Shown here: one piece after another, positions 1-53,903 of the stretch
How the letters are laid out: every line of letters starts with the position of its first letter
Position numbering within the stretch: the stretch's first letter is position 1
IMG/VR virus record: IMGVR_UViG_3300037722_000853
Location: 1-53,903 of that record
Length of the DNA: 53,903 nt
Strand: one strand, 5' to 3'
Origin: a virus
Taxonomy: Duplodnaviria > Caudoviricetes
Notes under the pieces: generated by a model
Told to the model about the DNA's origin: nothing
Database searches by the model: none
What the model saw: the letters and a program-made list of their open reading frames with translations, nothing else
Position numbers and translations under genes: made by a program

Positions 1-236
1 AACATCACCGCCGCGCCCACCATGTTGAGCTCCTTCAGGTACTCGGTGGCCCAGGCCGCCAGCGTGCAGTCGCACTGCCCGCTGGCCTGCATCGCCGCGT
101 GGATCCGTCCGGCCGATTTCACCAGCAGGGCGTTCAGTTCGGCCGTGGCGTCCGCATCGCTGGCCAGGCCGAAGTCGTAATACCACTGCGTCTCAAATTC
201 GGCCGCCGTGGCGTAGGCCGTCCCGTCACAGCTCAT
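1..236 (-). CDS. Head-tail adaptor-like protein, N-terminal part (allele A of 53033-53482)
   Basis: ATG at 236; same protein MSCDGTAYATAAEF... as 53033-53482. Confidence 0.75.
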   Translation of the reverse strand, partial: MSCDGTAYATAAEFETQWYYDFGLASDADATAELNALLVKSAGRIHAAMQASGQCDCTLAAWATEYLKELNMVGAAVM

Positions 237-387
237 AGTTCCTCGCTTGCGCCTCGCAGCGCACCAGGTAACGGCCGTAGCTCATTAATTCCAGCTTGTG
301 ACCAAAACCACTGTCGGGGCAGTGCAGCACCAGGACTAAGCCCAGCTTCGTTAGCACGTGATTGAGACTGGCCAGCGAAACGATCAT
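226..387 (-). CDS. 53-aa hypothetical protein, present only in allele A
   Basis: MIVSLASLNHVLTKLGLVLVLHCPDSGFGHKLELMSYGRYLVRCEAQARNYEL; ATGA overlap with upstream stop; overlaps the next start. Confidence 0.6.
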   Translation of the reverse strand: MIVSLASLNHVLTKLGLVLVLHCPDSGFGHKLELMSYGRYLVRCEAQARNYEL

Positions 388-785
388 TTGTTCAGCAGCT
401 CCTTAGCCCGCTCGCGCACGGCCGCCCGCTCAGCCTCGCCAGCTGCCTGCCCGCCCAGAGCAATCAGCGCCTGGATGGTTTCGGCCGCCTGCACCTGGTC
501 GGCAAAGCTGAGCTCTTTGGGCACGGCCGTCTCCAGCTCCGTTTGCGCGCGAACTTCAGCGACCGCCTCCGGCTCGTCGAGCATAGCGTCGAGTATCTCG
601 GCGTCAGTTGGTGGAGTAGCCTCTCCAACCTTTGCGCCCTCTGCGTCCTTTGCGGTTAACAATTCCGCCAGGTGCGCCTCAACGTCGCTCTTGAGGATAC
701 GGCCGTCGGCCCCGCTGCCCACCACATCGGCCAGGTCAAGTCCGTGTTCGGCCGCCAGTGCAACGGCCGCCTCAGTTGCGTTCAT
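384..785 (-). CDS. E3-binding (peripheral subunit-binding) domain protein, allele A
   Basis: ATEAAVALAAEHGLDLADVVGSGADGRILKSDV fits the PSBD/E3-binding pattern. Confidence 0.8.
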   Translation of the reverse strand: MNATEAAVALAAEHGLDLADVVGSGADGRILKSDVEAHLAELLTAKDAEGAKVGEATPPTDAEILDAMLDEPEAVAEVRAQTELETAVPKELSFADQVQAAETIQALIALGGQAAGEAERAAVRERAKELLNK

Positions 786-796
786 CAGCTCGCTCC

Positions 797-1780
797 TTAC
801 GTGATCAGCTGCACCGCCACACCGCTCAAGTCAGCGCCGGTGATGGCATTCATATTGCCGAAGAGTACACCCCGGTCATTGGCGTCCAACTTGGTCACGT
901 TGTGTAACATGCAATCCTTCAGCAGAATCGCCCGCGGCTCACCCATCGCCGGAATCACAAAGGCGCTGGCCATATCGTTGGCGGTACTGTTGTTGGTGAA
1001 GATGCAGTCGATAAACGTGTTGTCGCGGTCGATGCCCGTGGCGTCGGCAATTTCCACAAAGGCGGCGCCGGTGTTGCCAGCCCGCATTCTGAAGATGCAG
1101 TCGCGGAAAACGTTGCGGTGGGCCTCGCCATCAAACAGCAGCCCCACCATGCCGGTGGCCGCGTCGATGGTGTCCACACCAACGGTGCAGCGCACGAAGG
1201 TGTTTTCCTCCGCGCCGTCCAGCTTCAGGCTGGCCCCGCCATCGATGGCCTGCGTCGCGTGGCCGCCCCCGGCAAAATGCACGTTCTCAAAATAGTTACG
1301 GCCGCCGGTAACGCTCACATTGATGAGGCTGGTGGCGTCGTCTACGCCCTGGAAGATGTAGAAATTCTGGAAGATGCAGCCGCTGGCGCTAATCGTCAGC
1401 AGCGGCGAGGCCCCGGTCAGCGTCGAGAGCTGGAAAATGCGCGCCCGCTGTGCCGTCTCGGTTGGCGCAGCGATGCCGATCAGGTGCGTGTAATTTTTGG
1501 CCCAATCCAGCACCGCCGTCAACGTCAGGCCGCTGCTGCCCGCCACGTAAACTACCGTGTCGTGCTGGTTGGCCGTGCAGGCCGCATAAGCCGCCGCCAG
1601 CGTAGCAAACGGATAATTGGGGTCTTCGCCCTGGTTGTCATCGTCAGCATTGGCATGGCTCGGATTGAGGTAAAAAACCTTACCGGCCGTATTGGTCAGC
1701 TTGGGAAAAACCTGCGTCTCCGGGAAGCCCAACACGCCATTGCTGCCTTCCAGGAAACCAATTGGTAAATAAGGATTCAT
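797..1780 (-). CDS. Right-handed beta-helix (pectin lyase-like) virion protein
   Basis: PFATLAAAY start motif, repeated N.F.NC.F/DCIF rungs; GGAGG RBS before ATG 1780. Confidence 0.7.
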   Translation of the reverse strand: MNPYLPIGFLEGSNGVLGFPETQVFPKLTNTAGKVFYLNPSHANADDDNQGEDPNYPFATLAAAYAACTANQHDTVVYVAGSSGLTLTAVLDWAKNYTHLIGIAAPTETAQRARIFQLSTLTGASPLLTISASGCIFQNFYIFQGVDDATSLINVSVTGGRNYFENVHFAGGGHATQAIDGGASLKLDGAEENTFVRCTVGVDTIDAATGMVGLLFDGEAHRNVFRDCIFRMRAGNTGAAFVEIADATGIDRDNTFIDCIFTNNSTANDMASAFVIPAMGEPRAILLKDCMLHNVTKLDANDRGVLFGNMNAITGADLSGVAVQLIT

Positions 1781-1781
1781 C

Positions 1782-2051
1782 CTACACCTCCTCCCGCTGC
1801 CAGCCCGGATTAGTGGCCACCACCGTGGCGGCCGTGCCGTACGCTTCCAGGAAGGCTTCGGCCCGCTCCAGCTGCGCATAGGGCCAGCTTTGCGGATTGG
1901 CGGCGCGTTCCTTGATGATCGTTTCGGCTTTTTTCACCGTCATGTCCTGGTAGCCCGCCCGCAGCAGCGCCTCCATCTCCGGCGTCTTGGGCTTAATCGG
2001 CTTGATGTGGCTGGTATCCACATTGGCGCTGTTTCTTTTAGTCGTTGCCAT
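1782..2051 (-). CDS. Hypothetical head-region protein
   Basis: AGGAG RBS; in operon after the capsid gene. Confidence 0.7.
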   Translation of the reverse strand: MATTKRNSANVDTSHIKPIKPKTPEMEALLRAGYQDMTVKKAETIIKERAANPQSWPYAQLERAEAFLEAYGTAATVVATNPGWQREEV

Positions 2052-2067
2052 GATTCATTTCTCCTGC

Positions 2068-2129
2068 AAATCAGCCGCCATCAGCGGCAAATCAAAAAAT
2101 CTGCGTCAATCAGCGTTCATCTGCGTCCC
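2068..2129. repeat. Decamer array (ATCWGCGTYM-type), copy 1
   Basis: aatctgcgtc aatcagcgtt catctgcgtccc, intergenic after the capsid gene. Confidence 0.75.
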
Positions 2130-2134
2130 GTTCA

Positions 2135-3223
2135 CTAAGCCGTCGTGCCCGAGCTGTAGTAAATTCCGCGATAATCAGTTACACCCACATAGGTGGCGTC
2201 GTCCCAACCGCCGATAATATCCTCGACAAAATACTCAATGTCGCCGGTCTCGGCCGAACCCATCAAAAACGCGCTGGGTGCGCTGCCGCTGATCATCTCA
2301 ATATTACTGGCCTTCATGTAGGTAAACGGTCCCACCACGCCACGCAGCCGGGCCACGGTAATGGTGGGAATGCTCGACGGGTCGGCCACCAGGTACCAGG
2401 GCACATCAGCACCAGAGGTAGCGATGTACGGGTCCACCTTCACACTGGCCACCCAGTCCTTCAGCACGTTGCTGTTGGGCCCGCCAAATGAGATGATGTC
2501 ATTCAGCACCGTCGCTGCCTGAATCCGCAGAATCGGTGGAATGACCAGATGAACCGTGCGCACGTCGATTTTGTTGCCGTCGGCATCGGTGCGCTGCATC
2601 ATGGCGTTCAGGCCCACGGCCAAATTCGCCACCGTCAAACGGCCGGTCCCGGCAAACAGTGCCCCCAGGGCCACCAGCGCCGCCTGGGTGGTGGCGTTGT
2701 CATACAGGTCAGACACAAACTCGTCCTCAAAGCGACCGGCCGCCAGCGCCATGCGCTGCGGCGTCTCCTGGATTTTGCCCAGGTCGTCGTTAAGGATGGC
2801 TCGCCAGCTCACATCAAACTGGCGGCTGTACTCTTCCACGCCATACTGCACCAGCGACGGTGTGACTTTGGTCGCTTTGGCCTCCGCCTTTTCGCGCCGT
2901 TTGCGCAGCGTGCCCGGCTCGCCCATGCGGAACCGCTTCACGTCGCGGAAATCGGGCACCTCATCCGGCCGGGTGTAGTCGCGCCAGTCGCCCATCTGGT
3001 AGGCATAGTCGCTGTAAAACGCCCGGTCCAGCGCGTCGGCAAAATAGTCGGCAAAATGCGCCGTGGTCATCGCCTCGCTAAACTGACGGCCGTTCATGTC
3101 GCGCCATCTGCGCTGCAACTCGCGCAGCGCCTCGACGCGCCGGTCCAGCTCCGCGCCTTCAATCAAATCGCTGTCCTGTTCACAGAGGGCCAGCTCCTCC
3201 ATCCATCGAATCACTTGATACAT
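2135..3223 (-). CDS. Major capsid protein (HK97 fold, Mu gpT-like)
   Basis: VPDFR, SWRAILNDDLGKI, LVIPP and terminal DYRGIY motifs; strong RBS; position. Confidence 0.88.
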   Translation of the reverse strand: MYQVIRWMEELALCEQDSDLIEGAELDRRVEALRELQRRWRDMNGRQFSEAMTTAHFADYFADALDRAFYSDYAYQMGDWRDYTRPDEVPDFRDVKRFRMGEPGTLRKRREKAEAKATKVTPSLVQYGVEEYSRQFDVSWRAILNDDLGKIQETPQRMALAAGRFEDEFVSDLYDNATTQAALVALGALFAGTGRLTVANLAVGLNAMMQRTDADGNKIDVRTVHLVIPPILRIQAATVLNDIISFGGPNSNVLKDWVASVKVDPYIATSGADVPWYLVADPSSIPTITVARLRGVVGPFTYMKASNIEMISGSAPSAFLMGSAETGDIEYFVEDIIGGWDDATYVGVTDYRGIYYSSGTTA

Positions 3224-3235
3224 TGTTATGTCCTC

Positions 3236-4231
3236 CTAAGCCTTCTGGTAGGTCAGCCAGGCGCCGTATAGGTGCAGCGCGTCGTTTTCGTGCACACCGG
3301 GAACCAGGGCGATATTGATGAATCCGGGGTAAGCGCCGATGTTGGCCGCGGCGATGGTCACAGTGTATTCGGTGATGGTTGTGCCGGTCACGGCCCCCGT
3401 CGCCCCGCCCATCTCCGTATCGCCCAGGCCATCGAAGACCTGCACATCCACGGTCGGGGTGTCAGTGGCACCGGCCATGGCCATCAGCAGATGCACGATG
3501 ATATTCCCGCCGGCATTCAAATCAGGCGGCTTGGGCACTGGCGGGAAGGCCACCTCATCGGTGTCGGCCGCCGTATCCCAGATGACCCGCAGCGCCTTAT
3601 CGGTGGCCGCATTGACGCGGGCCAGGGATGGGTCGCTGTCGCTGGCCAGGATGCCGCCGTGGGCCGCCAGGTTCTGGATGTCGTTGCTGGCAATCTCGCG
3701 CAGGCTGGTAATGTCCAGCGGAATAAAACCAGAGCCGCCGCCGTTGCCGGCCGCCCCTGCTCCCACCTGGCTCACCGCCACCTCCTGCGTACTGGCCGTC
3801 GTTGTGCCCTTGGGGAAGGTATCGCTGTCATGCTCTAACACCGCGTGGCCAAAGAGTGGGTTGGCATCACCGTTTTCATCCAGCGGCGACAAGCTCAAAT
3901 AGGTGTCAGCGGGCATCACGCTGGAGCGGTCATAATAAATCGGCGCGCCTTCAACCACGGCCGCAAACAGACTCTCCGCTCCGGCCGCGTAACCAATGAC
4001 GTTGCGCACAAAATGTTTATAGACCATCGACGGCGTTACGTCGCCGACGATCTTGGTATCGCCACTGACCGAAGTCAGCACCGTGCCGGTCAGCTGCACC
4101 CCGTTCACGCCAGACAACACCGCAAACGGCTGAGTGGCCGTGGGGCTGGTTTCTTCCAGCCGGGTCTTGGTAAATTCCCAGTGACGGACTGCGCCTTCGC
4201 TGGAAACTTCGTAATCCGATCTGACAGTCAT
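3236..4231 (-). CDS. Capsid decoration/cement-like protein with C-terminal extension
   Basis: Between scaffold and capsid genes; GAPIYYD motif. Confidence 0.55.
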   Translation of the reverse strand: MTVRSDYEVSSEGAVRHWEFTKTRLEETSPTATQPFAVLSGVNGVQLTGTVLTSVSGDTKIVGDVTPSMVYKHFVRNVIGYAAGAESLFAAVVEGAPIYYDRSSVMPADTYLSLSPLDENGDANPLFGHAVLEHDSDTFPKGTTTASTQEVAVSQVGAGAAGNGGGSGFIPLDITSLREIASNDIQNLAAHGGILASDSDPSLARVNAATDKALRVIWDTAADTDEVAFPPVPKPPDLNAGGNIIVHLLMAMAGATDTPTVDVQVFDGLGDTEMGGATGAVTGTTITEYTVTIAAANIGAYPGFINIALVPGVHENDALHLYGAWLTYQKA

Positions 4232-4302
4232 GTTGCAAATCTCCTTTCAACGGCTAAGGCCAGTCCCCTGGCCAGCGGCCGTATGACGTACCAATCTCTT
4301 GG

Positions 4303-5658
4303 TTAAGCGGCCGCTTTCTCGCGCCGCGCCGGGGTATTCAAATACTTCGCATTAACGGCCGCTTTCCGCTTATTCACCTCTTCCAGGCCCACCTCCTGCA
4401 CGGCCGCACCGCCGCCGCTGCCAGCAGGCACCTTGCCGCTGCCGGTGATGGCTTTGATGTAGCCAATCTCACTGGTTACGGCCGTTTTCAGCTCGTACTC
4501 ATTCAGCCACGCCTGCTCACGCATCCGGGCTTTGCTGGCGTCTGGCAGGTGGGCGGCATTCAAGATGTCACCCACGGCCGTCTCGCTCAAAGGGGCAGCG
4601 GTCGCCGGGGTTTCGGGACTATCCTCACCTTCCTGCAACACAGCCTCTTCCAGCTCCTGTTCCGCCACAGCCTCCTTGGGCTTCTTTTTCGTTTCAGTCG
4701 GCATATCATCCTCCGCTTCGGCGAGGCGGAGGGCACGCCCACCCGCCCCATGTTGAGTTACCCAATCTACGGCCGCTACCTCAGTAATGGCCGCCACTTT
4801 ACGACCCTTACGGCCGTTTAATTCATAAGTCCCCTCGGCCAGGTTACCTTTGGCCAGGATGCTGCAATGCAGCCCGTCCAGGATGCCCAGCTCGGCCCGG
4901 TTGCGGATGCTCTCGGCAAAGACGGGATCAAAAACACCGACGCGGGCAATGGGCGCGCCGGTCTCAGTGAAGCCGCGCATCTCCAGCACCTGACTCACCT
5001 CCGTGCGCACGGATTTCTCATCCGGCCGGTGATTAGTCGCATACATTTTGGCCCCGACAAATGTCTCGGCGCATTTTTTCAGCATGTCGCGTGGGTAGTA
5101 ATTGTTATCCCGGCTGTTCCCCCACCCCGGTTCAATCACGGCAATGTCAATCTTCAACGCCTTGCCGTTGCCGCCCTCCTCCACCAGCTTGACCACGTTG
5201 CCGGTACCGGCCTCGGCAAGCTCCTGCACGTCGCCAGCTTCGGCCTCGGAGCTTGTCGCAGCGGCTTGCCCCGAGCTTGCCGAGGCGGGTGCAAAAATGT
5301 AGGTATGGATGACCTTCTGCCACTCCTCCTCATCGGCGAAATCAAAGCCGTCGGCCGTTTCCTCGTAGGTCACGGCCCAGCAGTCGCCCTTATGCTCGAC
5401 GATGAGAGCGTTACCCAGCAGCGGATGCTCCAGGAAGATGTCCCTCACCCACATGTAGCCATAAGGCGAATCCTCCATATCGACGATGTCAGATTTCACC
5501 CGGAAACGGGCATCGAAGGCGCGGCGCACCTGGTGCAGGTAATCACCCAGACTGCGGAAAATTTCACTCAGTTGGTTCGCGTTCGCCTGCGTTGGCCCCG
5601 CCAACGCAGCCGTCGGCGAGACGGCCGTTTTCCTGGTCTTTCCGTTCATCTTGCTCAT
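4303..5658 (-). CDS. Prohead protease/scaffold protein
   Basis: IEPGWGNS..NYY, YATNH, SI, VDWVT..GAGG protease motifs; acidic scaffold tail. Confidence 0.8.
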   Translation of the reverse strand: MSKMNGKTRKTAVSPTAALAGPTQANANQLSEIFRSLGDYLHQVRRAFDARFRVKSDIVDMEDSPYGYMWVRDIFLEHPLLGNALIVEHKGDCWAVTYEETADGFDFADEEEWQKVIHTYIFAPASASSGQAAATSSEAEAGDVQELAEAGTGNVVKLVEEGGNGKALKIDIAVIEPGWGNSRDNNYYPRDMLKKCAETFVGAKMYATNHRPDEKSVRTEVSQVLEMRGFTETGAPIARVGVFDPVFAESIRNRAELGILDGLHCSILAKGNLAEGTYELNGRKGRKVAAITEVAAVDWVTQHGAGGRALRLAEAEDDMPTETKKKPKEAVAEQELEEAVLQEGEDSPETPATAAPLSETAVGDILNAAHLPDASKARMREQAWLNEYELKTAVTSEIGYIKAITGSGKVPAGSGGGAAVQEVGLEEVNKRKAAVNAKYLNTPARREKAAA

Positions 5659-5672
5659 GGGCAAAACTCCAT

Positions 5673-5718
5673 AAAAACAAAAAAGGCCAGTGACGATCCC
5701 GAGGATCGTCACTGGCCT
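5673..5718 (-). terminator. Intrinsic terminator directly upstream of the protease gene
   Basis: 16-bp stem AGGCCAGTGACGATCC/GGATCGTCACTGGCCT followed by TTTTTGTTTTT. Confidence 0.85.
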
Positions 5719-5729
5719 GTAGGGCTTCT
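5713..5729 (-). promoter_or_regulatory. AGAAGCCCT-AC-AGGCCA motif, copy 1
   Basis: Overlaps the terminator 5' arm; recurs at 14568-14585 and 50007-50024. Confidence 0.65.
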
Positions 5730-5763
5730 GGGTTAGATTGGTAAAAAGCTTCTTTATGCGGTT

Positions 5764-5860
5764 GTGCCCCGCGACTGACGCCGCGCATTGCGGATGTTAT
5801 CCGCGCTCTTTTCGGCGTCGCGCTCAGTGAGCGCCCACCCTGCCGTCGCTAGTCAGGCAC
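5764..5860 (-). ncRNA. Structured leader RNA (multibranch)
   Basis: GTGCC/GGCAC, GCGAC/GTCGC, GCGCTCA/TGAGCGC, GACGCCG/CGGCGTC and GCGGAT/ATCCGC pairings, starting at the predicted +1. Confidence 0.55.
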
Positions 5861-5866
5861 GCCATT

Positions 5867-5896
5867 AGTCTACAACGGCCGAAATGATTACGTCAA
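5867..5896 (-). promoter_or_regulatory. Sigma70-type promoter for the head operon
   Basis: TTGACG-18 nt-TAGACT. Confidence 0.65.
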
Positions 5897-5919
5897 GTTA
5901 GAAAGATGAGAAAAGCAAA

Positions 5920-6210
5920 TCAGTTCTTATTCAGCAGCTCAAGCTCGAAGTCTCCGCTCATCAACTTCACCTGGTTATTCATGAGTGTGATATTGTGCGC
6001 TTCCAGCCGGGCGATCTCCTCTTTGAGCTTGTCGATCTCAATCTGCACATGATTCCACTGCTTAACGACTCCTGTATTATAGCCCTGTGAATACTTCTTG
6101 CGGGCAAGGCTCTCCACTATCTGCACATCGGTCAACGGCCGGCCGTCTTTGTCGTGAGAATCTGCTCCTAATGCAATCGCTCGTTTGCTGGCTGCGCTTT
6201 GTTCCATCAC
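5920..6210 (-). CDS. Hypothetical protein (coiled coil)
   Basis: Coupled to upstream ORF; heptad C-terminus. Confidence 0.6.
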   Translation of the reverse strand: MMEQSAASKRAIALGADSHDKDGRPLTDVQIVESLARKKYSQGYNTGVVKQWNHVQIEIDKLKEEIARLEAHNITLMNNQVKLMSGDFELELLNKN

Positions 6211-6617
6211 TCGATCCCCGCCTCGGCCAGGATATTAAGCTGATTTTCTATTGGCTCACGAAAAGCCCGCTCGTAAGTCGATGTCCACTTCGGGATGATC
6301 GGATTCGGCCGTTCGGGATTATAGGCAGAATAAATTTTCCAGCCGTGCCGCAGAAAATGACTCGCTCTCATCCTGAGCCAGCCTCCGTCATATTCCTTTT
6401 TGAATTCATTCTGCCAGCGGACGCCGCCGGGCACAATGTCCCCCAACCGCCGCAAGTATTCCCGGTACCAGGCCATATACAACCCGCGCACTTCCTCCAG
6501 CCGCTGTCGCCGCGCCGCCTCACTCAGCCCCAGCGTCTCATCTTGAATATCGGCCGCCAGACTCAAAATGTCTTCAGCCCGCTTCACCAGGCTGCTTGTC
6601 TCTGTTTGGTTCATCAT
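6207..6617 (-). CDS. Hypothetical protein
   Basis: GAGGAG RBS, in operon. Confidence 0.6.
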   Translation of the reverse strand: MMNQTETSSLVKRAEDILSLAADIQDETLGLSEAARRQRLEEVRGLYMAWYREYLRRLGDIVPGGVRWQNEFKKEYDGGWLRMRASHFLRHGWKIYSAYNPERPNPIIPKWTSTYERAFREPIENQLNILAEAGIE

Positions 6618-6861
6618 TTCTCCTCGCCAGCTCGCGGTGCAGCGTAGTCATCAGCTCCAGTAGGTCCACCGGCACGGCCTGCCGGCCGCGATCCACCACC
6701 CTGAAGCGGTGCCGGTCCTTCACCTCCAGGATAATGCGGCCCTCGACGATACGGCCGTGCCCAATGCACAGCCCGTCCACATACACCATATCGCCCTCGC
6801 GCACATCAATCCGGTAATCCATTTGTTCCATAGTTCGCTTTGAAACGGCCGTTTTGTTCAC
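6574..6861 (-). CDS. Hypothetical protein
   Basis: Start/stop overlap with neighbour. Confidence 0.55.
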   Translation of the reverse strand: MNKTAVSKRTMEQMDYRIDVREGDMVYVDGLCIGHGRIVEGRIILEVKDRHRFRVVDRGRQAVPVDLLELMTTLHRELARRNDEPNRDKQPGEAG

Positions 6862-7178
6862 TTCCGAGCAACTATCTTTCGAGCCATGCCCGATTGCTCA
6901 ACAGCAGATCGCGCCAGCAGGATTATATTATCGTGAGCCATCTCAATGACTTCTGGTACGCTCAGACCGAACTCCTGCTCTGTAGTATCAGCATCGCCCT
7001 CGTCGCTGGTGGAATAATTAGCAATCTCCACCAGAGTGGCCAGTAACGGCGTCGCGCTTGCCTCGACCCACCGAACCAACTCGATAGCAAATGAGCCAGA
7101 ATCAACCCTGCACCCAGGCTGGCGTTTCTGGTGGCATACCTCACGCCATTTGTCACGGATTTCCTCCTCGGTTTTCAT
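6858..7178 (-). CDS. Hypothetical protein
   Basis: GAGGAGG RBS, ATGA overlap. Confidence 0.6.
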   Translation of the reverse strand: MKTEEEIRDKWREVCHQKRQPGCRVDSGSFAIELVRWVEASATPLLATLVEIANYSTSDEGDADTTEQEFGLSVPEVIEMAHDNIILLARSAVEQSGMARKIVARK

Positions 7179-7507
7179 TCATCCTCCTCGCACGTTTCAC
7201 ACACCCAGAAACGGCCGTGCCCCTGACACAACTCACAATCCGGCCGCGCCGCCAACCGGCACTCCGGGCACTCAATTTGTTTCACTGGCCCGCCGCAGCC
7301 ATCACACTCCGGCACCGGGGCCTCAATCGTGAAGCTGCCCAGCTGCGCGCCCTGCACCTCCACCAGCTCCGTCAAATAATCCGGATCATATGGAATCTCA
7401 CAGGCCAGCATCCGCTCCAGCTCCGCCATTGCTTTGGTGTAGTCCACATGCAGAGCCTGGGGAATTGGTCGCTTGCCGTTCATATCAGCCACCGCCCACC
7501 TCCGCAT
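7175..7507 (-). CDS. Cys-rich zinc-finger protein
   Basis: Four CxxC motifs (CDGC, CPEC, CELC, CETC). Confidence 0.6.
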   Translation of the reverse strand: MRRWAVADMNGKRPIPQALHVDYTKAMAELERMLACEIPYDPDYLTELVEVQGAQLGSFTIEAPVPECDGCGGPVKQIECPECRLAARPDCELCQGHGRFWVCETCEEDE

Positions 7508-7724
7508 CTGGTTCGTAATAAATCGGCATTATCTCGGCGACAGAAAACGAGGCGATTGCAGACAAACATTCCGGGCAACGGATATAACCAAACCGACTGA
7601 TTGATTCTAGCGGTAAATCTTTTATGCCGATCTCTCTCTGTACACTACACTCCGGGCAATACAGCCGGAGGGTCGTCGGTGGCCGGTTGCGCTTGATTAT
7701 CAATCCGCGTTCATCAGCGTTCAT
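7485..7724 (-). CDS. Small zinc-ribbon protein, Com-like spacing
   Basis: LYCPEC...IRCPEC; start overlaps the portal stop. Confidence 0.55.
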   Translation of the reverse strand: MNADERGLIIKRNRPPTTLRLYCPECSVQREIGIKDLPLESISRFGYIRCPECLSAIASFSVAEIMPIYYEPDAEVGGG

Positions 7725-7733
7725 CAGCGTCCC
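7702..7733. repeat. Decamer array, copy 2
   Basis: aatccgcgtt catcagcgtt catcagcgtccc; supplies the portal stop and the next ATG. Confidence 0.75.
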
Positions 7734-9376
7734 ATTCCCTTACCGGCCAGCTCCTCCAGCTCGCCCAGCAAATACTGCACCACGGCCGCATCGCCCAGCC
7801 GCCCCTCGCGCCAGTTGGCCATCACCGCCGCCAGCGCTTCAGGCAGGCGGGCCTCCGCCGCCCGCGCCACCGTAAAAATCTCGGCCGGGTTACGCACGCC
7901 AATTTTCTGCAAAGCCACCAGGTACAGCTGCCGCAATACCTCGCTGCCCACCGCCTGGTCCAGCACCCCGGCTGTTACGGCCGCCACCGTCTCGGTCATC
8001 AGCCGCGTCAGCTCCTCGATCAGCACAAACAGCGGCGTCTCCATCATGGCCACCACGGCCGCTTGTGGGTCCACGCCGCCGCCATTCTCCGCCCGCAGGA
8101 ACAAGACCACCTGCCCGATCTCCTCCAGCACCGAAGAAAGCCACAATTGGTAGCGCTCAATCTGCTGGTAAAACGGCGTTTTCATTTCCTCGGCCGTGGC
8201 CAACCCGCCGCTGATTGCATCAGGAAAACCCAGCCAATGCAGGCCAATGCCGGTGGCCACGCTCAGCTGGCCGCCCAACATACGGCCGTCAAAGCGGGCG
8301 CTGGCCGCGCCGGTATCGCGGGCCATCCACTCCCGGTTCACCGCCTCATTTTCAATCCAGTCAGAAGCGGCCGCTGCCGGCGGGTTGTTGTCGCGATAGC
8401 TGCTGCCCTGCACCAGGCCAGATTGCAGCCGGCTCTTAAACTGGCCCACCACCCGGCTGCCGCCGTCGATCTTCACCTTCTCGGTATACATCGCCGCCTT
8501 GCGCGCCACGGCCGCCCGGTCGCCCATAAAATCTTGCAGCACCGTGGCCCACTCAAACGCATTCAGAAACTGCGGCATCCCTCGGCCCAGTGTGTGGTTG
8601 CGGTTGCGCACCGCCCACATCGCCACCACCTTGGTCACGGCCTCGGGACGGCCGTTAATCTCCACCGTGCCATCGGCCAGCATATCAGCCCGGCGCGCCC
8701 CTCGCGGAATCGGCACCTGGCCCAGTTGGGCCTCGCTGGCCCGCCAGTCAGGGTAATACAGATCGCCCTTTGTGCTGCGCCGGTGGCGGTAAAAGAGCGG
8801 GATCGTCTGGCTGTCAGGGTCTTCCCAGATGATTTCCACCTGGTCGGTGGGGATGCGGCGGATCGTCGCCTCACCGTCCAGCGGCGAGTACCAGAAGGCA
8901 AACAGCAGCTCGCCTTCGTTCAGCGCGTCTTCGCTGCGTTCGTGCAAACTGCGCTGGCCGATGATCGGCGCGTTGCGCTGCGCCGTCCAGAATTCAGTCA
9001 GCAGGGTATTGGCGGCCGTGTCCTCACTGCGCAGCTGCACCCGCTGGCCCAAACCAAAGTCGGTCCAGATCTGCACCGCTTTTTCGATGTTGATGTTGGT
9101 ATCGGCCGTCCAGCGCGCCTGGCGAATGGCCAGGTTGCGGTCGCGCTCAGTAATGCGGAATCCCTGGCCAAAGGCCGCGCCCCGCGTGCGCATGATGAGG
9201 TCAATCAACTGGCCGTTTTCTTGCAGCATCTGCAAAACTTTTTCCGGTGGGGCGATGAGGCCGCCGCGCTGGTAGGCGTCTTCAAACACATTAACCATGC
9301 GCGTCACCTCGCGCATGTGGCGCGGGAATAGTTTTGGTAAGACGAAGTGATCGAGCCGTTCTCTAAGGGTTGGCAT
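7724..9376 (-). CDS. Portal protein
   Basis: 550 aa after terminase; EGELLF, RRIPTDQV, GRGMP and GGLATA motifs. Confidence 0.85.
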   Translation of the reverse strand: MPTLRERLDHFVLPKLFPRHMREVTRMVNVFEDAYQRGGLIAPPEKVLQMLQENGQLIDLIMRTRGAAFGQGFRITERDRNLAIRQARWTADTNINIEKAVQIWTDFGLGQRVQLRSEDTAANTLLTEFWTAQRNAPIIGQRSLHERSEDALNEGELLFAFWYSPLDGEATIRRIPTDQVEIIWEDPDSQTIPLFYRHRRSTKGDLYYPDWRASEAQLGQVPIPRGARRADMLADGTVEINGRPEAVTKVVAMWAVRNRNHTLGRGMPQFLNAFEWATVLQDFMGDRAAVARKAAMYTEKVKIDGGSRVVGQFKSRLQSGLVQGSSYRDNNPPAAAASDWIENEAVNREWMARDTGAASARFDGRMLGGQLSVATGIGLHWLGFPDAISGGLATAEEMKTPFYQQIERYQLWLSSVLEEIGQVVLFLRAENGGGVDPQAAVVAMMETPLFVLIEELTRLMTETVAAVTAGVLDQAVGSEVLRQLYLVALQKIGVRNPAEIFTVARAAEARLPEALAAVMANWREGRLGDAAVVQYLLGELEELAGKGMGR

Positions 9377-9596
9377 TTTCCACCTCCTCGCGGATCGCCT
9401 CTATACTGCTGTTCAGCAGCCAGCCAGCGGCGCGGATCAGCTGCACGGCCGTCCAATAGCGCAATTGATACCAGCGCGTGAGCTCGACCTGCACCGTTAC
9501 CGTCATATCGTTGCGCGGTGGCTTGTTCAGCTTCATCGTCACGGGCTTGACCTTCCAGCCGTGCGATGTTGTTGTGTACTCGTCAGATTCACTCAC
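9363..9596 (-). CDS. Hypothetical protein
   Basis: GAGGAGG RBS, overlapping junctions. Confidence 0.6.
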   Translation of the reverse strand: MSESDEYTTTSHGWKVKPVTMKLNKPPRNDMTVTVQVELTRWYQLRYWTAVQLIRAAGWLLNSSIEAIREEVENANP

Positions 9597-9930
9597 TGCT
9601 TACCTCCTCGGGCGCAGGTTGCCAACGGCCGTGAAACATCGCCACGGCCGCGCAAATCGCCGTCGCCAGGCTCGTGTGCCGAAAGGTGCTTACGTGTTCA
9701 CTATTCCACACAGACGCATAATGATCGCCCATTTCTACAGAATACCCCACCTGGTAATTCAGCGCCTTATCCCGCGCCATCCCGCCCCAGGCCAGGGCGT
9801 CGTTTTGAAAGTAAGGCGGTGGCAGCAGCTGCTCGCCTCCCAGGGGATCAATCCATTTACGGCCGCGCCGCCTCCAGCCAATGGCCAGAGCAAACGCCTC
9901 GTTGAGCTTCAGCTTTTCTTCATTGTCCAA
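9589..9930 (-). CDS. Phage ABA-sandwich-like protein
   Basis: ALAIGW...PPYFQNDALAW...LATAICAAV pattern; GGAGG before TTG at 9930. Confidence 0.5.
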   Translation of the reverse strand: MDNEEKLKLNEAFALAIGWRRRGRKWIDPLGGEQLLPPPYFQNDALAWGGMARDKALNYQVGYSVEMGDHYASVWNSEHVSTFRHTSLATAICAAVAMFHGRWQPAPEEVSSE

Positions 9931-9961
9931 ACCACACCTCCACACGTTCGCACGCAAACAT

Positions 9962-9998
9962 CATTAACCATTAACCATTTACAATTAACCATTAACCA
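9962..9998. repeat. TTAACCA heptamer array, copy 1
   Basis: 37 bp, 35/37 identical to 12544-12580. Confidence 0.85.
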
Positions 9999-10002
9999 CT
10001 AG

Positions 10003-11715
10003 CTATCTTCTGCGCCACCCGCCAATCCGCACCGGGTCATACACCTGGCGTACCAGCTCCTGCTGGCGCGGCTCAAACAAATAGTCCGGTGCCACACACA
10101 GCGCCAGGCCATCACCGTCATCCGGGCTGCGGCCGACCTTTTTCTTGAACTCGCCCTTGGGCCGCAATTTTTTCACATCATACCCCCGCGACTTCACCCA
10201 GCTAAACGGCCGTTCGCACAGGTCCGCCTCCAGCGCCTCGGGTGGATCGTCCAGCGCCAACGTGCGCAGCGCCTCGGCCGCGTGGTAATACATCTCGGTG
10301 ATGAGGTCGGTAAACGCCTCGATGTCATAAGGCACCGCCTGAAAATGCACCTCCTCCACCTCAAAAAAGTCAAACGCCTGGCGCAGATCCACGTCGGCCA
10401 GCAGCAAATCAACCACCCCGCCGCCAAAGCCACCGCTGCCATCGACGCGTACCACCAGGTCCGTCACCCCCAGCTTGTCCAGCCGCAGCGCCGCCGCCTT
10501 AATCGCCCGAAAATAAGCTCCTGTACGTCGCTTGCTCAGCACCGCCTCACGCCACACACGGCCGTTATGCCGCACATACACCGTGCCAAAGTCGCTGCCA
10601 AAGCGGGCTGCATCGACGCCGATCCGGGCAATGGTAGGGAACTCGCCGCCGTGCCTCCGACCCTTCGCCGCCTCGTACCGGCCGACTGAACAAAACACGT
10701 CGTCCACAATGTTGGCCGGGGCAATGCCCAGCACCCGCCAGAAAAAAAGCGGCTTCGGCCGGTAAATGATGCCCGGCCGCCAGGTCAGCTCAAAGGTAAA
10801 CTCTTCCTCCTCGTGGGTGTTTACCCGCTCGCAGTATTCCGCATTGTCGGCCCGCCGCTCCACCCACTCCCGCGTCGCCGCGCCGGGGATCACCTGACGG
10901 CCGCTCACCACGTTGGGGTGATCCAGGGTGCTGATGCGAAAAGAGCGTACGTACGGCAGCGCCGCCAGCTTGTGGAAACGGCTGCGCCGGGTGCGCGGGT
11001 TGGCCAGCAGCAGCACAATCACCACCACGCCGGTATCCATCCCTTCCAGCGCCTCATACACAAAATCTGCCACGCCCTCGGCCTCATCGAGGATGAACAT
11101 CAGATACGGGTGATGCTGGCCATGCAGCCGCTCGATGCCGCTGTCGTTGCTGTTATCCGTGGCCCGGCCGACGGCAAAATGGTCGGCCGACTCCTTCAGT
11201 CGTGGAATCTCCAGCACCCGGCCGGGCAAGTTGCGTTCGCCGCCCCGGTCGTTGCGGATTTCCTTCCAGAGTAAATCGTTAATCTGCTCGGCGCTGGGGG
11301 CAAACGTGTAAATAATGCTGGGGAAGCAGTCAAAGAATTGGCTAAACAGGCCGCTGGCCAATTTCGTTTTGCCCACCAGGTTGCCCGACTCCACCCGGAT
11401 CCAGTTTTGGATCAGCTGACCCGGCCGCCAGACTGTTAGCTCGTCGAGGTTCCTCTCGCCCTGCTCGTAGGCGTTTTTCTCCAGCTGCTGCCGGATGGCC
11501 AGGGTATAGGCGTCAATCACCTCCATCTGGCCCGGTTTCTCCTCGCTGCCGCGCCACGGTTCCCAGCCCAGCTCCTGGCGAATGTAAGCGGCCGGGTCCA
11601 GCCGGTATTTGTCAAAGCGCCCCTTCTTGCGCTTGCTGGCCCGCGTTTTCACCCGCGCCACCTGCATCTGCCGGTAGGCTGCCGGCGAAAGGAGGGATTG
11701 CCAATCGACCGTCAC
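10003..11715 (-). CDS. terL: Terminase large subunit
   Basis: Walker A SGNLVGKT, Walker B FILDEA, LANP, nuclease IGVDAARFGSD and SPDDGD. Confidence 0.92.
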   Translation of the reverse strand: MTVDWQSLLSPAAYRQMQVARVKTRASKRKKGRFDKYRLDPAAYIRQELGWEPWRGSEEKPGQMEVIDAYTLAIRQQLEKNAYEQGERNLDELTVWRPGQLIQNWIRVESGNLVGKTKLASGLFSQFFDCFPSIIYTFAPSAEQINDLLWKEIRNDRGGERNLPGRVLEIPRLKESADHFAVGRATDNSNDSGIERLHGQHHPYLMFILDEAEGVADFVYEALEGMDTGVVVIVLLLANPRTRRSRFHKLAALPYVRSFRISTLDHPNVVSGRQVIPGAATREWVERRADNAEYCERVNTHEEEEFTFELTWRPGIIYRPKPLFFWRVLGIAPANIVDDVFCSVGRYEAAKGRRHGGEFPTIARIGVDAARFGSDFGTVYVRHNGRVWREAVLSKRRTGAYFRAIKAAALRLDKLGVTDLVVRVDGSGGFGGGVVDLLLADVDLRQAFDFFEVEEVHFQAVPYDIEAFTDLITEMYYHAAEALRTLALDDPPEALEADLCERPFSWVKSRGYDVKKLRPKGEFKKKVGRSPDDGDGLALCVAPDYLFEPRQQELVRQVYDPVRIGGWRRR

Positions 11716-12464
11716 TCGCCACCCCGCTTGATGCCGGCCCGCTTAAAGATGGCGGCCGCCAGCTCGTCGCCGAATTCGGCGATCACATCGTCCGGCTCTA
11801 TCTCATTCTTGCGCAGCAGCGCGGCAATCTCATCGTGCATTGTCAGGTGCACCCGGTCGCTGTCCATGTCCAGCGAGCGCCGCCCCAGCTTGCTGGCTGT
11901 ATCCATGATCGCGGCCGTATCTCGAAACTTCCAATCGGCCGGCTTCAGCACCCGCCGGATGATAATACGGCCGTCGTCGTCCTCTTCCTCGGTCTCCTCT
12001 TCCAGTCGCTCCACCGGGAAGCGCAGCATCGCCTCCACTTTTTTACTCAGGGCCATCGCCGCGCCGTACTCCATCTCCCGAATCTGCTGCTCGCGGTAGG
12101 CCAGCTTGCGCCCAATTTTATTCTCCACATAGGCGCGGGTCAGCCGGGTCACGGCCGTCAACACCGCCTGGAACAGCTCATTGTGGTACCAGTCCTTGTC
12201 GGGGTTGTAGTAGGCGCTTTTGCTCACGCAGTCGCGCCGCTCCAGCACCTGTTTGATCGTGGCCCCGGTGGTCACCTCCGACCAGGCCAGGTGCCAGATC
12301 GTGTTCCTGCGTTTCTGCCACAGCGGCATGTCGCGCAGGGCGGCCAGCTCGGCATCAACGGCCGTCAGGTAAACACGCCAGGCGTCCCTATCTTGCTCGT
12401 CTGGCGTATCGTCGAACTCCACCCAGGTAATGTCAGTCACGGCCGCGGTCACGATTGCGCACAC
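11712..12464 (-). CDS. Putative terminase small subunit
   Basis: Coupled upstream of terL; helical; start uncertain. Confidence 0.55.
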   Translation of the reverse strand: MCAIVTAAVTDITWVEFDDTPDEQDRDAWRVYLTAVDAELAALRDMPLWQKRRNTIWHLAWSEVTTGATIKQVLERRDCVSKSAYYNPDKDWYHNELFQAVLTAVTRLTRAYVENKIGRKLAYREQQIREMEYGAAMALSKKVEAMLRFPVERLEEETEEEDDDGRIIIRRVLKPADWKFRDTAAIMDTASKLGRRSLDMDSDRVHLTMHDEIAALLRKNEIEPDDVIAEFGDELAAAIFKRAGIKRGGE

Positions 12465-12543
12465 CCCCCTACCCTATTCGTGTAGTAATCCCTCGCGATC
12501 TCAACTAAAAACAAGCCACAGAGGCGGGTCATGAGGCACCGCC

Positions 12544-12580
12544 CATTAACCGTTAACCATTTGCAATTAACCATTAACCA
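12544..12580. repeat. TTAACCA heptamer array, copy 2
   Basis: Encodes the methyltransferase C-terminus MVNG and its stop. Confidence 0.85.
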
Positions 12581-13442
12581 TTTTCCCCAGCCATCCCACG
12601 GCCGTCGCCACCGCCGTCGCATCGTCATCCACCCCTACGGCCGGACGGCCTAGCTGCACCGCCTCCACCAGCGACGTGCCCGCTCCGCAAAAAATATCAA
12701 CCACCGCATCACCCGGCCGCGTATGCTGCTGGATAAAGCGCCGGGGCAGCATCCGCGGGAAACTGCCACCCTCGACCCGCGGCCGTCCCTGGTCGCCGCT
12801 GCTGCTGAAGCGCAATACGTTGCCCTGGCGCGCCCCCTCTGGGTGCAGCCGGGCGTGGCCGTTGGCCAGCTTGCCCAGCACGTCAGGCTGGCGCGGGTTG
12901 CCGTTTTTGTTTTTGGCAATGGTTTTGGGGGAATACGGCCGTCGCACCGGCCGGTAAAAATAGTGGTGACTGCGGGCAAACACGGCCGCAATTTCCCATT
13001 CATCCCGGTCGTGGCGTTTGTGGTTTCCGGCCGGTGGGGCGTTGAGCTTGTCCCAGATGTAGAAATCGACCGGCAGCAGGCCATGCTGCTCGCCAATTTC
13101 GTGGATGAGCAGCAGCTGATCCACGTCAAACCAGCCGTCGGTGGTACGGCCGTATTTGTAAACCAGCACGATGACGCCAGTTCGGGGATTGATCTTCGGC
13201 GCCCAGGCCGCCAGGCGCTCGTGCAGCCAGGCGTGGTAAGCCGCGCCGCTGAGATCGAAACCATGCAGGCCGGGGTATGGCGGCGAGGTGAGGAGGAGCT
13301 GGAAACGGCCGTCTTCGTAGCAGTCGGCAATGGTCAGGCAGTCAGCCTGCCACACCGTCCAGTTGTCGGCCTGGTACATTGGCGGCCCCGCCTCCCCTAT
13401 TCCGGTCAAGTCAAGTGTGTGGCTCGGTGAATCTGGCTTCAT
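12567..13442 (-). CDS. Beta-class amino (N4-C/N6-A) DNA methyltransferase
   Basis: TSPPY motif IV precedes DIFCGAGTS motif I; YIWDK. Confidence 0.9.
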   Translation of the reverse strand: MKPDSPSHTLDLTGIGEAGPPMYQADNWTVWQADCLTIADCYEDGRFQLLLTSPPYPGLHGFDLSGAAYHAWLHERLAAWAPKINPRTGVIVLVYKYGRTTDGWFDVDQLLLIHEIGEQHGLLPVDFYIWDKLNAPPAGNHKRHDRDEWEIAAVFARSHHYFYRPVRRPYSPKTIAKNKNGNPRQPDVLGKLANGHARLHPEGARQGNVLRFSSSGDQGRPRVEGGSFPRMLPRRFIQQHTRPGDAVVDIFCGAGTSLVEAVQLGRPAVGVDDDATAVATAVGWLGKMVNG

Positions 13443-13637
13443 ATGGCCTTCAAAATCCCAAAAAGCGAGTACCACCCCAGTCCCACTTGTGTGCTATTTA
13501 CAGGAGACTCACGGCGCGCTCGCTGTGCGTTACCTATGCGAAACATTTCTAACTACTGCTATTTTATGCTATCACAAACGGGCGGCCGAAATATGAGAAA
13601 GGGTGGTTGATTTTTGGGGATGTGGCAGGCTGTGGCA

Positions 13638-13672
13638 AAAGGCCCCGGCCGGGTGTGGGGTTCGGCCGGGGC
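13638..13672 (-). terminator. Terminator after the membrane protein gene
   Basis: GCCCCGGCCG/CGGCCGGGGC stem then CTTTT. Confidence 0.6.
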
Positions 13673-13700
13673 GAGGGGAAGCCTTCAGGGGGAACGGTCG

Positions 13701-14564
13701 TTACTCCAGCGTGATCGTCCAGTCGCCTACCGCAATCACCTCGATAATGATTGTGTTACTGTCCAAGCGCACGGTGCCCTCATACGAATCGGTAGTGTTA
13801 ACCAGCAGTTCGCGGCCACTGCCGTAACCAAAGACAGCAAAGTGCCGCTCGCCGGCGTTGCCGGTGATGGTGGCCCGGCTGGGCGCTCCAACCAGGGCAA
13901 AGACATAGTTACCGCTGCCAGAAACTTCACCCGGCACATCTACACGCTCAATGGTACCCAGCGGCCGTACCTCAATCGTCCACGCGCCGGTGGCCGTCAC
14001 TTCAAAACCGGCCGTGTGTTCGTCGCTCAAAAAGTCCAGCGGCATCAGGCCGGTGAAGGGATCGGTCGTGTTAACCAGTAAATTGATCGTCTCCCCGCTC
14101 GCATCATAGTTCGTCACGGCAAAATGACGCCCGCCGGCATTGCCACTCACATACACCAGCGCTGGCTCGGCGCCCTTCTCGATGTCTACCAGGTCATCCC
14201 CTGACCCTTCCAGGATGATCGGCTCTGGCGTGTTGGTCGGTGTGGGGACAGGGGTGTTGGTGGGTCTGCGCGTGGGGGTATTCGTTGGCTCTGGCGTGTT
14301 GGTCGGTTCGGGTGTATCGCTGGGCTCTGCGGTATTTGTTGGCTCCGGGGTATCGGTGGGCGACGCGGTCGCCTCCTCCACAACGGTCTGCGCTGAGCTT
14401 GTCAAGGAGGCCGCTTCCTCCCCCTCCCCCACTTCAGCCACGGCCGTAGCTTCGCCCGTTTCCGTGTCGGGCAGCAGTAGGCCCAAAACAAAAAGCCCGG
14501 TGCAGCACAGGGCCAAAAACCCTACCACGCCGAGCACAACCTTGCGCCTGCTTAAATTTTTCAT
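13701..14564 (-). CDS. Membrane-anchored surface protein (superinfection-exclusion-like slot)
   Basis: N-terminal TM with CC, PTNTPE linker, two repeated beta domains (RHFAV...LLVNTTD..TG...AxGxWTI). Confidence 0.75.
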   Translation of the reverse strand: MKNLSRRKVVLGVVGFLALCCTGLFVLGLLLPDTETGEATAVAEVGEGEEAASLTSSAQTVVEEATASPTDTPEPTNTAEPSDTPEPTNTPEPTNTPTRRPTNTPVPTPTNTPEPIILEGSGDDLVDIEKGAEPALVYVSGNAGGRHFAVTNYDASGETINLLVNTTDPFTGLMPLDFLSDEHTAGFEVTATGAWTIEVRPLGTIERVDVPGEVSGSGNYVFALVGAPSRATITGNAGERHFAVFGYGSGRELLVNTTDSYEGTVRLDSNTIIIEVIAVGDWTITLE

Positions 14565-14567
14565 ATT

Positions 14568-14585
14568 CGCCTCCTCAGGGCTTCT
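14568..14585 (-). promoter_or_regulatory. AGAAGCCCT-GAGG-AGGCG motif, copy 2 (covers the RBS)
   Basis: AGAAGCCCTGAGGAGGCGAATATG. Confidence 0.55.
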
Positions 14586-14723
14586 GGCCGACACGAGATC
14601 GGCCTGTGAGCAACTGGCAATAAGCGGCACCTTACCCCGACTGGCTTACGGGTGAGGTTAAGAAGCCGGCCATCACGCGGCTGGTAATTTGCAACGAGTT
14701 TCCGAAATCAGTACCCGCGGCCG

Positions 14724-14752
14724 TTGACAGATTTCGATTGATCGACTACACT
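14724..14752 (+). promoter_or_regulatory. Sigma70-type promoter
   Basis: TTGACA-17 nt-TACACT. Confidence 0.75.
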
Positions 14753-14759
14753 GTCGCTC

Positions 14760-15005
14760 ATGTCGTTAAATTCACCTACACTTATCAGGACAGTAAATAT
14801 GGTTGAAGAGAAAAGGTTCTCGACCGCAGAGGCCGCTGAACGTCTTGGAGTTGTCCAACGCACGATTCAGCGCTGGTACGAACAAGGGGAATTTCCCAAT
14901 GCCCGGCCAAAGAGCCCTACTCCTCGAAGCCCAATCGTGATCCCCGAATCTGATATTGCAGCCTTTGAGCAGCGACGCGACGCCGCAGGCCCGCAACCTA
15001 ATTAG
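14760..15005 (+). CDS. Excisionase-like MerR/HTH_17 protein
   Basis: FSTAEAAERLGVVQRTIQRWYEQGEF...IPESDI; next to attP; start is 14760 (leaderless) or 14799. Confidence 0.8.
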   Translation: MSLNSPTLIRTVNMVEEKRFSTAEAAERLGVVQRTIQRWYEQGEFPNARPKSPTPRSPIVIPESDIAAFEQRRDAAGPQPN

Positions 15006-15013
15006 TTAAAATT

Positions 15014-15052
15014 CAAAGAGGCTGCCAAGCTTGCAGGCGAGCAGCCTCTTTG
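15014..15052. terminator. Bidirectional terminator
   Basis: CAAAGAGGCTGC/GCAGCCTCTTTG. Confidence 0.7.
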
Positions 15053-15127
15053 TTAGTGATGAACGTTAACAACTGAATATTTCCCTTTTCCAGTCGCCAA
15101 CCCCACCACCTGACGTGATGAACGTCA

Positions 15128-15174
15128 TGCCCTCACGGAGATTCGAACTCCGGTCTTAGCCTTGAAAGGGCTAA
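15128..15174 (-). other. attP core: 3' half of tRNA-Glu(TTC)
   Basis: TAGCC-CTTTCAA-GGCTA AGAC CGGAG-TTCGAAT-CTCCG TGAGGGC A; no D arm; lies between xis-like gene and integrase. Confidence 0.8.
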
Positions 15175-15198
15175 CACCCATGTGGGGGCAGCCAGGAA

Positions 15199-15217
15199 TT
15201 AGCCGTGCCTGGGCTAA
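15199..15217. repeat. Second TTAGCC-N7-GGCTAA core-type site
   Basis: TTAGCC gtgcctg GGCTAA cacc versus TTAGCC ttgaaag GGCTAA cacc at 15156-15178. Confidence 0.75.
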
Positions 15218-15813
15218 CACCTGGAGATCGCGGGCTGCGCTCAGAGCGCCAACGGCCGTATCCAACGGCCGCCAACAGGCTGCACCAAACAAGTATCATA
15301 ACCTTATTTTGGAATTATTTCTATTTTTCTTAGCATCAACGGCCGCACAACCGGCCGTCATGCAGGGCAGCGGGCACCATCTTCCGGGTAAACCGAATCA
15401 GGTGTAACAAACCTCCTTACGCGATTGGATACGAGAACCCTCTCAACGATGCTCAACTTCAAGTCCCGCTGTCCTCCTCTTTTTTTTGGTTCAATCGGCC
15501 GATTTGCGTTCGCCTGCGTTGGCTCCGCCAACAACAACGCCACCCGGCCGTGAGAATACCCTCCAAACGCACCGGGGCGGATCGGCGCATACATGCGCCC
15601 CCCCGGTGCCTGGGGTTTTTATTTGTTCACTCCGGGCCAGGTCGATTCTCCGAGCGCCTGGTCCGCTGGGATATTCTTCTCTCCTAAGCCGGCGGTCGTT
15701 GACCGGCCGCCGGCAACCTTTCGGAATCCTCGCCCAAGGGGCGTCGATCTGGTTTGGCCGTTTCCGTGCCTAAAAACGGCTACCTCGTTTATGACTGATT
15801 CTAGGAGGTGAGC

Positions 15814-15957
15814 GTGCAAAAAATCTCAGGCGAAAGCCGCAGGGTGCAATTGACGGGCTACAGGCAAGCCCTGGTCTCACAAGCCAGGGGAGTGGGTTCG
15901 ATCCCCGCCCCGCCTAAACCGGAGCCGCAGCCGCAGCACCAAAAAGACGGCACCTAA
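15814..15957 (+). CDS. 47-aa ORF containing a tRNA-like fold
   Basis: AGGAGGTGA RBS then GTG; MQKISGESRRVQLTGYRQALVSQARGVGSIPAPPKPEPQPQHQKDGT. Confidence 0.45.
   Translation: MQKISGESRRVQLTGYRQALVSQARGVGSIPAPPKPEPQPQHQKDGT
15871..15916 (+). pseudogene. tRNA-like fragment (anticodon loop CTCACAA plus T arm)
   Basis: CTGGT-CTCACAA-GCCAG GGGA GTGGG-TTCGATC-CCCGC CCCGCCT A; no clear D arm. Confidence 0.6.
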
Positions 15958-16059
15958 TTGTCCTCAAACGGCCGTTCTCCTCCTTCGGCCGAGAGAATAC
16001 CTTCTTCTACGGGCAGGGGTGAATGCAGCACCCCTGCCCCCTCTTCACCAGCAGGCGGG

Positions 16060-16980
16060 TCAGCTCTTCCCCGTCTGCAAAATCGCCACCCGCGCTGCAC
16101 TCCGATCCGGATCGTAATAATGCTCCCGGATGACCCGTGTGCCGCTGATGTGACCCAGTGCCTCGGCTGCCAGCTCCAGCCCAAACTGCCGGGCAATCTT
16201 GGTCCCGCGCAAACGGCGCATTTCCTGGAAGGTGATCGTCGGCACTCCGGCCACCGCGCACACATTACGCCGGGCATGGCCCAGACCGTTGGCCTCCAAC
16301 GGCCGTCCCAACGAAGACGGCCGTAAATGCACAAACAACCGGTTGCTACCACACTCCGGCCGCACGTCCAGCCAGCCGCGCAAAATCCCGGCGTGCCAGT
16401 CGCCAAACACAATTTCAATGGCCGTTTTGCCCTTACTGGCCACGGTGTAGATGTGGCCCACCCGCTCATCGAAGTCCGGCCGTCCCAGCGCCGCCACCGT
16501 CTCCCGGAACGGCAGCAGCATAATATTGCTCCGCCGCGCCCCCGAGATGGCCGCCACCGCAAAAACGGCCGCATCCCGGCGCTGGTACGGATTGGCCGAC
16601 CGGGACATGATGCCGCAGAACGTCAAGGCGCTGGCCAGGTGCGCCTCATTCGCCGTCACCACGTGGGCCGGCCGGTCATCGTAACGCGGCAGCTGCGTAG
16701 CCGGATTACGCTCCAGCCAGCCCTGGGCCAGGCAAAAATTAAAAAACGTCACCAGGCAGCTGCGGGCCATCGCCAGCGTCGCTTCGGCGTAGCTGCCCTC
16801 CATCTGGCCAAACCACTCATTGACCGTTTCGGCCGACACCTCGCCAACCGGCCGCGCGCCGTTCCCCTCCAGAAACGGCCGCAGCTTATACGCATATTTC
16901 GAGCGAGTGATGAGCTTACGCCTGGGGTCCGCCAGGAACTGCTCAAAGGCAGCGGCGACACTGATACCGGTATCCGTCAT
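16060..16980 (-). CDS. int: Tyrosine recombinase/integrase (no arm-binding domain)
   Basis: SAM-like N-terminus (FFNFC...RNP), SGARR, K, QEMRR in place of HxxR, LGH, EHYY. Confidence 0.88.
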   Translation of the reverse strand: MTDTGISVAAAFEQFLADPRRKLITRSKYAYKLRPFLEGNGARPVGEVSAETVNEWFGQMEGSYAEATLAMARSCLVTFFNFCLAQGWLERNPATQLPRYDDRPAHVVTANEAHLASALTFCGIMSRSANPYQRRDAAVFAVAAISGARRSNIMLLPFRETVAALGRPDFDERVGHIYTVASKGKTAIEIVFGDWHAGILRGWLDVRPECGSNRLFVHLRPSSLGRPLEANGLGHARRNVCAVAGVPTITFQEMRRLRGTKIARQFGLELAAEALGHISGTRVIREHYYDPDRSAARVAILQTGKS

Positions 16981-17314
16981 TATTTTTCTCCCTTCGCGCA
17001 CGTCTTCGTGCGCATTTGGCCGCGACTGGTGCAGCGCATGGGCGCCAACAGCGAAAAAGCGCGGCCCGAAACCTAAAAACAGGTCTCAAGTCGCGCTCAC
17101 CTTGTCCGGGTGGCGGGGAGTTCTTGACCAGGACACCCGCCGCCCCTCGCTCACTATTCTACCCATTTGGTTGACCCCGGCAAACGGCCGGTCAACTGCC
17201 GGTTTTGTTGACTCACCGGCAGCCTCTTCCCCTCACCCAGGCGGGGTGCAGCGCTCCGAGTTTGCGCCCCGCCTGGCCGGGAACTTCTGGCAGCATAGCA
17301 GCACGGAGGCAATT

Positions 17315-17629
17315 ATGTTCACACCTATCCCGTCCGCCCCCACAGCCAAACGCGCCCGGTCCAGCGGGGCGATGCCACACGGCCGTCTGCCACCTACACC
17401 GGCCTCCGATCAAACGGCCGCAGGTGAGGAAGAGATGACCGCCGCCGGGCGGCATCACCTACAGCTCTACCTGATGACCCAGGAGCGCGCCTGGCTCACC
17501 GGCCGCACCATTTTTGCCATCAGCTGCGGCGGCGCAGTGCAGCTCATACCGGCCGATGAATTCCGGCCCGGCTACGGCGACACCGTTGAGTTTGTCGCCT
17601 GGCCACCCGGCTGGCACTACCGGCCGTGA
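17315..17629 (+). CDS. Hypothetical protein
   Basis: GGAGG RBS before ATG 17315. Confidence 0.55.
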   Translation: MFTPIPSAPTAKRARSSGAMPHGRLPPTPASDQTAAGEEEMTAAGRHHLQLYLMTQERAWLTGRTIFAISCGGAVQLIPADEFRPGYGDTVEFVAWPPGWHYRP

Positions 17630-17640
17630 GGAGTGTTGTG

Positions 17641-17781
17641 ATGTTTCTACAAATCATCGTCGTTTTGCTCATCTGGATGGCCATCAGCATCCCGCTGGCC
17701 ATCGCCGTTGGCAAACGACTAAAGAAAATAAGCGGCCGTTTGCGTTCGCCACGGACAACGAGGCGGGGAGGTGGCGAGTGA
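17641..17781 (+). CDS. Small single-TM protein
   Basis: MFLQIIVVLLIWMAISIPLAIAVGKRLKK...; GAGGAG RBS. Confidence 0.65.
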   Translation: MFLQIIVVLLIWMAISIPLAIAVGKRLKKISGRLRSPRTTRRGGGE

Positions 17782-18395
17782 ACGCATTGGAAATCGAGCG
17801 CGAAGGTGTGAACTTCTGGCTTTTCTCGGACTGGCCTGAGGCTCCAGTTGACTTCTGTATCAAGTTGCCCGAGGTCGAGCGTGTGACTTTTGCACAGATA
17901 GAAAACGCCATGGCCTGGGCCCTCGCCAACAGGGGTGTCCTGGAGGAAATTCTTTTCAATTCGGCATTCGCGCCTGACGAAGAGCGACTGACTGAGATAG
18001 CGAGCGGGTACGCGCCCAGAGATCGCGTTATCGCCCAGCTGGCTCAGGGAATCGTGAACAAACATCGGCGAAACGTGGCCTTCGACCAAGCCCGAGAGAA
18101 ATTGATCCAGAAGAAAACGGGCGGCTTCGTTTACCTTGCCCACGTCGAAACTGGTCATTTCAAAATCGGCCTCAGCGTCGGACCAGTCGAGCGCATTAAG
18201 GTATTTGATACCAAGATGCCGGTCAAGGTCTCGTTGATACACACCATCCGGGCCGACGATATGCACGCGGCCGAAAAGCTACTGCATGAAATGTTTGCCG
18301 ACAAGCGCCATGAGGGTGAGTGGTTCACCCTGGACAGTGGCGACACTGATTACATCTGCTCATTGAGCGCCTACGAAAACGAGCAGTTTCTATGA
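17778..18395 (+). CDS. T5orf172/GIY-YIG family protein
   Basis: GFVYLA...FKIGLS...ERI...AEKLLH.MFADKR..GEWF. Confidence 0.85.
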   Translation: MNALEIEREGVNFWLFSDWPEAPVDFCIKLPEVERVTFAQIENAMAWALANRGVLEEILFNSAFAPDEERLTEIASGYAPRDRVIAQLAQGIVNKHRRNVAFDQAREKLIQKKTGGFVYLAHVETGHFKIGLSVGPVERIKVFDTKMPVKVSLIHTIRADDMHAAEKLLHEMFADKRHEGEWFTLDSGDTDYICSLSAYENEQFL

Positions 18396-19267
18396 ATTTC
18401 ACCCGCACGCCAAACAAGATCCTGGACAAGATACCAGGCATGAAGAAAAACGAGCTGAAATTGACCATGCTGTTAGTCAGACTAACGTTTGGATACATGG
18501 AAAACGGCCGTCACCGAGAAGAGATTCGACTCACTTTTAGGGACATGATGAACGAACTAGATGTGGCCAAGGGAACTGTGAATAGTGCCGTGCAGGATGT
18601 AGAAAAGCGCGGCTTCTTTCGGCGTGGTCGCCGTTCAACGTGGTACCTGAACCCCATTTTCAGCTTGAATACGGTTCAAAAATTAGACCAAAACGGTTCA
18701 GAAATTGAACCAAATTGGGGAAACGGCACAGATGAAACGGTTCAAAAATTAGACCAAAACGGTTCAGAAATTGAACCAAAAAAACTAGACAAAAGTTCAA
18801 TAATTGAACCGTTTCAATTATATAAAGAAAAAAAAGGGGGAGAGGAGAAAGAAGAGACCAACCCCTTCCCCTTCCAGCCACCGCCCAAGGTGGATTTACC
18901 AGAGCACAAATCCCCGGCCGACCAGCGCGTCGAGGCCATCTTGGAGATTTGCGGCCTCAATGCCAGCATCCCGGCGCATATCAACCAGGCCGGCAATGCG
19001 ACCGTGCAGCTCAGAGATTATTCCGCCGGGCAGATCCGGGCCCGCTACGGCCCAGACCCACTCGCCGACGGCAGCTGGCACTGGTACACCGACGACTGGC
19101 GCGGCCAGCGCGGCGACATGCCAACACCGGCCCAGGTGGTAGAGACAATTGCCAAGCGCAAAACGGCCGTCAAACGGACCAGCACAGACAACGGCCGTCA
19201 GGGTAATTCGGCCAGCGCTCGGCTAAGAGCTCAAATCGACGCAATGGAGAACACAGACAATGGCTGA
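18392..19267 (+). CDS. Replication initiator (lambda O/DnaD-like)
   Basis: NFTRTPNKILD plus winged HTH; internal iterons. Confidence 0.85.
   Translation: MNFTRTPNKILDKIPGMKKNELKLTMLLVRLTFGYMENGRHREEIRLTFRDMMNELDVAKGTVNSAVQDVEKRGFFRRGRRSTWYLNPIFSLNTVQKLDQNGSEIEPNWGNGTDETVQKLDQNGSEIEPKKLDKSSIIEPFQLYKEKKGGEEKEETNPFPFQPPPKVDLPEHKSPADQRVEAILEICGLNASIPAHINQAGNATVQLRDYSAGQIRARYGPDPLADGSWHWYTDDWRGQRGDMPTPAQVVETIAKRKTAVKRTSTDNGRQGNSASARLRAQIDAMENTDNG
18671..18835. other. Replication origin (iterons plus AT-rich tract)
   Basis: 44-bp direct repeat at 18671-18714 and 18737-18780, each made of two 22-bp GGTTCA-N5-T(G/A)(A/G)ACC units; fifth unit near 18794; A-rich tract follows. Confidence 0.85.
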
Positions 19268-19829
19268 CATCACGATTTTGCAATGCCTGACACTGCTGAC
19301 CGACAACTGGCCCAAAGAGCCTTTTGACGAGGCCCGGCAGCGTATCTATGAGCTGACACTGGCCGACATTGATCCGGAGCTGCTCAAAGCGGCCGTCCTG
19401 GCCTGCATCGCCACCCGAACCTGGTTCCCTCAGCCGGCCGAAATTCGCCAGCAGGCGGCCGACCTGGTGCAGCGGGCCACCGGCCAGAAAAACGCTTACG
19501 ACGCCTGGGGCGAGCTGGTCAAATCTCTGGGCCGGGGCTACTCCATCTACCGGCAGCCGCCAATGGACGAGCTCACACGGCAGGCGCTTGATGGTATTGG
19601 CGGCTGGCGCTGGTTTTGCAACTCGGACAACCCGACCGCCGACCGCGCCCGCTTTGTCCAGGCATACGAGCAGCTGCTGGCGCGCCAGGCCAACGACATC
19701 ATGATGCTGCCCAGCGTGGCCGATTATGTACAGCAGCTCGCCGCGCCTAACGGGACACAAACGGCCGTGCGCGAGCTGGCCGCAAAGCTGGGCATGAGAG
19801 CGGCGCTGGTGGGTGGCCATGCCGCATGA
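19260..19829 (+). CDS. Helicase loader/inhibitor (G39P-like)
   Basis: LADID...WFPQPAEIR, AYDAWGE, DRARFVQAY; follows the initiator. Confidence 0.75.
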   Translation: MADITILQCLTLLTDNWPKEPFDEARQRIYELTLADIDPELLKAAVLACIATRTWFPQPAEIRQQAADLVQRATGQKNAYDAWGELVKSLGRGYSIYRQPPMDELTRQALDGIGGWRWFCNSDNPTADRARFVQAYEQLLARQANDIMMLPSVADYVQQLAAPNGTQTAVRELAAKLGMRAALVGGHAA

Positions 19830-20248
19830 GACCCCCCCCCTACCTCCACCGCTGCATCGCCGAGCAGATGCGCCTGGAGCTGGAGGCCCGTCGGCTGGAA
19901 GTCGTCCTTATCCCCTCGCCAGTGGAATTCTGGCCAACGGACCGGCAGCGGCGGGTGGTGTGCGAGCGCAATCCGGGCTGGTATCGGCAACTGTGCCGAC
20001 AGCATCCCAGCCGCCGGTCACGGCCGCGCCGCCGTCAGAAGCCAGACACCTGCATCAAACGGCGGCACGTGCTGCGGGCCCTGGGGGAAATCGAAGACGG
20101 CCGGCTCGACACAGAGTACGCCCGGCTCGACACAGAGTACGCCCGGCGGGTTTATCCGTTTGTGGAAAAGGCAGCAGAGCAGTATGTGGCCACGTTTACG
20201 CGCAAACGTGGCCAGCCGGGTCAGCAGGAGCAGGCTTATGCTGACTGA
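19826..20248 (+). CDS. Hypothetical protein with a 21-bp tandem duplication
   Basis: RLDTEYA twice; ATGA overlap. Confidence 0.6.
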   Translation: MRPPPYLHRCIAEQMRLELEARRLEVVLIPSPVEFWPTDRQRRVVCERNPGWYRQLCRQHPSRRSRPRRRQKPDTCIKRRHVLRALGEIEDGRLDTEYARLDTEYARRVYPFVEKAAEQYVATFTRKRGQPGQQEQAYAD

Positions 20249-20471
20249 TTATGACCTGGTCCAGGAACTGCCCGGCCAGAAGCTGCACCTGGTCCCAGAC
20301 ACAAACGGCCGTATCACCGATACCGCCATCTGCGGCCGGCGCAATCACAAACGCGGTGCCTGGCAGCGGTCTTTGATGATTGACCTGGATTTTTACTGTA
20401 TCTGCCGCAACTGCCTGAGAGTGAAGGCGGCGCGGCAAAAAAAGGAGCAACAGCATGAACATGGCAGCTAA
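20238..20471 (+). CDS. Small His/Cys protein
   Basis: H...AICG...CRNC; AGGAG RBS. Confidence 0.55.
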   Translation: MLTDYDLVQELPGQKLHLVPDTNGRITDTAICGRRNHKRGAWQRSLMIDLDFYCICRNCLRVKAARQKKEQQHEHGS

Positions 20472-21369
20472 TCCCTTCCCCAACAGCACCGCCGCCGCGC
20501 CGCGTGACTTGCGCAGCGTGGCTCGGGCAGTCAAGACTCACGAGGTCGATCCGGCCATCGCTGCCGACTTCAAGGCCCAGCTGTCCCAACTGCCCCCGCG
20601 CATACGGCCGCTGCTGCGTGACGAAAAAGTGACTGTTGTAGGCCAGCCACGCAAGGCCGCACCAGAGCAGCCGGCAGCAGAGGCAACAAAAGGAGCAACA
20701 ATGGAACCTGAAACTAAAAACTTAAACGAACTGCAAGCGCGCAGCCAGAACGGGCAAACGGCCCCCACCGTCGTGGGGGCGCCCGCCACCAGTCGCAAGG
20801 TCACGAAACTGGCCATCGACCCGGCCGAAACCTACCCCGCCAGCGCCATCGAGGCCGTCAGAAATGAGGCAGCCAAAAACGGCCGTCGCAATCTGCGCAA
20901 CATCCTGACCGATGACGTGCTGGCCATCTGGCACGCGTGGAATAACAGCGGCAAAACAATGAACTGGATTGCCGAACACAACAGCCTGCTGGAGCTGAAT
21001 AGCTCGCAGGTGGGTAAATATCTGCGCAAATACCGCGAGGGGTTGGAGGCGGCGGAGCGGCCGACGCCAATGCCCCCCCCAGCGCCCATCGAGGAGCCGG
21101 CAGCAACGGCCGTTCCCGACGCAGATCCGGAGCCAGCCACCGAACCTGGGCCACTGCCCAAACCGGAGATCGAAGCGCTACAAACGGCCGTTGAGCCGTT
21201 TGCAGCTGAGCGGCCCGAGAATCTACCGTCGTTTTTCGACCGCGATTACCGGCCGCAGCGCCCCGGCCCCGGCGATGCCCTGGCCGCGCTGGCGGCACTG
21301 GTCAGCAGCGAGCAAATCAAAGTGCGCGGCAGCGTCGAGATGAATTTACGAATCGAGTTCGGAGACTGA
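20455..21369 (+). CDS. Hypothetical protein (possible HTH; second in-frame start at 20701)
   Basis: AAAGGAGCAAC before both ATG 20455 and ATG 20701. Confidence 0.65.
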   Translation: MNMAANPFPNSTAAAPRDLRSVARAVKTHEVDPAIAADFKAQLSQLPPRIRPLLRDEKVTVVGQPRKAAPEQPAAEATKGATMEPETKNLNELQARSQNGQTAPTVVGAPATSRKVTKLAIDPAETYPASAIEAVRNEAAKNGRRNLRNILTDDVLAIWHAWNNSGKTMNWIAEHNSLLELNSSQVGKYLRKYREGLEAAERPTPMPPPAPIEEPAATAVPDADPEPATEPGPLPKPEIEALQTAVEPFAAERPENLPSFFDRDYRPQRPGPGDALAALAALVSSEQIKVRGSVEMNLRIEFGD

Positions 21370-21373
21370 TGCC

Positions 21374-22111
21374 ATGAGCAACGTATCCATGGCACCCTGG
21401 CAGGTCAAGGCCGCCCGGCGCGCCGTCGCCGGCGGCGAATCCGTCAAATCGGTAGCCCGCCGTCTGCGTCTGAATTATGGCCCGGTTTATACGGCCGTTC
21501 GTGGCCAGACCTGGCAGTCAATTACCGACCCACCGCCCGTCCGTGACGGCGTGACGAGTCTGCCCCGCAAACGACCGCTGCACATCTGCCAGAATTGCGG
21601 CATCGAATATAGAACTGGCGGCACTACCACTCGCTGCAATGCCTGCTATTCACACTGGTGGAAATATGGCACGGAACGCGATCCGGACACGGTTCACAAA
21701 CACCTGCACGCCCGCCTGAGCCGCACCGAACTGCGCCGCCTCTGGCAACAATACCAGAGCGGTTTATCCATCGAGGCGCTGGCTGACAATCTGCCGTTTT
21801 CGGCCGAAACTCTAAGGCGGCGTTTTATTGATGCCGGTTTCTGCCTGCGCGGCAACGCTGGCACCAGGCAGAAATTAACGCCCTCGCTGGTGTGCTGGGC
21901 GCGGGAACGGGTCCATCTGGATGGCGTGCCGGTCTACGAGGTGGCGAAGGAAATCGGCGTGCATTACATGACAACCTACACGGCCGTTATGGGCCACAGC
22001 TGGCGCGCCGCCGGTGGGCCGCTGCCAGGCGCGGCTGTCGAGAAGCGGCCGTGCCGCGTTTGCGGGATGCTGACGGGGCACAAGGGCGGCCGGTGCCGCT
22101 ACTGCCGTTGA
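21374..22111 (+). CDS. Multi-HTH/zinc-finger DNA-binding protein
   Basis: Three HTH-like repeats (SVKSVARRL, SIEALADNL, VYEVAKEIGV) and CxxC pairs. Confidence 0.7.
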   Translation: MSNVSMAPWQVKAARRAVAGGESVKSVARRLRLNYGPVYTAVRGQTWQSITDPPPVRDGVTSLPRKRPLHICQNCGIEYRTGGTTTRCNACYSHWWKYGTERDPDTVHKHLHARLSRTELRRLWQQYQSGLSIEALADNLPFSAETLRRRFIDAGFCLRGNAGTRQKLTPSLVCWARERVHLDGVPVYEVAKEIGVHYMTTYTAVMGHSWRAAGGPLPGAAVEKRPCRVCGMLTGHKGGRCRYCR

Positions 22112-22211
22112 AATTTGTAATCAAAAAGAGCTGGCCGTATGCGCGGCCAGCTCGCCGGGAAAGGAGCAACCCAAACCCGGATTTAGCAATTGTAGCAAAA
22201 GGAGCAACATC

Positions 22212-22622
22212 ATGAAAAACATCTTATCCACTGTATTACTCGTTCTATTGGCCCTCGTCGCCGCCGATCTCTTCCTCAACGACGGCCGCGCCCTGGCCAG
22301 GCTGGCCAACAGTGCCGGCGAGGCAACGGCCGTCATTGATACGGCCGTCCAAAACCAGAACCTGCAAAATACAATCATCCAGGTTGTGGTCACGGCCACA
22401 ACCGAACGGATACCAGCCGCGGCCAGCGCCACAGCGCCGCCTGCGGCAACCCCCACCTCGCCGCCGACCAATTTCAACGCCACAGCTACGGTATTTTTTA
22501 CGCCGCCAACGGCAACCTACAGTCCGGTGTTGATCGCCATCCCTTTGGCCACGCCAAGAATTGGCTGTCAAGGCGGCCGCAGCTGCCCGCGGCCGACGGC
22601 AACGGCCGCACCAGGACGGTGA
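22212..22622 (+). CDS. Membrane-anchored Pro/Thr-rich protein
   Basis: N-terminal hydrophobic helix, PT-rich body. Confidence 0.7.
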   Translation: MKNILSTVLLVLLALVAADLFLNDGRALARLANSAGEATAVIDTAVQNQNLQNTIIQVVVTATTERIPAAASATAPPAATPTSPPTNFNATATVFFTPPTATYSPVLIAIPLATPRIGCQGGRSCPRPTATAAPGR

Positions 22623-22625
22623 GCC

Positions 22626-22775
22626 ATGCTTCGCGGATTACTACTCATCCTGTTTTTAATGATTGGTGTGCTGGTCCTGGTATCGCCGGATCAGATCGTT
22701 ATTGATGCCGTGTTCACGTTCCTTCCCGCTCTGGGTTTGATCGCGCTAGGGCTCGCTGTGATGGCCAGGAGGTAG
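22626..22775 (+). CDS. Small two-TM protein
   Basis: MLRGLLLILFLMIGVLVLVSPDQIVIDAVFTFLPALGLIALGLAVMARR. Confidence 0.65.
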   Translation: MLRGLLLILFLMIGVLVLVSPDQIVIDAVFTFLPALGLIALGLAVMARR

Positions 22776-22778
22776 GGT

Positions 22779-23897
22779 ATGGACGAAGCAGAGAAAATCA
22801 AAAAGCTAAAAGAGGCTGAAAGAGCGGGTGGTGGCGGCGGGTGCCGGATCGTCTTCATTTTGTTTGGACTGTTAGCCATGGGCGCGGGCTTTTATGTCAT
22901 CTTTTTCGTGGAAGGCAGACCGTCTGCGATTGCGACTGTTTCAGAGACGGCTCTGTTTGTGTCAGAAACGGCCGTTTCGACATCGGCCACGCCTACGCTG
23001 GCACCGACAGCGACTGCGACAGCATCGCCCACGCCGCTGCCTACAGACACGGCAACGGCCGTAGCAACGCGCACGCCGCTGCCAACACAGACGCCCTATC
23101 CAACTTACACGCCCTACCCGTCGGCCACGTGGACGCCACAGGCCACCCTCACACCACAGCCGACGTGGACGGCCGAACCAACCCATACGGCCCAGCCTAC
23201 ATATACGCCGTTTCCCACAGATGTGCCATTCCTGGCCCCGCTGGCCATCGAAGCGGATCCGCCAGATGGCCCCGGCCCCCTGCCCTCCTGGCTGCCGTGG
23301 TTGGTTGGTAGCCTGATTCTATTGCTGCTGACGGCCATGCTTGTACTGGCGTATGTCTCCCACCAAATGCGGGCGTCTCCCCCACCCACCCCTGTTGTGG
23401 CCATTCCTGAAGGTGGCATTCCCATCGATGGCACCTACGGCCGTATGATGCCCCCGCCCTCCGGGCCGCCGCGCACAATGAAACCCCTACCCGTTGAGGA
23501 AAAGCGGTTCAGAGGAGTTGAACCACCGGTTCAACCGGTTGAACCCGCTTCTGAACCAGTTCAGGCGGTTCAGGCACAAGCGGGGCAGGGGATACAGATA
23601 GACCTGCCATTGCCGAAGGATCGGCCGCCGACATCGGCTGAAGCGGCCTACATCGTCCAGCGGTATGAGGAGCTGGGCAGCTATACGGCCGTTTGTCGAG
23701 ACGTGTACGGCAGCAAGGGTGGGGTGACTTTCAAGTATGTGAAACGGGCCATCGACGGCCGTTATTCAAATCAAACCGAAAGCGAGGTAAATCATGACCC
23801 AGCAAAGAATCGTCCTGAACCAACCCAAGCCACAGAGCGCCGCAGCCGTCGTCCTATCCCCGTCATCGGCCGGCGCGGTGGTAGCGTCCTCAACTAG
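22779..23897 (+). CDS. Two-TM protein with PT(Y/W)T repeat loop and C-terminal HTH-like region
   Basis: TPYPTYTPYP repeats between TMs; GSYTAVCRDVYGSKGG. Confidence 0.7.
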   Translation: MDEAEKIKKLKEAERAGGGGGCRIVFILFGLLAMGAGFYVIFFVEGRPSAIATVSETALFVSETAVSTSATPTLAPTATATASPTPLPTDTATAVATRTPLPTQTPYPTYTPYPSATWTPQATLTPQPTWTAEPTHTAQPTYTPFPTDVPFLAPLAIEADPPDGPGPLPSWLPWLVGSLILLLLTAMLVLAYVSHQMRASPPPTPVVAIPEGGIPIDGTYGRMMPPPSGPPRTMKPLPVEEKRFRGVEPPVQPVEPASEPVQAVQAQAGQGIQIDLPLPKDRPPTSAEAAYIVQRYEELGSYTAVCRDVYGSKGGVTFKYVKRAIDGRYSNQTESEVNHDPAKNRPEPTQATERRSRRPIPVIGRRGGSVLN

Positions 23898-24393
23898 CCA
23901 GCCCAAACCTGGGCAAATTCCAACGACGTGGCCATTCAACTGCGTCGTTTCCACCAGCCAGGTGGTGACAATCCCGGCACCGGTCTACTTTGGCCAAAGC
24001 TCGCCCCTGGCTGAGTTGGCCGGTTATCTGGCTATCGGCCGTACCTATCACGAGCTGGCCCGCTTTGCGTTCGTGGAGATGGTGCAGCTGGGTTACTACG
24101 CTTACGAGCGGCGCACTGAATGGCGCACGTGCGCCCTGGCGGCCGCTTACGCCGGTGCATTTGGGCCGCAGGCAGTGGAACGGCCGGAGTTTTCTTACAG
24201 TGAGGCCATTTGGCGATTGAGCAAACAGGTTGGCTATAACCTGGACCAGTTGTACGTCGTTGGCCCTACTGGCCGATTTTCGGCCGTGTGTGATGAAATG
24301 GTGCTGCTGACAGACGCCAATTACTGGACCCGCCGGGGTGTAGCCGAGTGGCTGCCGACGGCGGCGCTGGTGCAGGGGAAGGTGATGTCATGA
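23794..24393 (+). CDS. Hypothetical protein
   Basis: GAGGT RBS; TCALAAAY motif. Confidence 0.55.
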   Translation: MTQQRIVLNQPKPQSAAAVVLSPSSAGAVVASSTSQPKPGQIPTTWPFNCVVSTSQVVTIPAPVYFGQSSPLAELAGYLAIGRTYHELARFAFVEMVQLGYYAYERRTEWRTCALAAAYAGAFGPQAVERPEFSYSEAIWRLSKQVGYNLDQLYVVGPTGRFSAVCDEMVLLTDANYWTRRGVAEWLPTAALVQGKVMS

Positions 24394-24644
24394 GCGAGGA
24401 GAAAACCGAGCAGCAAAAATGCGCTGAGGCGCTTGCCCGCTACTTCGAGGAGTCTGACGAGGTGAAGGCTGCGCATTTACTTTATAAAGACCCTCGGACT
24501 TTGAGGCCCGATATTAACAAATTCCAGTTCTACCTCATTGCTATGACAGCAAGAAATGGCCACGACGGCAAGGATGCTAATGGCGATCTAGGTTGGGCAA
24601 TCAAGTTGAAGGAACAGCCCGAAACGGCCGTATCAAAGGAGTAA
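24390..24644 (+). CDS. Hypothetical protein
   Basis: ATGA overlap. Confidence 0.55.
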   Translation: MSEEKTEQQKCAEALARYFEESDEVKAAHLLYKDPRTLRPDINKFQFYLIAMTARNGHDGKDANGDLGWAIKLKEQPETAVSKE

Positions 24645-24648
24645 TCAC

Positions 24649-25653
24649 ATGAACTTTGGAATCGACTTAGGATTTGGCAACATCAAACTGTACGGCCCAG
24701 ACGGCGGCATCGTCCTGCCCAGCCACGTGGCCACGGCCGGAAACGCCACCGTCGCCGACCTGGCGGGCATGGCCAGCGAAGCCGCCCCGCTGCAAATCAC
24801 GCAGCTGGACCGCAGCTACTACGTTGGGGCCCGTGCCCACAGCTGGGGGCGGCCGGTGGAGAATCTGGACTATGACCGGCTCACCGGCAGCCCAGAGATT
24901 CACGCGCTGCTGGCCGGGGCATTCACCCGCTACATGGAGGCATACGGCCGTATCGATACGGCCGTCACTCTCTTCGTCGGCCTGCCCCTGGAGCCGCTGT
25001 CTGGTGACCCGGCCGACGTGCAGGCCACGGTTGCCGCCGCCCGCGCCTGGCTGACTGGCGTCCACAACTGGCGCGCCGATGGCGGCGCTGGTAGCGCACA
25101 TTACACCGTAGACGTGCGCGAGGTCAAAATCACCAGCCAGCCATCCGGCGCGCTGTTTGATTACCTCCTCGATGACAACGGCCGTTTCCATCCAGAGCGC
25201 GCCGCCCACATGAAACAAGAGGTCGGCATAGTCAGTGTTGGCTTCAACACCGTCGAGCGCCTGGCCGTCGTCAACGGTGCGCCGGTGCAGCGTTTCACGG
25301 CCGGGTCCACCTCTGGGGTACGCCGTTTACTGGAGCTGATGAACGACAAGGGGTTGTATTCCCTGGGTGAGCTGGATGGCCTGCTGCGCGCCGGCGCGCT
25401 CGACACCGCCCAGCTGCGCGGCCCGCTCGATGTCTGGAGCCGCGAGGTCAATGGCGAAATCGAGCGCACCTGGGGCAAACAGTGGCAGCGCTTTGCCCAC
25501 ATCGTCCTGGTCGGCGGTGGGGCGATGCTGCTCAACGGCCGTCTGCTGCCCAAATTCGCCGGCCTGGCCTCGATGCCCGATGACCCGATCCTGGCCATCG
25601 CCCGCGGCCTGTACAAACTGGCGCTGCTGCAAGCGAGCCAGGGGAAGCGGTAG
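24649..25653 (+). CDS. ParM/StbA-family actin-like ATPase
   Basis: GIDLGFGNIK, VGLP, SQPSGA, SVGFNTVE, LVGGGA, ARGLYK actin-fold motifs. Confidence 0.88.
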   Translation: MNFGIDLGFGNIKLYGPDGGIVLPSHVATAGNATVADLAGMASEAAPLQITQLDRSYYVGARAHSWGRPVENLDYDRLTGSPEIHALLAGAFTRYMEAYGRIDTAVTLFVGLPLEPLSGDPADVQATVAAARAWLTGVHNWRADGGAGSAHYTVDVREVKITSQPSGALFDYLLDDNGRFHPERAAHMKQEVGIVSVGFNTVERLAVVNGAPVQRFTAGSTSGVRRLLELMNDKGLYSLGELDGLLRAGALDTAQLRGPLDVWSREVNGEIERTWGKQWQRFAHIVLVGGGAMLLNGRLLPKFAGLASMPDDPILAIARGLYKLALLQASQGKR

Positions 25654-25655
25654 TT

Positions 25656-25877
25656 ATGGCCCGGCCGTACTTCGATGGCGAAATCTACCGCTACCGGGTG
25701 ACCCTCTGCCTGCGCGAAGGCGAGCACGACGACCTGATCGCCGCCATGCAGCAGGCCGAGCCGGGCAGTCGGGCGGCCACGGTGATCACCATGATGCGCC
25801 AGGGTGTGCGGGAAACGGCCGTCTCAACCATCGACGAGGCAGCGGCAGCGGACGCCCTGGAGAATCTATTTTTTTAG
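25656..25877 (+). CDS. Small ParR-like partner
   Basis: Immediately after ParM; beta-helix-helix pattern, acidic/hydrophobic tail DALENLFF. Confidence 0.6.
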   Translation: MARPYFDGEIYRYRVTLCLREGEHDDLIAAMQQAEPGSRAATVITMMRQGVRETAVSTIDEAAAADALENLFF

Positions 25878-25942
25878 CAATTACATGGCGCAAATAATCC
25901 AGGCCGGGTTATTTGGCGCAAATAACTAATGAGGTAAACATT

Positions 25943-26500
25943 ATGCAAAGCAACAATTTCTTTCAAATCATCTGGGCCTTAGATCATTTCCTGGTCCTGG
26001 ACACCGAAACCACCGGCCTGGGCAGCCGTGATGAAATTGTCCAGCTGGCCATCGTCAACAAAGCGGGCCAAGTACTGTTCGACAGTCTCATCAAACCCAC
26101 CTGCGCCATCTCCCCCGGCGCGGCGGCCGTCCACGGTATCAGCAACCTCATGCTCGAACACGCCCCCACCATCCTGGACGTACACCAGCAGCTGCACCAG
26201 CTGCTCGACAGCCAGGATATCGTGGTCTACAACGCCCCCTTCGACCGGCCGAAGCTGGCCCGTACCTGCCTGGCCCGCGAAGCTGGCGACCTGTCCACCC
26301 TCGGTCGCTGGCACGACGCCATGCAGCCCTACGCCGAACACTGGGGAGCCTGGTCGAATTGGCACCAAAGCTACACCTGGCAGTCACTAACCAACGCCTG
26401 CGCCCAGCAGGGCATCGAGGTGAGGGAGGATGCGCATTCGGCCGTGGCTGACTGCCTGATGACATTGGCTTTAATTGAGAAATTGGCGACGGCTGAGTAA
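25943..26500 (+). CDS. DEDDh 3'-5' exonuclease (DnaQ-like)
   Basis: LDTETTG, YNAPFD, AHSAVAD. Confidence 0.92.
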   Translation: MQSNNFFQIIWALDHFLVLDTETTGLGSRDEIVQLAIVNKAGQVLFDSLIKPTCAISPGAAAVHGISNLMLEHAPTILDVHQQLHQLLDSQDIVVYNAPFDRPKLARTCLAREAGDLSTLGRWHDAMQPYAEHWGAWSNWHQSYTWQSLTNACAQQGIEVREDAHSAVADCLMTLALIEKLATAE

Positions 26501-26535
26501 ACGGCCGTTTGCGCGCAAACCATAGGAGAAACCTC

Positions 26536-26772
26536 ATGGAAGAAAAACCTTTTGAAATCTTAACCGCCGCCCTGATCGGCACCAACCAGGACATCACCGA
26601 GGCGCTGCTGATGAACGATTTAGTAATCGACATAGCCGAGGCCGAACAACTGCTGGAGGACGGCGGTTTCGGCCGCTGCCCCGGCTGCGGCTTCTGGTCC
26701 TACATTACCGACGAATATTGCGTTGATTGCGAGGATGAGATGTCATTGCTGGATTTAATGGAGAAATCATGA
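26536..26772 (+). CDS. Small zinc-ribbon protein
   Basis: CPGCGFW...CVDC; AGGAG RBS. Confidence 0.65.
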   Translation: MEEKPFEILTAALIGTNQDITEALLMNDLVIDIAEAEQLLEDGGFGRCPGCGFWSYITDEYCVDCEDEMSLLDLMEKS

Positions 26773-27416
26773 CAGACGAAAGCGACAAAACAATCACCTG
26801 GTTCAGGACCAGCCCTGATGCCGGGCCGGACTGCATTTGCTCACTCTGTGGCAAGCCGATCCTCGAAGGCGACGTCGGCCCCATCCGCGCCTGGGACGAT
26901 GAAGCGCCAGACCTGGAGCTTCGTTTCCACTACGCTTGTTTCAAAGATGTAGAAAAGGATCCCGGAGCGTACACGGCCGTCGCTGCCGAACGCGCCTGCC
27001 GGGAATGCGGCTGCACCGATTCGCACGGCTGCCCCGAGGGCTGCTACTGGGTCGAGGCGGACCTGTGCAGCAGTTGCGCTGAGCCGCTGCCAGACGCGGC
27101 CCGGCTCGACTTTGGCCCCTGCTGCGCCTGCGGCCGCACCGGCGACAGCGTGCGCAATCTCATGATGCTGGACTTCACCGCGCCGCAGCCTGGCACCGGC
27201 TGGGGCTGCCTTCAGTGCGGCCTGCCGATGGATGGGGCCACGGCCGTTATCTGTGACGACTGCCTGGAAGCTGAAGCGGATATTTTGTTTGTCATTGACG
27301 GCCAGCCGTTGGACGGCAAGCGGCTGCCGATGGAGGAGGCGCGGGGACGGGCCGGGGGACGGCCGTTTGGTCACAATTTGAACATGCACCCCGAGGTAAC
27401 CGGAGGATTAAACTGA
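26769..27416 (+). CDS. Cys-rich hypothetical protein
   Basis: CRECGCT..HGC..GCYWVEADLCSSC and further CxxC motifs. Confidence 0.7.
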   Translation: MTDESDKTITWFRTSPDAGPDCICSLCGKPILEGDVGPIRAWDDEAPDLELRFHYACFKDVEKDPGAYTAVAAERACRECGCTDSHGCPEGCYWVEADLCSSCAEPLPDAARLDFGPCCACGRTGDSVRNLMMLDFTAPQPGTGWGCLQCGLPMDGATAVICDDCLEAEADILFVIDGQPLDGKRLPMEEARGRAGGRPFGHNLNMHPEVTGGLN

Positions 27417-27700
27417 TGAGCGAATTTCAGGAAAAATATGTAAAGCTGGCCCACGCGGTGCAAACCGGTATCGCGTCTTGTATCGCGGCCGGTTGGAGTG
27501 GCGCAACACCAAAGCACCTACGTGTCGGGATTGATACGTCAAAATCCGATCACGGGGCACTGGTGAAGCTCTTGATCGAAAAGGGGGTCATCACCGAAGA
27601 TGAGTATGGGCGGGCCCTCCTTGAGGGGCTGGAAAACGAGATCAAAGGTTTCGAGCGTCTGTTTGAGCATCTGACCGGCAAGACCGCGAAATTTTATTAG
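27416..27700 (+). CDS. Hypothetical phage protein
   Basis: GGAGG RBS; PKHLRVG..ALVKLLIEKGVIT. Confidence 0.65.
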   Translation: MSEFQEKYVKLAHAVQTGIASCIAAGWSGATPKHLRVGIDTSKSDHGALVKLLIEKGVITEDEYGRALLEGLENEIKGFERLFEHLTGKTAKFY

Positions 27701-27710
27701 GAGCAACCCC

Positions 27711-27896
27711 ATGACCACCCAGGCCAAGCCCGACCTCGTCGATGTCCTGGCTGGCCTCATCGCCAGCCAGCACCCGCGCAAACTCAAGCCGCTCTCTGGC
27801 GGCCTCATCCTCGCCTACACGCCCGGCAGCCACAACCGGGCCGAGCCAGGTATCTACCGGCTCACGCTGTCGCGCCCAGGATTGGTAAAGGATTAA
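27711..27896 (+). CDS. Hypothetical protein
   Basis: AGGAGCAAC RBS. Confidence 0.5.
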   Translation: MTTQAKPDLVDVLAGLIASQHPRKLKPLSGGLILAYTPGSHNRAEPGIYRLTLSRPGLVKD

Positions 27897-27899
27897 TCT

Positions 27900-28367
27900 A
27901 TGCCCACTTACGCCTCGAAAACCGAAGTTTCTTCAGACAAGAGCCGCGCCGAAATCGAGCGTACCCTGGCCCGCTACGGTGCCAGCTCCTTCATGTACGG
28001 CTGGGACCAGCTGCGCGCCCTCATCGCCTTCGAGATGCACGGCCGTCGCCTGAAATTTATCCTCCCCATGCCCAACCGTGACGACTTCAAACGCACCCCG
28101 ACAAAACGCCAGCTGCGCAGCGCGACCGCCGCCGAAGCCGCCTACGAGCAAGCCGTGCGCCAGCGCTGGCGCGCCCTGGCCCTGGTCATTAAAGCCAAGC
28201 TGGAAGCGGTCGAGGCGGGTATCGCTGAGTTTGAAGAGGAGTTCCTGGCTCACATCGTTTTGCCTGACGGCCGTACCGTTGGCGACTTCATGGTGCCTCA
28301 GATAGCGGCCGTTTATGAAAGCGGCCGTATGCCGCCCCTGCTGCTAGTTGGCAGCGTCGAGGAATAA
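27900..28367 (+). CDS. Conserved hypothetical phage protein
   Basis: YASKTEV..KSRAEIE..L.RYGA...WRAL.LVIKAKLEAVE.GI..FEEEFL. Confidence 0.75.
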   Translation: MPTYASKTEVSSDKSRAEIERTLARYGASSFMYGWDQLRALIAFEMHGRRLKFILPMPNRDDFKRTPTKRQLRSATAAEAAYEQAVRQRWRALALVIKAKLEAVEAGIAEFEEEFLAHIVLPDGRTVGDFMVPQIAAVYESGRMPPLLLVGSVEE

Positions 28368-28407
28368 AAAAAAACGGCCGTGTCATTGACACGGCCGTTT
28401 TTGTTTT
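28366..28407. terminator. Bidirectional terminator built from two ACGGCCGT copies
   Basis: AAAAACGGCCGTGTCA-T-TGACACGGCCGTTTTT between convergent genes. Confidence 0.85.
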
Positions 28408-28423
28408 CAATCTTTTGCGGGAA

Positions 28424-28663
28424 TCAAACATCCCCCGGTGGACCATCCCCCACCACCCCCGCCTGGCGCAGGCACTCAGCCAATCTCGGATCGGCCCGGT
28501 AAACGGCCGCCAATTTATCCAGCATCTGTGCCGGAGAGGGCAGGCCGTAGGCCGCGCCCGGCGTGCCGTTAAAAAACTCCAGCGCGCTGGCCATCTCTGC
28601 CAGCACAGGCTGCGTCTCCTCCCGAATGCCAACCTTGTAGTAGTAGCGGTATTTTCTGGTCAT
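28424..28663 (-). CDS. Putative small repressor, leaderless
   Basis: Lone divergent gene; ATG 6 nt after the -10 box; operator in its promoter. Confidence 0.6.
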   Translation of the reverse strand: MTRKYRYYYKVGIREETQPVLAEMASALEFFNGTPGAAYGLPSPAQMLDKLAAVYRADPRLAECLRQAGVVGDGPPGDV

Positions 28664-28669
28664 GGTGAA

Positions 28670-28756
28670 AATATAGCACGTTGGTACCAACTCTGTCAAG
28701 ATCAAAAACTGGCGCTTGACATCGTTGGTACCAACGTGTATAATGTTGGTACCAAC
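28670..28756. promoter_or_regulatory. Divergent promoters with three GTTGGTACCAAC operators
   Basis: Operators at 28680-28691, 28724-28735, 28745-28756; plus strand TTGACA(28716)-17-TATAAT(28739); minus strand TTGACA(28699)-18-TATATT. Confidence 0.92.
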
Positions 28757-28831
28757 AAAGAAAAGGCCACCGCCCCCACTCTCGCAAAGTAAGGCGATGG
28801 CCTACCAACAATCAGAACCCGGAGGCTCTAA

Positions 28832-29062
28832 ATGTCACAAACAATTCTAAACCACACCCTCGACGAAATCAAACGATTCAAAACCAAAACCTACAACCCC
28901 GTCAGCGCCATGCAGCGCCTCAATCGCGCCCTGGCCGAACTCATCAGCCTCGACCCATCAGACAATATGTACAGCTACCTGGCCAACTGCTACAACCAAA
29001 AGCTAGACCTCTACCACATCAATGGCCGCGCCGGTTCCCTCCTCCCCCAGGCGGTGCAGTAA
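28832..29062 (+). CDS. Hypothetical protein, first gene after the switch
   Basis: GGAGG RBS. Confidence 0.65.
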   Translation: MSQTILNHTLDEIKRFKTKTYNPVSAMQRLNRALAELISLDPSDNMYSYLANCYNQKLDLYHINGRAGSLLPQAVQ

Positions 29063-29214
29063 TGGCCACAAACGACGCGATTGCACGCGCAAATCATCTA
29101 TTCTACGAGGCCGTGCGCAACGGCCGTACCGATACCATCCAGACAATCGCCGCCGCTATCTGGTGGCTAGTCGGCCAGCAGGTGGATTCTGAACTGGCAG
29201 GGGAGCTAATCTAA
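29062..29214 (+). CDS. 50-aa hypothetical protein
   Basis: TAATG overlap; fills the operon gap. Confidence 0.5.
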   Translation: MATNDAIARANHLFYEAVRNGRTDTIQTIAAAIWWLVGQQVDSELAGELI

Positions 29215-29215
29215 A

Positions 29216-29464
29216 ATGACCAACCCCATCGCCCACGACCCCATCACCCATTTAAGCCTCCTGCTGCGCCAGCTGCCCCTCAGCCCGATCATTGACCAGC
29301 GCACCGACGCCCGCGGCAACATCATGACCATCGTCACCCTGCGCCCGGCCATCGGCAACCCCGTCAGTGGCACGGCCCCATCATTTGCCATCGCCTGGAC
29401 CATCGCCCTCGGCCAGCTGCACCGCGCCCAGTTAGTCAGCCACATCGACGAGGTGGCCCAATGA
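29216..29464 (+). CDS. Hypothetical protein
   Basis: In operon. Confidence 0.55.
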   Translation: MTNPIAHDPITHLSLLLRQLPLSPIIDQRTDARGNIMTIVTLRPAIGNPVSGTAPSFAIAWTIALGQLHRAQLVSHIDEVAQ

Positions 29465-29826
29465 TTTACAAAGGTAAAAAACTGCGCCAGCTAATCGAAA
29501 AAATGGGAGCAGCCTCAACAGAAGGCGGGGATGTCTGGGACAAGTTTCACAAGACGCACTCCGATCATCCTGCAATTATCATCTTGCCACTTGGCGAGCT
29601 GATACGGCCGTCGGGCGACGATCTGAACGGCACGATATGGGCCTGGAAACTGCAAGATAGAATTCGCCCCGCTGCCTGGGACACTGTCGCCAATACACGT
29701 CACGGCCTGGTTTCTCAGGGAATAGAAGGCTTGATTGAGGTCGAAACAAATTTGATGGACGCGCTCCTATTTGCGCAGAACCTAGCAGATGACAGATGCT
29801 TAATCAAGTGCGAGGTGACCCAATGA
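29461..29826 (+). CDS. Hypothetical protein
   Basis: GAGGT RBS, ATGA overlap. Confidence 0.6.
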   Translation: MIYKGKKLRQLIEKMGAASTEGGDVWDKFHKTHSDHPAIIILPLGELIRPSGDDLNGTIWAWKLQDRIRPAAWDTVANTRHGLVSQGIEGLIEVETNLMDALLFAQNLADDRCLIKCEVTQ

Positions 29827-30470
29827 TCAGCCTCCTGTCGCTTACCAAATACACCGACAGCGACCTGCTGAGCGCCCGCTGGCTCGACGACGCCTACGGC
29901 ATCAAATTTGAATTCAACGCCGTGCACCACAGCGACGGCCGTCCCTTAGCCCGCACCGAGGATTGTCCAGCCCCGGTGCTGACGGCCGAGCAGCTCAGCC
30001 AGGCACAACCGTTCCAGGAACCAGCGCTCACCCAGCACCCGGCCTACGAGCTGGCCAACCTGGGAATTGAGAAGAAGCCGGAATGGAAAGCCCGCTACGA
30101 AAAGGCCGCCCGGCTGGTTGAAGAAGGCAAGGTGAGATTGACCGGTCCAGAAACGGCCGTTGTCAAAGGCGACACCGACACCTACGACGTGACCGGCACG
30201 GGCACAAGCAGCCGCTGCCGGTGCAGCTGGGCCAAACACAAAAGCGAACCATGCGCTCACGTCATGGCCACGCGCATGGCCCGCGCCCTGGGACAGGCCA
30301 TCGAAAGCCCGATGGCCCACGGCATGAAGCGGACCATCGACGTTGACACGATGTGGACCAACATCTACCGCCAGCACAACCGCGAGCAGCTGCGCCGGCG
30401 GCGCAATCGCTACGACCGCCACAGCAGAACGCGCCGCCAGACGGCCGTAGTTGGGGCAGGGGGTGATTGA
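29823..30470 (+). CDS. SWIM zinc-finger protein
   Basis: RYEKAARLV...TYDV...CRC...PCAH (CxC...CxH). Confidence 0.8.
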   Translation: MISLLSLTKYTDSDLLSARWLDDAYGIKFEFNAVHHSDGRPLARTEDCPAPVLTAEQLSQAQPFQEPALTQHPAYELANLGIEKKPEWKARYEKAARLVEEGKVRLTGPETAVVKGDTDTYDVTGTGTSSRCRCSWAKHKSEPCAHVMATRMARALGQAIESPMAHGMKRTIDVDTMWTNIYRQHNREQLRRRRNRYDRHSRTRRQTAVVGAGGD

Positions 30471-30542
30471 TGGTCGGTATTTTTTTAGCAATTCTCTTCT
30501 TTGGCATTGTATTACGAATCCTGTTTCGATTGAGGTGAACCG

Positions 30543-30968
30543 ATGAGCAACAACGAAGGCATTTTTGAACGTGTGATTATCCGTACCGTCAGCCCAGAGG
30601 GATGGCAGATCGATTTTGAGCTCAAGACCGGCCAACAGCCCAAAGCGGCTATCGACTGGCTGGAATCCAAAGGCTACGAGCCAGCACCGGCCGCAGGAAC
30701 GGCCGTTGACACCAACGCGATCTACACCTTCCCCGCCAGCCAGATGACGGCCACCATCGACGACGGCAAAGCCTACTGGAAAGTGAAGGGTGGGGATTTT
30801 TTGAAGTTCGGCATCTTCGTCTGGCCCGAGGCCCTGGAGCAATCCGGCTTCAACCTTGAGGAGCTGAACCCCATGCGGCCGTATGACTTGACCGGCTGGA
30901 CGGCCCATTACAGCATTAAGAAAAACGGCAGCCCTAAAAAGGTTGTGTTGTTAAGCCGAGACGGATAG
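30543..30968 (+). CDS. Hypothetical protein
   Basis: GAGGTG RBS. Confidence 0.7.
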   Translation: MSNNEGIFERVIIRTVSPEGWQIDFELKTGQQPKAAIDWLESKGYEPAPAAGTAVDTNAIYTFPASQMTATIDDGKAYWKVKGGDFLKFGIFVWPEALEQSGFNLEELNPMRPYDLTGWTAHYSIKKNGSPKKVVLLSRDG

Positions 30969-31047
30969 TTTGCGCGCAAACACCAGCCACCGCTGGGAAA
31001 GGAGCAACCGCCCGCCGGGTGGCGTAATACCCGGCAAAGGAGACATC

Positions 31048-31314
31048 ATGGCAGACAAAATGCAATGGCGGGTTCACACCGTGAATCTGCTGAACGAAAT
31101 AGCAGAAAGTAACGAGGGCATGGGAATTCTTACGCAACCGATTCGGATTTTCGGCAGACTGCTGGCGGCCGTTGGCGAGCGGGCAGCAGAGCTAAATGAC
31201 GAAAAGTTGAACGCGCTCATGATTCGACTGACTATCTACTCGGTTGCCGATCCAACCAGTCCTGATTACAACGCAGATGTGGTGCACGAATATCTGAAAA
31301 TACCAATCGAATAA
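31048..31314 (+). CDS. Hypothetical phage protein
   Basis: AAAGGAG RBS. Confidence 0.7.
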   Translation: MADKMQWRVHTVNLLNEIAESNEGMGILTQPIRIFGRLLAAVGERAAELNDEKLNALMIRLTIYSVADPTSPDYNADVVHEYLKIPIE

Positions 31315-31356
31315 CAGCAAAAACGGCCGTTTGGCCAAAGGAAAAAGGAACCAAGA

Positions 31357-31602
31357 ATGTCAGAGTATTATGGAGTTGGTGAGGTCCACACCGTGGAGCA
31401 ATTGAACATACTAGAACATTTTTCAGATGGGCAATATAGCAACGCCCACGCACTTGTAAATTCCGCTGAGATCGATAGCGAGATTGCGGGGGGTCCATGT
31501 GAAACATGCGGGAAAGAGCGCGAATACCGTGCCGTGTATAACGCAGAAACGTATCGCGCCTTTTCCGTTTGTCGCACGTGCGATGACGTTATTGAGTTTT
31601 AA
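31357..31602 (+). CDS. Small zinc-ribbon protein
   Basis: CETCG...CRTCD. Confidence 0.65.
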   Translation: MSEYYGVGEVHTVEQLNILEHFSDGQYSNAHALVNSAEIDSEIAGGPCETCGKEREYRAVYNAETYRAFSVCRTCDDVIEF

Positions 31603-31658
31603 CGGCCGTAACCCGGCCACCAGGCCGCAGCAGCGCAGCGGGCGGCAAAGGAGCTGTG

Positions 31659-31985
31659 ATGAGTAAATTTACACCTGGTCCGTGGAAGGTGTGGGCGGAG
31701 AATTACGAACGTAAGGATATAGAGATTCAACATAATGGCAAGGTGCCTATTATTAAGTGGGCGGGGTTCGATGAACCCTTTCGCAAGCACAGCGAACACC
31801 TTGCCAACGCCCACCTGATCGCCGCCGCGCCACATCTACTGGAGACGCTGAAGCGATTGACACAAGGCTATGAAAACTTACTGGAGCTAGACGCATTTTA
31901 CGGTGCTGATGATTGGATCGAGGCAACCAAGGATCTTGCGTCGGTAGGGCGCGAGGCCATCGCCGCCGCCGAAAAAGGCTTATAA
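31659..31985 (+). CDS. TPGPW/ANAxLIAAAP-type phage protein
   Basis: FTPGPW...ANAHLIAAAP. Confidence 0.8.
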   Translation: MSKFTPGPWKVWAENYERKDIEIQHNGKVPIIKWAGFDEPFRKHSEHLANAHLIAAAPHLLETLKRLTQGYENLLELDAFYGADDWIEATKDLASVGREAIAAAEKGL

Positions 31986-32054
31986 ACAAAAACGGCCGTT
32001 TCCCCACCTCGTCAAAAGCAAAGGGAAACGGCCGTATCACGAGGAACTAACCAC

Positions 32055-32306
32055 ATGACAGAACCATTTTACCACACCGTAACTATCAAACTGCACATTG
32101 TTTACGATGGCCACTTTTATTTCTACAATCGCCACGAAAACGGCCGTATCGTCATCGACGCCGACCGCATCAGCTCAGAGCGTGCCGCCAACATCATGAA
32201 ACTCAACGACGATGATCCGGCCGTGCAAACGAGCAAGCGGGCCATTGGCAGCGGCTGGAGCTGGATGGCCAGCGTCAATGTTCAGGTGGATGAGGAGACC
32301 GTATGA
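32055..32306 (+). CDS. Hypothetical protein
   Basis: GAGGA RBS. Confidence 0.6.
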   Translation: MTEPFYHTVTIKLHIVYDGHFYFYNRHENGRIVIDADRISSERAANIMKLNDDDPAVQTSKRAIGSGWSWMASVNVQVDEETV

Positions 32307-32626
32307 ACCCGATAACCCCCATCTTCTTTGCCCTAACCACTGCCGTCCTACTCATCACCCTCGGCTACTGGCTGCACGGCCGCCCCCAAACAACGCCCGC
32401 GACCCAGCCCGCCTGGCTTAGCCGCGAGGAAGCAGTGGACCAGCTGCGCGCCCTGCGTGGCGAGCTGGAGCTGGACGGACAGTACGGCCGTATCGAGGCA
32501 TTCTTGTTGTTCGACGTGGCCGGCTACCTGGGCCTGGATGAGCCAGAGATTCAGTCGGTGGTTGGCGCGTGTTGGGTTGGGTTTATCTGTGACCCGGCCG
32601 ATTTAGATTTGGAGGAAGAGAGCTAA
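32303..32626 (+). CDS. Membrane-anchored hypothetical protein
   Basis: N-terminal TM helix. Confidence 0.65.
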   Translation: MNPITPIFFALTTAVLLITLGYWLHGRPQTTPATQPAWLSREEAVDQLRALRGELELDGQYGRIEAFLLFDVAGYLGLDEPEIQSVVGACWVGFICDPADLDLEEES

Positions 32627-32676
32627 CGCAGTACAATGGCCATCTTCCCCAGCTCCCCCCAAACGACTGGCGACCT

Positions 32677-32707
32677 GAAAAAGCGCACTCACCTGGTGCG
32701 CTTTTTC
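32677..32707. terminator. Intrinsic terminator
   Basis: GAAAAAGCGCAC/GTGCGCTTTTTC. Confidence 0.8.
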
Positions 32708-32740
32708 GTTTCCCGCCAACGGCCGTACCCGCCCAACATA

Positions 32741-32782
32741 TTGACAAACTTCAATATATGCTATAATTAGAACACCTGTTTG
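32741..32782 (+). promoter_or_regulatory. Extended -10 promoter with LexA-type box
   Basis: TGcTATAAT (32759-32767) followed by AGAAC-ACCT-GTTTG (32769-32782); TTGACA only 15 nt upstream of the -10. Confidence 0.6.
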
Positions 32783-32877
32783 TTTCACGATGCGCAACAA
32801 ACACCAGCCCGATCAGCAACCGGCCGCTTACACCAAACAGGGTAGGGCGGCTTTTTAGATCGTGCGAGGAGGCAGCT

Positions 32878-33408
32878 ATGGAAATGCAAACTCAATTCCA
32901 CGTCACCACCACAAACGGCCGTCAGCGCGCCACCTGGCTGGAGCTGTTCGGCACTGATACCCTCCCGGTTACGGCCGCTCGCCCGCGCGAGGTCTTCTAT
33001 CGTGACGGCCGCAGCGAGTGGGTCTACGACCTGGACACGGCCGCCATCGGCGAACACGGCCGTCGCCGCCTGGCTGCCTACATCGCCGCCCGGCGCTGGG
33101 GCGTGACGTTTGAGCAGGCCCTGCGCGACGTGGGCCGTGGCTGGGCCATCAAAGCGGCCGATTGCCGGCTGGTCGAAAATTCGCCCGCTGCGACGCAGGA
33201 AACGGCCGTCGGGCCACACCTGTGCCGAAAAACGGCCGTGTGCCCAGCCCGCGCCAGAATTCGCGGCAAAGGCCGAGCGCACGGCCGTCGTGGGCAGATG
33301 TGTCAGACAGCCTATTGCACGAGCGCCGCGATTTATGGCGGCGCCTGGCGGAAATGTAGGGCAGGGGCGGGCGATCAGGCTCATACTCGTAATAACGGGA
33401 ATTACTAG
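32878..33408 (+). CDS. Hypothetical protein (monocistronic, possibly SOS-controlled)
   Basis: GAGGAGG RBS; own promoter and terminator. Confidence 0.65.
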   Translation: MEMQTQFHVTTTNGRQRATWLELFGTDTLPVTAARPREVFYRDGRSEWVYDLDTAAIGEHGRRRLAAYIAARRWGVTFEQALRDVGRGWAIKAADCRLVENSPAATQETAVGPHLCRKTAVCPARARIRGKGRAHGRRGQMCQTAYCTSAAIYGGAWRKCRAGAGDQAHTRNNGNY

Positions 33409-33497
33409 GGGTATGTTCTCAGTCGAGAGGGGGGATACTGTCCAGGCGGCGTTCGCTGCGAACGCAAACGGCCGTTACCGCAGCAGCCCCATGCAAT

Positions 33498-33530
33498 AAA
33501 AAACTCCTGGTGATCCACCAGGAGTTTTTT
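33498..33530. terminator. Bidirectional terminator
   Basis: AAAAAACTCCTGGTG/CACCAGGAGTTTTTT. Confidence 0.88.
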
Positions 33531-33561
33531 CTTTCTCGACAATCAGCAGCCCAACAGCAAT

Positions 33562-34794
33562 CTAATTCTTTGGACCAACCCAGCCCGACGGCCGTGCCCC
33601 CGGCGCAAAACGATCCACCACCTGGCCCGCGCCATCAAAATACACATCCCCGTCAAAGAAGTTGACCAGGTCAAACGGCGACCCCTCGCCGGGGTAGTTG
33701 ATCATATAACTGCCCGCCGGCGCGTCGATGACCAGCGGTACCGCATTGGGCCCTGGCTCGGCCGCCTCAATCACATTGCCGCGCACGTCAGTAAACCCCT
33801 CAAATCGCACCATCCCATCCGGCCCGGCCAGGCTCTCAGGAATATCTATCTCCACCTGGTACGGTAAATTGCGCTTGGTCGAATTGTAAACCGTGTCCGG
33901 ATCGTAGGTTCCCCCGCCCGAATAATACAGGTAAGCGGCCGCATCGGCCGGGTCACCGGCCGGGTACTGGTGAATGCGCGTCTGCCGGAACGCATAGCGC
34001 ACCAGCACGTGCGGCGCGATGGACGGCAGCGAGGCACGTCGGTAAACGCTGTTCCAGGTGGTGTTGCCGTCATCGGCCGCGCTCAGCGTCGAATGCCCCC
34101 GGTAGGGCGGCGCCTCATCATCATATGGCGGCTGCGGCGCATCTGGCAGGGCCACAATCGCCTGGGGCCCGCCCTTGTAGGGTACCACCAGCTGGCCAAA
34201 ATCCTGGTGCCCACCCGTTAGAATAATCCCCTCACGGCCGTCCAGCGAGCGCACCAGAGCCATGCCCCAGAACGAATGGAAGCGCGCCAGGGCAGCAGCG
34301 GCCGTGCCCATCGCGTGCGTCTGCACAAACGCCGCCAGCACAAAACCGGCATTGGCCACACGCGGGCTCTTGGGGTCAGCCCGGTAATCGAAGCCGCCCC
34401 ACTTGTACCCCTCGTGCTTCAGCTGATTCTCATTTGGCGTCTGCCAGAGATAGGAGATGCTCTGGCTCAGGTGCTGTATATAATCGCCAAAGACCTCGGC
34501 CAGCCACGCCTGGCCCGGATTCTGGCCATGCTCGTGATCGGCATGGTACACCCGGCGCTCGCCGTCGGCCGTTACGCCCACGGCCAGGCCGTGATACAGG
34601 CCGGGGTCGTGCAGCAAGCCCGGCAGCGGCAGCAGGTCAGGGGTAATCTCCTCTGGTGCTGGCTGGTCATAAATAAGTTCGCCCGTTGGCGGCGGCGGGG
34701 GTGGTGGTGGCGGCGGGGCATCGGGTAAATATTCAATAATGAGACGGTCGCCCGCCTCCAGCACGCTTTTTACTTGCAATGTGTAATCAGTCAC
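33562..34794 (-). CDS. Hypothetical protein with His-rich motifs and poly-Pro linker
   Basis: HADHEHG, KHEGYK, QTHAMG, ARFHSF; AAAGG RBS. Confidence 0.75.
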   Translation of the reverse strand: MTDYTLQVKSVLEAGDRLIIEYLPDAPPPPPPPPPPTGELIYDQPAPEEITPDLLPLPGLLHDPGLYHGLAVGVTADGERRVYHADHEHGQNPGQAWLAEVFGDYIQHLSQSISYLWQTPNENQLKHEGYKWGGFDYRADPKSPRVANAGFVLAAFVQTHAMGTAAAALARFHSFWGMALVRSLDGREGIILTGGHQDFGQLVVPYKGGPQAIVALPDAPQPPYDDEAPPYRGHSTLSAADDGNTTWNSVYRRASLPSIAPHVLVRYAFRQTRIHQYPAGDPADAAAYLYYSGGGTYDPDTVYNSTKRNLPYQVEIDIPESLAGPDGMVRFEGFTDVRGNVIEAAEPGPNAVPLVIDAPAGSYMINYPGEGSPFDLVNFFDGDVYFDGAGQVVDRFAPGARPSGWVGPKN

Positions 34795-34813
34795 TTTTTC
34801 ACCTTTCCTTTTG

Positions 34814-34827
34814 CGAACGGACGTTCG
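34814..34827. promoter_or_regulatory. Candidate LexA (Cheo-type) box
   Basis: CGAAC-GGAC-GTTCG matches CGAACRNRYGTTCG; 20 nt upstream of the start at 34794. Confidence 0.5.
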
Positions 34828-34952
34828 CAGCTTATTCCACTAAAACAATCATACGGCCGTCTGCGCCCGGTCTACTAAATTGCCAGGCGCACCCCTCACG
34901 GCCGTTACGAATCGAATATTTGACCAAATTCAAAAATTTAAGGTTCTGGGTA

Positions 34953-34992
34953 TTGACAACTTGATAGTTTTCATGTATTATTCAATCAAGTT
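34953..34992 (+). promoter_or_regulatory. Promoter with overlapping inverted repeat
   Basis: TTGACA-17-TATTAT; AACTTGAT/ATCAAGTT. Confidence 0.75.
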
Positions 34993-35029
34993 TAATTAAC
35001 CAGCCGAGAGGCACAAAAGGAGCAACAAA

Positions 35030-35263
35030 ATGTCTAAAATTATCGTCAGTGGAACAGCAAAAGGGTTTGGCAGCAGCAAATTCCGTTACGTTTCCGGTCT
35101 GAGCAAAGAGGCCAAAGCGGCTCTCAAGGACAATTCCGCACTGGTCATCTGCGAACGGCCTTTCAACGACAAAGACGGCAACTGGTACGTTGTGACCGAG
35201 AATCGCGGGCGCTACGGCCACCGCCTCCCCAACAGCCAGGAACGGCGCTTAATCAATCGCTAA
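35030..35263 (+). CDS. Small basic protein
   Basis: AAAGGAGCAAC RBS. Confidence 0.7.
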   Translation: MSKIIVSGTAKGFGSSKFRYVSGLSKEAKAALKDNSALVICERPFNDKDGNWYVVTENRGRYGHRLPNSQERRLINR

Positions 35264-35270
35264 GATAGCA

Positions 35271-35295
35271 GGGGGCTTCGGCCCCCATTTTCTTT
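35271..35295 (+). terminator. Terminator with UUCG loop
   Basis: GGGGGC TTCG GCCCCC ATTTTCTTT. Confidence 0.75.
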
Positions 35296-35307
35296 GTTGG
35301 AGGTATC

Positions 35308-35613
35308 ATGCACAGAGATGAGTTTGTAGCGACCTGGAACGAGGCTGCTAGTCTGGAAGAGTTTTTAGAAACGACCGGTTATACCTATGGCACGGCCGTG
35401 CAATCAGCCAGCCGATACAGGAGACGTGGCGAGTACCTGAAATACTGGCCTAAGCCGTCCAAGCCCGCGCACCCGCCAAAGCCCAAGCGGATCACCCTCA
35501 AGGAAAAAAGGGAGGCTGAAATGCATCGGGAGCGCGATGCCGAGATAAACGCCGAAACCTCTATTGCTGCAATGTTTCGTAGTGAGGACACTGCCAGATT
35601 TAGGAGATTTTAG
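35308..35613 (+). CDS. Hypothetical protein (HTH-like)
   Basis: EFVATWNEAASLEEF...ASRYRRRG; GGAGGT RBS. Confidence 0.65.
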   Translation: MHRDEFVATWNEAASLEEFLETTGYTYGTAVQSASRYRRRGEYLKYWPKPSKPAHPPKPKRITLKEKREAEMHRERDAEINAETSIAAMFRSEDTARFRRF

Positions 35614-35615
35614 AA

Positions 35616-36044
35616 ATGGACACATTTAGATGGAGCGACGGGCACTCACACGCAATCGAATTTCAGGCCCAGGAAAACGGATTCATCAAACCGGCAATGG
35701 ACGCCTTGAGACTATTCCACGCTGAAACGGCGAAAAAATACCATGATGGTAAAACGCAAACGGACATGATTCATTTCCGGCAGGCGGAATTGCACATTCA
35801 GATCAACGGCACCTGGCGGCCGCTAAAACATAATGGCGCACTGGTCATTTTCCCGATAACGGCCGTAGGTACGCCAGAATCAATTGCCGAGATTTACGAA
35901 AAACTGGAAACGGAACTGCTGTTCAAACAGCAGATGATTTGGCGCAGAGTTGACACCGCCTACGATAACGAACGCAACCTGATTCAGTTTCTAACCGGTT
36001 TCTCCGATACCTTAAAACAAATTATAGAGGGTGAAGATGAGTAA
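35616..36044 (+). CDS. Hypothetical protein
   Basis: AGGAG RBS. Confidence 0.65.
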   Translation: MDTFRWSDGHSHAIEFQAQENGFIKPAMDALRLFHAETAKKYHDGKTQTDMIHFRQAELHIQINGTWRPLKHNGALVIFPITAVGTPESIAEIYEKLETELLFKQQMIWRRVDTAYDNERNLIQFLTGFSDTLKQIIEGEDE

Positions 36045-36309
36045 AAAATCAAACTGGGGCGGCCGTCGCCCTGGCGCTGGCAGCGGTGGCCCGCGCCCTG
36101 GCGCTGGACGGCCGAAAGTGAAATTCAATTTCGACAACATCGGCAGTGCGTTTGTCATCGAGCGCGGCATGGTCAACGATGTGCCCGGCCCGCCAGAGGT
36201 GTGGGAGATCGCCAACGTCACCGATGATTATTTCGAGCTGCAAATCCAGCGCGGCGATGCCACCGAAATCATGACCATCTCAAAAATAGTTTTCTGGAAC
36301 GGTGAATAG
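36037..36309 (+). CDS. Small protein with GGxRxGAGRP DNA-binding tail
   Basis: WGGRRPGAGSGGPRPGAGRPK. Confidence 0.65.
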   Translation: MSKKSNWGGRRPGAGSGGPRPGAGRPKVKFNFDNIGSAFVIERGMVNDVPGPPEVWEIANVTDDYFELQIQRGDATEIMTISKIVFWNGE

Positions 36310-36337
36310 GTCAAATATTCTTTTGTTAAAGTTCACA

Positions 36338-36361
36338 GCCCGGCACCCCGCCGGGCTTTTT
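36338..36361 (+). terminator. Terminator between convergent units
   Basis: AGCCCGGC/GCCGGGCT then TTTT. Confidence 0.65.
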
Positions 36362-36367
36362 CATTTC

Positions 36368-36847
36368 CTACACATGAGCCAACAAAAACGCCTTCGGGTC
36401 GGTGTAATTATCAAGCACCGCCTGTTTGTTGCTGCCGGGCCAGTGTGTCGGATTACTCTCCAGCACTGCGCTGTGGCTGATGTCAAAATGCAGGTGATTA
36501 GCCAGGCCGAACTCGGCCCCGCCAATCGTGCCCAACACATCGCCCAGCTGCACCACCTGGCCCGCCTCCACCACCAGCGAGGCCAGATGACCATAGCGGC
36601 TGTGGACAATCGACCCGTCCTGCAGAACGTGCCGAATCACCACTAGCCGGCCCCACGTCGAAGGTGCCGGCACCAGCTCAGCAAACGTTACCAGGCCGTT
36701 GGCTGCGGCGTAAACCGGCTGGCCTTTGTCGGCGTCCCAGGTGGGTGAGTTGAGATTGAGATCCGCGCCGGTGTGATAGGCCGTGCGGATGGGGTTGCCG
36801 AACGAGTAGAGCGTCAGGTAGGGGTTTGCGTCAAACCAATCACTCAT
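36368..36847 (-). CDS. M23 family peptidase (endolysin domain)
   Basis: HTGAD, PVYAAANG, SRYGHL, HLHF. Confidence 0.92.
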   Translation of the reverse strand: MSDWFDANPYLTLYSFGNPIRTAYHTGADLNLNSPTWDADKGQPVYAAANGLVTFAELVPAPSTWGRLVVIRHVLQDGSIVHSRYGHLASLVVEAGQVVQLGDVLGTIGGAEFGLANHLHFDISHSAVLESNPTHWPGSNKQAVLDNYTDPKAFLLAHV

Positions 36848-38165
36848 TCCACAGCTCCCCGGCCGCTCGCTCCTCATCCGTCCCCACCGGCGCGGCGAAT
36901 TGAGCAGCAACGGCCGTCTCACCAGGGTCGCCAATCACCTCAACTCCACTCGGCCCACTCCATGGCTTCTTAAAAACAAACACCAGCCGTGGCCCCTGGC
37001 CGGTCACATCCTCGGCCGCCATGAAGCCGCGTTCGATACCATCGGCCGTTTTTACACTGCGCTCACGATGCACTGGCGTGTAGCCTGGCCGGTCCAGGAT
37101 CAACTGCTGCAACCCGGCATCCGGGTTTAGCGGAATGCCTCGATCAATTTGCTCCTGCACACTTACTGCCCAAATTTCAGTTTTCCAGTCCATGTCGCCT
37201 CCAGGGTCAGGGTCAATCACCACCGGTGGCGGGCTGGGGTTGGCCTTGACATATTCTTTAATTTCAAACGCCGGTAAATCAAACGTGTCCCATTGGCCCT
37301 GGCCCGGCTTGGTGAACAATGCCAGGCCCAGCAAACGGCCGTCTTTGGCAGCCAGTGTCCCCGCCAGCACGCTGTCGAGCCGCCGCAGATGGTCAATATA
37401 TTTTGTCACGCTGCCGCCGTATACGTCGCCATGTTTCCAGCCCGGCACCGGCGACGGGCTGTAACCATCCGGGTTGGATTTGATCGGTCCGCCTTCACCC
37501 AAAAACCATTTCACCCGGATGCCCAGGCCCACCAGGAATTTATCAATCACATCCCAGCGCAGATGGAGATCGCGCTGGTGGGCGGCCGACTCAATCCAAT
37601 CCTGATTTTTATAAACCGAGGTGTAGGCATGGTAGCCAAAGGCCCCGCCGGCCGCGGCCGTCTCCTTCGCCAGGTCCACCAGGTGGACGTACTCATCGTG
37701 ATCTGGATTACCCACGGCGGCCGCAAACACCACCGGCAGCAGGCCGGGGCAGTGAACCGGCAGGCGGCGTACAAAGGCACGGTCAAAGGCCACGATGTTT
37801 TTCAGCTTGGGAATGTTGTCGGTCGGGTATTCCTCATTCAATGATTCAGCAAATTTCAGGCCGTTTTTACTGGTCCCCATGTGCTGGTTGACCGAATCCC
37901 TAAATCGCACGATGTACTCATCGGCCGCTTTGTCTGCCTCGGCCGCCGAAACCCCCGCCCGGTCTATCCAACCGCCCTGGTTTTCCTTGTCAGCATAGCT
38001 GCGATAAATCACCAGAATTCCCGGGCTGGCCGCCTGTGCCGTGCCGTAATCCTCCGGGTGAAACGTTTTGATGCTGGCGAACGGCGACCCGGCTGAGTAG
38101 GCTTCGGTGAGATATTTGTTCCAGTCGAGGAACGGATCCTGCATGTGGTAGGTTATGTAACTCAT
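36840..38165 (-). CDS. Glycoside hydrolase-like (clan A TIM barrel) endolysin part
   Basis: ESLNE acid/base, GYHAY, FLGEGG nucleophile; in the lysis cassette. Confidence 0.7.
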   Translation of the reverse strand: MSYITYHMQDPFLDWNKYLTEAYSAGSPFASIKTFHPEDYGTAQAASPGILVIYRSYADKENQGGWIDRAGVSAAEADKAADEYIVRFRDSVNQHMGTSKNGLKFAESLNEEYPTDNIPKLKNIVAFDRAFVRRLPVHCPGLLPVVFAAAVGNPDHDEYVHLVDLAKETAAAGGAFGYHAYTSVYKNQDWIESAAHQRDLHLRWDVIDKFLVGLGIRVKWFLGEGGPIKSNPDGYSPSPVPGWKHGDVYGGSVTKYIDHLRRLDSVLAGTLAAKDGRLLGLALFTKPGQGQWDTFDLPAFEIKEYVKANPSPPPVVIDPDPGGDMDWKTEIWAVSVQEQIDRGIPLNPDAGLQQLILDRPGYTPVHRERSVKTADGIERGFMAAEDVTGQGPRLVFVFKKPWSGPSGVEVIGDPGETAVAAQFAAPVGTDEERAAGELWNE

Positions 38166-38668
38166 GGTTGCTCTATCTCCTCAATTCGTGTCATATCGGC
38201 GTGCCAATCCCAAATCAGGCCGTAAGACGGCTCGTTGGTCAGCACATCCACCGGGATCACCCACAGCCCGTAGCGCTCATGGAAAAACGGCCGTCGGTAA
38301 TCCACATCACCAAAATTATCAAAGCAGAGCAGCTGCCGATCCTCGCCCTGCCAGGTGAAGGAAACGGCCGTTGTCCAGCTCCACTCACCCTCATACAATT
38401 TTGTCCACTCCTGGATACAGCTGGCTACCAGCCACTCGTGACCGGCGGCGGTGGGATGCAAATTAGCGTAGACGGCCGGATTGCCGTCCGCCTGGCCTTG
38501 CCAGGGAATGGGCTCCCCGTCTGGGCCGAAAAACCAGTAGTTGGTCAGGCTCAGCGGCATACTCTCAATAGGCGGTACGGCCGTCGCCGCTTCCACCGCG
38601 CCGCCGACGAGCGCAAACAGACATACGACCGTTTGCGCGCAAACGTATAAAATCGGGATCGGAATCAT
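38162..38668 (-). CDS. Secreted protein, possible 3D/DPBB cell-wall domain
   Basis: Signal-like N-terminus; TNYW...ASC...CFDNFG...IPVDVL. Confidence 0.45.
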   Translation of the reverse strand: MIPIPILYVCAQTVVCLFALVGGAVEAATAVPPIESMPLSLTNYWFFGPDGEPIPWQGQADGNPAVYANLHPTAAGHEWLVASCIQEWTKLYEGEWSWTTAVSFTWQGEDRQLLCFDNFGDVDYRRPFFHERYGLWVIPVDVLTNEPSYGLIWDWHADMTRIEEIEQP

Positions 38669-38793
38669 CGCCGCCGCCTTAGCCAATACAAAATGCCGCC
38701 GAACACGGCCAACACGGCCGTACCGCCGCACACTAACAGCAGCGGGTCCAGCAGCAGCACTAATGTGCCGGGGTCCTGGAAAAGCAAAATCAT
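38665..38793 (-). CDS. Small single-TM protein
   Basis: MILLFQDPG...GILYWLRRRR; both ends overlap neighbours. Confidence 0.6.
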   Translation of the reverse strand: MILLFQDPGTLVLLLDPLLLVCGGTAVLAVFGGILYWLRRRR

Positions 38794-39083
38794 TATGTCA
38801 CCATCCAATTTTCGGCCGGCCGCTCCGCCTGGCAGATGCCGATCAATCTCACCAGGTCGCCGCGCCGCTCCATAAACAAATACAATTCTCGGCACTTGTC
38901 CGACAGCCGCGTGCCGGGCAGCTCCTCGAAATTAACCGCCAGGTCAAAACAAATCTGGCGAATCTCATCCAGGCTGAACGCGTTTGCCATCTGACCGTGG
39001 AACGTGGTGCGCGGTTTCAGCTCACCCGTTTTGGGCCTAATGATTGATTTCACAAAGGCCAGCGTTTCCTCGGCGTCAATCAA
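38793..39083 (-). CDS. EAD7-like (bacterial death-like) domain; probably the 3' part of a frameshifted gene
   Basis: FSLDEIRQICFDLAVNFEELPG..LSDKCRELYLFMERRGDL..L...CQAERP. Confidence 0.65.
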   Translation of the reverse strand: MIDAEETLAFVKSIIRPKTGELKPRTTFHGQMANAFSLDEIRQICFDLAVNFEELPGTRLSDKCRELYLFMERRGDLVRLIGICQAERPAENWMVT

Positions 39084-39343
39084 CCGCCGGTAGAAACCGC
39101 CGATACCCGCAATGAGCCGGACAATTTTTTTTTGTTGTCCTCAATGCGCGAATTCTGCCGCGACAGCATGGTCGCCATATCCGCCCGCAACGCGGCCGTT
39201 TCCGCCCGCACCTCGGCGCGCAGCTCCTCCACCTCCCGCCGCGCCGAGCGGATGTCGCGCAGCAGGCCGCGCAGCTCCACGCGCAATTTGGCCACGTGGC
39301 CCACAACCTGGCTTAGTTCATCGTTGTTGGTTGGCTCGTTCAT
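39080..39343 (-). CDS. Coiled-coil protein with A9 slippery run
   Basis: Heptads; AAC AAA AAA AAA TTG with the A9 run at 39125-39133. Confidence 0.65.
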   Translation of the reverse strand: MNEPTNNDELSQVVGHVAKLRVELRGLLRDIRSARREVEELRAEVRAETAALRADMATMLSRQNSRIEDNKKKLSGSLRVSAVSTGG

Positions 39344-39696
39344 GGTTTGCGTTCGCCTGCGTTGGGCCCCGCCAACGCCGCCTCGTTTTCCAGGTTTTTG
39401 ATCACCGACTGCATCATGGCCACGCGCGCCTCCAGCCGGTATTTTTCTTCCTTCAGCCGGTCGCGCTCAAGCTCCAGCTGGGTCACTTTCTCCGCCCGCA
39501 GCGCCGCCACCTCACGCTGCGTTCTGGCGGCCGTTTCCGCATCCGCCAGCCGGTAGCGCGTTTTCTCCAGCTGCCTGCGCAGCTGCACGGCCGTGGCCAT
39601 ATCCAGCTCGGCCAGCGCGGCGGTTACGGCCGTACTCACAATCTGCAGCAGGCGCTGCTCGGTAATGACCAGAATCTGCTGTTCGCCGTTTGCCAT
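39340..39696 (-). CDS. Coiled-coil protein
   Basis: Long heptad region; follows the holin gene. Confidence 0.65.
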   Translation of the reverse strand: MANGEQQILVITEQRLLQIVSTAVTAALAELDMATAVQLRRQLEKTRYRLADAETAARTQREVAALRAEKVTQLELERDRLKEEKYRLEARVAMMQSVIKNLENEAALAGPNAGERKP

Positions 39697-39711
39697 GATG
39701 GTGGTCCGCGT

Positions 39712-40035
39712 CTACTCCATTGCCGCTTCGATCTGGGCCGGCGTGGCCGCAACAACAGCCACCGTTTTTTGCCGCACCCGCTGGATTACATCGTGCGAGG
39801 CGTTGGCCACCCGGCTGAAGAGGATGCCAGTGAACACGCTGCCCAAAAACGGCACCATCGCGTTTAAGCCAGCCGCCGCATACACGTCCTGCCCAAACAC
39901 CACGGCCCCGGCAATGCCAGCCACCAGCGCGGCAATCAGCCGCCAGTCAAAGTTCTTCTCCACCGCCAGCTGCTCGGTGTAATACACAATGGCCTCGATC
40001 AGTAGGCCGATTAAAACTGGTAATTGAAATTCCAT
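39712..40035 (-). CDS. Holin
   Basis: About 107 aa, 2-3 TMs, TGILFSRVANASHD motif; first gene of the lysis cassette. Confidence 0.75.
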   Translation of the reverse strand: MEFQLPVLIGLLIEAIVYYTEQLAVEKNFDWRLIAALVAGIAGAVVFGQDVYAAAGLNAMVPFLGSVFTGILFSRVANASHDVIQRVRQKTVAVVAATPAQIEAAME

Positions 40036-40046
40036 CACAATCTCCT

Positions 40047-40112
40047 TTATGTAGAGTTACGCACGGCCGTGTTGACCGCAGCTAAAAATGTTCCATTTGC
40101 TAAAACGTCCAT
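40047..40112 (-). CDS. 21-aa ORF upstream of the holin
   Basis: GGAGG RBS; MDVLANGTFLAAVNTAVRNST; stop overlaps the holin RBS. Confidence 0.35.
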   Translation of the reverse strand: MDVLANGTFLAAVNTAVRNST

Positions 40113-40153
40113 TTGCAAATCCTCCGTGTAGATAAATAGATGCCTAAAAGCCA

Positions 40154-40951
40154 TCAACCGCTGTATTGCGGAGCAGATAGGTAGTAGAAGGTCTCAACCA
40201 GATTGCTGGGCACGGCCGCATGGCACAAAAACGCCAGCGAGCCTCGGCCTGTAAACCCGCGGCCCGATCCGGTGTCATCGTCACCAATCCTAAACGCGGC
40301 CGCACCATTAAACAGCGTAGACGGAATAGACGTGCTGTTCGCCACCCAGATGCCGTTCGCAAAAACGGCTATATCCGGCACTTCCGATCGGTAACGGGCG
40401 AGAATAAACATCCAGTTCACCGCTGTGTTAATACTAGAAACCACACTAAATGTTGTTGCGCCATCGCCGGACACAATAAACTGCGCGTTGTCAGACGATG
40501 AATTATTCAGGAGCAGTGCGTACGATCTCTGATTTCCTCCGGCCAAATATTTTGACATCGCCCACTGCTCGCCCGTGCCCGAATTCGGCCGTATCCACAT
40601 ACCTGCCGTGAGGCCACGAAAATCCTGCCCGCTTCGCACATACGATTCGTTACCAATCAAATCAAAATCAGATGAATCCGCGTGCGATAAATAGTGCGAG
40701 GCCGACCCCCAAAACGACTTCGGTGCCAGCGGGGCCGTCGCCGATTCCAGCAATACGCCGCTGCGCGTCAGGTGCAGCCCGTTCCCAGATTGATCGACCG
40801 CCTCCCCGCTGGCGTTGTAGCTGCCCAGCGTCCATAGCCCCCGAAGGCCGGGAAATGTCATTAGCATGGAGAATGCCTTCGACCACGCCTCCGTATCCGC
40901 TGCCGCCGTCTCCAGCGTCTCCAACCCTCGCACTCTCCCATCCAATGTCAT
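40154..40951 (-). CDS. LamG/ConA-like tail protein
   Basis: DQSGNGLHLT, TAGMWIRP, WMFILARY, FRIG. Confidence 0.8.
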   Translation of the reverse strand: MTLDGRVRGLETLETAAADTEAWSKAFSMLMTFPGLRGLWTLGSYNASGEAVDQSGNGLHLTRSGVLLESATAPLAPKSFWGSASHYLSHADSSDFDLIGNESYVRSGQDFRGLTAGMWIRPNSGTGEQWAMSKYLAGGNQRSYALLLNNSSSDNAQFIVSGDGATTFSVVSSINTAVNWMFILARYRSEVPDIAVFANGIWVANSTSIPSTLFNGAAAFRIGDDDTGSGRGFTGRGSLAFLCHAAVPSNLVETFYYLSAPQYSG

Positions 40952-42327
40952 GCCCCCACCTCACTCTCAAACTCCGGCGTAATCGACTCCGCGCCGTCGC
41001 TGCTGGCGCTCACCGTCACCCCCATCACCTTCATGTCATAATCCCGGCCCAAATATTCCACCGTCACCAGGTCGCCCATGTCCCAATCACGGCCGTACCG
41101 TGTCCCCACCGTCTGCCGCACGCTAAAACTAATCTGGCGGATCGGCCGCTGCTCATTCACCATCGCCTCGGCCTGGTCATCCAGCTCATTATCATCGTTG
41201 CTGTTACGGCCGCTGCGAGCCACCGCCCGGCGTGCCCACGGCGAAAGGGCCAGCAGGCTGCTGTCGGCCGCCGTTCGCACCTTTTGCAGCGCCCCCTTGC
41301 CCTGGCCCAGGGCATACACCACATTCACCTCGTTGAGGTGTTTGTAATCGGCGGCAATGCCCTCCACGTTGCCATACTGCGGGCTGAGGATCACTGGCGC
41401 ATTGCCGGCGCTGTTGCCCCGCGTCCGGTCCGCCCCCCAGCGGGTGTTGCGCCAGGTGAACTCAAACGCCGCCGGGCCTGCCCCCAGCACCATATAATCC
41501 CCCGGCCCGTACTCCGCCAGCTCGCTCAGCACGTCGGCCAGCAGTTTGTTGGCCCGGTCGCCCTGCCAGGTTTTGCCCAGCGCCGCGCTGGTGGCCACCG
41601 TCAGCCCCGGCATCACCCGGCTGTTACCCAGCCCGTCCACCCCGGCCAACGGTCCGATATTCTCACTCACATAAGCCCGCGCCACGGCCGCCACGTCACC
41701 ATTCTTTTGCGCCTGGCTGCTGCCGCTGGCATAGCGGATCACATCGGCATACAGCAGCACGTTGTACCCCTGGCCATAGCTGATGTAGATAAAACGGCCG
41801 CTGGCCTCCTGGCTAAAATTCTCGCCCCGGTGGAACGCCTCAAAATCCTTGTAAAAATCCCGGGCCGTATCCAGCGGGTCATTGCGATAAAACTCCCACT
41901 GAAAATCAAGACCGTCATCCAGGACCAGGTAGTCGCGCACCCGGTCATCGTCACCGTAAATGCGCACCGTCGCTGCCCCCGGTGTGCGCAGCCGTTTGCG
42001 ATAGCTAAACGCCTGCAAACCACCGCTGCTCTGGCCCCGCCCCCCCCCTGCAAACTGAGCCACCGTGGCCCCGCTGTGGTCGCGCAGCAGCAGCAAATAG
42101 GCCGCCGCCCCGGCCGCAAACAGCAGCGCCGGCACGCTGAAGCCCGTCCCCGGCACTGACGGTGTCGTCGAAGGCCCGCCGCCCGCCGCCAAAATCCCGG
42201 CGTAGCTGGCGGCCAGCGCCTGCCGGTCCGCCTGGTCCAGGCTGCCGCTGGGAACCGCCACCGGCCCCAGGAAGAGCAGGGGGATGGCCGAGATGGATTT
42301 GCGTTTAACGGCCGTGTCAATTGCCAC
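40948..42327 (-). CDS. Minor tail protein (ReqiPepy6 Gp37-like)
   Basis: NVVYALGQGKG, YGRDWDMGDLVTV. Confidence 0.8.
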   Translation of the reverse strand: MAIDTAVKRKSISAIPLLFLGPVAVPSGSLDQADRQALAASYAGILAAGGGPSTTPSVPGTGFSVPALLFAAGAAAYLLLLRDHSGATVAQFAGGGRGQSSGGLQAFSYRKRLRTPGAATVRIYGDDDRVRDYLVLDDGLDFQWEFYRNDPLDTARDFYKDFEAFHRGENFSQEASGRFIYISYGQGYNVLLYADVIRYASGSSQAQKNGDVAAVARAYVSENIGPLAGVDGLGNSRVMPGLTVATSAALGKTWQGDRANKLLADVLSELAEYGPGDYMVLGAGPAAFEFTWRNTRWGADRTRGNSAGNAPVILSPQYGNVEGIAADYKHLNEVNVVYALGQGKGALQKVRTAADSSLLALSPWARRAVARSGRNSNDDNELDDQAEAMVNEQRPIRQISFSVRQTVGTRYGRDWDMGDLVTVEYLGRDYDMKVMGVTVSASSDGAESITPEFESEVGA

Positions 42328-43091
42328 TAGATGCTATTCCCCTCCGTTTCGGTAAACGTAACACCGTCGTCAGAGAGATCTTTTTCCCACTCGGCCGCGC
42401 CGCCATCATCGAAGAAAGTTTTCTTGGTGGCCGTCACCGTCACCTGGTTGCGCAGCGCCATGTACAGGTAGCCAATCTTGGTGGCCAACGCCACCGTCGC
42501 CCCCGGCACGCCGGCCGGCTCGCCGTAGGTATCGGTGGCCAGTGCGTCCACCACCTCGGCATTTACGGCCGCCGCGCTTAAATCGTTCAGGGCGGCAATC
42601 AGGCTGGGGATCGTCGTATCGGTGTCTACCAGAATGGCATCCAGATCCAGCCCGCCCGCGTCGCTGACCGGCAGCCCGCCTGCGGCATCGGCCGCTGCAT
42701 TGGGCAGCGCCGTGCCCGCCAGGCCCCTGGTCGCTGAAACAATGCGGAAAGCGGCCGCTACAAAATTCACCGTCTGGCCGTCCACGGTGATGGCCGAAAT
42801 CACCACGTGATACCACGGCCCAACCTCATAAAAACCGGCGTCGGTGTTGTCGCTCAGGTCGATGCTGAAACCGTGAATCCCGGTGATGCCATCGAAATCA
42901 ATGCCGTCAGTATCCAGCAGGGTGTAGCCCGCGTCGCTGGCCCGCTGCGTCACACCGCCGTCCTTGTAGATTTCAATGTCGGTCACCGCCAGGCCGGTCA
43001 TGGTAATGCTGGCCCCGGTGCCGCCGTCGTAGGTATCGAACAAATGGGGCAGCGTATCGCCCTCGACGGGGTAATAAACTGGGTAACTCAT
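42327..43091 (-). CDS. Virion-associated hypothetical protein
   Basis: In tail operon; low-complexity AAADAAGG linker. Confidence 0.65.
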   Translation of the reverse strand: MSYPVYYPVEGDTLPHLFDTYDGGTGASITMTGLAVTDIEIYKDGGVTQRASDAGYTLLDTDGIDFDGITGIHGFSIDLSDNTDAGFYEVGPWYHVVISAITVDGQTVNFVAAAFRIVSATRGLAGTALPNAAADAAGGLPVSDAGGLDLDAILVDTDTTIPSLIAALNDLSAAAVNAEVVDALATDTYGEPAGVPGATVALATKIGYLYMALRNQVTVTATKKTFFDDGGAAEWEKDLSDDGVTFTETEGNSI

Positions 43092-43094
43092 GGT

Positions 43095-43304
43095 TTATTC
43101 ATTCCTCACTATCTCCATCGACTCGATGCCGTACCGGTCTAAATACTGAGCCACAGACCGCAGGATAGATAAAAAATCCACCGTCTCCACCACCACAATA
43201 GGCGATGGCAGGGTAATGCTGGATAAAATGTGCGTATCGTTGTCATAATCACCCTCCCGGTGCGTACTGCTATCTTTCACGACCTCGTAATGAAAAGAAC
43301 TCAT
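43095..43304 (-). CDS. Hypothetical protein
   Basis: ATGA overlap. Confidence 0.55.
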   Translation of the reverse strand: MSSFHYEVVKDSSTHREGDYDNDTHILSSITLPSPIVVVETVDFLSILRSVAQYLDRYGIESMEIVRNE

Positions 43305-43924
43305 CCTACCAACCTCCCTTGTAAAATGCCGCCGCCCACCAGCTTGCCGCCTACCAGCGAACCCTCAGGATCACCACCACCACCGGCCGTAAACTCAATG
43401 TGCAGCGCCGCCGGGTCGCCGGTGCCCTCCAGGCTCACCACGGCAAACGTGCTGATGACATCACTACGGCCGTCCAGGAAGATCACAATCCCCGCGCCGT
43501 TGGCCAGGCCGCCGTAGGTATCCACCAGCTCCTGGAGCACACTCACGATTGACGGCGAATTGACCGGGCTGGTCCCTATGCCCGTAGCCGTCCACTGCTC
43601 GCTGGCCGTGGTGCGGGTGCGATCCGTCACGTCGGCATTAGTCACAAAACCGGGCGCGTCGGCGCTGTCCTCTGCGCCGATTTGCACATTCGGATCATCG
43701 GCCGCCAGCGCGTTGGCCTGCACCGTGATGTGGGCCACGTCGATGGTGGCCCCGGCCGGTATTTCGGCCGTCAGTACAAATTCAAAGCCGCCATAATAGC
43801 GGCGGTTGGGCGTTGCTGTGGCCGTGTGGCTGGTGCAGGTAACAACGGCCGCCGAATCCGAGAAATTTGCCCCGGTGCTGTCTTCGTGTGCATCGGAGCT
43901 TGTAACCAGGTCGAGAGTGGTCAC
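43301..43924 (-). CDS. Beta-sandwich virion protein
   Basis: IPAGATIDVAHI, SPSIVSVLQELVD, PAALHIEF. Confidence 0.6.
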   Translation of the reverse strand: MTTLDLVTSSDAHEDSTGANFSDSAAVVTCTSHTATATPNRRYYGGFEFVLTAEIPAGATIDVAHITVQANALAADDPNVQIGAEDSADAPGFVTNADVTDRTRTTASEQWTATGIGTSPVNSPSIVSVLQELVDTYGGLANGAGIVIFLDGRSDVISTFAVVSLEGTGDPAALHIEFTAGGGGDPEGSLVGGKLVGGGILQGRLVG

Positions 43925-44238
43925 GGATAAGCCTCCGGGGTGGGAGCAGCCTGCCCCGAGCCTGCCGGGAGGTTCATCACCACAGGCAGGTAAACCCGAT
44001 CACCCCAACCCGGCGGCGTTTTCTCCGGCGTCGCCGTGGGCGCGCCGACGGCCGTGGGTGTGTAGGTCGGACCAGGCGGCGGCAGCGTTTTTTCGGGCGT
44101 CGCCGTCGCCGCGCCGATAGTCGTGGGTGTGTAGGTTGGACCCGGCGGCGGGCACACCTCGCCCGGCTTGCACTCCTGGCCAGAAAACGAGAAGGCCAGA
44201 ACCAGTAAAACGATGAAGGGAACCAATAGTTGTTTCAT
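43921..44238 (-). CDS. Secreted Pro/Thr repeat protein with YLPVVM motif
   Basis: Signal peptide; PPPGPTYTPT..GA.TATPEKT twice; RVYLPVVMN. Confidence 0.7.
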   Translation of the reverse strand: MKQLLVPFIVLLVLAFSFSGQECKPGEVCPPPGPTYTPTTIGAATATPEKTLPPPGPTYTPTAVGAPTATPEKTPPGWGDRVYLPVVMNLPAGSGQAAPTPEAYP

Positions 44239-45299
44239 TAGCTGTTTGCTGTGTACTCCACCTCGATGCCCAGCGCGTAAACCACATCATTCAGGGTATC
44301 GTTAGCATGGGTCGCATCGCGGGTGATGCGCACAAATAACATATCGCCGGCGGCCACCGGCACGGCCGTAGACAGCGTACTCACCGTCACCAGTGGCGTT
44401 CCAGGAGCAGCCGTGGCTGCGGCATAATCGGCCGTGCTGTCAATTTCCGCCGCCGTCAATGCGCTCTCGGTCACCGCCCGGCCAATGGTGCGGATGCGCA
44501 GGCGGGCGTTGCCTGTTTTGTCACAAATCCACCACAGCTTCACCGTCAGGTTGCCGCTGTTGTAATCGGCCGGCACCCGGAAACTGCCATAGATTTCACG
44601 CACGGCCGCATCAGCCAGGTTCCAGGAAGGCCAGCCAAATGCCGAAAGCACGTCGGCCCCCAACGTACCCGTGCTAAACAGCGCCCCGGCACTCAGCCAC
44701 AGCCGCCGCGTCCGGTCAACAACCCCGGCAAACTCCCGCCGGTTAGTCAGGGCGCTCACCACCCCGCCGGTGCTGATCTGGTACTGGGCCAGCGGCACCA
44801 TAAACAGCGTGGCTGTATCCACATCCAGTGTCGGTGCCGTCGGCGATCCCGCCTCCGTGCCCTGCAAAATCGCCAGGCGGCAGGTGTAGGGTGGCAGGCT
44901 GCTCAGGCCATCGTAATCCGTCAGGCTGGTGGGGAACACCAGCGCATTGCCGCTGGCAATCCCGGCCGTGCGCGCCACGGCCGTGTTGTTCTCCACCACC
45001 ACCACCACATCGATGCGCGGGTTGGCGCTGGGGCTGGCCGGGCTGAATGTTACGGCCGCGTCAGCCTTCAGCAGGTGACCGTTGCAAATCCCCCAACCCG
45101 TATTTACCTGGATGTCGCTGCCGCTGGGGTTGGTCACCGCCAGCTCGTTCAGCACGTACTCAAACGGCCCCTGGGCGGCCGCGTTGTCGCGCGTGAATAA
45201 AATTTTGTACAGCTCGGCCCACTGGTCGGCGCTGTACGGCCCGCTGTCCAGGTAGCCACTATTTTGATGCTCCGGCTGCGGCCGGCTAATTTGCGTCAT
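44238..45299 (-). CDS. Baseplate upper/tail fibre-like protein
   Basis: IQVNTGWG..NG, NPRIDVVV, PTAPTL..PLAQ; follows Dit. Confidence 0.7.
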   Translation of the reverse strand: MTQISRPQPEHQNSGYLDSGPYSADQWAELYKILFTRDNAAAQGPFEYVLNELAVTNPSGSDIQVNTGWGICNGHLLKADAAVTFSPASPSANPRIDVVVVVENNTAVARTAGIASGNALVFPTSLTDYDGLSSLPPYTCRLAILQGTEAGSPTAPTLDVDTATLFMVPLAQYQISTGGVVSALTNRREFAGVVDRTRRLWLSAGALFSTGTLGADVLSAFGWPSWNLADAAVREIYGSFRVPADYNSGNLTVKLWWICDKTGNARLRIRTIGRAVTESALTAAEIDSTADYAAATAAPGTPLVTVSTLSTAVPVAAGDMLFVRITRDATHANDTLNDVVYALGIEVEYTANS

Positions 45300-45313
45300 T
45301 GTCAATCCTCCGT

Positions 45314-46510
45314 CTAAATGCCCACATAAATATTCCTCCACACCAGCCGCGCCGCACTCACCCCCACCAGGCCGCCGCTAAAGGCAATCTGAATCTGGTT
45401 CACCCGATTGGGCGCCACCGGCGGCGGCTCGATGCCGAATAGGGCCAGGTCGCCGCTGACGTAGGGCATCAGGTTCACCCCAGCGCCGTTACTCACTGTC
45501 AGGTCCAGCGTATTGATAATCACCGTCTCCCCGCTGGCCGCATCATAATCCAGCACAATCTGCCGGCCGGTCCCTAAATGAGTCACCGAAGGATCGCTGG
45601 CCGGGCCATCGACATACACCACCGGCCGCGCCCGCCGCGTGCCCCAATAGGTAATATCCACCGTTTCACCCACCGCCCCGGCCACAAACGCCCAACGCCC
45701 GTTGCCTGTCGTCCGGCCGAACCAGGCCCCAGACCCATCAAACACCAGGTCGCCTACATTGTCAGGAATCACCCAGGTCTGACTCTGCTCCGCGCCATAC
45801 CAAAACGGATCATGAGCCACAAAACGCAGCGCCTCGCGGTAGCCCTGCGGGTAAAACGTGCCCGGCCCAGGGCCGGTATCAAACTGCGGCCCCTGCTCCA
45901 GCAGGCAAAAAATGTCTCGGAACGCTCGCTTGCGTGTGTAGCGCCAGGCCCCGGCCGTGGTTGTCGCCCCGGCATAGGCCGCCGCCAGGATGACGGTGAA
46001 ATCATTCGGCACGCTGCCCACCGTATAATCCACCCCCTCAATGGTGATGCGGCCGCCCGCCTCCAGGCCGCCCTGGTGCAGGAAACGGCCGCTGGCACTC
46101 GTCGCCGTCGTGCCGCCGTTGCTCACCACCAGGTCGCTGCCCCGCTCAACCTTGCCGCCCGGCAGCCACTTGCGATACACCAGCGGGTACACAATGCCCT
46201 CAAAGGATCGTGACGGCCGTAACAAATCCAACAGCCAGTTGCGCCGGTCCCACAGGGTCGTGCGGTGGGCCAGCTGCTCGGCAATCACAATCTGGAAGGT
46301 GCGTGTATCCCAACGCATGTCCAGCGGCGTCTCCCCATCCTGGTACGGGCCACGCTGGGTAATAAAATGCAGCGGTGCCATACCCTGGTTGCGCGCCTCA
46401 CGCAGCTTGCGCGGGTTCAGGCCGAAGAGGTTCAGCAGCGAATACGGCCGGTATGTCCCGCCGCCGTTGGGCACTAAAATCTGGTCGCCTTCAGTCAGTC
46501 CGTCGATCAT
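45314..46510 (-). CDS. Distal tail protein (Dit) with inserted domain
   Basis: Directly after tape measure; RGPYQDG, FVAHDPFWY, ARPVVYVDGP. Confidence 0.75.
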   Translation of the reverse strand: MIDGLTEGDQILVPNGGGTYRPYSLLNLFGLNPRKLREARNQGMAPLHFITQRGPYQDGETPLDMRWDTRTFQIVIAEQLAHRTTLWDRRNWLLDLLRPSRSFEGIVYPLVYRKWLPGGKVERGSDLVVSNGGTTATSASGRFLHQGGLEAGGRITIEGVDYTVGSVPNDFTVILAAAYAGATTTAGAWRYTRKRAFRDIFCLLEQGPQFDTGPGPGTFYPQGYREALRFVAHDPFWYGAEQSQTWVIPDNVGDLVFDGSGAWFGRTTGNGRWAFVAGAVGETVDITYWGTRRARPVVYVDGPASDPSVTHLGTGRQIVLDYDAASGETVIINTLDLTVSNGAGVNLMPYVSGDLALFGIEPPPVAPNRVNQIQIAFSGGLVGVSAARLVWRNIYVGI

Positions 46511-49326
46511 CGGCTCGCACTCTCCATAAAGGCAAATTCCAGCGCCAGGCCGCCCGGCTGGGTTGTGCTCTGGGTTGTCAGGTTAAACTGCCGGTTGTCC
46601 TGGTTGATGTTTGTCGCGCTGCTGCCACCCACCCCCGGCGGAGCAATAGACGAGACGCTGGCCATCATGTCTGACATTGGCGGCAAATCAAACCCGACGC
46701 GCAAGCGGGGCAGCTCCACCTGGCTAAGATGCCGCATCGCCTCACTGATGTAATTGAGCGAGTGGTACAGCGGCGGCGGGCTATCACCCTTCATCCACTC
46801 CGGCACCTCCACGTTCTGCAGCGCGGCCGTCACGTCATCAATCCAGCCCTTCAGGACGCTGAAGGCATCAGATATATAGCCCAACGAGCGCTGCAAATCC
46901 GCCAGCGCCCCATCCACAAAACCCTGGATGATCGGCTGCACCTTGTCTTTGATGAACTCCCACACGGCCGTCAGTACCGGCAAAATCTTTTCATCAAACA
47001 GCCGCCACGCCTCCTGCAGCGCTGGCTGCAGCACGTTTTGCCAGATGCCGGCAAACACCGTCAGCGCCAGGCCAAACACCGTATCCAAAAATTCCTGAAT
47101 CGATTTCAGCAGCGGAAAAACACTTTCGTTCAAAAATTCCCAAACTATCTCCAGCGCCGGTTGCAGCGTGTTCTGCCAGATGTCGCTCAGTTTCTCGGTG
47201 CCTTCGGCCAGCTTCACCGCCAGCCAGTCGCGCACCGTCTCAAAAATCGGGATCACATTGTCCTGAATAAATGCCCACACCGTTTCCAGCGCCGGTTGCA
47301 GCGTGCCCGTCCAAAAACTCACCAGCGTCTCCACCGCCACCGGAATATGCTCAATCAGCCAGCTTACCAGCGTGCCCAGCAGCGGGATGAGCGTCTCGGC
47401 CATAAACTGACCCACGGCCGCCAGCGCCGGGGCCAGGTACTCATTCCACATCCGCGTCAAAAACTCAATCGCCGGCGGAATCACCTCCTGCAGCCAGCTC
47501 CACAACCCGGCCAGCGCCGGTTGCAGTTTCGTTTCCCACTGCTCCACCAGCGAATTGATCACCGGCAGCAAATAATTGTTGAAATAATCCGTGGCAATCT
47601 GGATGGCCAGCGGCAGCGCCAGCTGCAACCATTCGCCAAACTGAGCCAGCACCGGCAAAATGTTTTCCTGGATGAAGGCCCGGGCGTTCTCAAAGGCGGG
47701 CAGCAGCGTGCCCTCCCAGAAGCCCACGGCCGTTTCAATCCCGCCTGGCAAATCGTTAATGAAAAAGTTCACGATGCCTTCAAAAATTGGCGGCAGCTCC
47801 TCGCTGAGGAAGGTCCCCAGACGGCCGAACATCGCCTCAATCTGCGGCCCGTGCTCTTCGATAAACCCGGCAAAACCCTGCACCATTTCGGTGAGAACGG
47901 GCAGGAATTTTTCGCCGATGGCTATCTTGAGCGTTTCGACCGTGCCCCTCATGGCCTCTAGTTGACCATTGTAGGTGGCCGTTCGAGCCGCCATCTGCTC
48001 CTGAAGCGTAGCCGCCTCGGCTGTGGCGGCCGTCATCTCCTCGTACCCTTCTGTGCCCTCCTCCAGGAGACTGATGAGCGCGTTTTTGCCATAGCTGCCA
48101 GCGAGTGTTTGTATATACTCGTTACGCTCGGCCTCCGTGAGCTGCTTGGTTGCCGTTGTTGCCTCACCGGTGATGCTCTCTAGCTGAGCGATTTCGGCAT
48201 TGGCGGCCGCCTGCTGCGTGATGTATTTCTCCAGTTGTTTGTCAGAAAGAACACTAATGCCCGCGCTGTGCTTATACAGTGCGTCGGTGGCCTGCTGGTA
48301 GGCACGCTGCGCCAGGTCGAGTTGGTGGTTTTGCTCGGCCGTGCGGCCGCCAACAACTACAGTCACCTCAGAGACGCCATAGAGCGCTTTTTCCATATCG
48401 GCCAGAATGTCTGGCCACTCCCGCATATTGCCCTCGGCGTCGTACAATTCCACCCCCAGCTCGTTAAGCGCGCCGGTTACCTGAGCAGTTGGTCGCGTGA
48501 GATTGGTGAACATCGATTTCAGCTGCGTCCCGGCCTCGGCTCCCTTAATCCCCCGCGTACTCAAAATCGCCAGAAACGCGTTTGTCTGCTCGATGGGGAT
48601 ACCCGCTGCCGCTGCCGATGGGCCAACGTTCCGGTAAGCCTCAGCCAGATCGTTAACTTCGGCATTGCTGGCATCGGCCGTTTGGACAATGTTATTCATG
48701 GCCTGGTTGAGGAATTCGGCTCGCTCGGCCTCCGTCTCCAACTCGCCCCCCCAGGTGGCAAGCACAACGGTCGATAACTCGGCAGCCTGCGCCTGATCTA
48801 GCGTGCTGGCCGCAGCCAAGTCGATGGCCGCCCGTACCGCACCGCCCAGCTCGGCCGTCCCGGCCATATAGCCATTGAGGTCGCCAAACATCTCGCCTGT
48901 ACTCATGCCGCTCTTGGTTAAAATAGTCATCACTTCAGCGGCGTCAGAGGCGGAGGCTCCCACTAGCTGGGTATCCCCCCCCACCTTTATTGCAATATCG
49001 TGGTAATCATCAAAAGCCAGATTGCTTCCCCGAGCAGCCACTTCCAGAATTGCCATCTGCTCCTGGAAGTCGGCGGCCATGCCCACACTCTCGGCCGTCA
49101 CCGCCACCAGCCCCTCGCCCATGCGTACCAGCCCCTCCACCACCAGCTCAATCCCCCGCGCCGCCAGGTTGCCCAACGCTACCGTAGCAATACCGGCCGC
49201 GCCGCTCATGCCGCCCCAGCTTTTCTCAGTACCGCCAATCGCCCGGTCCATGTCGTCCATCTGCGACATGAAGCGACGAAAGCCTTCAACGGCAACCTCC
49301 AGCCCTAGCTCCTCGGTTTCGGCCAT
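46507..49326 (-). CDS. Tape measure protein
   Basis: TP901-type core (GIKGAEAGTQLK) and 11-residue W/F repeats. Confidence 0.93.
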   Translation of the reverse strand: MAETEELGLEVAVEGFRRFMSQMDDMDRAIGGTEKSWGGMSGAAGIATVALGNLAARGIELVVEGLVRMGEGLVAVTAESVGMAADFQEQMAILEVAARGSNLAFDDYHDIAIKVGGDTQLVGASASDAAEVMTILTKSGMSTGEMFGDLNGYMAGTAELGGAVRAAIDLAAASTLDQAQAAELSTVVLATWGGELETEAERAEFLNQAMNNIVQTADASNAEVNDLAEAYRNVGPSAAAAGIPIEQTNAFLAILSTRGIKGAEAGTQLKSMFTNLTRPTAQVTGALNELGVELYDAEGNMREWPDILADMEKALYGVSEVTVVVGGRTAEQNHQLDLAQRAYQQATDALYKHSAGISVLSDKQLEKYITQQAAANAEIAQLESITGEATTATKQLTEAERNEYIQTLAGSYGKNALISLLEEGTEGYEEMTAATAEAATLQEQMAARTATYNGQLEAMRGTVETLKIAIGEKFLPVLTEMVQGFAGFIEEHGPQIEAMFGRLGTFLSEELPPIFEGIVNFFINDLPGGIETAVGFWEGTLLPAFENARAFIQENILPVLAQFGEWLQLALPLAIQIATDYFNNYLLPVINSLVEQWETKLQPALAGLWSWLQEVIPPAIEFLTRMWNEYLAPALAAVGQFMAETLIPLLGTLVSWLIEHIPVAVETLVSFWTGTLQPALETVWAFIQDNVIPIFETVRDWLAVKLAEGTEKLSDIWQNTLQPALEIVWEFLNESVFPLLKSIQEFLDTVFGLALTVFAGIWQNVLQPALQEAWRLFDEKILPVLTAVWEFIKDKVQPIIQGFVDGALADLQRSLGYISDAFSVLKGWIDDVTAALQNVEVPEWMKGDSPPPLYHSLNYISEAMRHLSQVELPRLRVGFDLPPMSDMMASVSSIAPPGVGGSSATNINQDNRQFNLTTQSTTQPGGLALEFAFMESASR

Positions 49327-49335
49327 CGGCTCCCC

Positions 49336-49899
49336 TTAGCCCTCGCCCTCTGGCTGCGCAGGTGTGGATACGGCCGTATGGCCATTAGCCTGAATTGCCT
49401 TCAACTGCGCCTCCAGCTCGGCAATGCGTGCCGCCTGACCATTGGCCAGCTGCTTCGTTAGTTCGGCAATCGCCTCACTGCCGGGAGCTGGCTCCGCAAC
49501 GGCCGTTTTCTTCTCCGGGAAACTGATCGCCATCACCCGGCCGATCAGCTCGCCGCGCTCCTGCTGCGTGGTAATCGTGCGGATCCAGTTGGCCCGGCGC
49601 AGGTGCGGCTTGTCGGCGGCCGTATCAGCGCTGCCAGCGCCCCCCAACAGTTCCATCAGTTCATTAGCCTTATCCGGTGGATTGGTCACTACCCCCCACC
49701 CGGCACAGTAGGTGAATAGTTTGCCCGTCGCCGCCAGCGCCTGCACCTGCTGCGCTCCTTGCAGCTGTAGAATCCGCTCTGGCTGGCGAATCAACGCCAT
49801 ATCGCCGAATTCCAGCATCAAATCCTGTAGAATCGTTTCCTGTACCGCCTGGAGATGCAGCGTCACGCCGCAGTTGAGGATCATCACATCGTTATTCAT
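49336..49899 (-). CDS. Putative tail assembly chaperone
   Basis: Immediately before tape measure. Confidence 0.5.
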   Translation of the reverse strand: MNNDVMILNCGVTLHLQAVQETILQDLMLEFGDMALIRQPERILQLQGAQQVQALAATGKLFTYCAGWGVVTNPPDKANELMELLGGAGSADTAADKPHLRRANWIRTITTQQERGELIGRVMAISFPEKKTAVAEPAPGSEAIAELTKQLANGQAARIAELEAQLKAIQANGHTAVSTPAQPEGEG

Positions 49900-49940
49900 G
49901 GCTGCTATCGGCCTCCGCGCCCGGCAAAAAACCGGGCATT

Positions 49941-50014
49941 AAACAAAAAGAGGCCATCAGCCTGCTGCAACGCTTCGCTTATGCTTCACGTTCGCGCGCA
50001 AACCAATGGCCTCT
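49941..50014 (-). terminator. Terminator-like stem with large loop
   Basis: AGAGGCCAT/ATGGCCTCT then TTTTGTTT. Confidence 0.6.
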
Positions 50015-50024
50015 CAGGGCTTCT
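50007..50024 (-). promoter_or_regulatory. AGAAGCCCT-GAG-AGGCCA motif, copy 3
   Basis: Overlaps the 5' arm of the stem, as in copy 1. Confidence 0.65.
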
Positions 50025-50044
50025 CTTTATGTCGCGTTGTTAAT

Positions 50045-50104
50045 CGTGAAACGTGAGGCGTGAAACGTGATTCTTCTTCACGTTTCACGCTTCACGCCTC
50101 ACGC
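50045..50104. repeat. CGTGAAA heptamer array with inverted arm, copy 1
   Basis: Four CGTGA units followed by four TCACG units. Confidence 0.85.
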
Positions 50105-50105
50105 C

Positions 50106-50747
50106 CTATTTCATCCTGCTCATCAACCAGCCCAACCGCCGCTCAATCAAAAAGAACGCCACCTCCGCGCTCTGCTCCGGGCCGGTGAGCCTGCCGAACC
50201 GCTCCCAGCTGTACCCACCACTCCGGGCCGCCTGCCGGTCGCGGTAAACCGGTGCGTACTCTGCCGGCGCCCCCGGCACCTTCCAGGCCAGCACCGGCTT
50301 ATCCAGCCACAGCACCCGGAAAGCGGCCGTGGCCTCGTCGATGCCCCGCTGGGTAACGGTGGACAGGTAAAAGACCAGCTCAACCACCGCCTGTAAATCA
50401 AGCGGGTCACCCAACACCCCGGCGCGCAGCCGCCCGGCCGGGTCACTCCGGCTAATCCCCGCCTCCTCCAGCTCGCGTAAATCCACCGATTCAGCGCCGC
50501 TTAGGATGGTCACGGCCGGGGTCACCAGCTCCAGCTGCTCCCGGCCCAGCTGGAGCCAAAACGTCGTCAGCTCAACCTGGTACGCCGGATCGTTCCACAG
50601 TGGCTCCTCTTCCTCGATGCCACCCCATACCTGCACCGTGCGTGTCGGCGGCTCGGGCATCGGCCGTCTGGCCAACAAATTGTCAATGTGCTGGCGGTCA
50701 ATCCGGCCGATTCCCAGCCCGATCCCCGCCTGTGTGGTGTAAATCAT
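50106..50747 (-). CDS. Tail-region hypothetical protein (chaperone-like)
   Basis: Between tail tube candidate and tape measure. Confidence 0.55.
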   Translation of the reverse strand: MIYTTQAGIGLGIGRIDRQHIDNLLARRPMPEPPTRTVQVWGGIEEEEPLWNDPAYQVELTTFWLQLGREQLELVTPAVTILSGAESVDLRELEEAGISRSDPAGRLRAGVLGDPLDLQAVVELVFYLSTVTQRGIDEATAAFRVLWLDKPVLAWKVPGAPAEYAPVYRDRQAARSGGYSWERFGRLTGPEQSAEVAFFLIERRLGWLMSRMK

Positions 50748-50750
50748 CTA

Positions 50751-50801
50751 CGTGAAACGTGAAACGTGAAACGTGAAGAAGTTCACGTTTCACGTTTCAC
50801 G
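50751..50801. repeat. CGTGAAA heptamer array with inverted arm, copy 2
   Basis: (CGTGAAA)3 CGTGAAG then (TTCACG)3. Confidence 0.85.
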
Positions 50802-50809
50802 CATCATTC

Positions 50810-52246
50810 TTAGTTAATCAACGCCGTAATCGGATCATCGGCCGCAGCACCACCCACCACCACCGCCCGGTTTTCATCCACCACGGCAATGGCCCGCAGC
50901 AGCTGCGCCGGGTTGGCCGTAATCAGGCGCACCCAATAACCATCGGCGCCGCCCTCAACATTGCGCCACACCCGCGTATCGGTGCCATCGTTGGCCACCA
51001 GGTAATACACATCCCCCGGCGCGGCCATGATGTCGGCCGCGCTCGGTGTGGCCATCATATCATCCAGCGCCGACTGCTGCGTCCAGCTCTCGCCGCCGTC
51101 GCTCGTTTCCCACAGCTCGCCGTCATCGTTGAGGATCAGCACGTGGTCCTCATCCTCCACCCACAGGCCAATGAGGGCGTCAGCCGCCGACGGCCCGGTT
51201 ACGGCCGCCCACGTCTCGCCGCCATTTTCACTCTTCAGCAGCGCATTAGCTGCGCCACAGGCCCAGATCACCTGGTGGTTATTGCGGTCAATCTGGATGC
51301 GGTTCAAATTCTGCGTGGTCACATTCCCGGCGCTCAGCGTCTCCCAGGTACGGCCGCCGTCATAGCTGGCCCAGATATAGCCGTTGGCGCCGCAGACCAC
51401 AATAAAGGTCTGGTCTACGCCGTCCACCTGCGCCGGCGCATTGGCGGCCCACTCGCTGTAAGTCACCTCTACCCGGCTGGTGCCCCGATCATCGCTGCGC
51501 AGCACCGCGCCCTCGCCGCCGGAAACGATGAGGACAAAATCACCCAGCCCCAGCACGGCCGTGGCCCCGGCCGTTGTCCATTCGGTCAGCTCTACGGCCG
51601 TCCACTGGTCATTGTCGCCGCCAAATTTATTCACATACAGGTACGGCGACCCGGCCGCCACCAGCGTGCTCACCGCATACAGCAGCGCCCCCTCTTCGGG
51701 GTCAATGTCCTCACCGCGAGCCACCGCCACGTCCACCAAAGACAACGCCTGGGTAATCGCCTCGCTGGTCTCCAGCGTCACCCGGTAGATGTCAATTTCA
51801 TCCAGCCCCACAAACGGCAGCGTCACCATGCCCTCTTCCTCGCCTTCCCAGGTCGAGGCGGGTGTGGTCCGGCCGCTGGCCTTACACCACACCTTGCGGA
51901 TGATTTCCGTCCAGGCATCGGGTGCATCCCGGTCGCGGCCTTCCACGTGCAGCCGTTTGTCAATGTGGTAGAAAAAGCGCTTCAGCTCAGACTTTTTGCG
52001 GCTGGCCTGCACGTCCTTCATCATCAGGTCAAAACTCACCGTGCCCGGCGCTTCTAGCAAAATCGAATCCCGCTCGATGCCGCCGCGCGGGTTCTGCCGC
52101 GTGGTCACGCTGGCCCCGCCCAGCTCGTCCTGGCTCTCACCCAGGCGCATCTGCCGACCGCCCCACTCAAAGCGGCCGAATGTCCCGGCTTTCTTTAGAT
52201 AAACGGTCCCCGCCTGGGTCACCCAGACATTAGTTTTCAGGCTCAT
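50810..52246 (-). CDS. Putative major tail protein fused to a BNR/Asp-box beta-propeller
   Basis: RSDDRGTS, SYDGGRTW, SENGGETW, TSDGGESW; AGGAGG RBS; occupies the tail-tube slot. Confidence 0.6.
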   Translation of the reverse strand: MSLKTNVWVTQAGTVYLKKAGTFGRFEWGGRQMRLGESQDELGGASVTTRQNPRGGIERDSILLEAPGTVSFDLMMKDVQASRKKSELKRFFYHIDKRLHVEGRDRDAPDAWTEIIRKVWCKASGRTTPASTWEGEEEGMVTLPFVGLDEIDIYRVTLETSEAITQALSLVDVAVARGEDIDPEEGALLYAVSTLVAAGSPYLYVNKFGGDNDQWTAVELTEWTTAGATAVLGLGDFVLIVSGGEGAVLRSDDRGTSRVEVTYSEWAANAPAQVDGVDQTFIVVCGANGYIWASYDGGRTWETLSAGNVTTQNLNRIQIDRNNHQVIWACGAANALLKSENGGETWAAVTGPSAADALIGLWVEDEDHVLILNDDGELWETSDGGESWTQQSALDDMMATPSAADIMAAPGDVYYLVANDGTDTRVWRNVEGGADGYWVRLITANPAQLLRAIAVVDENRAVVVGGAAADDPITALIN

Positions 52247-52520
52247 TGTCGCCTCCTGTGTTAGGTTCAGATTCAACGGCCGCCAACGCCGCCAGATGGC
52301 TTTCTACATCCGCCTTGGTGATACGGCCGTCCACGCCGCTGCCGGCAACGCCGGCCAGGTCAAGCTCGTGTTCGGCCGCCAGTTTTACGGCCGTATCGGT
52401 GGCATTCGGTTCGGCAGGCTCACCGACCGAACCCCGAGCTTGTCGAGGGGTGGCCTCCTGCGCCGCCAGTTCGCTGGCCAATGTCGGTTTTTTGGCTCGA
52501 TAGCCGATGGGTCGTGGCAT
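52230..52520 (-). CDS. E3-binding domain protein (second gene)
   Basis: NATDTAVKLAAEHELDLAGVAGSGVDGRITKADV. Confidence 0.8.
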   Translation of the reverse strand: MPRPIGYRAKKPTLASELAAQEATPRQARGSVGEPAEPNATDTAVKLAAEHELDLAGVAGSGVDGRITKADVESHLAALAAVESEPNTGGDNEPEN

Positions 52521-52523
52521 GGT

Positions 52524-53033
52524 TCACCTCAATGCGCGCCGGAAAGCCGCTTCCATCACGCGCTCAAATTCAGATTCATACTCTTTAGCGATCTTCGCCT
52601 CAAAATTACGCGGCTCCGTACCCGGGTGCTGCACCGAGCGCGCCGCCACCGTGGGGCCTGGCGCGATCCCTGGTCCCCCGTAGCCCCCGCCCGGCTGTGT
52701 CTTGGCCTCGTACGGCCCGCCGGGGAAAAATAGCGTTGGATTGCCCTCGATGCGATGCGGCCGTGTCCTCAGGGTCACAAAGCCGTAAATCTCCACCGCC
52801 CGGGCATTGCCGCCCGGATGCACCAGCATACTGATGCTGTCCAGGCGGTTGTTGCGACGGCCGAAAAAGCGCGGCTTGTTGGTCCAGTCAGCCACTACCA
52901 GGCCGAACCGCTTCACCAGCTCCTGTTTCACCGGGCCGCTGAGCGTCTGATCAATCTCTCGCCGGATCTCCGAACCCTTATTAAATTTCCGGTGTTCTCG
53001 GTGGGCCGTAAAGCGGATCGAGGGATTGGCCAT
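52524..53033 (-). CDS. HK97 gp10-like neck/tail completion protein
   Basis: TRPHRI...LFF...SVQHPGTEP. Confidence 0.7.
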   Translation of the reverse strand: MANPSIRFTAHREHRKFNKGSEIRREIDQTLSGPVKQELVKRFGLVVADWTNKPRFFGRRNNRLDSISMLVHPGGNARAVEIYGFVTLRTRPHRIEGNPTLFFPGGPYEAKTQPGGGYGGPGIAPGPTVAARSVQHPGTEPRNFEAKIAKEYESEFERVMEAAFRRALR

Positions 53034-53482
53034 CAGGTGCCCTCCCGCTGCCGCCGGTTATCAATAATCCGGGCCGCGTTGCGCTCCGTCAGCGCCAGCT
53101 CGGCCACACCAAAGGCCGGGTGGGCTTTGGCCGTCTCGCCCTGGCACAGCTCAATCTGTCCGGTCCGGATCAGCTCCAGCTGATCACGCAGATATTCGTT
53201 GTACGTCGTGCGCTGCTCCGGGCTCAGCCGCACGGCCGGAATATTAAACATCACCGCCGCGCCCACCATGTTGAGCTCCTTCAGGTACTCGGTGGCCCAG
53301 GCCGCCAGCGTGCAGTCGCACTGCCCGCTGGCCTGCATCGCCGCGTGGATCCGTCCGGCCGATTTCACCAGCAAGGCGTTCAACTCGGCCGTGGCATCCG
53401 CGTCACTGGCCAGGCCGAAATCGTAATACCATTGTGTTTCAAATTCGGCCGCCGTAGCGTAGGCCGTCCCGTCACAACTCAT
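53033..53482 (-). CDS. Head-tail adaptor-like protein
   Basis: YATAAEF start, helical, LELIRTGQIEL (Mu gp36-like ending). Confidence 0.65.
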   Translation of the reverse strand: MSCDGTAYATAAEFETQWYYDFGLASDADATAELNALLVKSAGRIHAAMQASGQCDCTLAAWATEYLKELNMVGAAVMFNIPAVRLSPEQRTTYNEYLRDQLELIRTGQIELCQGETAKAHPAFGVAELALTERNAARIIDNRRQREGT

Positions 53483-53903
53483 CGACTCAGCAGCTCCTTG
53501 GCACGCTCGCGCACGGCCGCCCGCTCAGCCTCGCCAGCCGCCTGCCCGCCCAGGGCAATCAGCTCCTGGATGGTTTCGGCCGCCTGTACCTGGTCGGCAA
53601 AGCTGAGCTCTTCGGGCACGGCCGCCTCCGGCTCGTCGAGCATGGCGTCGAGTATCTCGGCGTCAGTTGGCGGAGTAGCCTCTCCAACCTCTGCGCTCTC
53701 CGCGTCCTCCGCGGTTAAACCTTCCAGCGCCGCCGCCACGTCACCCTTCGTGATACGGCCGTCGGCCCCGGTCCCCACCACGCCGGCCAGGTCAAGCTCG
53801 TGTTCGGCCGCCAGCTGCACGGCCGCCTCAGTTGCGTTCATCGGTTCGCTCCTTACGTGATCAGCTGCACCGCCACACCGCTCAGGTCAGCGCCGGTAAT
53901 GGC
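53247..53903. repeat. Diverged second copy of 1-847
   Basis: 127 bp exact, then substitutions and indels. Confidence 0.95.
53479..53841 (-). CDS. E3-binding domain protein, allele B of 384-785
   Basis: Same protein, 13 aa shorter. Confidence 0.8.
   Translation of the reverse strand: MNATEAAVQLAAEHELDLAGVVGTGADGRITKGDVAAALEGLTAEDAESAEVGEATPPTDAEILDAMLDEPEAAVPEELSFADQVQAAETIQELIALGGQAAGEAERAAVRERAKELLSR

Follow-up and report, generated by a model that had tools for sequence, protein, structure and literature searches.

The palindromic octamer ACGGCCGT is iterated along the window, the whole 53,903-nt stretch of viral DNA analysed here, and the analysis confirmed that this iteration is real. 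We consider it probable that a hyper-abundant palindrome system of an Anaerolineae order has ACGGCCGT as its local dialect, and that the phage acquired this word through a directional DNA process encoded by its hosts.

Distribution of the octamer in the phage genome

The earlier note, working from a manual count, had claimed about 109 copies where roughly 2 were expected. The exact number of sites is 111, the outermost two lying at 271-278 and 53755-53762, and 100 dinucleotide-preserving shuffles produced a mean of 1.59 copies and a maximum of 5, none of them reaching 111. The word ranks first by frequency among all 8-mers of the window, and its density of 2.06 per kb (2,060 per Mb) is about 70 times the expectation. 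Markov models of order 0, 3 and 4 predicted 1.5, 9.3 and 22.5 copies, respectively. The octamer contains nested palindromes (GGCC within CGGCCG within ACGGCCGT), and its 6-mer core is likewise over-represented, with 349 copies versus 38 expected at order 0. The core is found at 6.5 per kb when all flanks are considered and at 4.4 per kb with flanks other than those of ACGGCCGT. Forty-seven of the 111 sites take the form AACGGCCGT and 28 the form AAACGGCCGT. One-letter variants of the word numbered 6-46 copies each at the outer positions and 0-3 at the inner ones, where they are at or below chance; the outer-position bias was also present in two bacterial genomes described below, G002 and G168. 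Sites have a median spacing of 340 bp, and the widest gap (2,387 bp) starts after position 699. No hairpin-like pairing or clustering of the sites was detected (9 gaps shorter than 40 bp versus 8.7 expected). The features of the genome are as follows.

271-53762: array of ACGGCCGT, 111 copies spread along the whole genome
1-14700, minus strand: head/structural module, 25 sites (1.70 per kb)
2135-3223, in the head module: major capsid protein (Pfam)
4303-5712, in the head module: 469-aa protein holding four ACGGCCGT sites
12567-13475, minus strand: beta-class DNA methyltransferase (PF01555), catalytic motif SPPY
14701-36800: early/lysogeny region, 61 sites (2.76 per kb), the densest
16060-17001, minus strand: tyrosine integrase (PF00589, E = 2.7e-6, 27.7 bits versus a cut-off of 27.1)
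36801-53903, minus strand: tail/structural module, 25 sites (1.46 per kb)
40154-40951, in the tail module: Laminin_G_3 protein (Pfam)
40948-42327, in the tail module: Sipho_Gp37-like tail protein (Pfam)
46507-49326, in the tail module: tape measure (Pfam)
50810-52276, in the tail module: BNR/sortilin-repeat protein (Pfam)
1-700, plus strand: end duplicate, a diverged copy of 53247-53903

The presence of the tyrosine integrase implies that the phage, a siphovirus, is temperate and can reside in the host chromosome. A search of the phage for tRNA genes, as hints of an attachment site, found none. The two copies of the end duplicate are identical over the first 127 bases and then differ by scattered mismatches and three indels, and this arrangement indicates that the contig ends join and, therefore, that the genome is circularly permuted. 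In the viral relative L142, the homologues of the genes at 226-387 and 53033-53482 adjoin. A megablast search of a phage database with positions 36000-53903 returned no match.

The frame analysis was based on 79 gene calls made in this analysis, 46 of which include at least one site. The word is read as ACG-GCC-GTn (T-A-V) in 48 cases, as xAC-GGC-CGT ([NDHY]-G-R) in 35 and as xxA-CGG-CCG-Txx (R-P) in nine, while the remaining 19 sites are non-coding or partial. The density is 3.7 per kb in intergenic DNA versus 1.9 per kb in coding DNA. The claims that the sites occupy several frames as well as intergenic DNA, and that they visibly reshape proteins, were both borne out. The tripeptide TAV is present 52 times versus 8.3 expected, its mirror VAT occurs seven times, and the octamer encodes 48 of the 52 TAV. 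When codon order was shuffled, 2.3 copies were obtained versus the 92 observed in coding sequence, and 300 synonymous-codon shuffles that kept every protein intact gave 12.6 +/- 3.3 copies with a maximum of 25; the excess therefore persists under the shuffling test that the earlier note had named as a refutation. Peptides that permit the word are nearly filled with it in two frames (TAV 48/52 and [NDHY]GR 35/43, that is, 81-92%) and less so in frame 2 (9/21, 43%). The concentration of sites in the early/lysogeny region is significant with respect to the rest of the genome (binomial p = 0.0036), and the earlier figure of about 60 sites between 15 and 35 kb agrees with the 59 counted. However, synonymous saturation is equal in early and structural genes (TAV 23/24 versus 25/28; [NDHY]GR 18/22 versus 17/21), which indicates that a greater supply of permissive peptides and of intergenic DNA, rather than a stronger drive, underlies the early excess.

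Viral relatives and bacterial dialects

Twenty-one viral loci share the capsid protein at 55-83% identity, and ACGGCCGT is found in only one of them, L142, which has 33 copies in 21 kb. The other 20, about 207 kb in total, have none. At alignable orthologous positions these 20 relatives never carry the word, the nearest sequence being one mismatch away. Where the phage has T-A-V, five relatives have E-A-I, two have E-A-L, and K-A-I, S-A-I and A-A-I are found in one each; at one of the four sites in the 469-aa protein, T-A-V (written as ACGGCCGTA) stands where octamer-free relatives have E-A-I, E-A-L or K-A-I. As read from these alignments, the word was not ancestral to the phage and its sites were gained by the phage lineage. 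The phage and L142 could be aligned over 15.7 kb with a third-position identity of 53%. Across this alignment 12 of 20 ACGGCCGT sites were retained versus 1,836 of 15,367 8-mers overall (11.9%; Fisher p = 4e-7), i.e., the sites are kept about five times better than other 8-mers. Eight sites are private to the window and nine to L142. Other viral contigs also carry the word: among 117 loci listed, at least 19 have ACGGCCGT at 1 per kb or more. For the related word TCGGCCGA, one marginal locus was rich among 118 listed.

Bacterial genomes were reached through loci recovered in a pattern scan for the word. Five whole genomes contain 5,395-15,492 copies of ACGGCCGT (950-2,100 per Mb) versus 18-209 copies of the reversed control word, and the phage, at 2.06 per kb, matches this bacterial density. 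In a sample of 151 genomes from one Anaerolineae order, 61 carry the word at no less than 1 per kb and 71 at no less than 0.5 per kb; in a sample of the class, the higher of these densities was reached by only three of 301 genomes. ACGGCCGT is thus supported as a HIP-like, genome-wide feature of a Chloroflexota lineage, and the guess in the earlier note of a Chloroflexota host lineage with such a word proved correct. Sister genomes of the same order use other words, TCGGCCGA in 5/151 and TGCCGGCA in 6/151. Two of the three dialect words, ACGGCCGT and TCGGCCGA, keep the same 6-bp core with the flanks swapped, and in the order sample ACGGCCGT and TGCCGGCA never both reach 0.5 per kb in the same genome. 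Samples of 400 kb illustrate the separation: G002 has 673 copies of ACGGCCGT, G168 has 630 of TCGGCCGA and no ACGGCCGT, and G313 has 672 of TGCCGGCA. The sequence CCGGCCGG was considered as a possible fourth dialect and was not adopted; G404, a GC-rich genome, has 2,470 copies versus 1,642 of the control.

Phage-like loci within bacterial genomes carry the dialect of the genome in which they reside. Those in ACGGCCGT genomes have 8-9 (L130, L131) or 10 (L164) copies of that word, and loci with TCGGCCGA have seven (L133, with no ACGGCCGT), five (L138) and three (L163). Together, the results demonstrate that the word is host-wide, that 20 of the 21 phage relatives lack it, that it was created with residue changes, that it saturates permissive peptides, and that it is retained and matched to the resident genome. 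Assignment of a host genus from word profiles was also attempted. The sole match in CGGCCG density was Ca. Hadersleviella (6.4 versus 6.5 per kb in the phage); its flank ratios differ, and the samples of 3-16 kb were too small for an assignment. As a separate observation, the core with other flanks is found at 4.4 per kb in the phage versus 0.68 per kb in G002, a difference that a simple action of the same process as in G002 leaves unexplained.

Candidate enzymes and possible explanations

The earlier note had proposed a link to a CGGCCG methyltransferase, but no tested orthogroup was found to track the word. A C5-methyltransferase (PF00145) was found in three of the five word-rich genomes, the exceptions being G001 and G004, where the word is densest; Vsr (PF03852) was found in one of the five. 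No C5-methyltransferase was found in the phage genome, and the combination of this enzyme with Vsr was not supported as the cause. No cytosine methyltransferase was detected in G004, which has 11,901 sites. The PF01555 enzyme of the phage is probably an N4-cytosine methyltransferase, judging from its motif: SPPY or DPPY presumably predicts the target base, and we take SPPY to indicate N4-cytosine for this enzyme. Close homologues (57-58% identity) are present in only 2 of the 151 order genomes, and it was discarded as a lineage-wide cause. Of the five word-rich genomes, G001 and G005 alone have enzymes of the SPPY type (putatively N4-cytosine), no PF01555 orthogroup is common to all five, and the PF02384 matches are heterogeneous. 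Two further candidates were rejected. A 681-aa split methyltransferase-like gene present in G002 and G004 is found in 124/151 genomes whatever their word and is missing from the word-rich G003, G246, G345, G346, G353, G355 and G356, and a Dam-like D12 orthogroup is found in 116/151 across every dialect. The families PF00145, PF01555 and PF02086 yielded no word-tracking enzyme; recognition specificity is not legible in the sequence of such enzymes, and the genomes are mostly metagenome-assembled, so that the absence of a gene is weak evidence. An apparent deamination signature at the second position of the core, where C-to-T changes were in excess (O/E 1.77 and 2.69), was lost when the comparison was made with an equal-GC sister genome (25 versus 19; 38 versus 30). 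The enzyme pair of Dcm/Vsr-type very-short-patch repair is not general among the word-rich genomes, and the phage lacks it. On present evidence, a classical cytosine methyltransferase working together with Vsr is not the specificity factor.

In the acquisition from the hosts that we favour, the phage lineage would have settled in hosts of the ACGGCCGT dialect and then gained about 111 copies by point substitution, with the core CGGCCG climbing to about nine times its chance level. The octamer as a whole would be written where the protein permits it and at further places that cost amino-acid changes. The force would be a host-encoded, sequence-specific and directional process, such as biased repair or gene conversion at near-cognates, acting on any DNA that replicates in these cells and most easily on a prophage. 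Near-cognates, the depletion of which is expected under a conversion drive, are depleted in G002 with respect to its sister (ratios of 0.29-0.64 at positions 3-4) and inconsistently so in G168. Active conversion is nonetheless something that we only infer, because selection on the phage would yield the same pattern. Such selection, in which a host system would read the word as a functional tag and phages that match the dialect would replicate or persist better, has a modest chance of being the correct explanation. The tag could be a 'self' mark that shields DNA from a defence system, a signal for DNA uptake or recombination, or a site bound by a host nucleoid or replication factor. The 5-fold better retention of sites although third positions are near saturation, the amino-acid changes tolerated even within structural proteins, and the sharply distinct dialects in one order, which resemble an arms race or the switching of a recognition specificity, all speak for it. 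However, no reader protein is known, the uptake sequences known from Neisseria and Haemophilus are non-palindromic, and the density peaks where constraint is lowest (intergenic DNA and early genes) with equal saturation in both modules, as a mutational drive likewise predicts. HIP1-style kilobase periodicity is meaningless in a 54-kb genome, and close pairs show no excess. Selection equally predicts high retention, and Xu et al. 2018 read the HIP1 pattern in this way and argued for selection, while a role in uptake was proposed by Rodriguez-Cruz et al. 2026.

A direct HIP1-type model, where a CGGCCG methyltransferase marks a cytosine and methyl-directed or very-short-patch repair ratchets near-cognates into the word, appears unlikely. 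Although the nested palindromes and outer-position deviations parallel those of HIP1 (Elhai 2015) and the phage encodes a probable N4-cytosine methyltransferase, the distribution of enzymes given above (C5-methyltransferase absent in G001 and G004, Vsr in 1/5, SPPY-type only in G001 and G005, no orthogroup common to the five genomes, phage-enzyme homologues in 2/151) is against it, as is the C-to-T excess that vanishes against the equal-GC sister. It is very improbable that the phage makes the word itself, independently of the host, by means of its own methyltransferase or another gene. The enzyme at 12567-13475 and the 6.5 per kb of CGGCCG with all flanks would fit, but the word is equally dense in bacterial genomes that lack any close homologue of the enzyme (only 2/151 have one) and phage-like loci take whichever dialect the resident genome has, so that this explanation is close to refuted. 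An artefact of composition, codon usage, a repeated protein motif or host DNA miscalled as viral has a negligible probability. The GC content is 60% and GCC, ACG, GGC and CGG are favoured codons, but the protein-preserving shuffles (12.6 versus 92), the use of three frames and intergenic DNA, and the inner one-mismatch variants at or below chance already refute it; the capsid, tape measure, tail and integrase genes and the joining contig ends also stand against miscalled host DNA.

Acquisition through a host-encoded process could be taken further. Tentatively, a programmable process independent of cytosine methylation might write an 8-bp palindrome into all resident DNA, altering proteins, with a specificity that switched between sister genomes (ACGGCCGT, TCGGCCGA, TGCCGGCA); phages would record the host dialect and may also need to match it as a 'self' tag. 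As at least three dialects coexist within the order, and two of these differ in nothing but an exchange of flanks, a comparison of sister genomes should expose the specificity determinant. The word-free phage relatives in other hosts provide a polarised record of site creation, including replacements in structural proteins. The dialect of a viral contig may also predict the host clade among uncultured Anaerolineae, many of which come from wastewater plants.

Comparison with known systems

The DUS of Neisseriaceae and the USS of Pasteurellaceae lack symmetry and are recognised by a competence receptor. They resemble the present system in their density of about 1 per kb, in having in-gene sites that affect peptides and in their lineage dialects around a conserved core, but ACGGCCGT is a perfect palindrome. 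In E. coli Dcm/Vsr, very-short-patch repair pushes near-cognates toward the methylase site, so that the word is over-represented and the deamination product depleted. Both cases could involve a site-specific repair that biases one word; however, the E. coli effect is modest and consists of one base change, whereas here Vsr is found in 1/5 and C5-methyltransferase in 3/5 genomes, and the deamination signal is lost under control.

HIP1 (GCGATCGC) is a GC-rich 8-bp palindrome of cyanobacteria, and its density of about 1-2 per kb is tens of times the expected value (Elhai 2015, Xu 2018). Essentially all work on it has concerned one phylum, which is why its origin, and whether it is under selection, have stayed unsettled for three decades (Xu 2018); methylation-dependent enhancement of transformation has been described, with a proposed role as an uptake sequence (Rodriguez-Cruz et al. 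2026). Set beside the features given for HIPs in Elhai 2015 and Xu 2018, ACGGCCGT is a GC-rich palindrome with the copy density (hundreds to thousands per Mb) and fold excess (15- to 300-fold range) of these elements, phylogenetically coherent (61/151 in the order versus 3/301 in the class), independent of codon usage and peptide motifs, and conserved above background, the latter as measured in one phage pair. As in HIP1, sites occur in all frames and between genes, the palindromes are nested with deviations at the outer positions, and there are palindromic extensions, AAACGGCCGTTT in the Chloroflexota system. The word and the phylum are different, and in the window GCGATCGC does not rank among the top 12 palindromic octamers by frequency. 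According to Elhai (2015), genomes in which HIP1 is frequent always encode enzymes for GATC and CGATCG, whereas no co-occurring enzyme was found for the ACGGCCGT core in the families searched. Full-text literature searches, which do not reach supplementary tables, returned no paper describing a Chloroflexota palindrome system. ACGGCCGT is documented in phages at host density, while the word 'phage' is absent from the main text of Elhai 2015 and Xu 2018. The closest likeness to the dialects is that of the alternate HIPs, where some genomes swap the main word for another GC-rich palindrome of similar density; a matching methyltransferase is given for each alternate word (Elhai 2015). Here, two of the three words share a core and differ by swapped flanks. 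The ACGGCCGT system would thus be a counterpart of HIP1 outside cyanobacteria, with an independent origin in Chloroflexota.

Abundance and coding context of the palindrome in the phage

The octamer ACGGCCGT (core CGGCCG, flanks A..T) was counted at 111 sites spanning positions 271 to 53762, and it is the top-ranking 8-mer of the window by count. Dinucleotide-preserving shuffles of the window contained a mean of 1.59 copies and a maximum of 5, which confirmed the highly iterated palindrome (HIP) of about 110 copies claimed in an earlier note. The Markov expectation rose from 1.5 at order 0 to 22.5 at order 4, and it neared the observed count only at orders 5-6, where the models already include the word's own 6- and 7-mers. 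The enrichment signal is layered, core plus flanks. The core occurs 349 times versus 38 expected at order 0, with flanks A..T in 111 cases, A..C in 46 and G..T in 25, and the variants of ACGGCCGT with one change at the six inner positions are present in just 0-3 copies each. The extended forms AACGGCCGT and AAACGGCCGT make up 47 and 28 of the 111 sites, respectively. CGGCCG with flanks other than A..T is found at 4.4 per kb in the phage versus 0.68 per kb in the bacterial genome G002; only Candidatus Hadersleviella loci resemble this excess, which the same process as in G002 would not simply account for. A second palindrome, TGGCCA, a double-transition relative of CGGCCG, is also enriched: the window has 83 copies, and the count within coding sequence is 77, where protein-preserving shuffles give 42.9 ± 5.0. 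Its copies per 400 kb number 396 in G002 (loci L202-L221) versus 68 in the bacterial genome G168.

The Pfam scan took in 40 proteins, the larger half of the gene calls, and 30 of the 40 had no Pfam family at E <= 0.001.

Phage genes identified by Pfam
2135-3223, major capsid protein
12567-13475, minus strand, PF01555 beta-class DNA methyltransferase
16060-17001, minus strand, tyrosine integrase (just over the cut-off)
24649-25653, plus strand, ParM-like actin (ALP_N, E = 3e-14)
46507-49326, tape measure protein
Sipho_Gp37-like tail protein
RNase T-type exonuclease

The ParM-like actin and the tyrosine integrase in one genome hint that the phage might be a partitioned episome alongside or in place of integration. 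The first ~700 bp of the window repeat 53247-53903 in diverged form: 127 bp are identical, and scattered mismatches and three indels follow. The genes of the window's two ends adjoin each other in L142, its closest viral relative. Therefore, the genome is circularly permuted. It is probably complete at about 53.2 kb, and the terminal copies look as if the assembly of a circular genome had spanned two strain variants. The virus record, which the 53,903-bp window covers in full, is listed as linear and 72% complete.

Reading frames depend on the 79 genes called by a GC3-based greedy caller, one of them added by hand; on these calls, 48 sites are read as ACG-GCC-GTn (T-A-V), 35 as xAC-GGC-CGT ([NDHY]-G-R) and nine as xxA-CGG-CCG-Txx (R-P), and 19 are non-coding or partial. 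The density is 1.9 per kb in genes versus 3.7 per kb outside. The 92 copies in coding sequence compare with 12.6 ± 3.3 (maximum 25) when synonymous codons were shuffled across all genes with the proteins kept, and with 2.3 after codon-order shuffling. Therefore, the test set in the earlier note, loss of the enrichment under codon- or dipeptide-preserving shuffles, does not refute it, and neither are the sites confined to a single frame. The phage proteins are affected by the word, as had also been claimed: the tripeptide TAV occurs 52 times versus 8.3 expected (VAT, 7 times), and each of NGR, DGR, HGR and YGR exceeds its expectation 3- to 4-fold. Where the peptide permits it, the word is used in 48 of 52 TAV, 35 of 43 [NDHY]GR and 9 of 21 cases in the third frame. 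Sites are denser in the early region (14.7-36.8 kb), at 2.76 per kb, than in the structural modules, at 1.46-1.70 (p = 0.0036). Synonymous saturation is equal in both, and the gap in density therefore reflects the number of permissive peptides and the amount of intergenic DNA.

Distribution of the word and its dialects among bacteria

A scan of bacteria, one genome per species, for two ACGGCCGT within 30 bp produced at least 120 loci. Among the matches listed, 45 loci have 1 to 4 ACGGCCGT per kb, and those named to phylum are all Chloroflexota (Ardenticatenaceae, Promineifilaceae, Ca. Leptovillus, Ca. Leptofilum, Ca. Hadersleviella and unnamed Anaerolineae) except L002, a 1.75 kb Gemmatimonadaceae locus with just the two sites behind the match; Streptomyces and other matches listed have 0.25-0.75 per kb. 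Five whole genomes (G001-G005) contain 5,395-15,492 copies (0.95-2.1 per kb) versus 18-209 of the reversed control word, and the density in the phage is 2.06 per kb. Thousands of copies were present in 3 of 301 genomes of an even class sample. Within one Anaerolineae order, 61 of 151 genomes reach at least 1 per kb and 71 at least 0.5 per kb, with a graded tail; these tallies include G327, a genome at 0.13 per kb that is flagged as unpublished and carries no weight in the conclusions. ACGGCCGT is a property of a bacterial lineage, this order, and the proposed HIP-like word of a Chloroflexota host lineage was thus upheld.

Other palindromes, or dialects, were found in the same order. The word TCGGCCGA, with the same core and swapped flanks, reaches at least 0.5 per kb in 5 of the 151 genomes (G168, loci L222-L241; G329; G407; G420; G439), at 3,685-9,442 copies per genome. 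G168 had been sampled as a supposed word-free control, and its 399 kb contain 630 TCGGCCGA and no ACGGCCGT. The control word TGCCGGCA is itself a palindrome and reaches at least 0.5 per kb in six genomes (G313, G269, G330, G366, G418, G433; 3,639-8,850 copies each), none of them rich in ACGGCCGT. There are 672 TGCCGGCA and seven CGGCCG in all in 400 kb of G313 (loci L242-L261), and 673 ACGGCCGT in a 400 kb sample of G002. In a further group of genomes, the A..T and the T..A flanks both occur, at 0.2-0.6 per kb. The GC-rich genome G404 has 2,470 copies of CCGGCCGG versus 1,642 for a control, at most a possible further dialect.

Gain and retention of the word in the phage

Twenty-one viral loci encode a capsid protein 55-83% identical to that of the window, and only the closest, L142, has ACGGCCGT (33 in 21 kb). 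The word is absent from the 20 others, which together span about 207 kb, and 17 of them have 0-7 CGGCCG each. When 24 window sites were placed on aligned orthologues, no ACGGCCGT was found at the alignable positions of these 20 relatives, the closest sequence having one mismatch. The T-A-V site ACGGCCGTA in the 469-aa protein (4303-5712) aligns with E-A-I in five relatives, E-A-L in two, and E-A-V, K-A-I, S-A-I, A-A-I, A-A-V, G-A-L and T-T-A in one each. These alignments indicate that the phage acquired ACGGCCGT.

Three capsid relatives, L153, L154 and L162 (GC 0.65-0.67), have no ACGGCCGT but 11-13 CGCCGGCG and 7-12 CGGCGCCG in 7-11 kb. These counts are several-fold over a rough expectation and may represent another host word.

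The window and L142 align over 15.7 kb, with 71% nucleotide identity and 53% at third positions. Twelve sites are common to both, of 20 in the window and 21 in L142, versus a background retention of 11.9% for all 8-mers and 13.3% for composition-matched ones (Fisher p = 4e-7). A further eight sites occur only in the window and nine only in L142; thus, sites are both created and unusually well kept. HIP1 sites in cyanobacteria are likewise kept above background, as outlined in Xu et al. 2018.

Among the matches listed, viral contigs with at least 1 ACGGCCGT per kb accounted for 19 of 117 loci. Loci of bacterial genomes with homologues of window genes were compared to the dialect of their own genome.

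Words in loci with homologues of window genes
L130 and L131, in the ACGGCCGT genomes G348 and G424: 8 and 9 ACGGCCGT
L164, in G421: 10 ACGGCCGT
L133, in the TCGGCCGA genome G420, homologues of two window genes: 7 TCGGCCGA, no ACGGCCGT
L138, in G168: 5 TCGGCCGA
L163, in G420: 3 TCGGCCGA

All six loci carry the dialect of their genome. As they are few and short, this agreement does not amount to a statistical test, but it suggests that the dialect of the resident genome sets the word in phage-like loci.

Methyltransferase candidates and origin of the word

In the HIP model, as sketched in Elhai 2015, the palindrome is tied to a methyltransferase recognizing its core. The co-occurring CGGCCG methyltransferase that the earlier note had called for did not emerge: of PF00145, Vsr and PF01555 in the five word-rich genomes, and a 681-aa gene and D12 in the 151 order genomes, mostly metagenome-assembled, none tracks the word. 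No C5-methyltransferase was found in the window in any frame. PF00145 is present in three of the five word-rich genomes and was not found in G001 and G004, the two densest; Vsr is present in one. All five have PF01555 enzymes, with no orthogroup shared among them. Within this set, enzymes with the SPPY motif, presumably the mark of N4-cytosine enzymes, are restricted to G001 and G005. Neither PF00145 nor an SPPY enzyme turned up in G004, which leaves this genome with no cytosine methyltransferase detected. The phage methyltransferase has the catalytic motif SPPY, M.MboIIA and M.RsrI come nearest to it among solved structures (E about 5e-9), and close homologues (57-58% identity) occur in two of the 151 genomes, G348 and G424. 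The 681-aa methyltransferase-like gene, present in 124 of the 151 genomes, and a Dam-like D12 enzyme, present in 116, were rejected as the agent because both are spread over all dialects and word-poor genomes. At core position 2, an excess of C-to-T changes, considered as a sign of deamination, vanished when a sister genome with the same GC served as the reference. A methylation model is unsupported, though not refuted, by these genome comparisons, since sequence does not reveal the specificity of an enzyme.

Some of these genes have unusual structures. In the 681-aa protein (L179:25-2070 in G004, and orthologues), which is weakly DUF1156-like, 50-89% identical across the 124 genomes and unrelated to the word, the methyltransferase motifs lie at the two ends, separated by a large insert that has a zinc-ribbon match. 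In G005 (C122:7442-8784; L123, L129), an internal stop interrupts the C5-methyltransferase gene directly upstream of the sole Vsr gene found in the five genomes, and the two look like a decaying methylase-Vsr pair. Two PF01555 methyltransferases, 50% identical to each other, carry a fused Mrr_cat / NA-iREase1 nuclease-like domain (L170 in G003, L177 in G001).

The facts are fitted best by a host-determined, sequence-specific and directional process acting on resident DNA, to which a temperate phage would be exposed as a prophage. The main rival is that phages are selected for matching a functional tag of the host, which would account for the strong retention of sites. HIP1 is reported in Rodriguez-Cruz et al. 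2026 to promote transformation, and a role in uptake is proposed there. Literature searches on the octamer and on HIP with Chloroflexota, with supplementary word tables for other phyla outside their reach, showed no description of this system among the papers listed. The dialects of the order match the 'alternate HIPs' of cyanobacteria, as these are outlined in Elhai 2015.

Follow-up and report, generated by a model that had tools for sequence, protein, structure and literature searches.

Why should one short sequence occur at the foot of two terminators and on a ribosome binding site (RBS) in the same phage genome? The window (the whole stretch of 53,903 nucleotides that was analyzed) holds three exact matches to AGAAGCCCT, all of them intergenic and on the minus strand, against 0.37 expected, and none of 100 shuffles reached three. 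In the longer form AGAAGCCCT-N2-4-AGGC they lie at 5715-5729 (site 1), 50009-50024 (site 2) and 14569-14585 (site 3), all on the minus strand; the shuffle mean for this form was 0.00, with no match in any of the 100. The three copies listed in an earlier note on this DNA were thus confirmed. Only exact copies of AGAAGCCCT stand out, because there is no excess when one mismatch is permitted (9 found in the window, 9.9 expected). Every copy is on the sense strand of transcription and overlaps either the 5' base of a terminator stem or, at site 3, a Shine-Dalgarno (SD) sequence. An RNA site would be expected to lie in this way if its occupation were to keep the terminator from closing or the ribosome from binding. 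The motif is missing from the other terminator-like sites read in the window, at 15601-15615 (+), 36337-36357 (+) and in a hairpin at about 13650 (-).

Site 1 belongs to a larger cassette that runs from a sigma-70-like promoter through a structured leader of about 100 nt, terminator A, terminator B and an RBS to the scaffold gene, and the order of these elements (promoter-like site, leader, terminator or terminators, RBS) is kept in all four close relatives. The putative promoter, TTGACG-N18-TAGACT (5867..5896, minus strand), was located by a sequence scan and is aimed at the terminators and head genes. TTGACG and TAnnCT are retained in 4/4 relatives, including G001, in which the flanks are unalignable; over the promoter region, 91 of 120 positions are identical between the window and its relatives. 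Just upstream of the -35 lies the element TTTCTCATCTTTC (5901..5913, minus strand), which L005, L011 and L013 retain and G001 lacks. It has two matches in the window, both intergenic and on the minus strand, the second being at 13588-13600; 2 of 100 shuffles also reach two. The leader (5764..5860, minus strand) has a closing helix, GUGCC/GGCAC, whose closing pair occurs as GC, GU and AU; it is found in the window and three of the four relatives and is deleted in L013. Two hairpins within it, set between the invariant junctions GACUAGCGACG, CGCCGAAAAGAGC and GUCGCGGGGCA, occur in some relatives and not in others. No Rfam 15 family reached its gathering score anywhere in the window; around the leader and terminators, the window and L011 had weak matches only, far below gathering scores.

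The relatives carry two tandem motif-bearing terminators at site 1. The hairpin of unit A, which folds at -14.7 to -17.1 kcal/mol in all four, is deleted in the window, where alignment identifies a remnant, ACAACCGCATAAAGAAGC joined to TTTTTAC (5741..5765, minus strand). Unit B contains motif copy 1 (5713..5729, minus strand), made up of AGAAGCC, the spacer CTAC and AGGCCA, the last being the foot of the terminator's 5' arm. Terminator B (5673..5718, minus strand; 16-bp stem, 3-nt loop, T6-G-T5) folds at -30.9 kcal/mol: AGGCCA (5718-5713) starts a stem of 16 perfect base pairs (5718-5684), and TTTTTTGTTTTT comes next, so that a G+C-rich hairpin stands directly before a U-tract as in intrinsic terminators. 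Downstream come the RBS GGAG (5670-5667) and an ATG at 5658. The terminators at this site sit 15-20 nt before the scaffold/protease gene (4303-5658), with the capsid genes (major capsid, 2135-3223) thereafter, and there is no room for a promoter between T-tract and gene. The earlier note's terminator before the head genes therefore stands, but it is not simply an element between operons, having a promoter-like site and leader upstream. Because a promoter precedes the terminator, termination would be conditional, and because the terminator or terminators precede the scaffold and capsid genes, transcription of the head genes from this promoter would need relief of termination.

Is the motif itself maintained? 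In an alignment of the window to the four close relatives, of which the three closest are mutually near, so that the counts are not independent, identity was 30/32 for half-site 1, 35/36 for the spacer and flank (unit B), 35/36 for half-site 2 and 48/48 for the 3' stem base and T-tract, but only 33/84 (39%) for the upper stem and loop. The neutral reference, four-fold sites of the capsid gene, gave 0.54-0.62 (about 60%). The motif at site 1 is better conserved than neutral sites, the half-sites and stem base being 94-100% identical across relatives. Each terminator bears the half-sites RAAGCC and AGGCCA, 9-11 nt apart, and AGGCCA is both second half-site and stem base in 10/10 terminator units examined. 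The half-sites are in the same register on three different terminators, A (GGCCAC), B (GGCCAG) and that of site 2 (GGCCAT). Among the four A units the half-sites do not change, and the spacer between them is free to differ (ACTCT, ATATT, ACATT, ATTTA). Rather than covarying, the stem base stays constant, and the hairpin interior ranges from 35-nt to 81-nt; the eight A and B units of the four relatives fold at -14.7 to -50.4 kcal/mol and have T5-T7 tails. A more distant relative, L045, has a near-consensus promoter and then a hairpin and T-rich run directly before the scaffold gene, of unrelated sequence.

At site 2, motif copy 2 lies with a unit-A-type upstream string, ACAACGCGACATAAAGA (50009..50040, minus strand), and GAGAAGCCCT/GAGAGGCCAT form a 10-nt direct repeat. 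The terminator (49941..50015, minus strand) is of the intrinsic type, with a long hairpin, GAGAGGCCAT...ATGGCCTC, and then TTTTTGTTT (T5GT3); the region folds at -60.7 kcal/mol (z-score -4.96). The downstream ORF is 49336-49899, with a second hairpin at about 49919-49937 ahead of its RBS, and the tape measure gene is at 46507-49326. The folds bear out the claim that two copies run into a strong hairpin and T-tract, before the scaffold/capsid and the chaperone/tape-measure genes. The string said to precede both terminator sites, ACAAC-N2-4-CATAAAGA, is indeed exclusive to these two in the window (5751-5765 and 50024-50040), and none of 100 shuffles had any match.

Copy 3 (14569..14585, minus strand) is identical to copy 2 at 16 of 17 positions, with one indel. 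Its second half is within the SD of gene 13701-14564, whose product is a signal-peptide, Pro/Thr-rich protein; the GGAGG (14574-14570) is 5 nt ahead of the ATG at 14564 and, as the earlier note had it, is covered by the motif. No terminator hairpin follows the motif here. The motif-free hairpin at about 13650 (-) comes after this gene. Conservation in relatives had been named beforehand as the test of the motif, and the outcome was divided: copy 1 is kept in 4/4, but copy 2 was not found at the homologous place in G001, the only comparable relative (0/1), nor copy 3 in L010, which has CCCAGGAGGCGATCATG there, or G001 (0/2). Because the comparable relatives lack sites 2 and 3, the putative three-site regulon is specific to this genome and rests on one genome.

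What might such a motif do? We tentatively favor the view that related intrinsic terminators form a small family here, with the motif as their conserved foot, and would act together as a conditional stop before late structural genes. The predicted sigma-70-type promoter would fire into the structured leader and then into one terminator (two in relatives). A trans-acting factor, of phage or host, might then hold the stem base open, a step that we put forward with reserve: it would bind the nascent RNA at RAAGCC and AGGCCA, which are 9-11 nt apart. The second of these forms the bottom of the 5' arm, so a bound factor would stop the stem base from pairing, keeping the last 5-6 base pairs beside the U-tract from forming. 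In the direction of regulation that we infer, this would abolish termination whatever the strength of the upper stem. In RAT/BglG-LicT, ANTAR and PyrR-type systems, the protein binds an element overlapping the terminator's 5' arm and so prevents the stem from closing; the same overlap is seen here at three terminators. Unlike those systems, this one has two short direct half-sites in place of a 29-nt imperfect hairpin or paired hexaloops, its setting is phage late genes, and no CAT/PRD, ANTAR or PyrR domain was found. The CAT/PRD and ANTAR result comes from Pfam scans of the window's ORFs and so covers phage genes; over about 60 ORFs, no Q-, N-, ANTAR-, CAT/PRD- or Com-type protein was detected by Pfam or PHROGs. 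One lead is a small Arg-rich ORF of 85-95 aa (6574..6861, minus strand; 49-69% identity among relatives); no other small gene between portal and scaffold is retained by all four cassette-bearing relatives. It was not found in seven more distant relatives, and its AlphaFold2 model (pLDDT 60.6) had no fold match. Counting further against the conditional stop, the window and G001 have the cassette in common yet share almost no non-structural genes, and the mini-hairpin of the half-sites (GCC/GGC, 3 bp) cannot by itself compete with the terminator.

The terminators might instead be overridden by processive antitermination, which we consider unlikely. RNA polymerase, modified once by a Q-like protein at the promoter or by a put-like (HK022) leader, would ignore terminators A and B and that of site 2, and the motif would be merely the inherited flank of duplicated terminators. 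As this predicts, a late promoter lies closely before a terminator upstream of late genes, following the lambdoid PR'-tR' plan; a conserved structured leader separates promoter and terminators; and site 2 is downstream in the same transcription direction. L013, however, has the promoter and both terminators without the leader, and no Q-like protein was detected among the roughly 60 ORFs (Pfam/PHROGs; none of the Q-lambda, Q82 or Q21 families, a weak negative as Q21-like folds can escape profiles). Nor does this reading explain invariant stem bases and an invariant upstream half-site amid variable spacers and upper stems, or a motif copy at an RBS without a terminator. A lambda N/nut arrangement, with boxA and a boxB hairpin downstream of the promoter, was not found either: boxB has a 5-bp stem and a GNRA-like pentaloop, and there is here only a 3-bp GCC/GGC stem with variable loops of 5-7 nt. 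Lambdoid PR'-qut-tR' with Q and the BaGTA P_bgtA-K with the Q21-like BrrG, as described (10.1101/2024.11.20.624540), likewise run a constitutive-looking promoter into a terminator before capsid or late genes. The present locus differs in its two tandem terminators, its leader of about 100 nt, the lack of a detected Q-like gene and a conserved stem-base sequence belonging to each terminator, for which processive systems have no need.

Could the unit from promoter to terminator be a gene for a small non-coding RNA, about 190 nt here and longer or shorter in relatives? We give this little credence. The conserved single-stranded ACCAAYCGAUACCCAGAAGCCCU would serve as its seed or would soak up a motif-binding protein as a sponge, and the head genes would be expressed by residual read-through. 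The layout is that of an sRNA, with a promoter of its own, then a structured 5' domain, an A/U-rich linker, a conserved stretch left unpaired and a strong terminator ending in a U-tail, and a motif on the SD of a target (site 3) together with motif copies carried by the small RNA resembles the CsrA/CsrB arrangement. Moreover, phages are reported to make short abundant transcripts from 5' UTR terminators (10.1101/2023.10.13.562163). But sites 2 and 3 cannot pair with such an RNA because their copies are same-sense, the sole near-complement in the window being an 8/9 match inside the tape-measure gene. Each RNA would have just one or two motif copies, and the unit lies 15-20 nt before the capsid-containing gene block with no promoter after it.

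A DNA-level or neutral origin, in which the RNA motif has no role, is improbable. Pieces of the site-1 cassette would have recombined into other intergenic places, as mobile regulatory cassettes do, or the direct repeat would be a roadblock site for a DNA-binding repressor, and a spacing of 9-11 nt (about one helical turn) does suit binding to one DNA face. A cassette fragment, TTTCTCAT..ATTTCGGCCG, is present at 13583-13600; site 2 carries ACAAC..CATAAAGA, motif and terminator, and site 3 the motif alone; neither L010 nor G001 has any of the three. Neutral copies, however, would not keep their half-sites 94-97% identical where silent sites are about 60% identical, no copy has a promoter downstream for an activator to serve, and an RNA-level role predicts that the motif should overlap the stem base every time, as it does in three different terminators. 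Mycobacteriophage stoperators and start-associated sequences are short asymmetric repeats in one orientation, intergenic or at RBSs, and T4-type promoter/stem-loop cassettes spread within a genome; here, by contrast, there are only three copies, tied to terminator stem bases, with no known repressor link.

The zinc-ribbon protein of ORF 7485..7724 (minus strand, 79 aa), proposed in the earlier note as an RNA binder like Com that would open both terminators while blocking the RBS, is very improbable in this role. The ORF does read LYCPEC...IRCPEC, its gene is 1.8 kb upstream of site 1, and phage Mu likewise pairs a small bipartite motif beside a hairpin (mom mRNA) with a small phage-encoded CxxC protein. 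Consistent with the earlier account, the SELEX motif of Com is NGAGNNCC(N)2-3GAGNNCCNN, and Com is described as opening a hairpin over a start codon to activate translation, not as acting on terminators (PMC6483171). Site 2 (GAG-N3-CC-N2-GAG-N3-CC) is only loosely like the target GAGNNCC(N)2-3GAGNNCC, from which its spacing departs; neither sites 1 and 3 nor the A units conform to that target, and 9/10 other motif copies lack the GAG pattern. The ORF had no match to Zn_ribbon_Com (PF10122) even at E <= 1, its best Pfam matches being unrelated zinc-ribbon models below their cut-offs. It is an orphan, with no relative among 5.8 billion proteins and, against 1.84 billion representatives, a single match to a 487-aa repeat protein (E 1.2e-4). 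Nor does it travel with the motif, which is in 4/4 relatives: it is missing at two of the three syntenic places visible in motif-keeping relatives (L005/L010, L013), and a weak resemblance (34% identity over 50 aa) is seen in G001 only. The nearby zinc-ribbon protein is probably not the controlling factor. Of the earlier interpretation, the conserved motif at site 1 and the stem-base and SD geometry survive; the zinc-ribbon partner and the conservation of sites 2 and 3 do not.

The conditional stop has precedents in phages. In Pseudomonas phages it is common for a terminator in the 5' UTR to yield either a short or a full-length transcript, with 42 such sites of which 34 are bimodal (10.1101/2023.10.13.562163), and in BaGTA the capsid operon is controlled by a constitutive promoter and a leader terminator (10.1101/2024.11.20.624540). 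The premature terminators mapped experimentally by ONT-cappable-seq are, like those at site 1, immediately downstream of phage promoters; the accessible part of that report mentions no shared motif (10.1101/2023.10.13.562163), whereas here a conserved motif emerges from comparison alone. In this genome a copy of the same site would also have reached the terminator ahead of the chaperone/tape-measure genes. As a point against the conditional stop, the shared flanks may derive from duplication of a whole terminator module. At the third copy, on the SD of the secreted-protein gene, binding would block translation instead.

The three minus-strand copies of the motif reported in the earlier note are real and exceed chance: the exact 9-mer occurs three times in the window against 0.37 expected, a count that none of 100 shuffles reached, and the extended pattern occurs three times against 0.00 expected. 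One-mismatch forms of the 9-mer are not in excess (9 found, 9.9 expected). Both site 1 (5713-5729) and site 2 (50009-50024) have the hairpin and T-tract described and share the string ACAAC..CATAAAGA; site 3 (14569-14585) overlaps the Shine-Dalgarno sequence (14570-14574) of the secreted-protein gene at 13701-14564. The motif is missing from three other terminator-like sites read in the window, two on the plus strand (15601-15615 and 36337-36357) and one formed by the hairpin after gene 13701-14564. Literature searches, which were not aimed at the sequence itself, found no description of it.

The setting of site 1 became clearer from four close relatives found via the scaffold/protease protein: a complete 100-kb phage with terminal repeats (G001, 72% identity in this protein), a 10-kb fragment (G002/L005/L010, 79%) and the metagenome contigs L011 (76%) and L013 (77%). 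Alignment of the intergenic region in these and the window, five genomes in all, gave the following order on the late strand: promoter, leader, terminator A, unpaired stretch, terminator B, ribosome-binding site (RBS), scaffold gene. The predicted sigma-70-like promoter, TTGACG-N18-TAGACT, lies at 5896-5867 on the late strand; its TTGACG and TAnnCT hexamers are kept in all four relatives, G001 included though its flanks do not align. The leader (about 100 nt) is closed by a helix GUGCC/GGCAC, and the conserved unpaired stretch TTACCAAYCGATACCC separates terminators A and B. The leader is lost from L013 and the terminator A hairpin from the window, where CATAAAGAAGC joined to TTTTTACC remains. 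Both terminators are present in every one of the four relatives, their hairpins folding at -14.7 to -50.4 kcal/mol and followed by T5-T7 tails. Since the RBS follows within about 15 nt of the terminator B T-tract, there is no room for a promoter behind terminator B. As the sequence reads, transcription of the scaffold and capsid genes from the conserved predicted promoter must cross the terminators. A further hairpin, GGCCAG-GGGA-CTGGCC, lies in the gap from the scaffold gene to the next one (4232-4302); it has the stem base of terminator B and no upstream half-site or T-tract.

Ten terminator units (five B, four A and site 2) have a common form, in which RAAGCC is followed by a 4-5-nt spacer and by AGGCCA opening the stem. 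These half-sites make an imperfect direct repeat with a spacing of 9-11 nt, for instance GAGAAGCCCT/GAGAGGCCAT at site 2 and GAAGCCACT/TAGGCCACT in unit A of L005. Counts of positions identical between the window and the four relatives were 48/48 for the 3' stem base with the T-tract, 35/36 for the second half-site, 35/36 for the spacer with its flanks, 30/32 for the first half-site, 56/68 for the upstream unpaired block and 33/84 for the upper stem and loop, L005, L011 and L013 being mutually close so that the four comparisons are not independent. In the capsid gene, identity at four-fold degenerate sites is 0.54-0.62. The spacers of the A units differ (ACTCT, ATATT, ACATT, ATTTA) while the flanking halves are invariant, and the interior of terminator B varies across genomes, from a hairpin of 35 nt to one of 81 nt. 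Invariant halves and stem base, together with variable A-unit spacers and B interiors, argue that the sequence of the stem foot is itself conserved, beyond mere pairing.

The leader has the invariant junctions GACUAGCGACG, CGCCGAAAAGAGC and GUCGCGGGGCA; its two hairpins come and go between genomes, each as a whole unit. The closing helix shows G-C, G-U and A-U pairs; covariation is thin, with one pair changed on both sides in four sequences. Rfam gave no match at the gathering score and, at relaxed thresholds, only matches far below it. A core pattern of the leader found only two known relatives in IMG/VR; in genome_contigs (185,579 species genomes) it found 20 chance-looking matches that had no likeness beyond the pattern itself. 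A riboswitch reading was rejected: the leader fits no known family, and inspection found no alternative pairing of the closing helix with terminator A.

A promoter before a terminator, directly ahead of the capsid gene block, speaks for termination being conditional. Because it is sequence and not structure that is conserved at the stem foot and the upstream half-site, at three terminators, we favor recognition of each terminator by a factor. Quite possibly, a putative factor recognizes each terminator and keeps the bottom base pairs beside the U-tract from forming; with a factor at the stem foot these pairs would stay unformed and termination would be relieved. More tentatively, we propose a late-gene switch in which a putative RNA-binding factor at RAAGCC-N4-5-AGGCCA in the terminator feet would turn on the head and tail genes; over the Shine-Dalgarno sequence, a site of this form would shut off the secreted-protein gene. 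The switch would be linked with a structured leader of a new class between promoter and tandem terminators. As published parallels, BaGTA is reported to have leader terminators before a capsid operon that are controlled by a Q21-like protein (10.1101/2024.11.20.624540), and bimodal 5' UTR terminators are described as widespread in Pseudomonas phages (10.1101/2023.10.13.562163). Processive antitermination set up at the promoter or the leader is unlikely: L013 has no leader, and the pattern of conservation suggests that terminators are controlled one by one through their sequence, not by processive modification of RNA polymerase. That the promoter, leader and terminators form a small-RNA gene also seems doubtful. 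A reading of the motif as an activator site was rejected, there being neither a -10-like hexamer at a usable distance nor room before the start codon after any copy.

The window has a late module on the minus strand. There, the left end of the record carries the large terminase (10003-11715), portal (7724-9376), six small ORFs (between 5920 and 7724), a scaffold/protease-like protein (4303-5658) and the major capsid protein (2135-3223); the other end carries a BNR-repeat protein (50810-52276), ORFs at 50106-50747 and 49336-49899, and the tape measure (46507-49326), also on the minus strand. IMG/VR classes the record as linear, with a CheckV completeness of 72%. Its ends are alike (1-236 and 53247-53482, 95% identity; 392-847 and 53487-53903, 83%), and in the complete relative G001 uninterrupted gene order spans their junction, so the left-end head genes run on into the right-end tail genes without a change of strand. 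Rather than a 72%-complete fragment, the record appears to be a circularly permuted genome of some 53 kb that was closed on either a strain variant or a diverged repeat. ORF 49336-49899 has no relatives in IMG/VR; a search of genome_contigs gave no capsid relatives, so no host was assigned.

Several other features of the genome are of note. The 488-aa tail-module protein at 50810-52276 has BNR/Sortilin-type repeats and is 83% identical to its G001 counterpart. Small late proteins at 384-785 and 53479-53841 carry an N-terminal Pfam E3_binding (peripheral-subunit-binding) domain (E 4.6e-11), also found in two G001 genes (22336-22437, 24089-24160). ORF 50106-50747 is flanked by two long palindromes of CGTGAAA heptads (50751-50802 and 50045-50103; 20-bp stem), absent from G001, which may be processing or stabilizing hairpins for this ORF alone. 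ATGGTTAA (GGTTAATGGTTAAT) is repeated in runs immediately 3' of the large terminase gene (9958-10002) and immediately 5' of ORF 11712-12464 (12465-12490), and GCAAATGG repeats lie in another late intergenic region (40039-40153); both could be binding sites for terminase or another protein. In the plus-strand block, 24649-25653 encodes a protein of the actin-like type (ALP_N / MreB-like), suggesting that segregation is plasmid-like. The 410-aa ORF 33562-34794 matched no integrase family.

G001 carries the motif in units A and B ahead of the scaffold gene and nowhere else; at the counterpart of site 2 it lacks both motif and T-tract, and the homolog of gene 13701-14564 has a plain RBS in both L010 and G001 (the gene is inverted in G001). 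Eleven more distant relatives (scaffold identity 34-52%; 128 kb) gave five pattern matches, none adjoining a terminator. Judged by this distribution of sequences, the cassette belongs to a small clade only, and sites 2 and 3 to the window genome alone. A strict motif-plus-terminator pattern found only the relative G002 in IMG/VR. A relaxed one found 17 loci, two of them known relatives and the others in unrelated terminators or coding-like contexts, which accords with a rough estimate of about 10 chance matches. Among the more distant relatives, L045 has the window's architecture in unrelated sequence: at 5000-5141, a predicted near-consensus promoter, TTGACA-N17-TATACT preceded by TG, a leader of about 50 nt, a hairpin CCCGCTCC..GGAGCGGG and a T-rich run lead directly up to the scaffold gene; L040 (7399-7522) and L041 (7385-7517) have at the cassette's place, directly before the scaffold gene, an Arg/Gly-rich ORF of about 40 aa (MATRRGSAGRGSRGSCGG...).

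The window lineage seems to have duplicated parts of the cassette. The promoter-flanking strings TTTCTCAT..ATTTCGGCCG have a second copy at 13583-13600 that looks like the head promoter region minus its -35 part, and the window's unit-A remnant is closer to its own site 2 than to the A units of relatives. As a reading of the motif, cassette spread at the DNA level or by neutral copying is distinctly improbable. TTTCTCATNTTTC followed by ATTTCGGCCG occurs just twice, each time in an intergenic region of the late strand: ahead of the head promoter (5876-5913) and ahead of the methylase/terminase genes (13583-13600). ATTTCGGCCG, which contains the palindrome CGGCCG, is found 30 times in the whole window with one mismatch allowed, against 6.1 expected, a count that none of 100 shuffles attained; the copies are on both strands and lie mostly within genes. 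DNA contigs of four sequencing runs over 5400-15000 were short pieces, none among the matches listed bearing on 14569-14585 or 5713-5729, and a search of RNA runs for 2000-9500 listed none.

The proposal that ORF 7485-7724 is a zinc ribbon like Com of phage Mu, opening both terminators and blocking one RBS, is highly improbable. The ORF does have the CPEC pairs, and gave no Zn_ribbon_Com match at E <= 1, no relative among 5.8 billion proteins, and a single match, to a repeat protein (E 1.2e-4), among 1.84 billion representatives. Nor does it co-occur with the motif in L005/L010 and L013, which have no room for it: the gene directly after the portal there encodes another protein, of 106 aa and with four CxxC pairs, a homolog of window 7175-7507. 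A weak look-alike is present in G001 (34% identity over 50 residues, pairwise E 1e-7). Some small CxxC protein follows the portal in every genome with a visible slot; their mutual similarity was too weak to treat them as one family. Com is reported to recognize NGAGNNCC(N)2-3GAGNNCCNN (PMC6483171), and only site 2 comes near it, with a different internal spacing. Of the earlier model, an RNA switch at the terminators stays plausible; the zinc-ribbon partner and the three-site regulon do not.

As for other candidates for the factor, the only non-structural ORFs common to the window and G001 are 6574-6861, 9589-9957, 30543-30968, the secreted-protein gene and a few weak matches. The first, an Arg-rich ORF of 95 aa, is present in all four cassette-bearing relatives and was not found by tblastn in seven distant ones; it is a co-occurrence lead only, the correlation being confounded by relatedness. 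Its product has no Pfam or PHROG family and two database proteins, and its AlphaFold2 model (pLDDT 60.6) had no PDB fold match at E <= 0.001 and no usable Atlas match. Proteins of the Q, N, ANTAR or CAT/PRD type were not seen in about 60 ORFs.

To our knowledge, late-gene timing in many uncultivated phages is little known outside the lambdoid Q and N systems, and a 17-nt site plus a terminator makes a compact, testable element. If the motif is an inherited flank only, the cassette still illustrates clearly, from comparative evidence, the premature 5' UTR terminators seen in phage transcriptomes; if the switch is confirmed, it would provide an instance of terminator-foot recognition in a phage, a regulatory part that is small and portable, and a new structured leader RNA.
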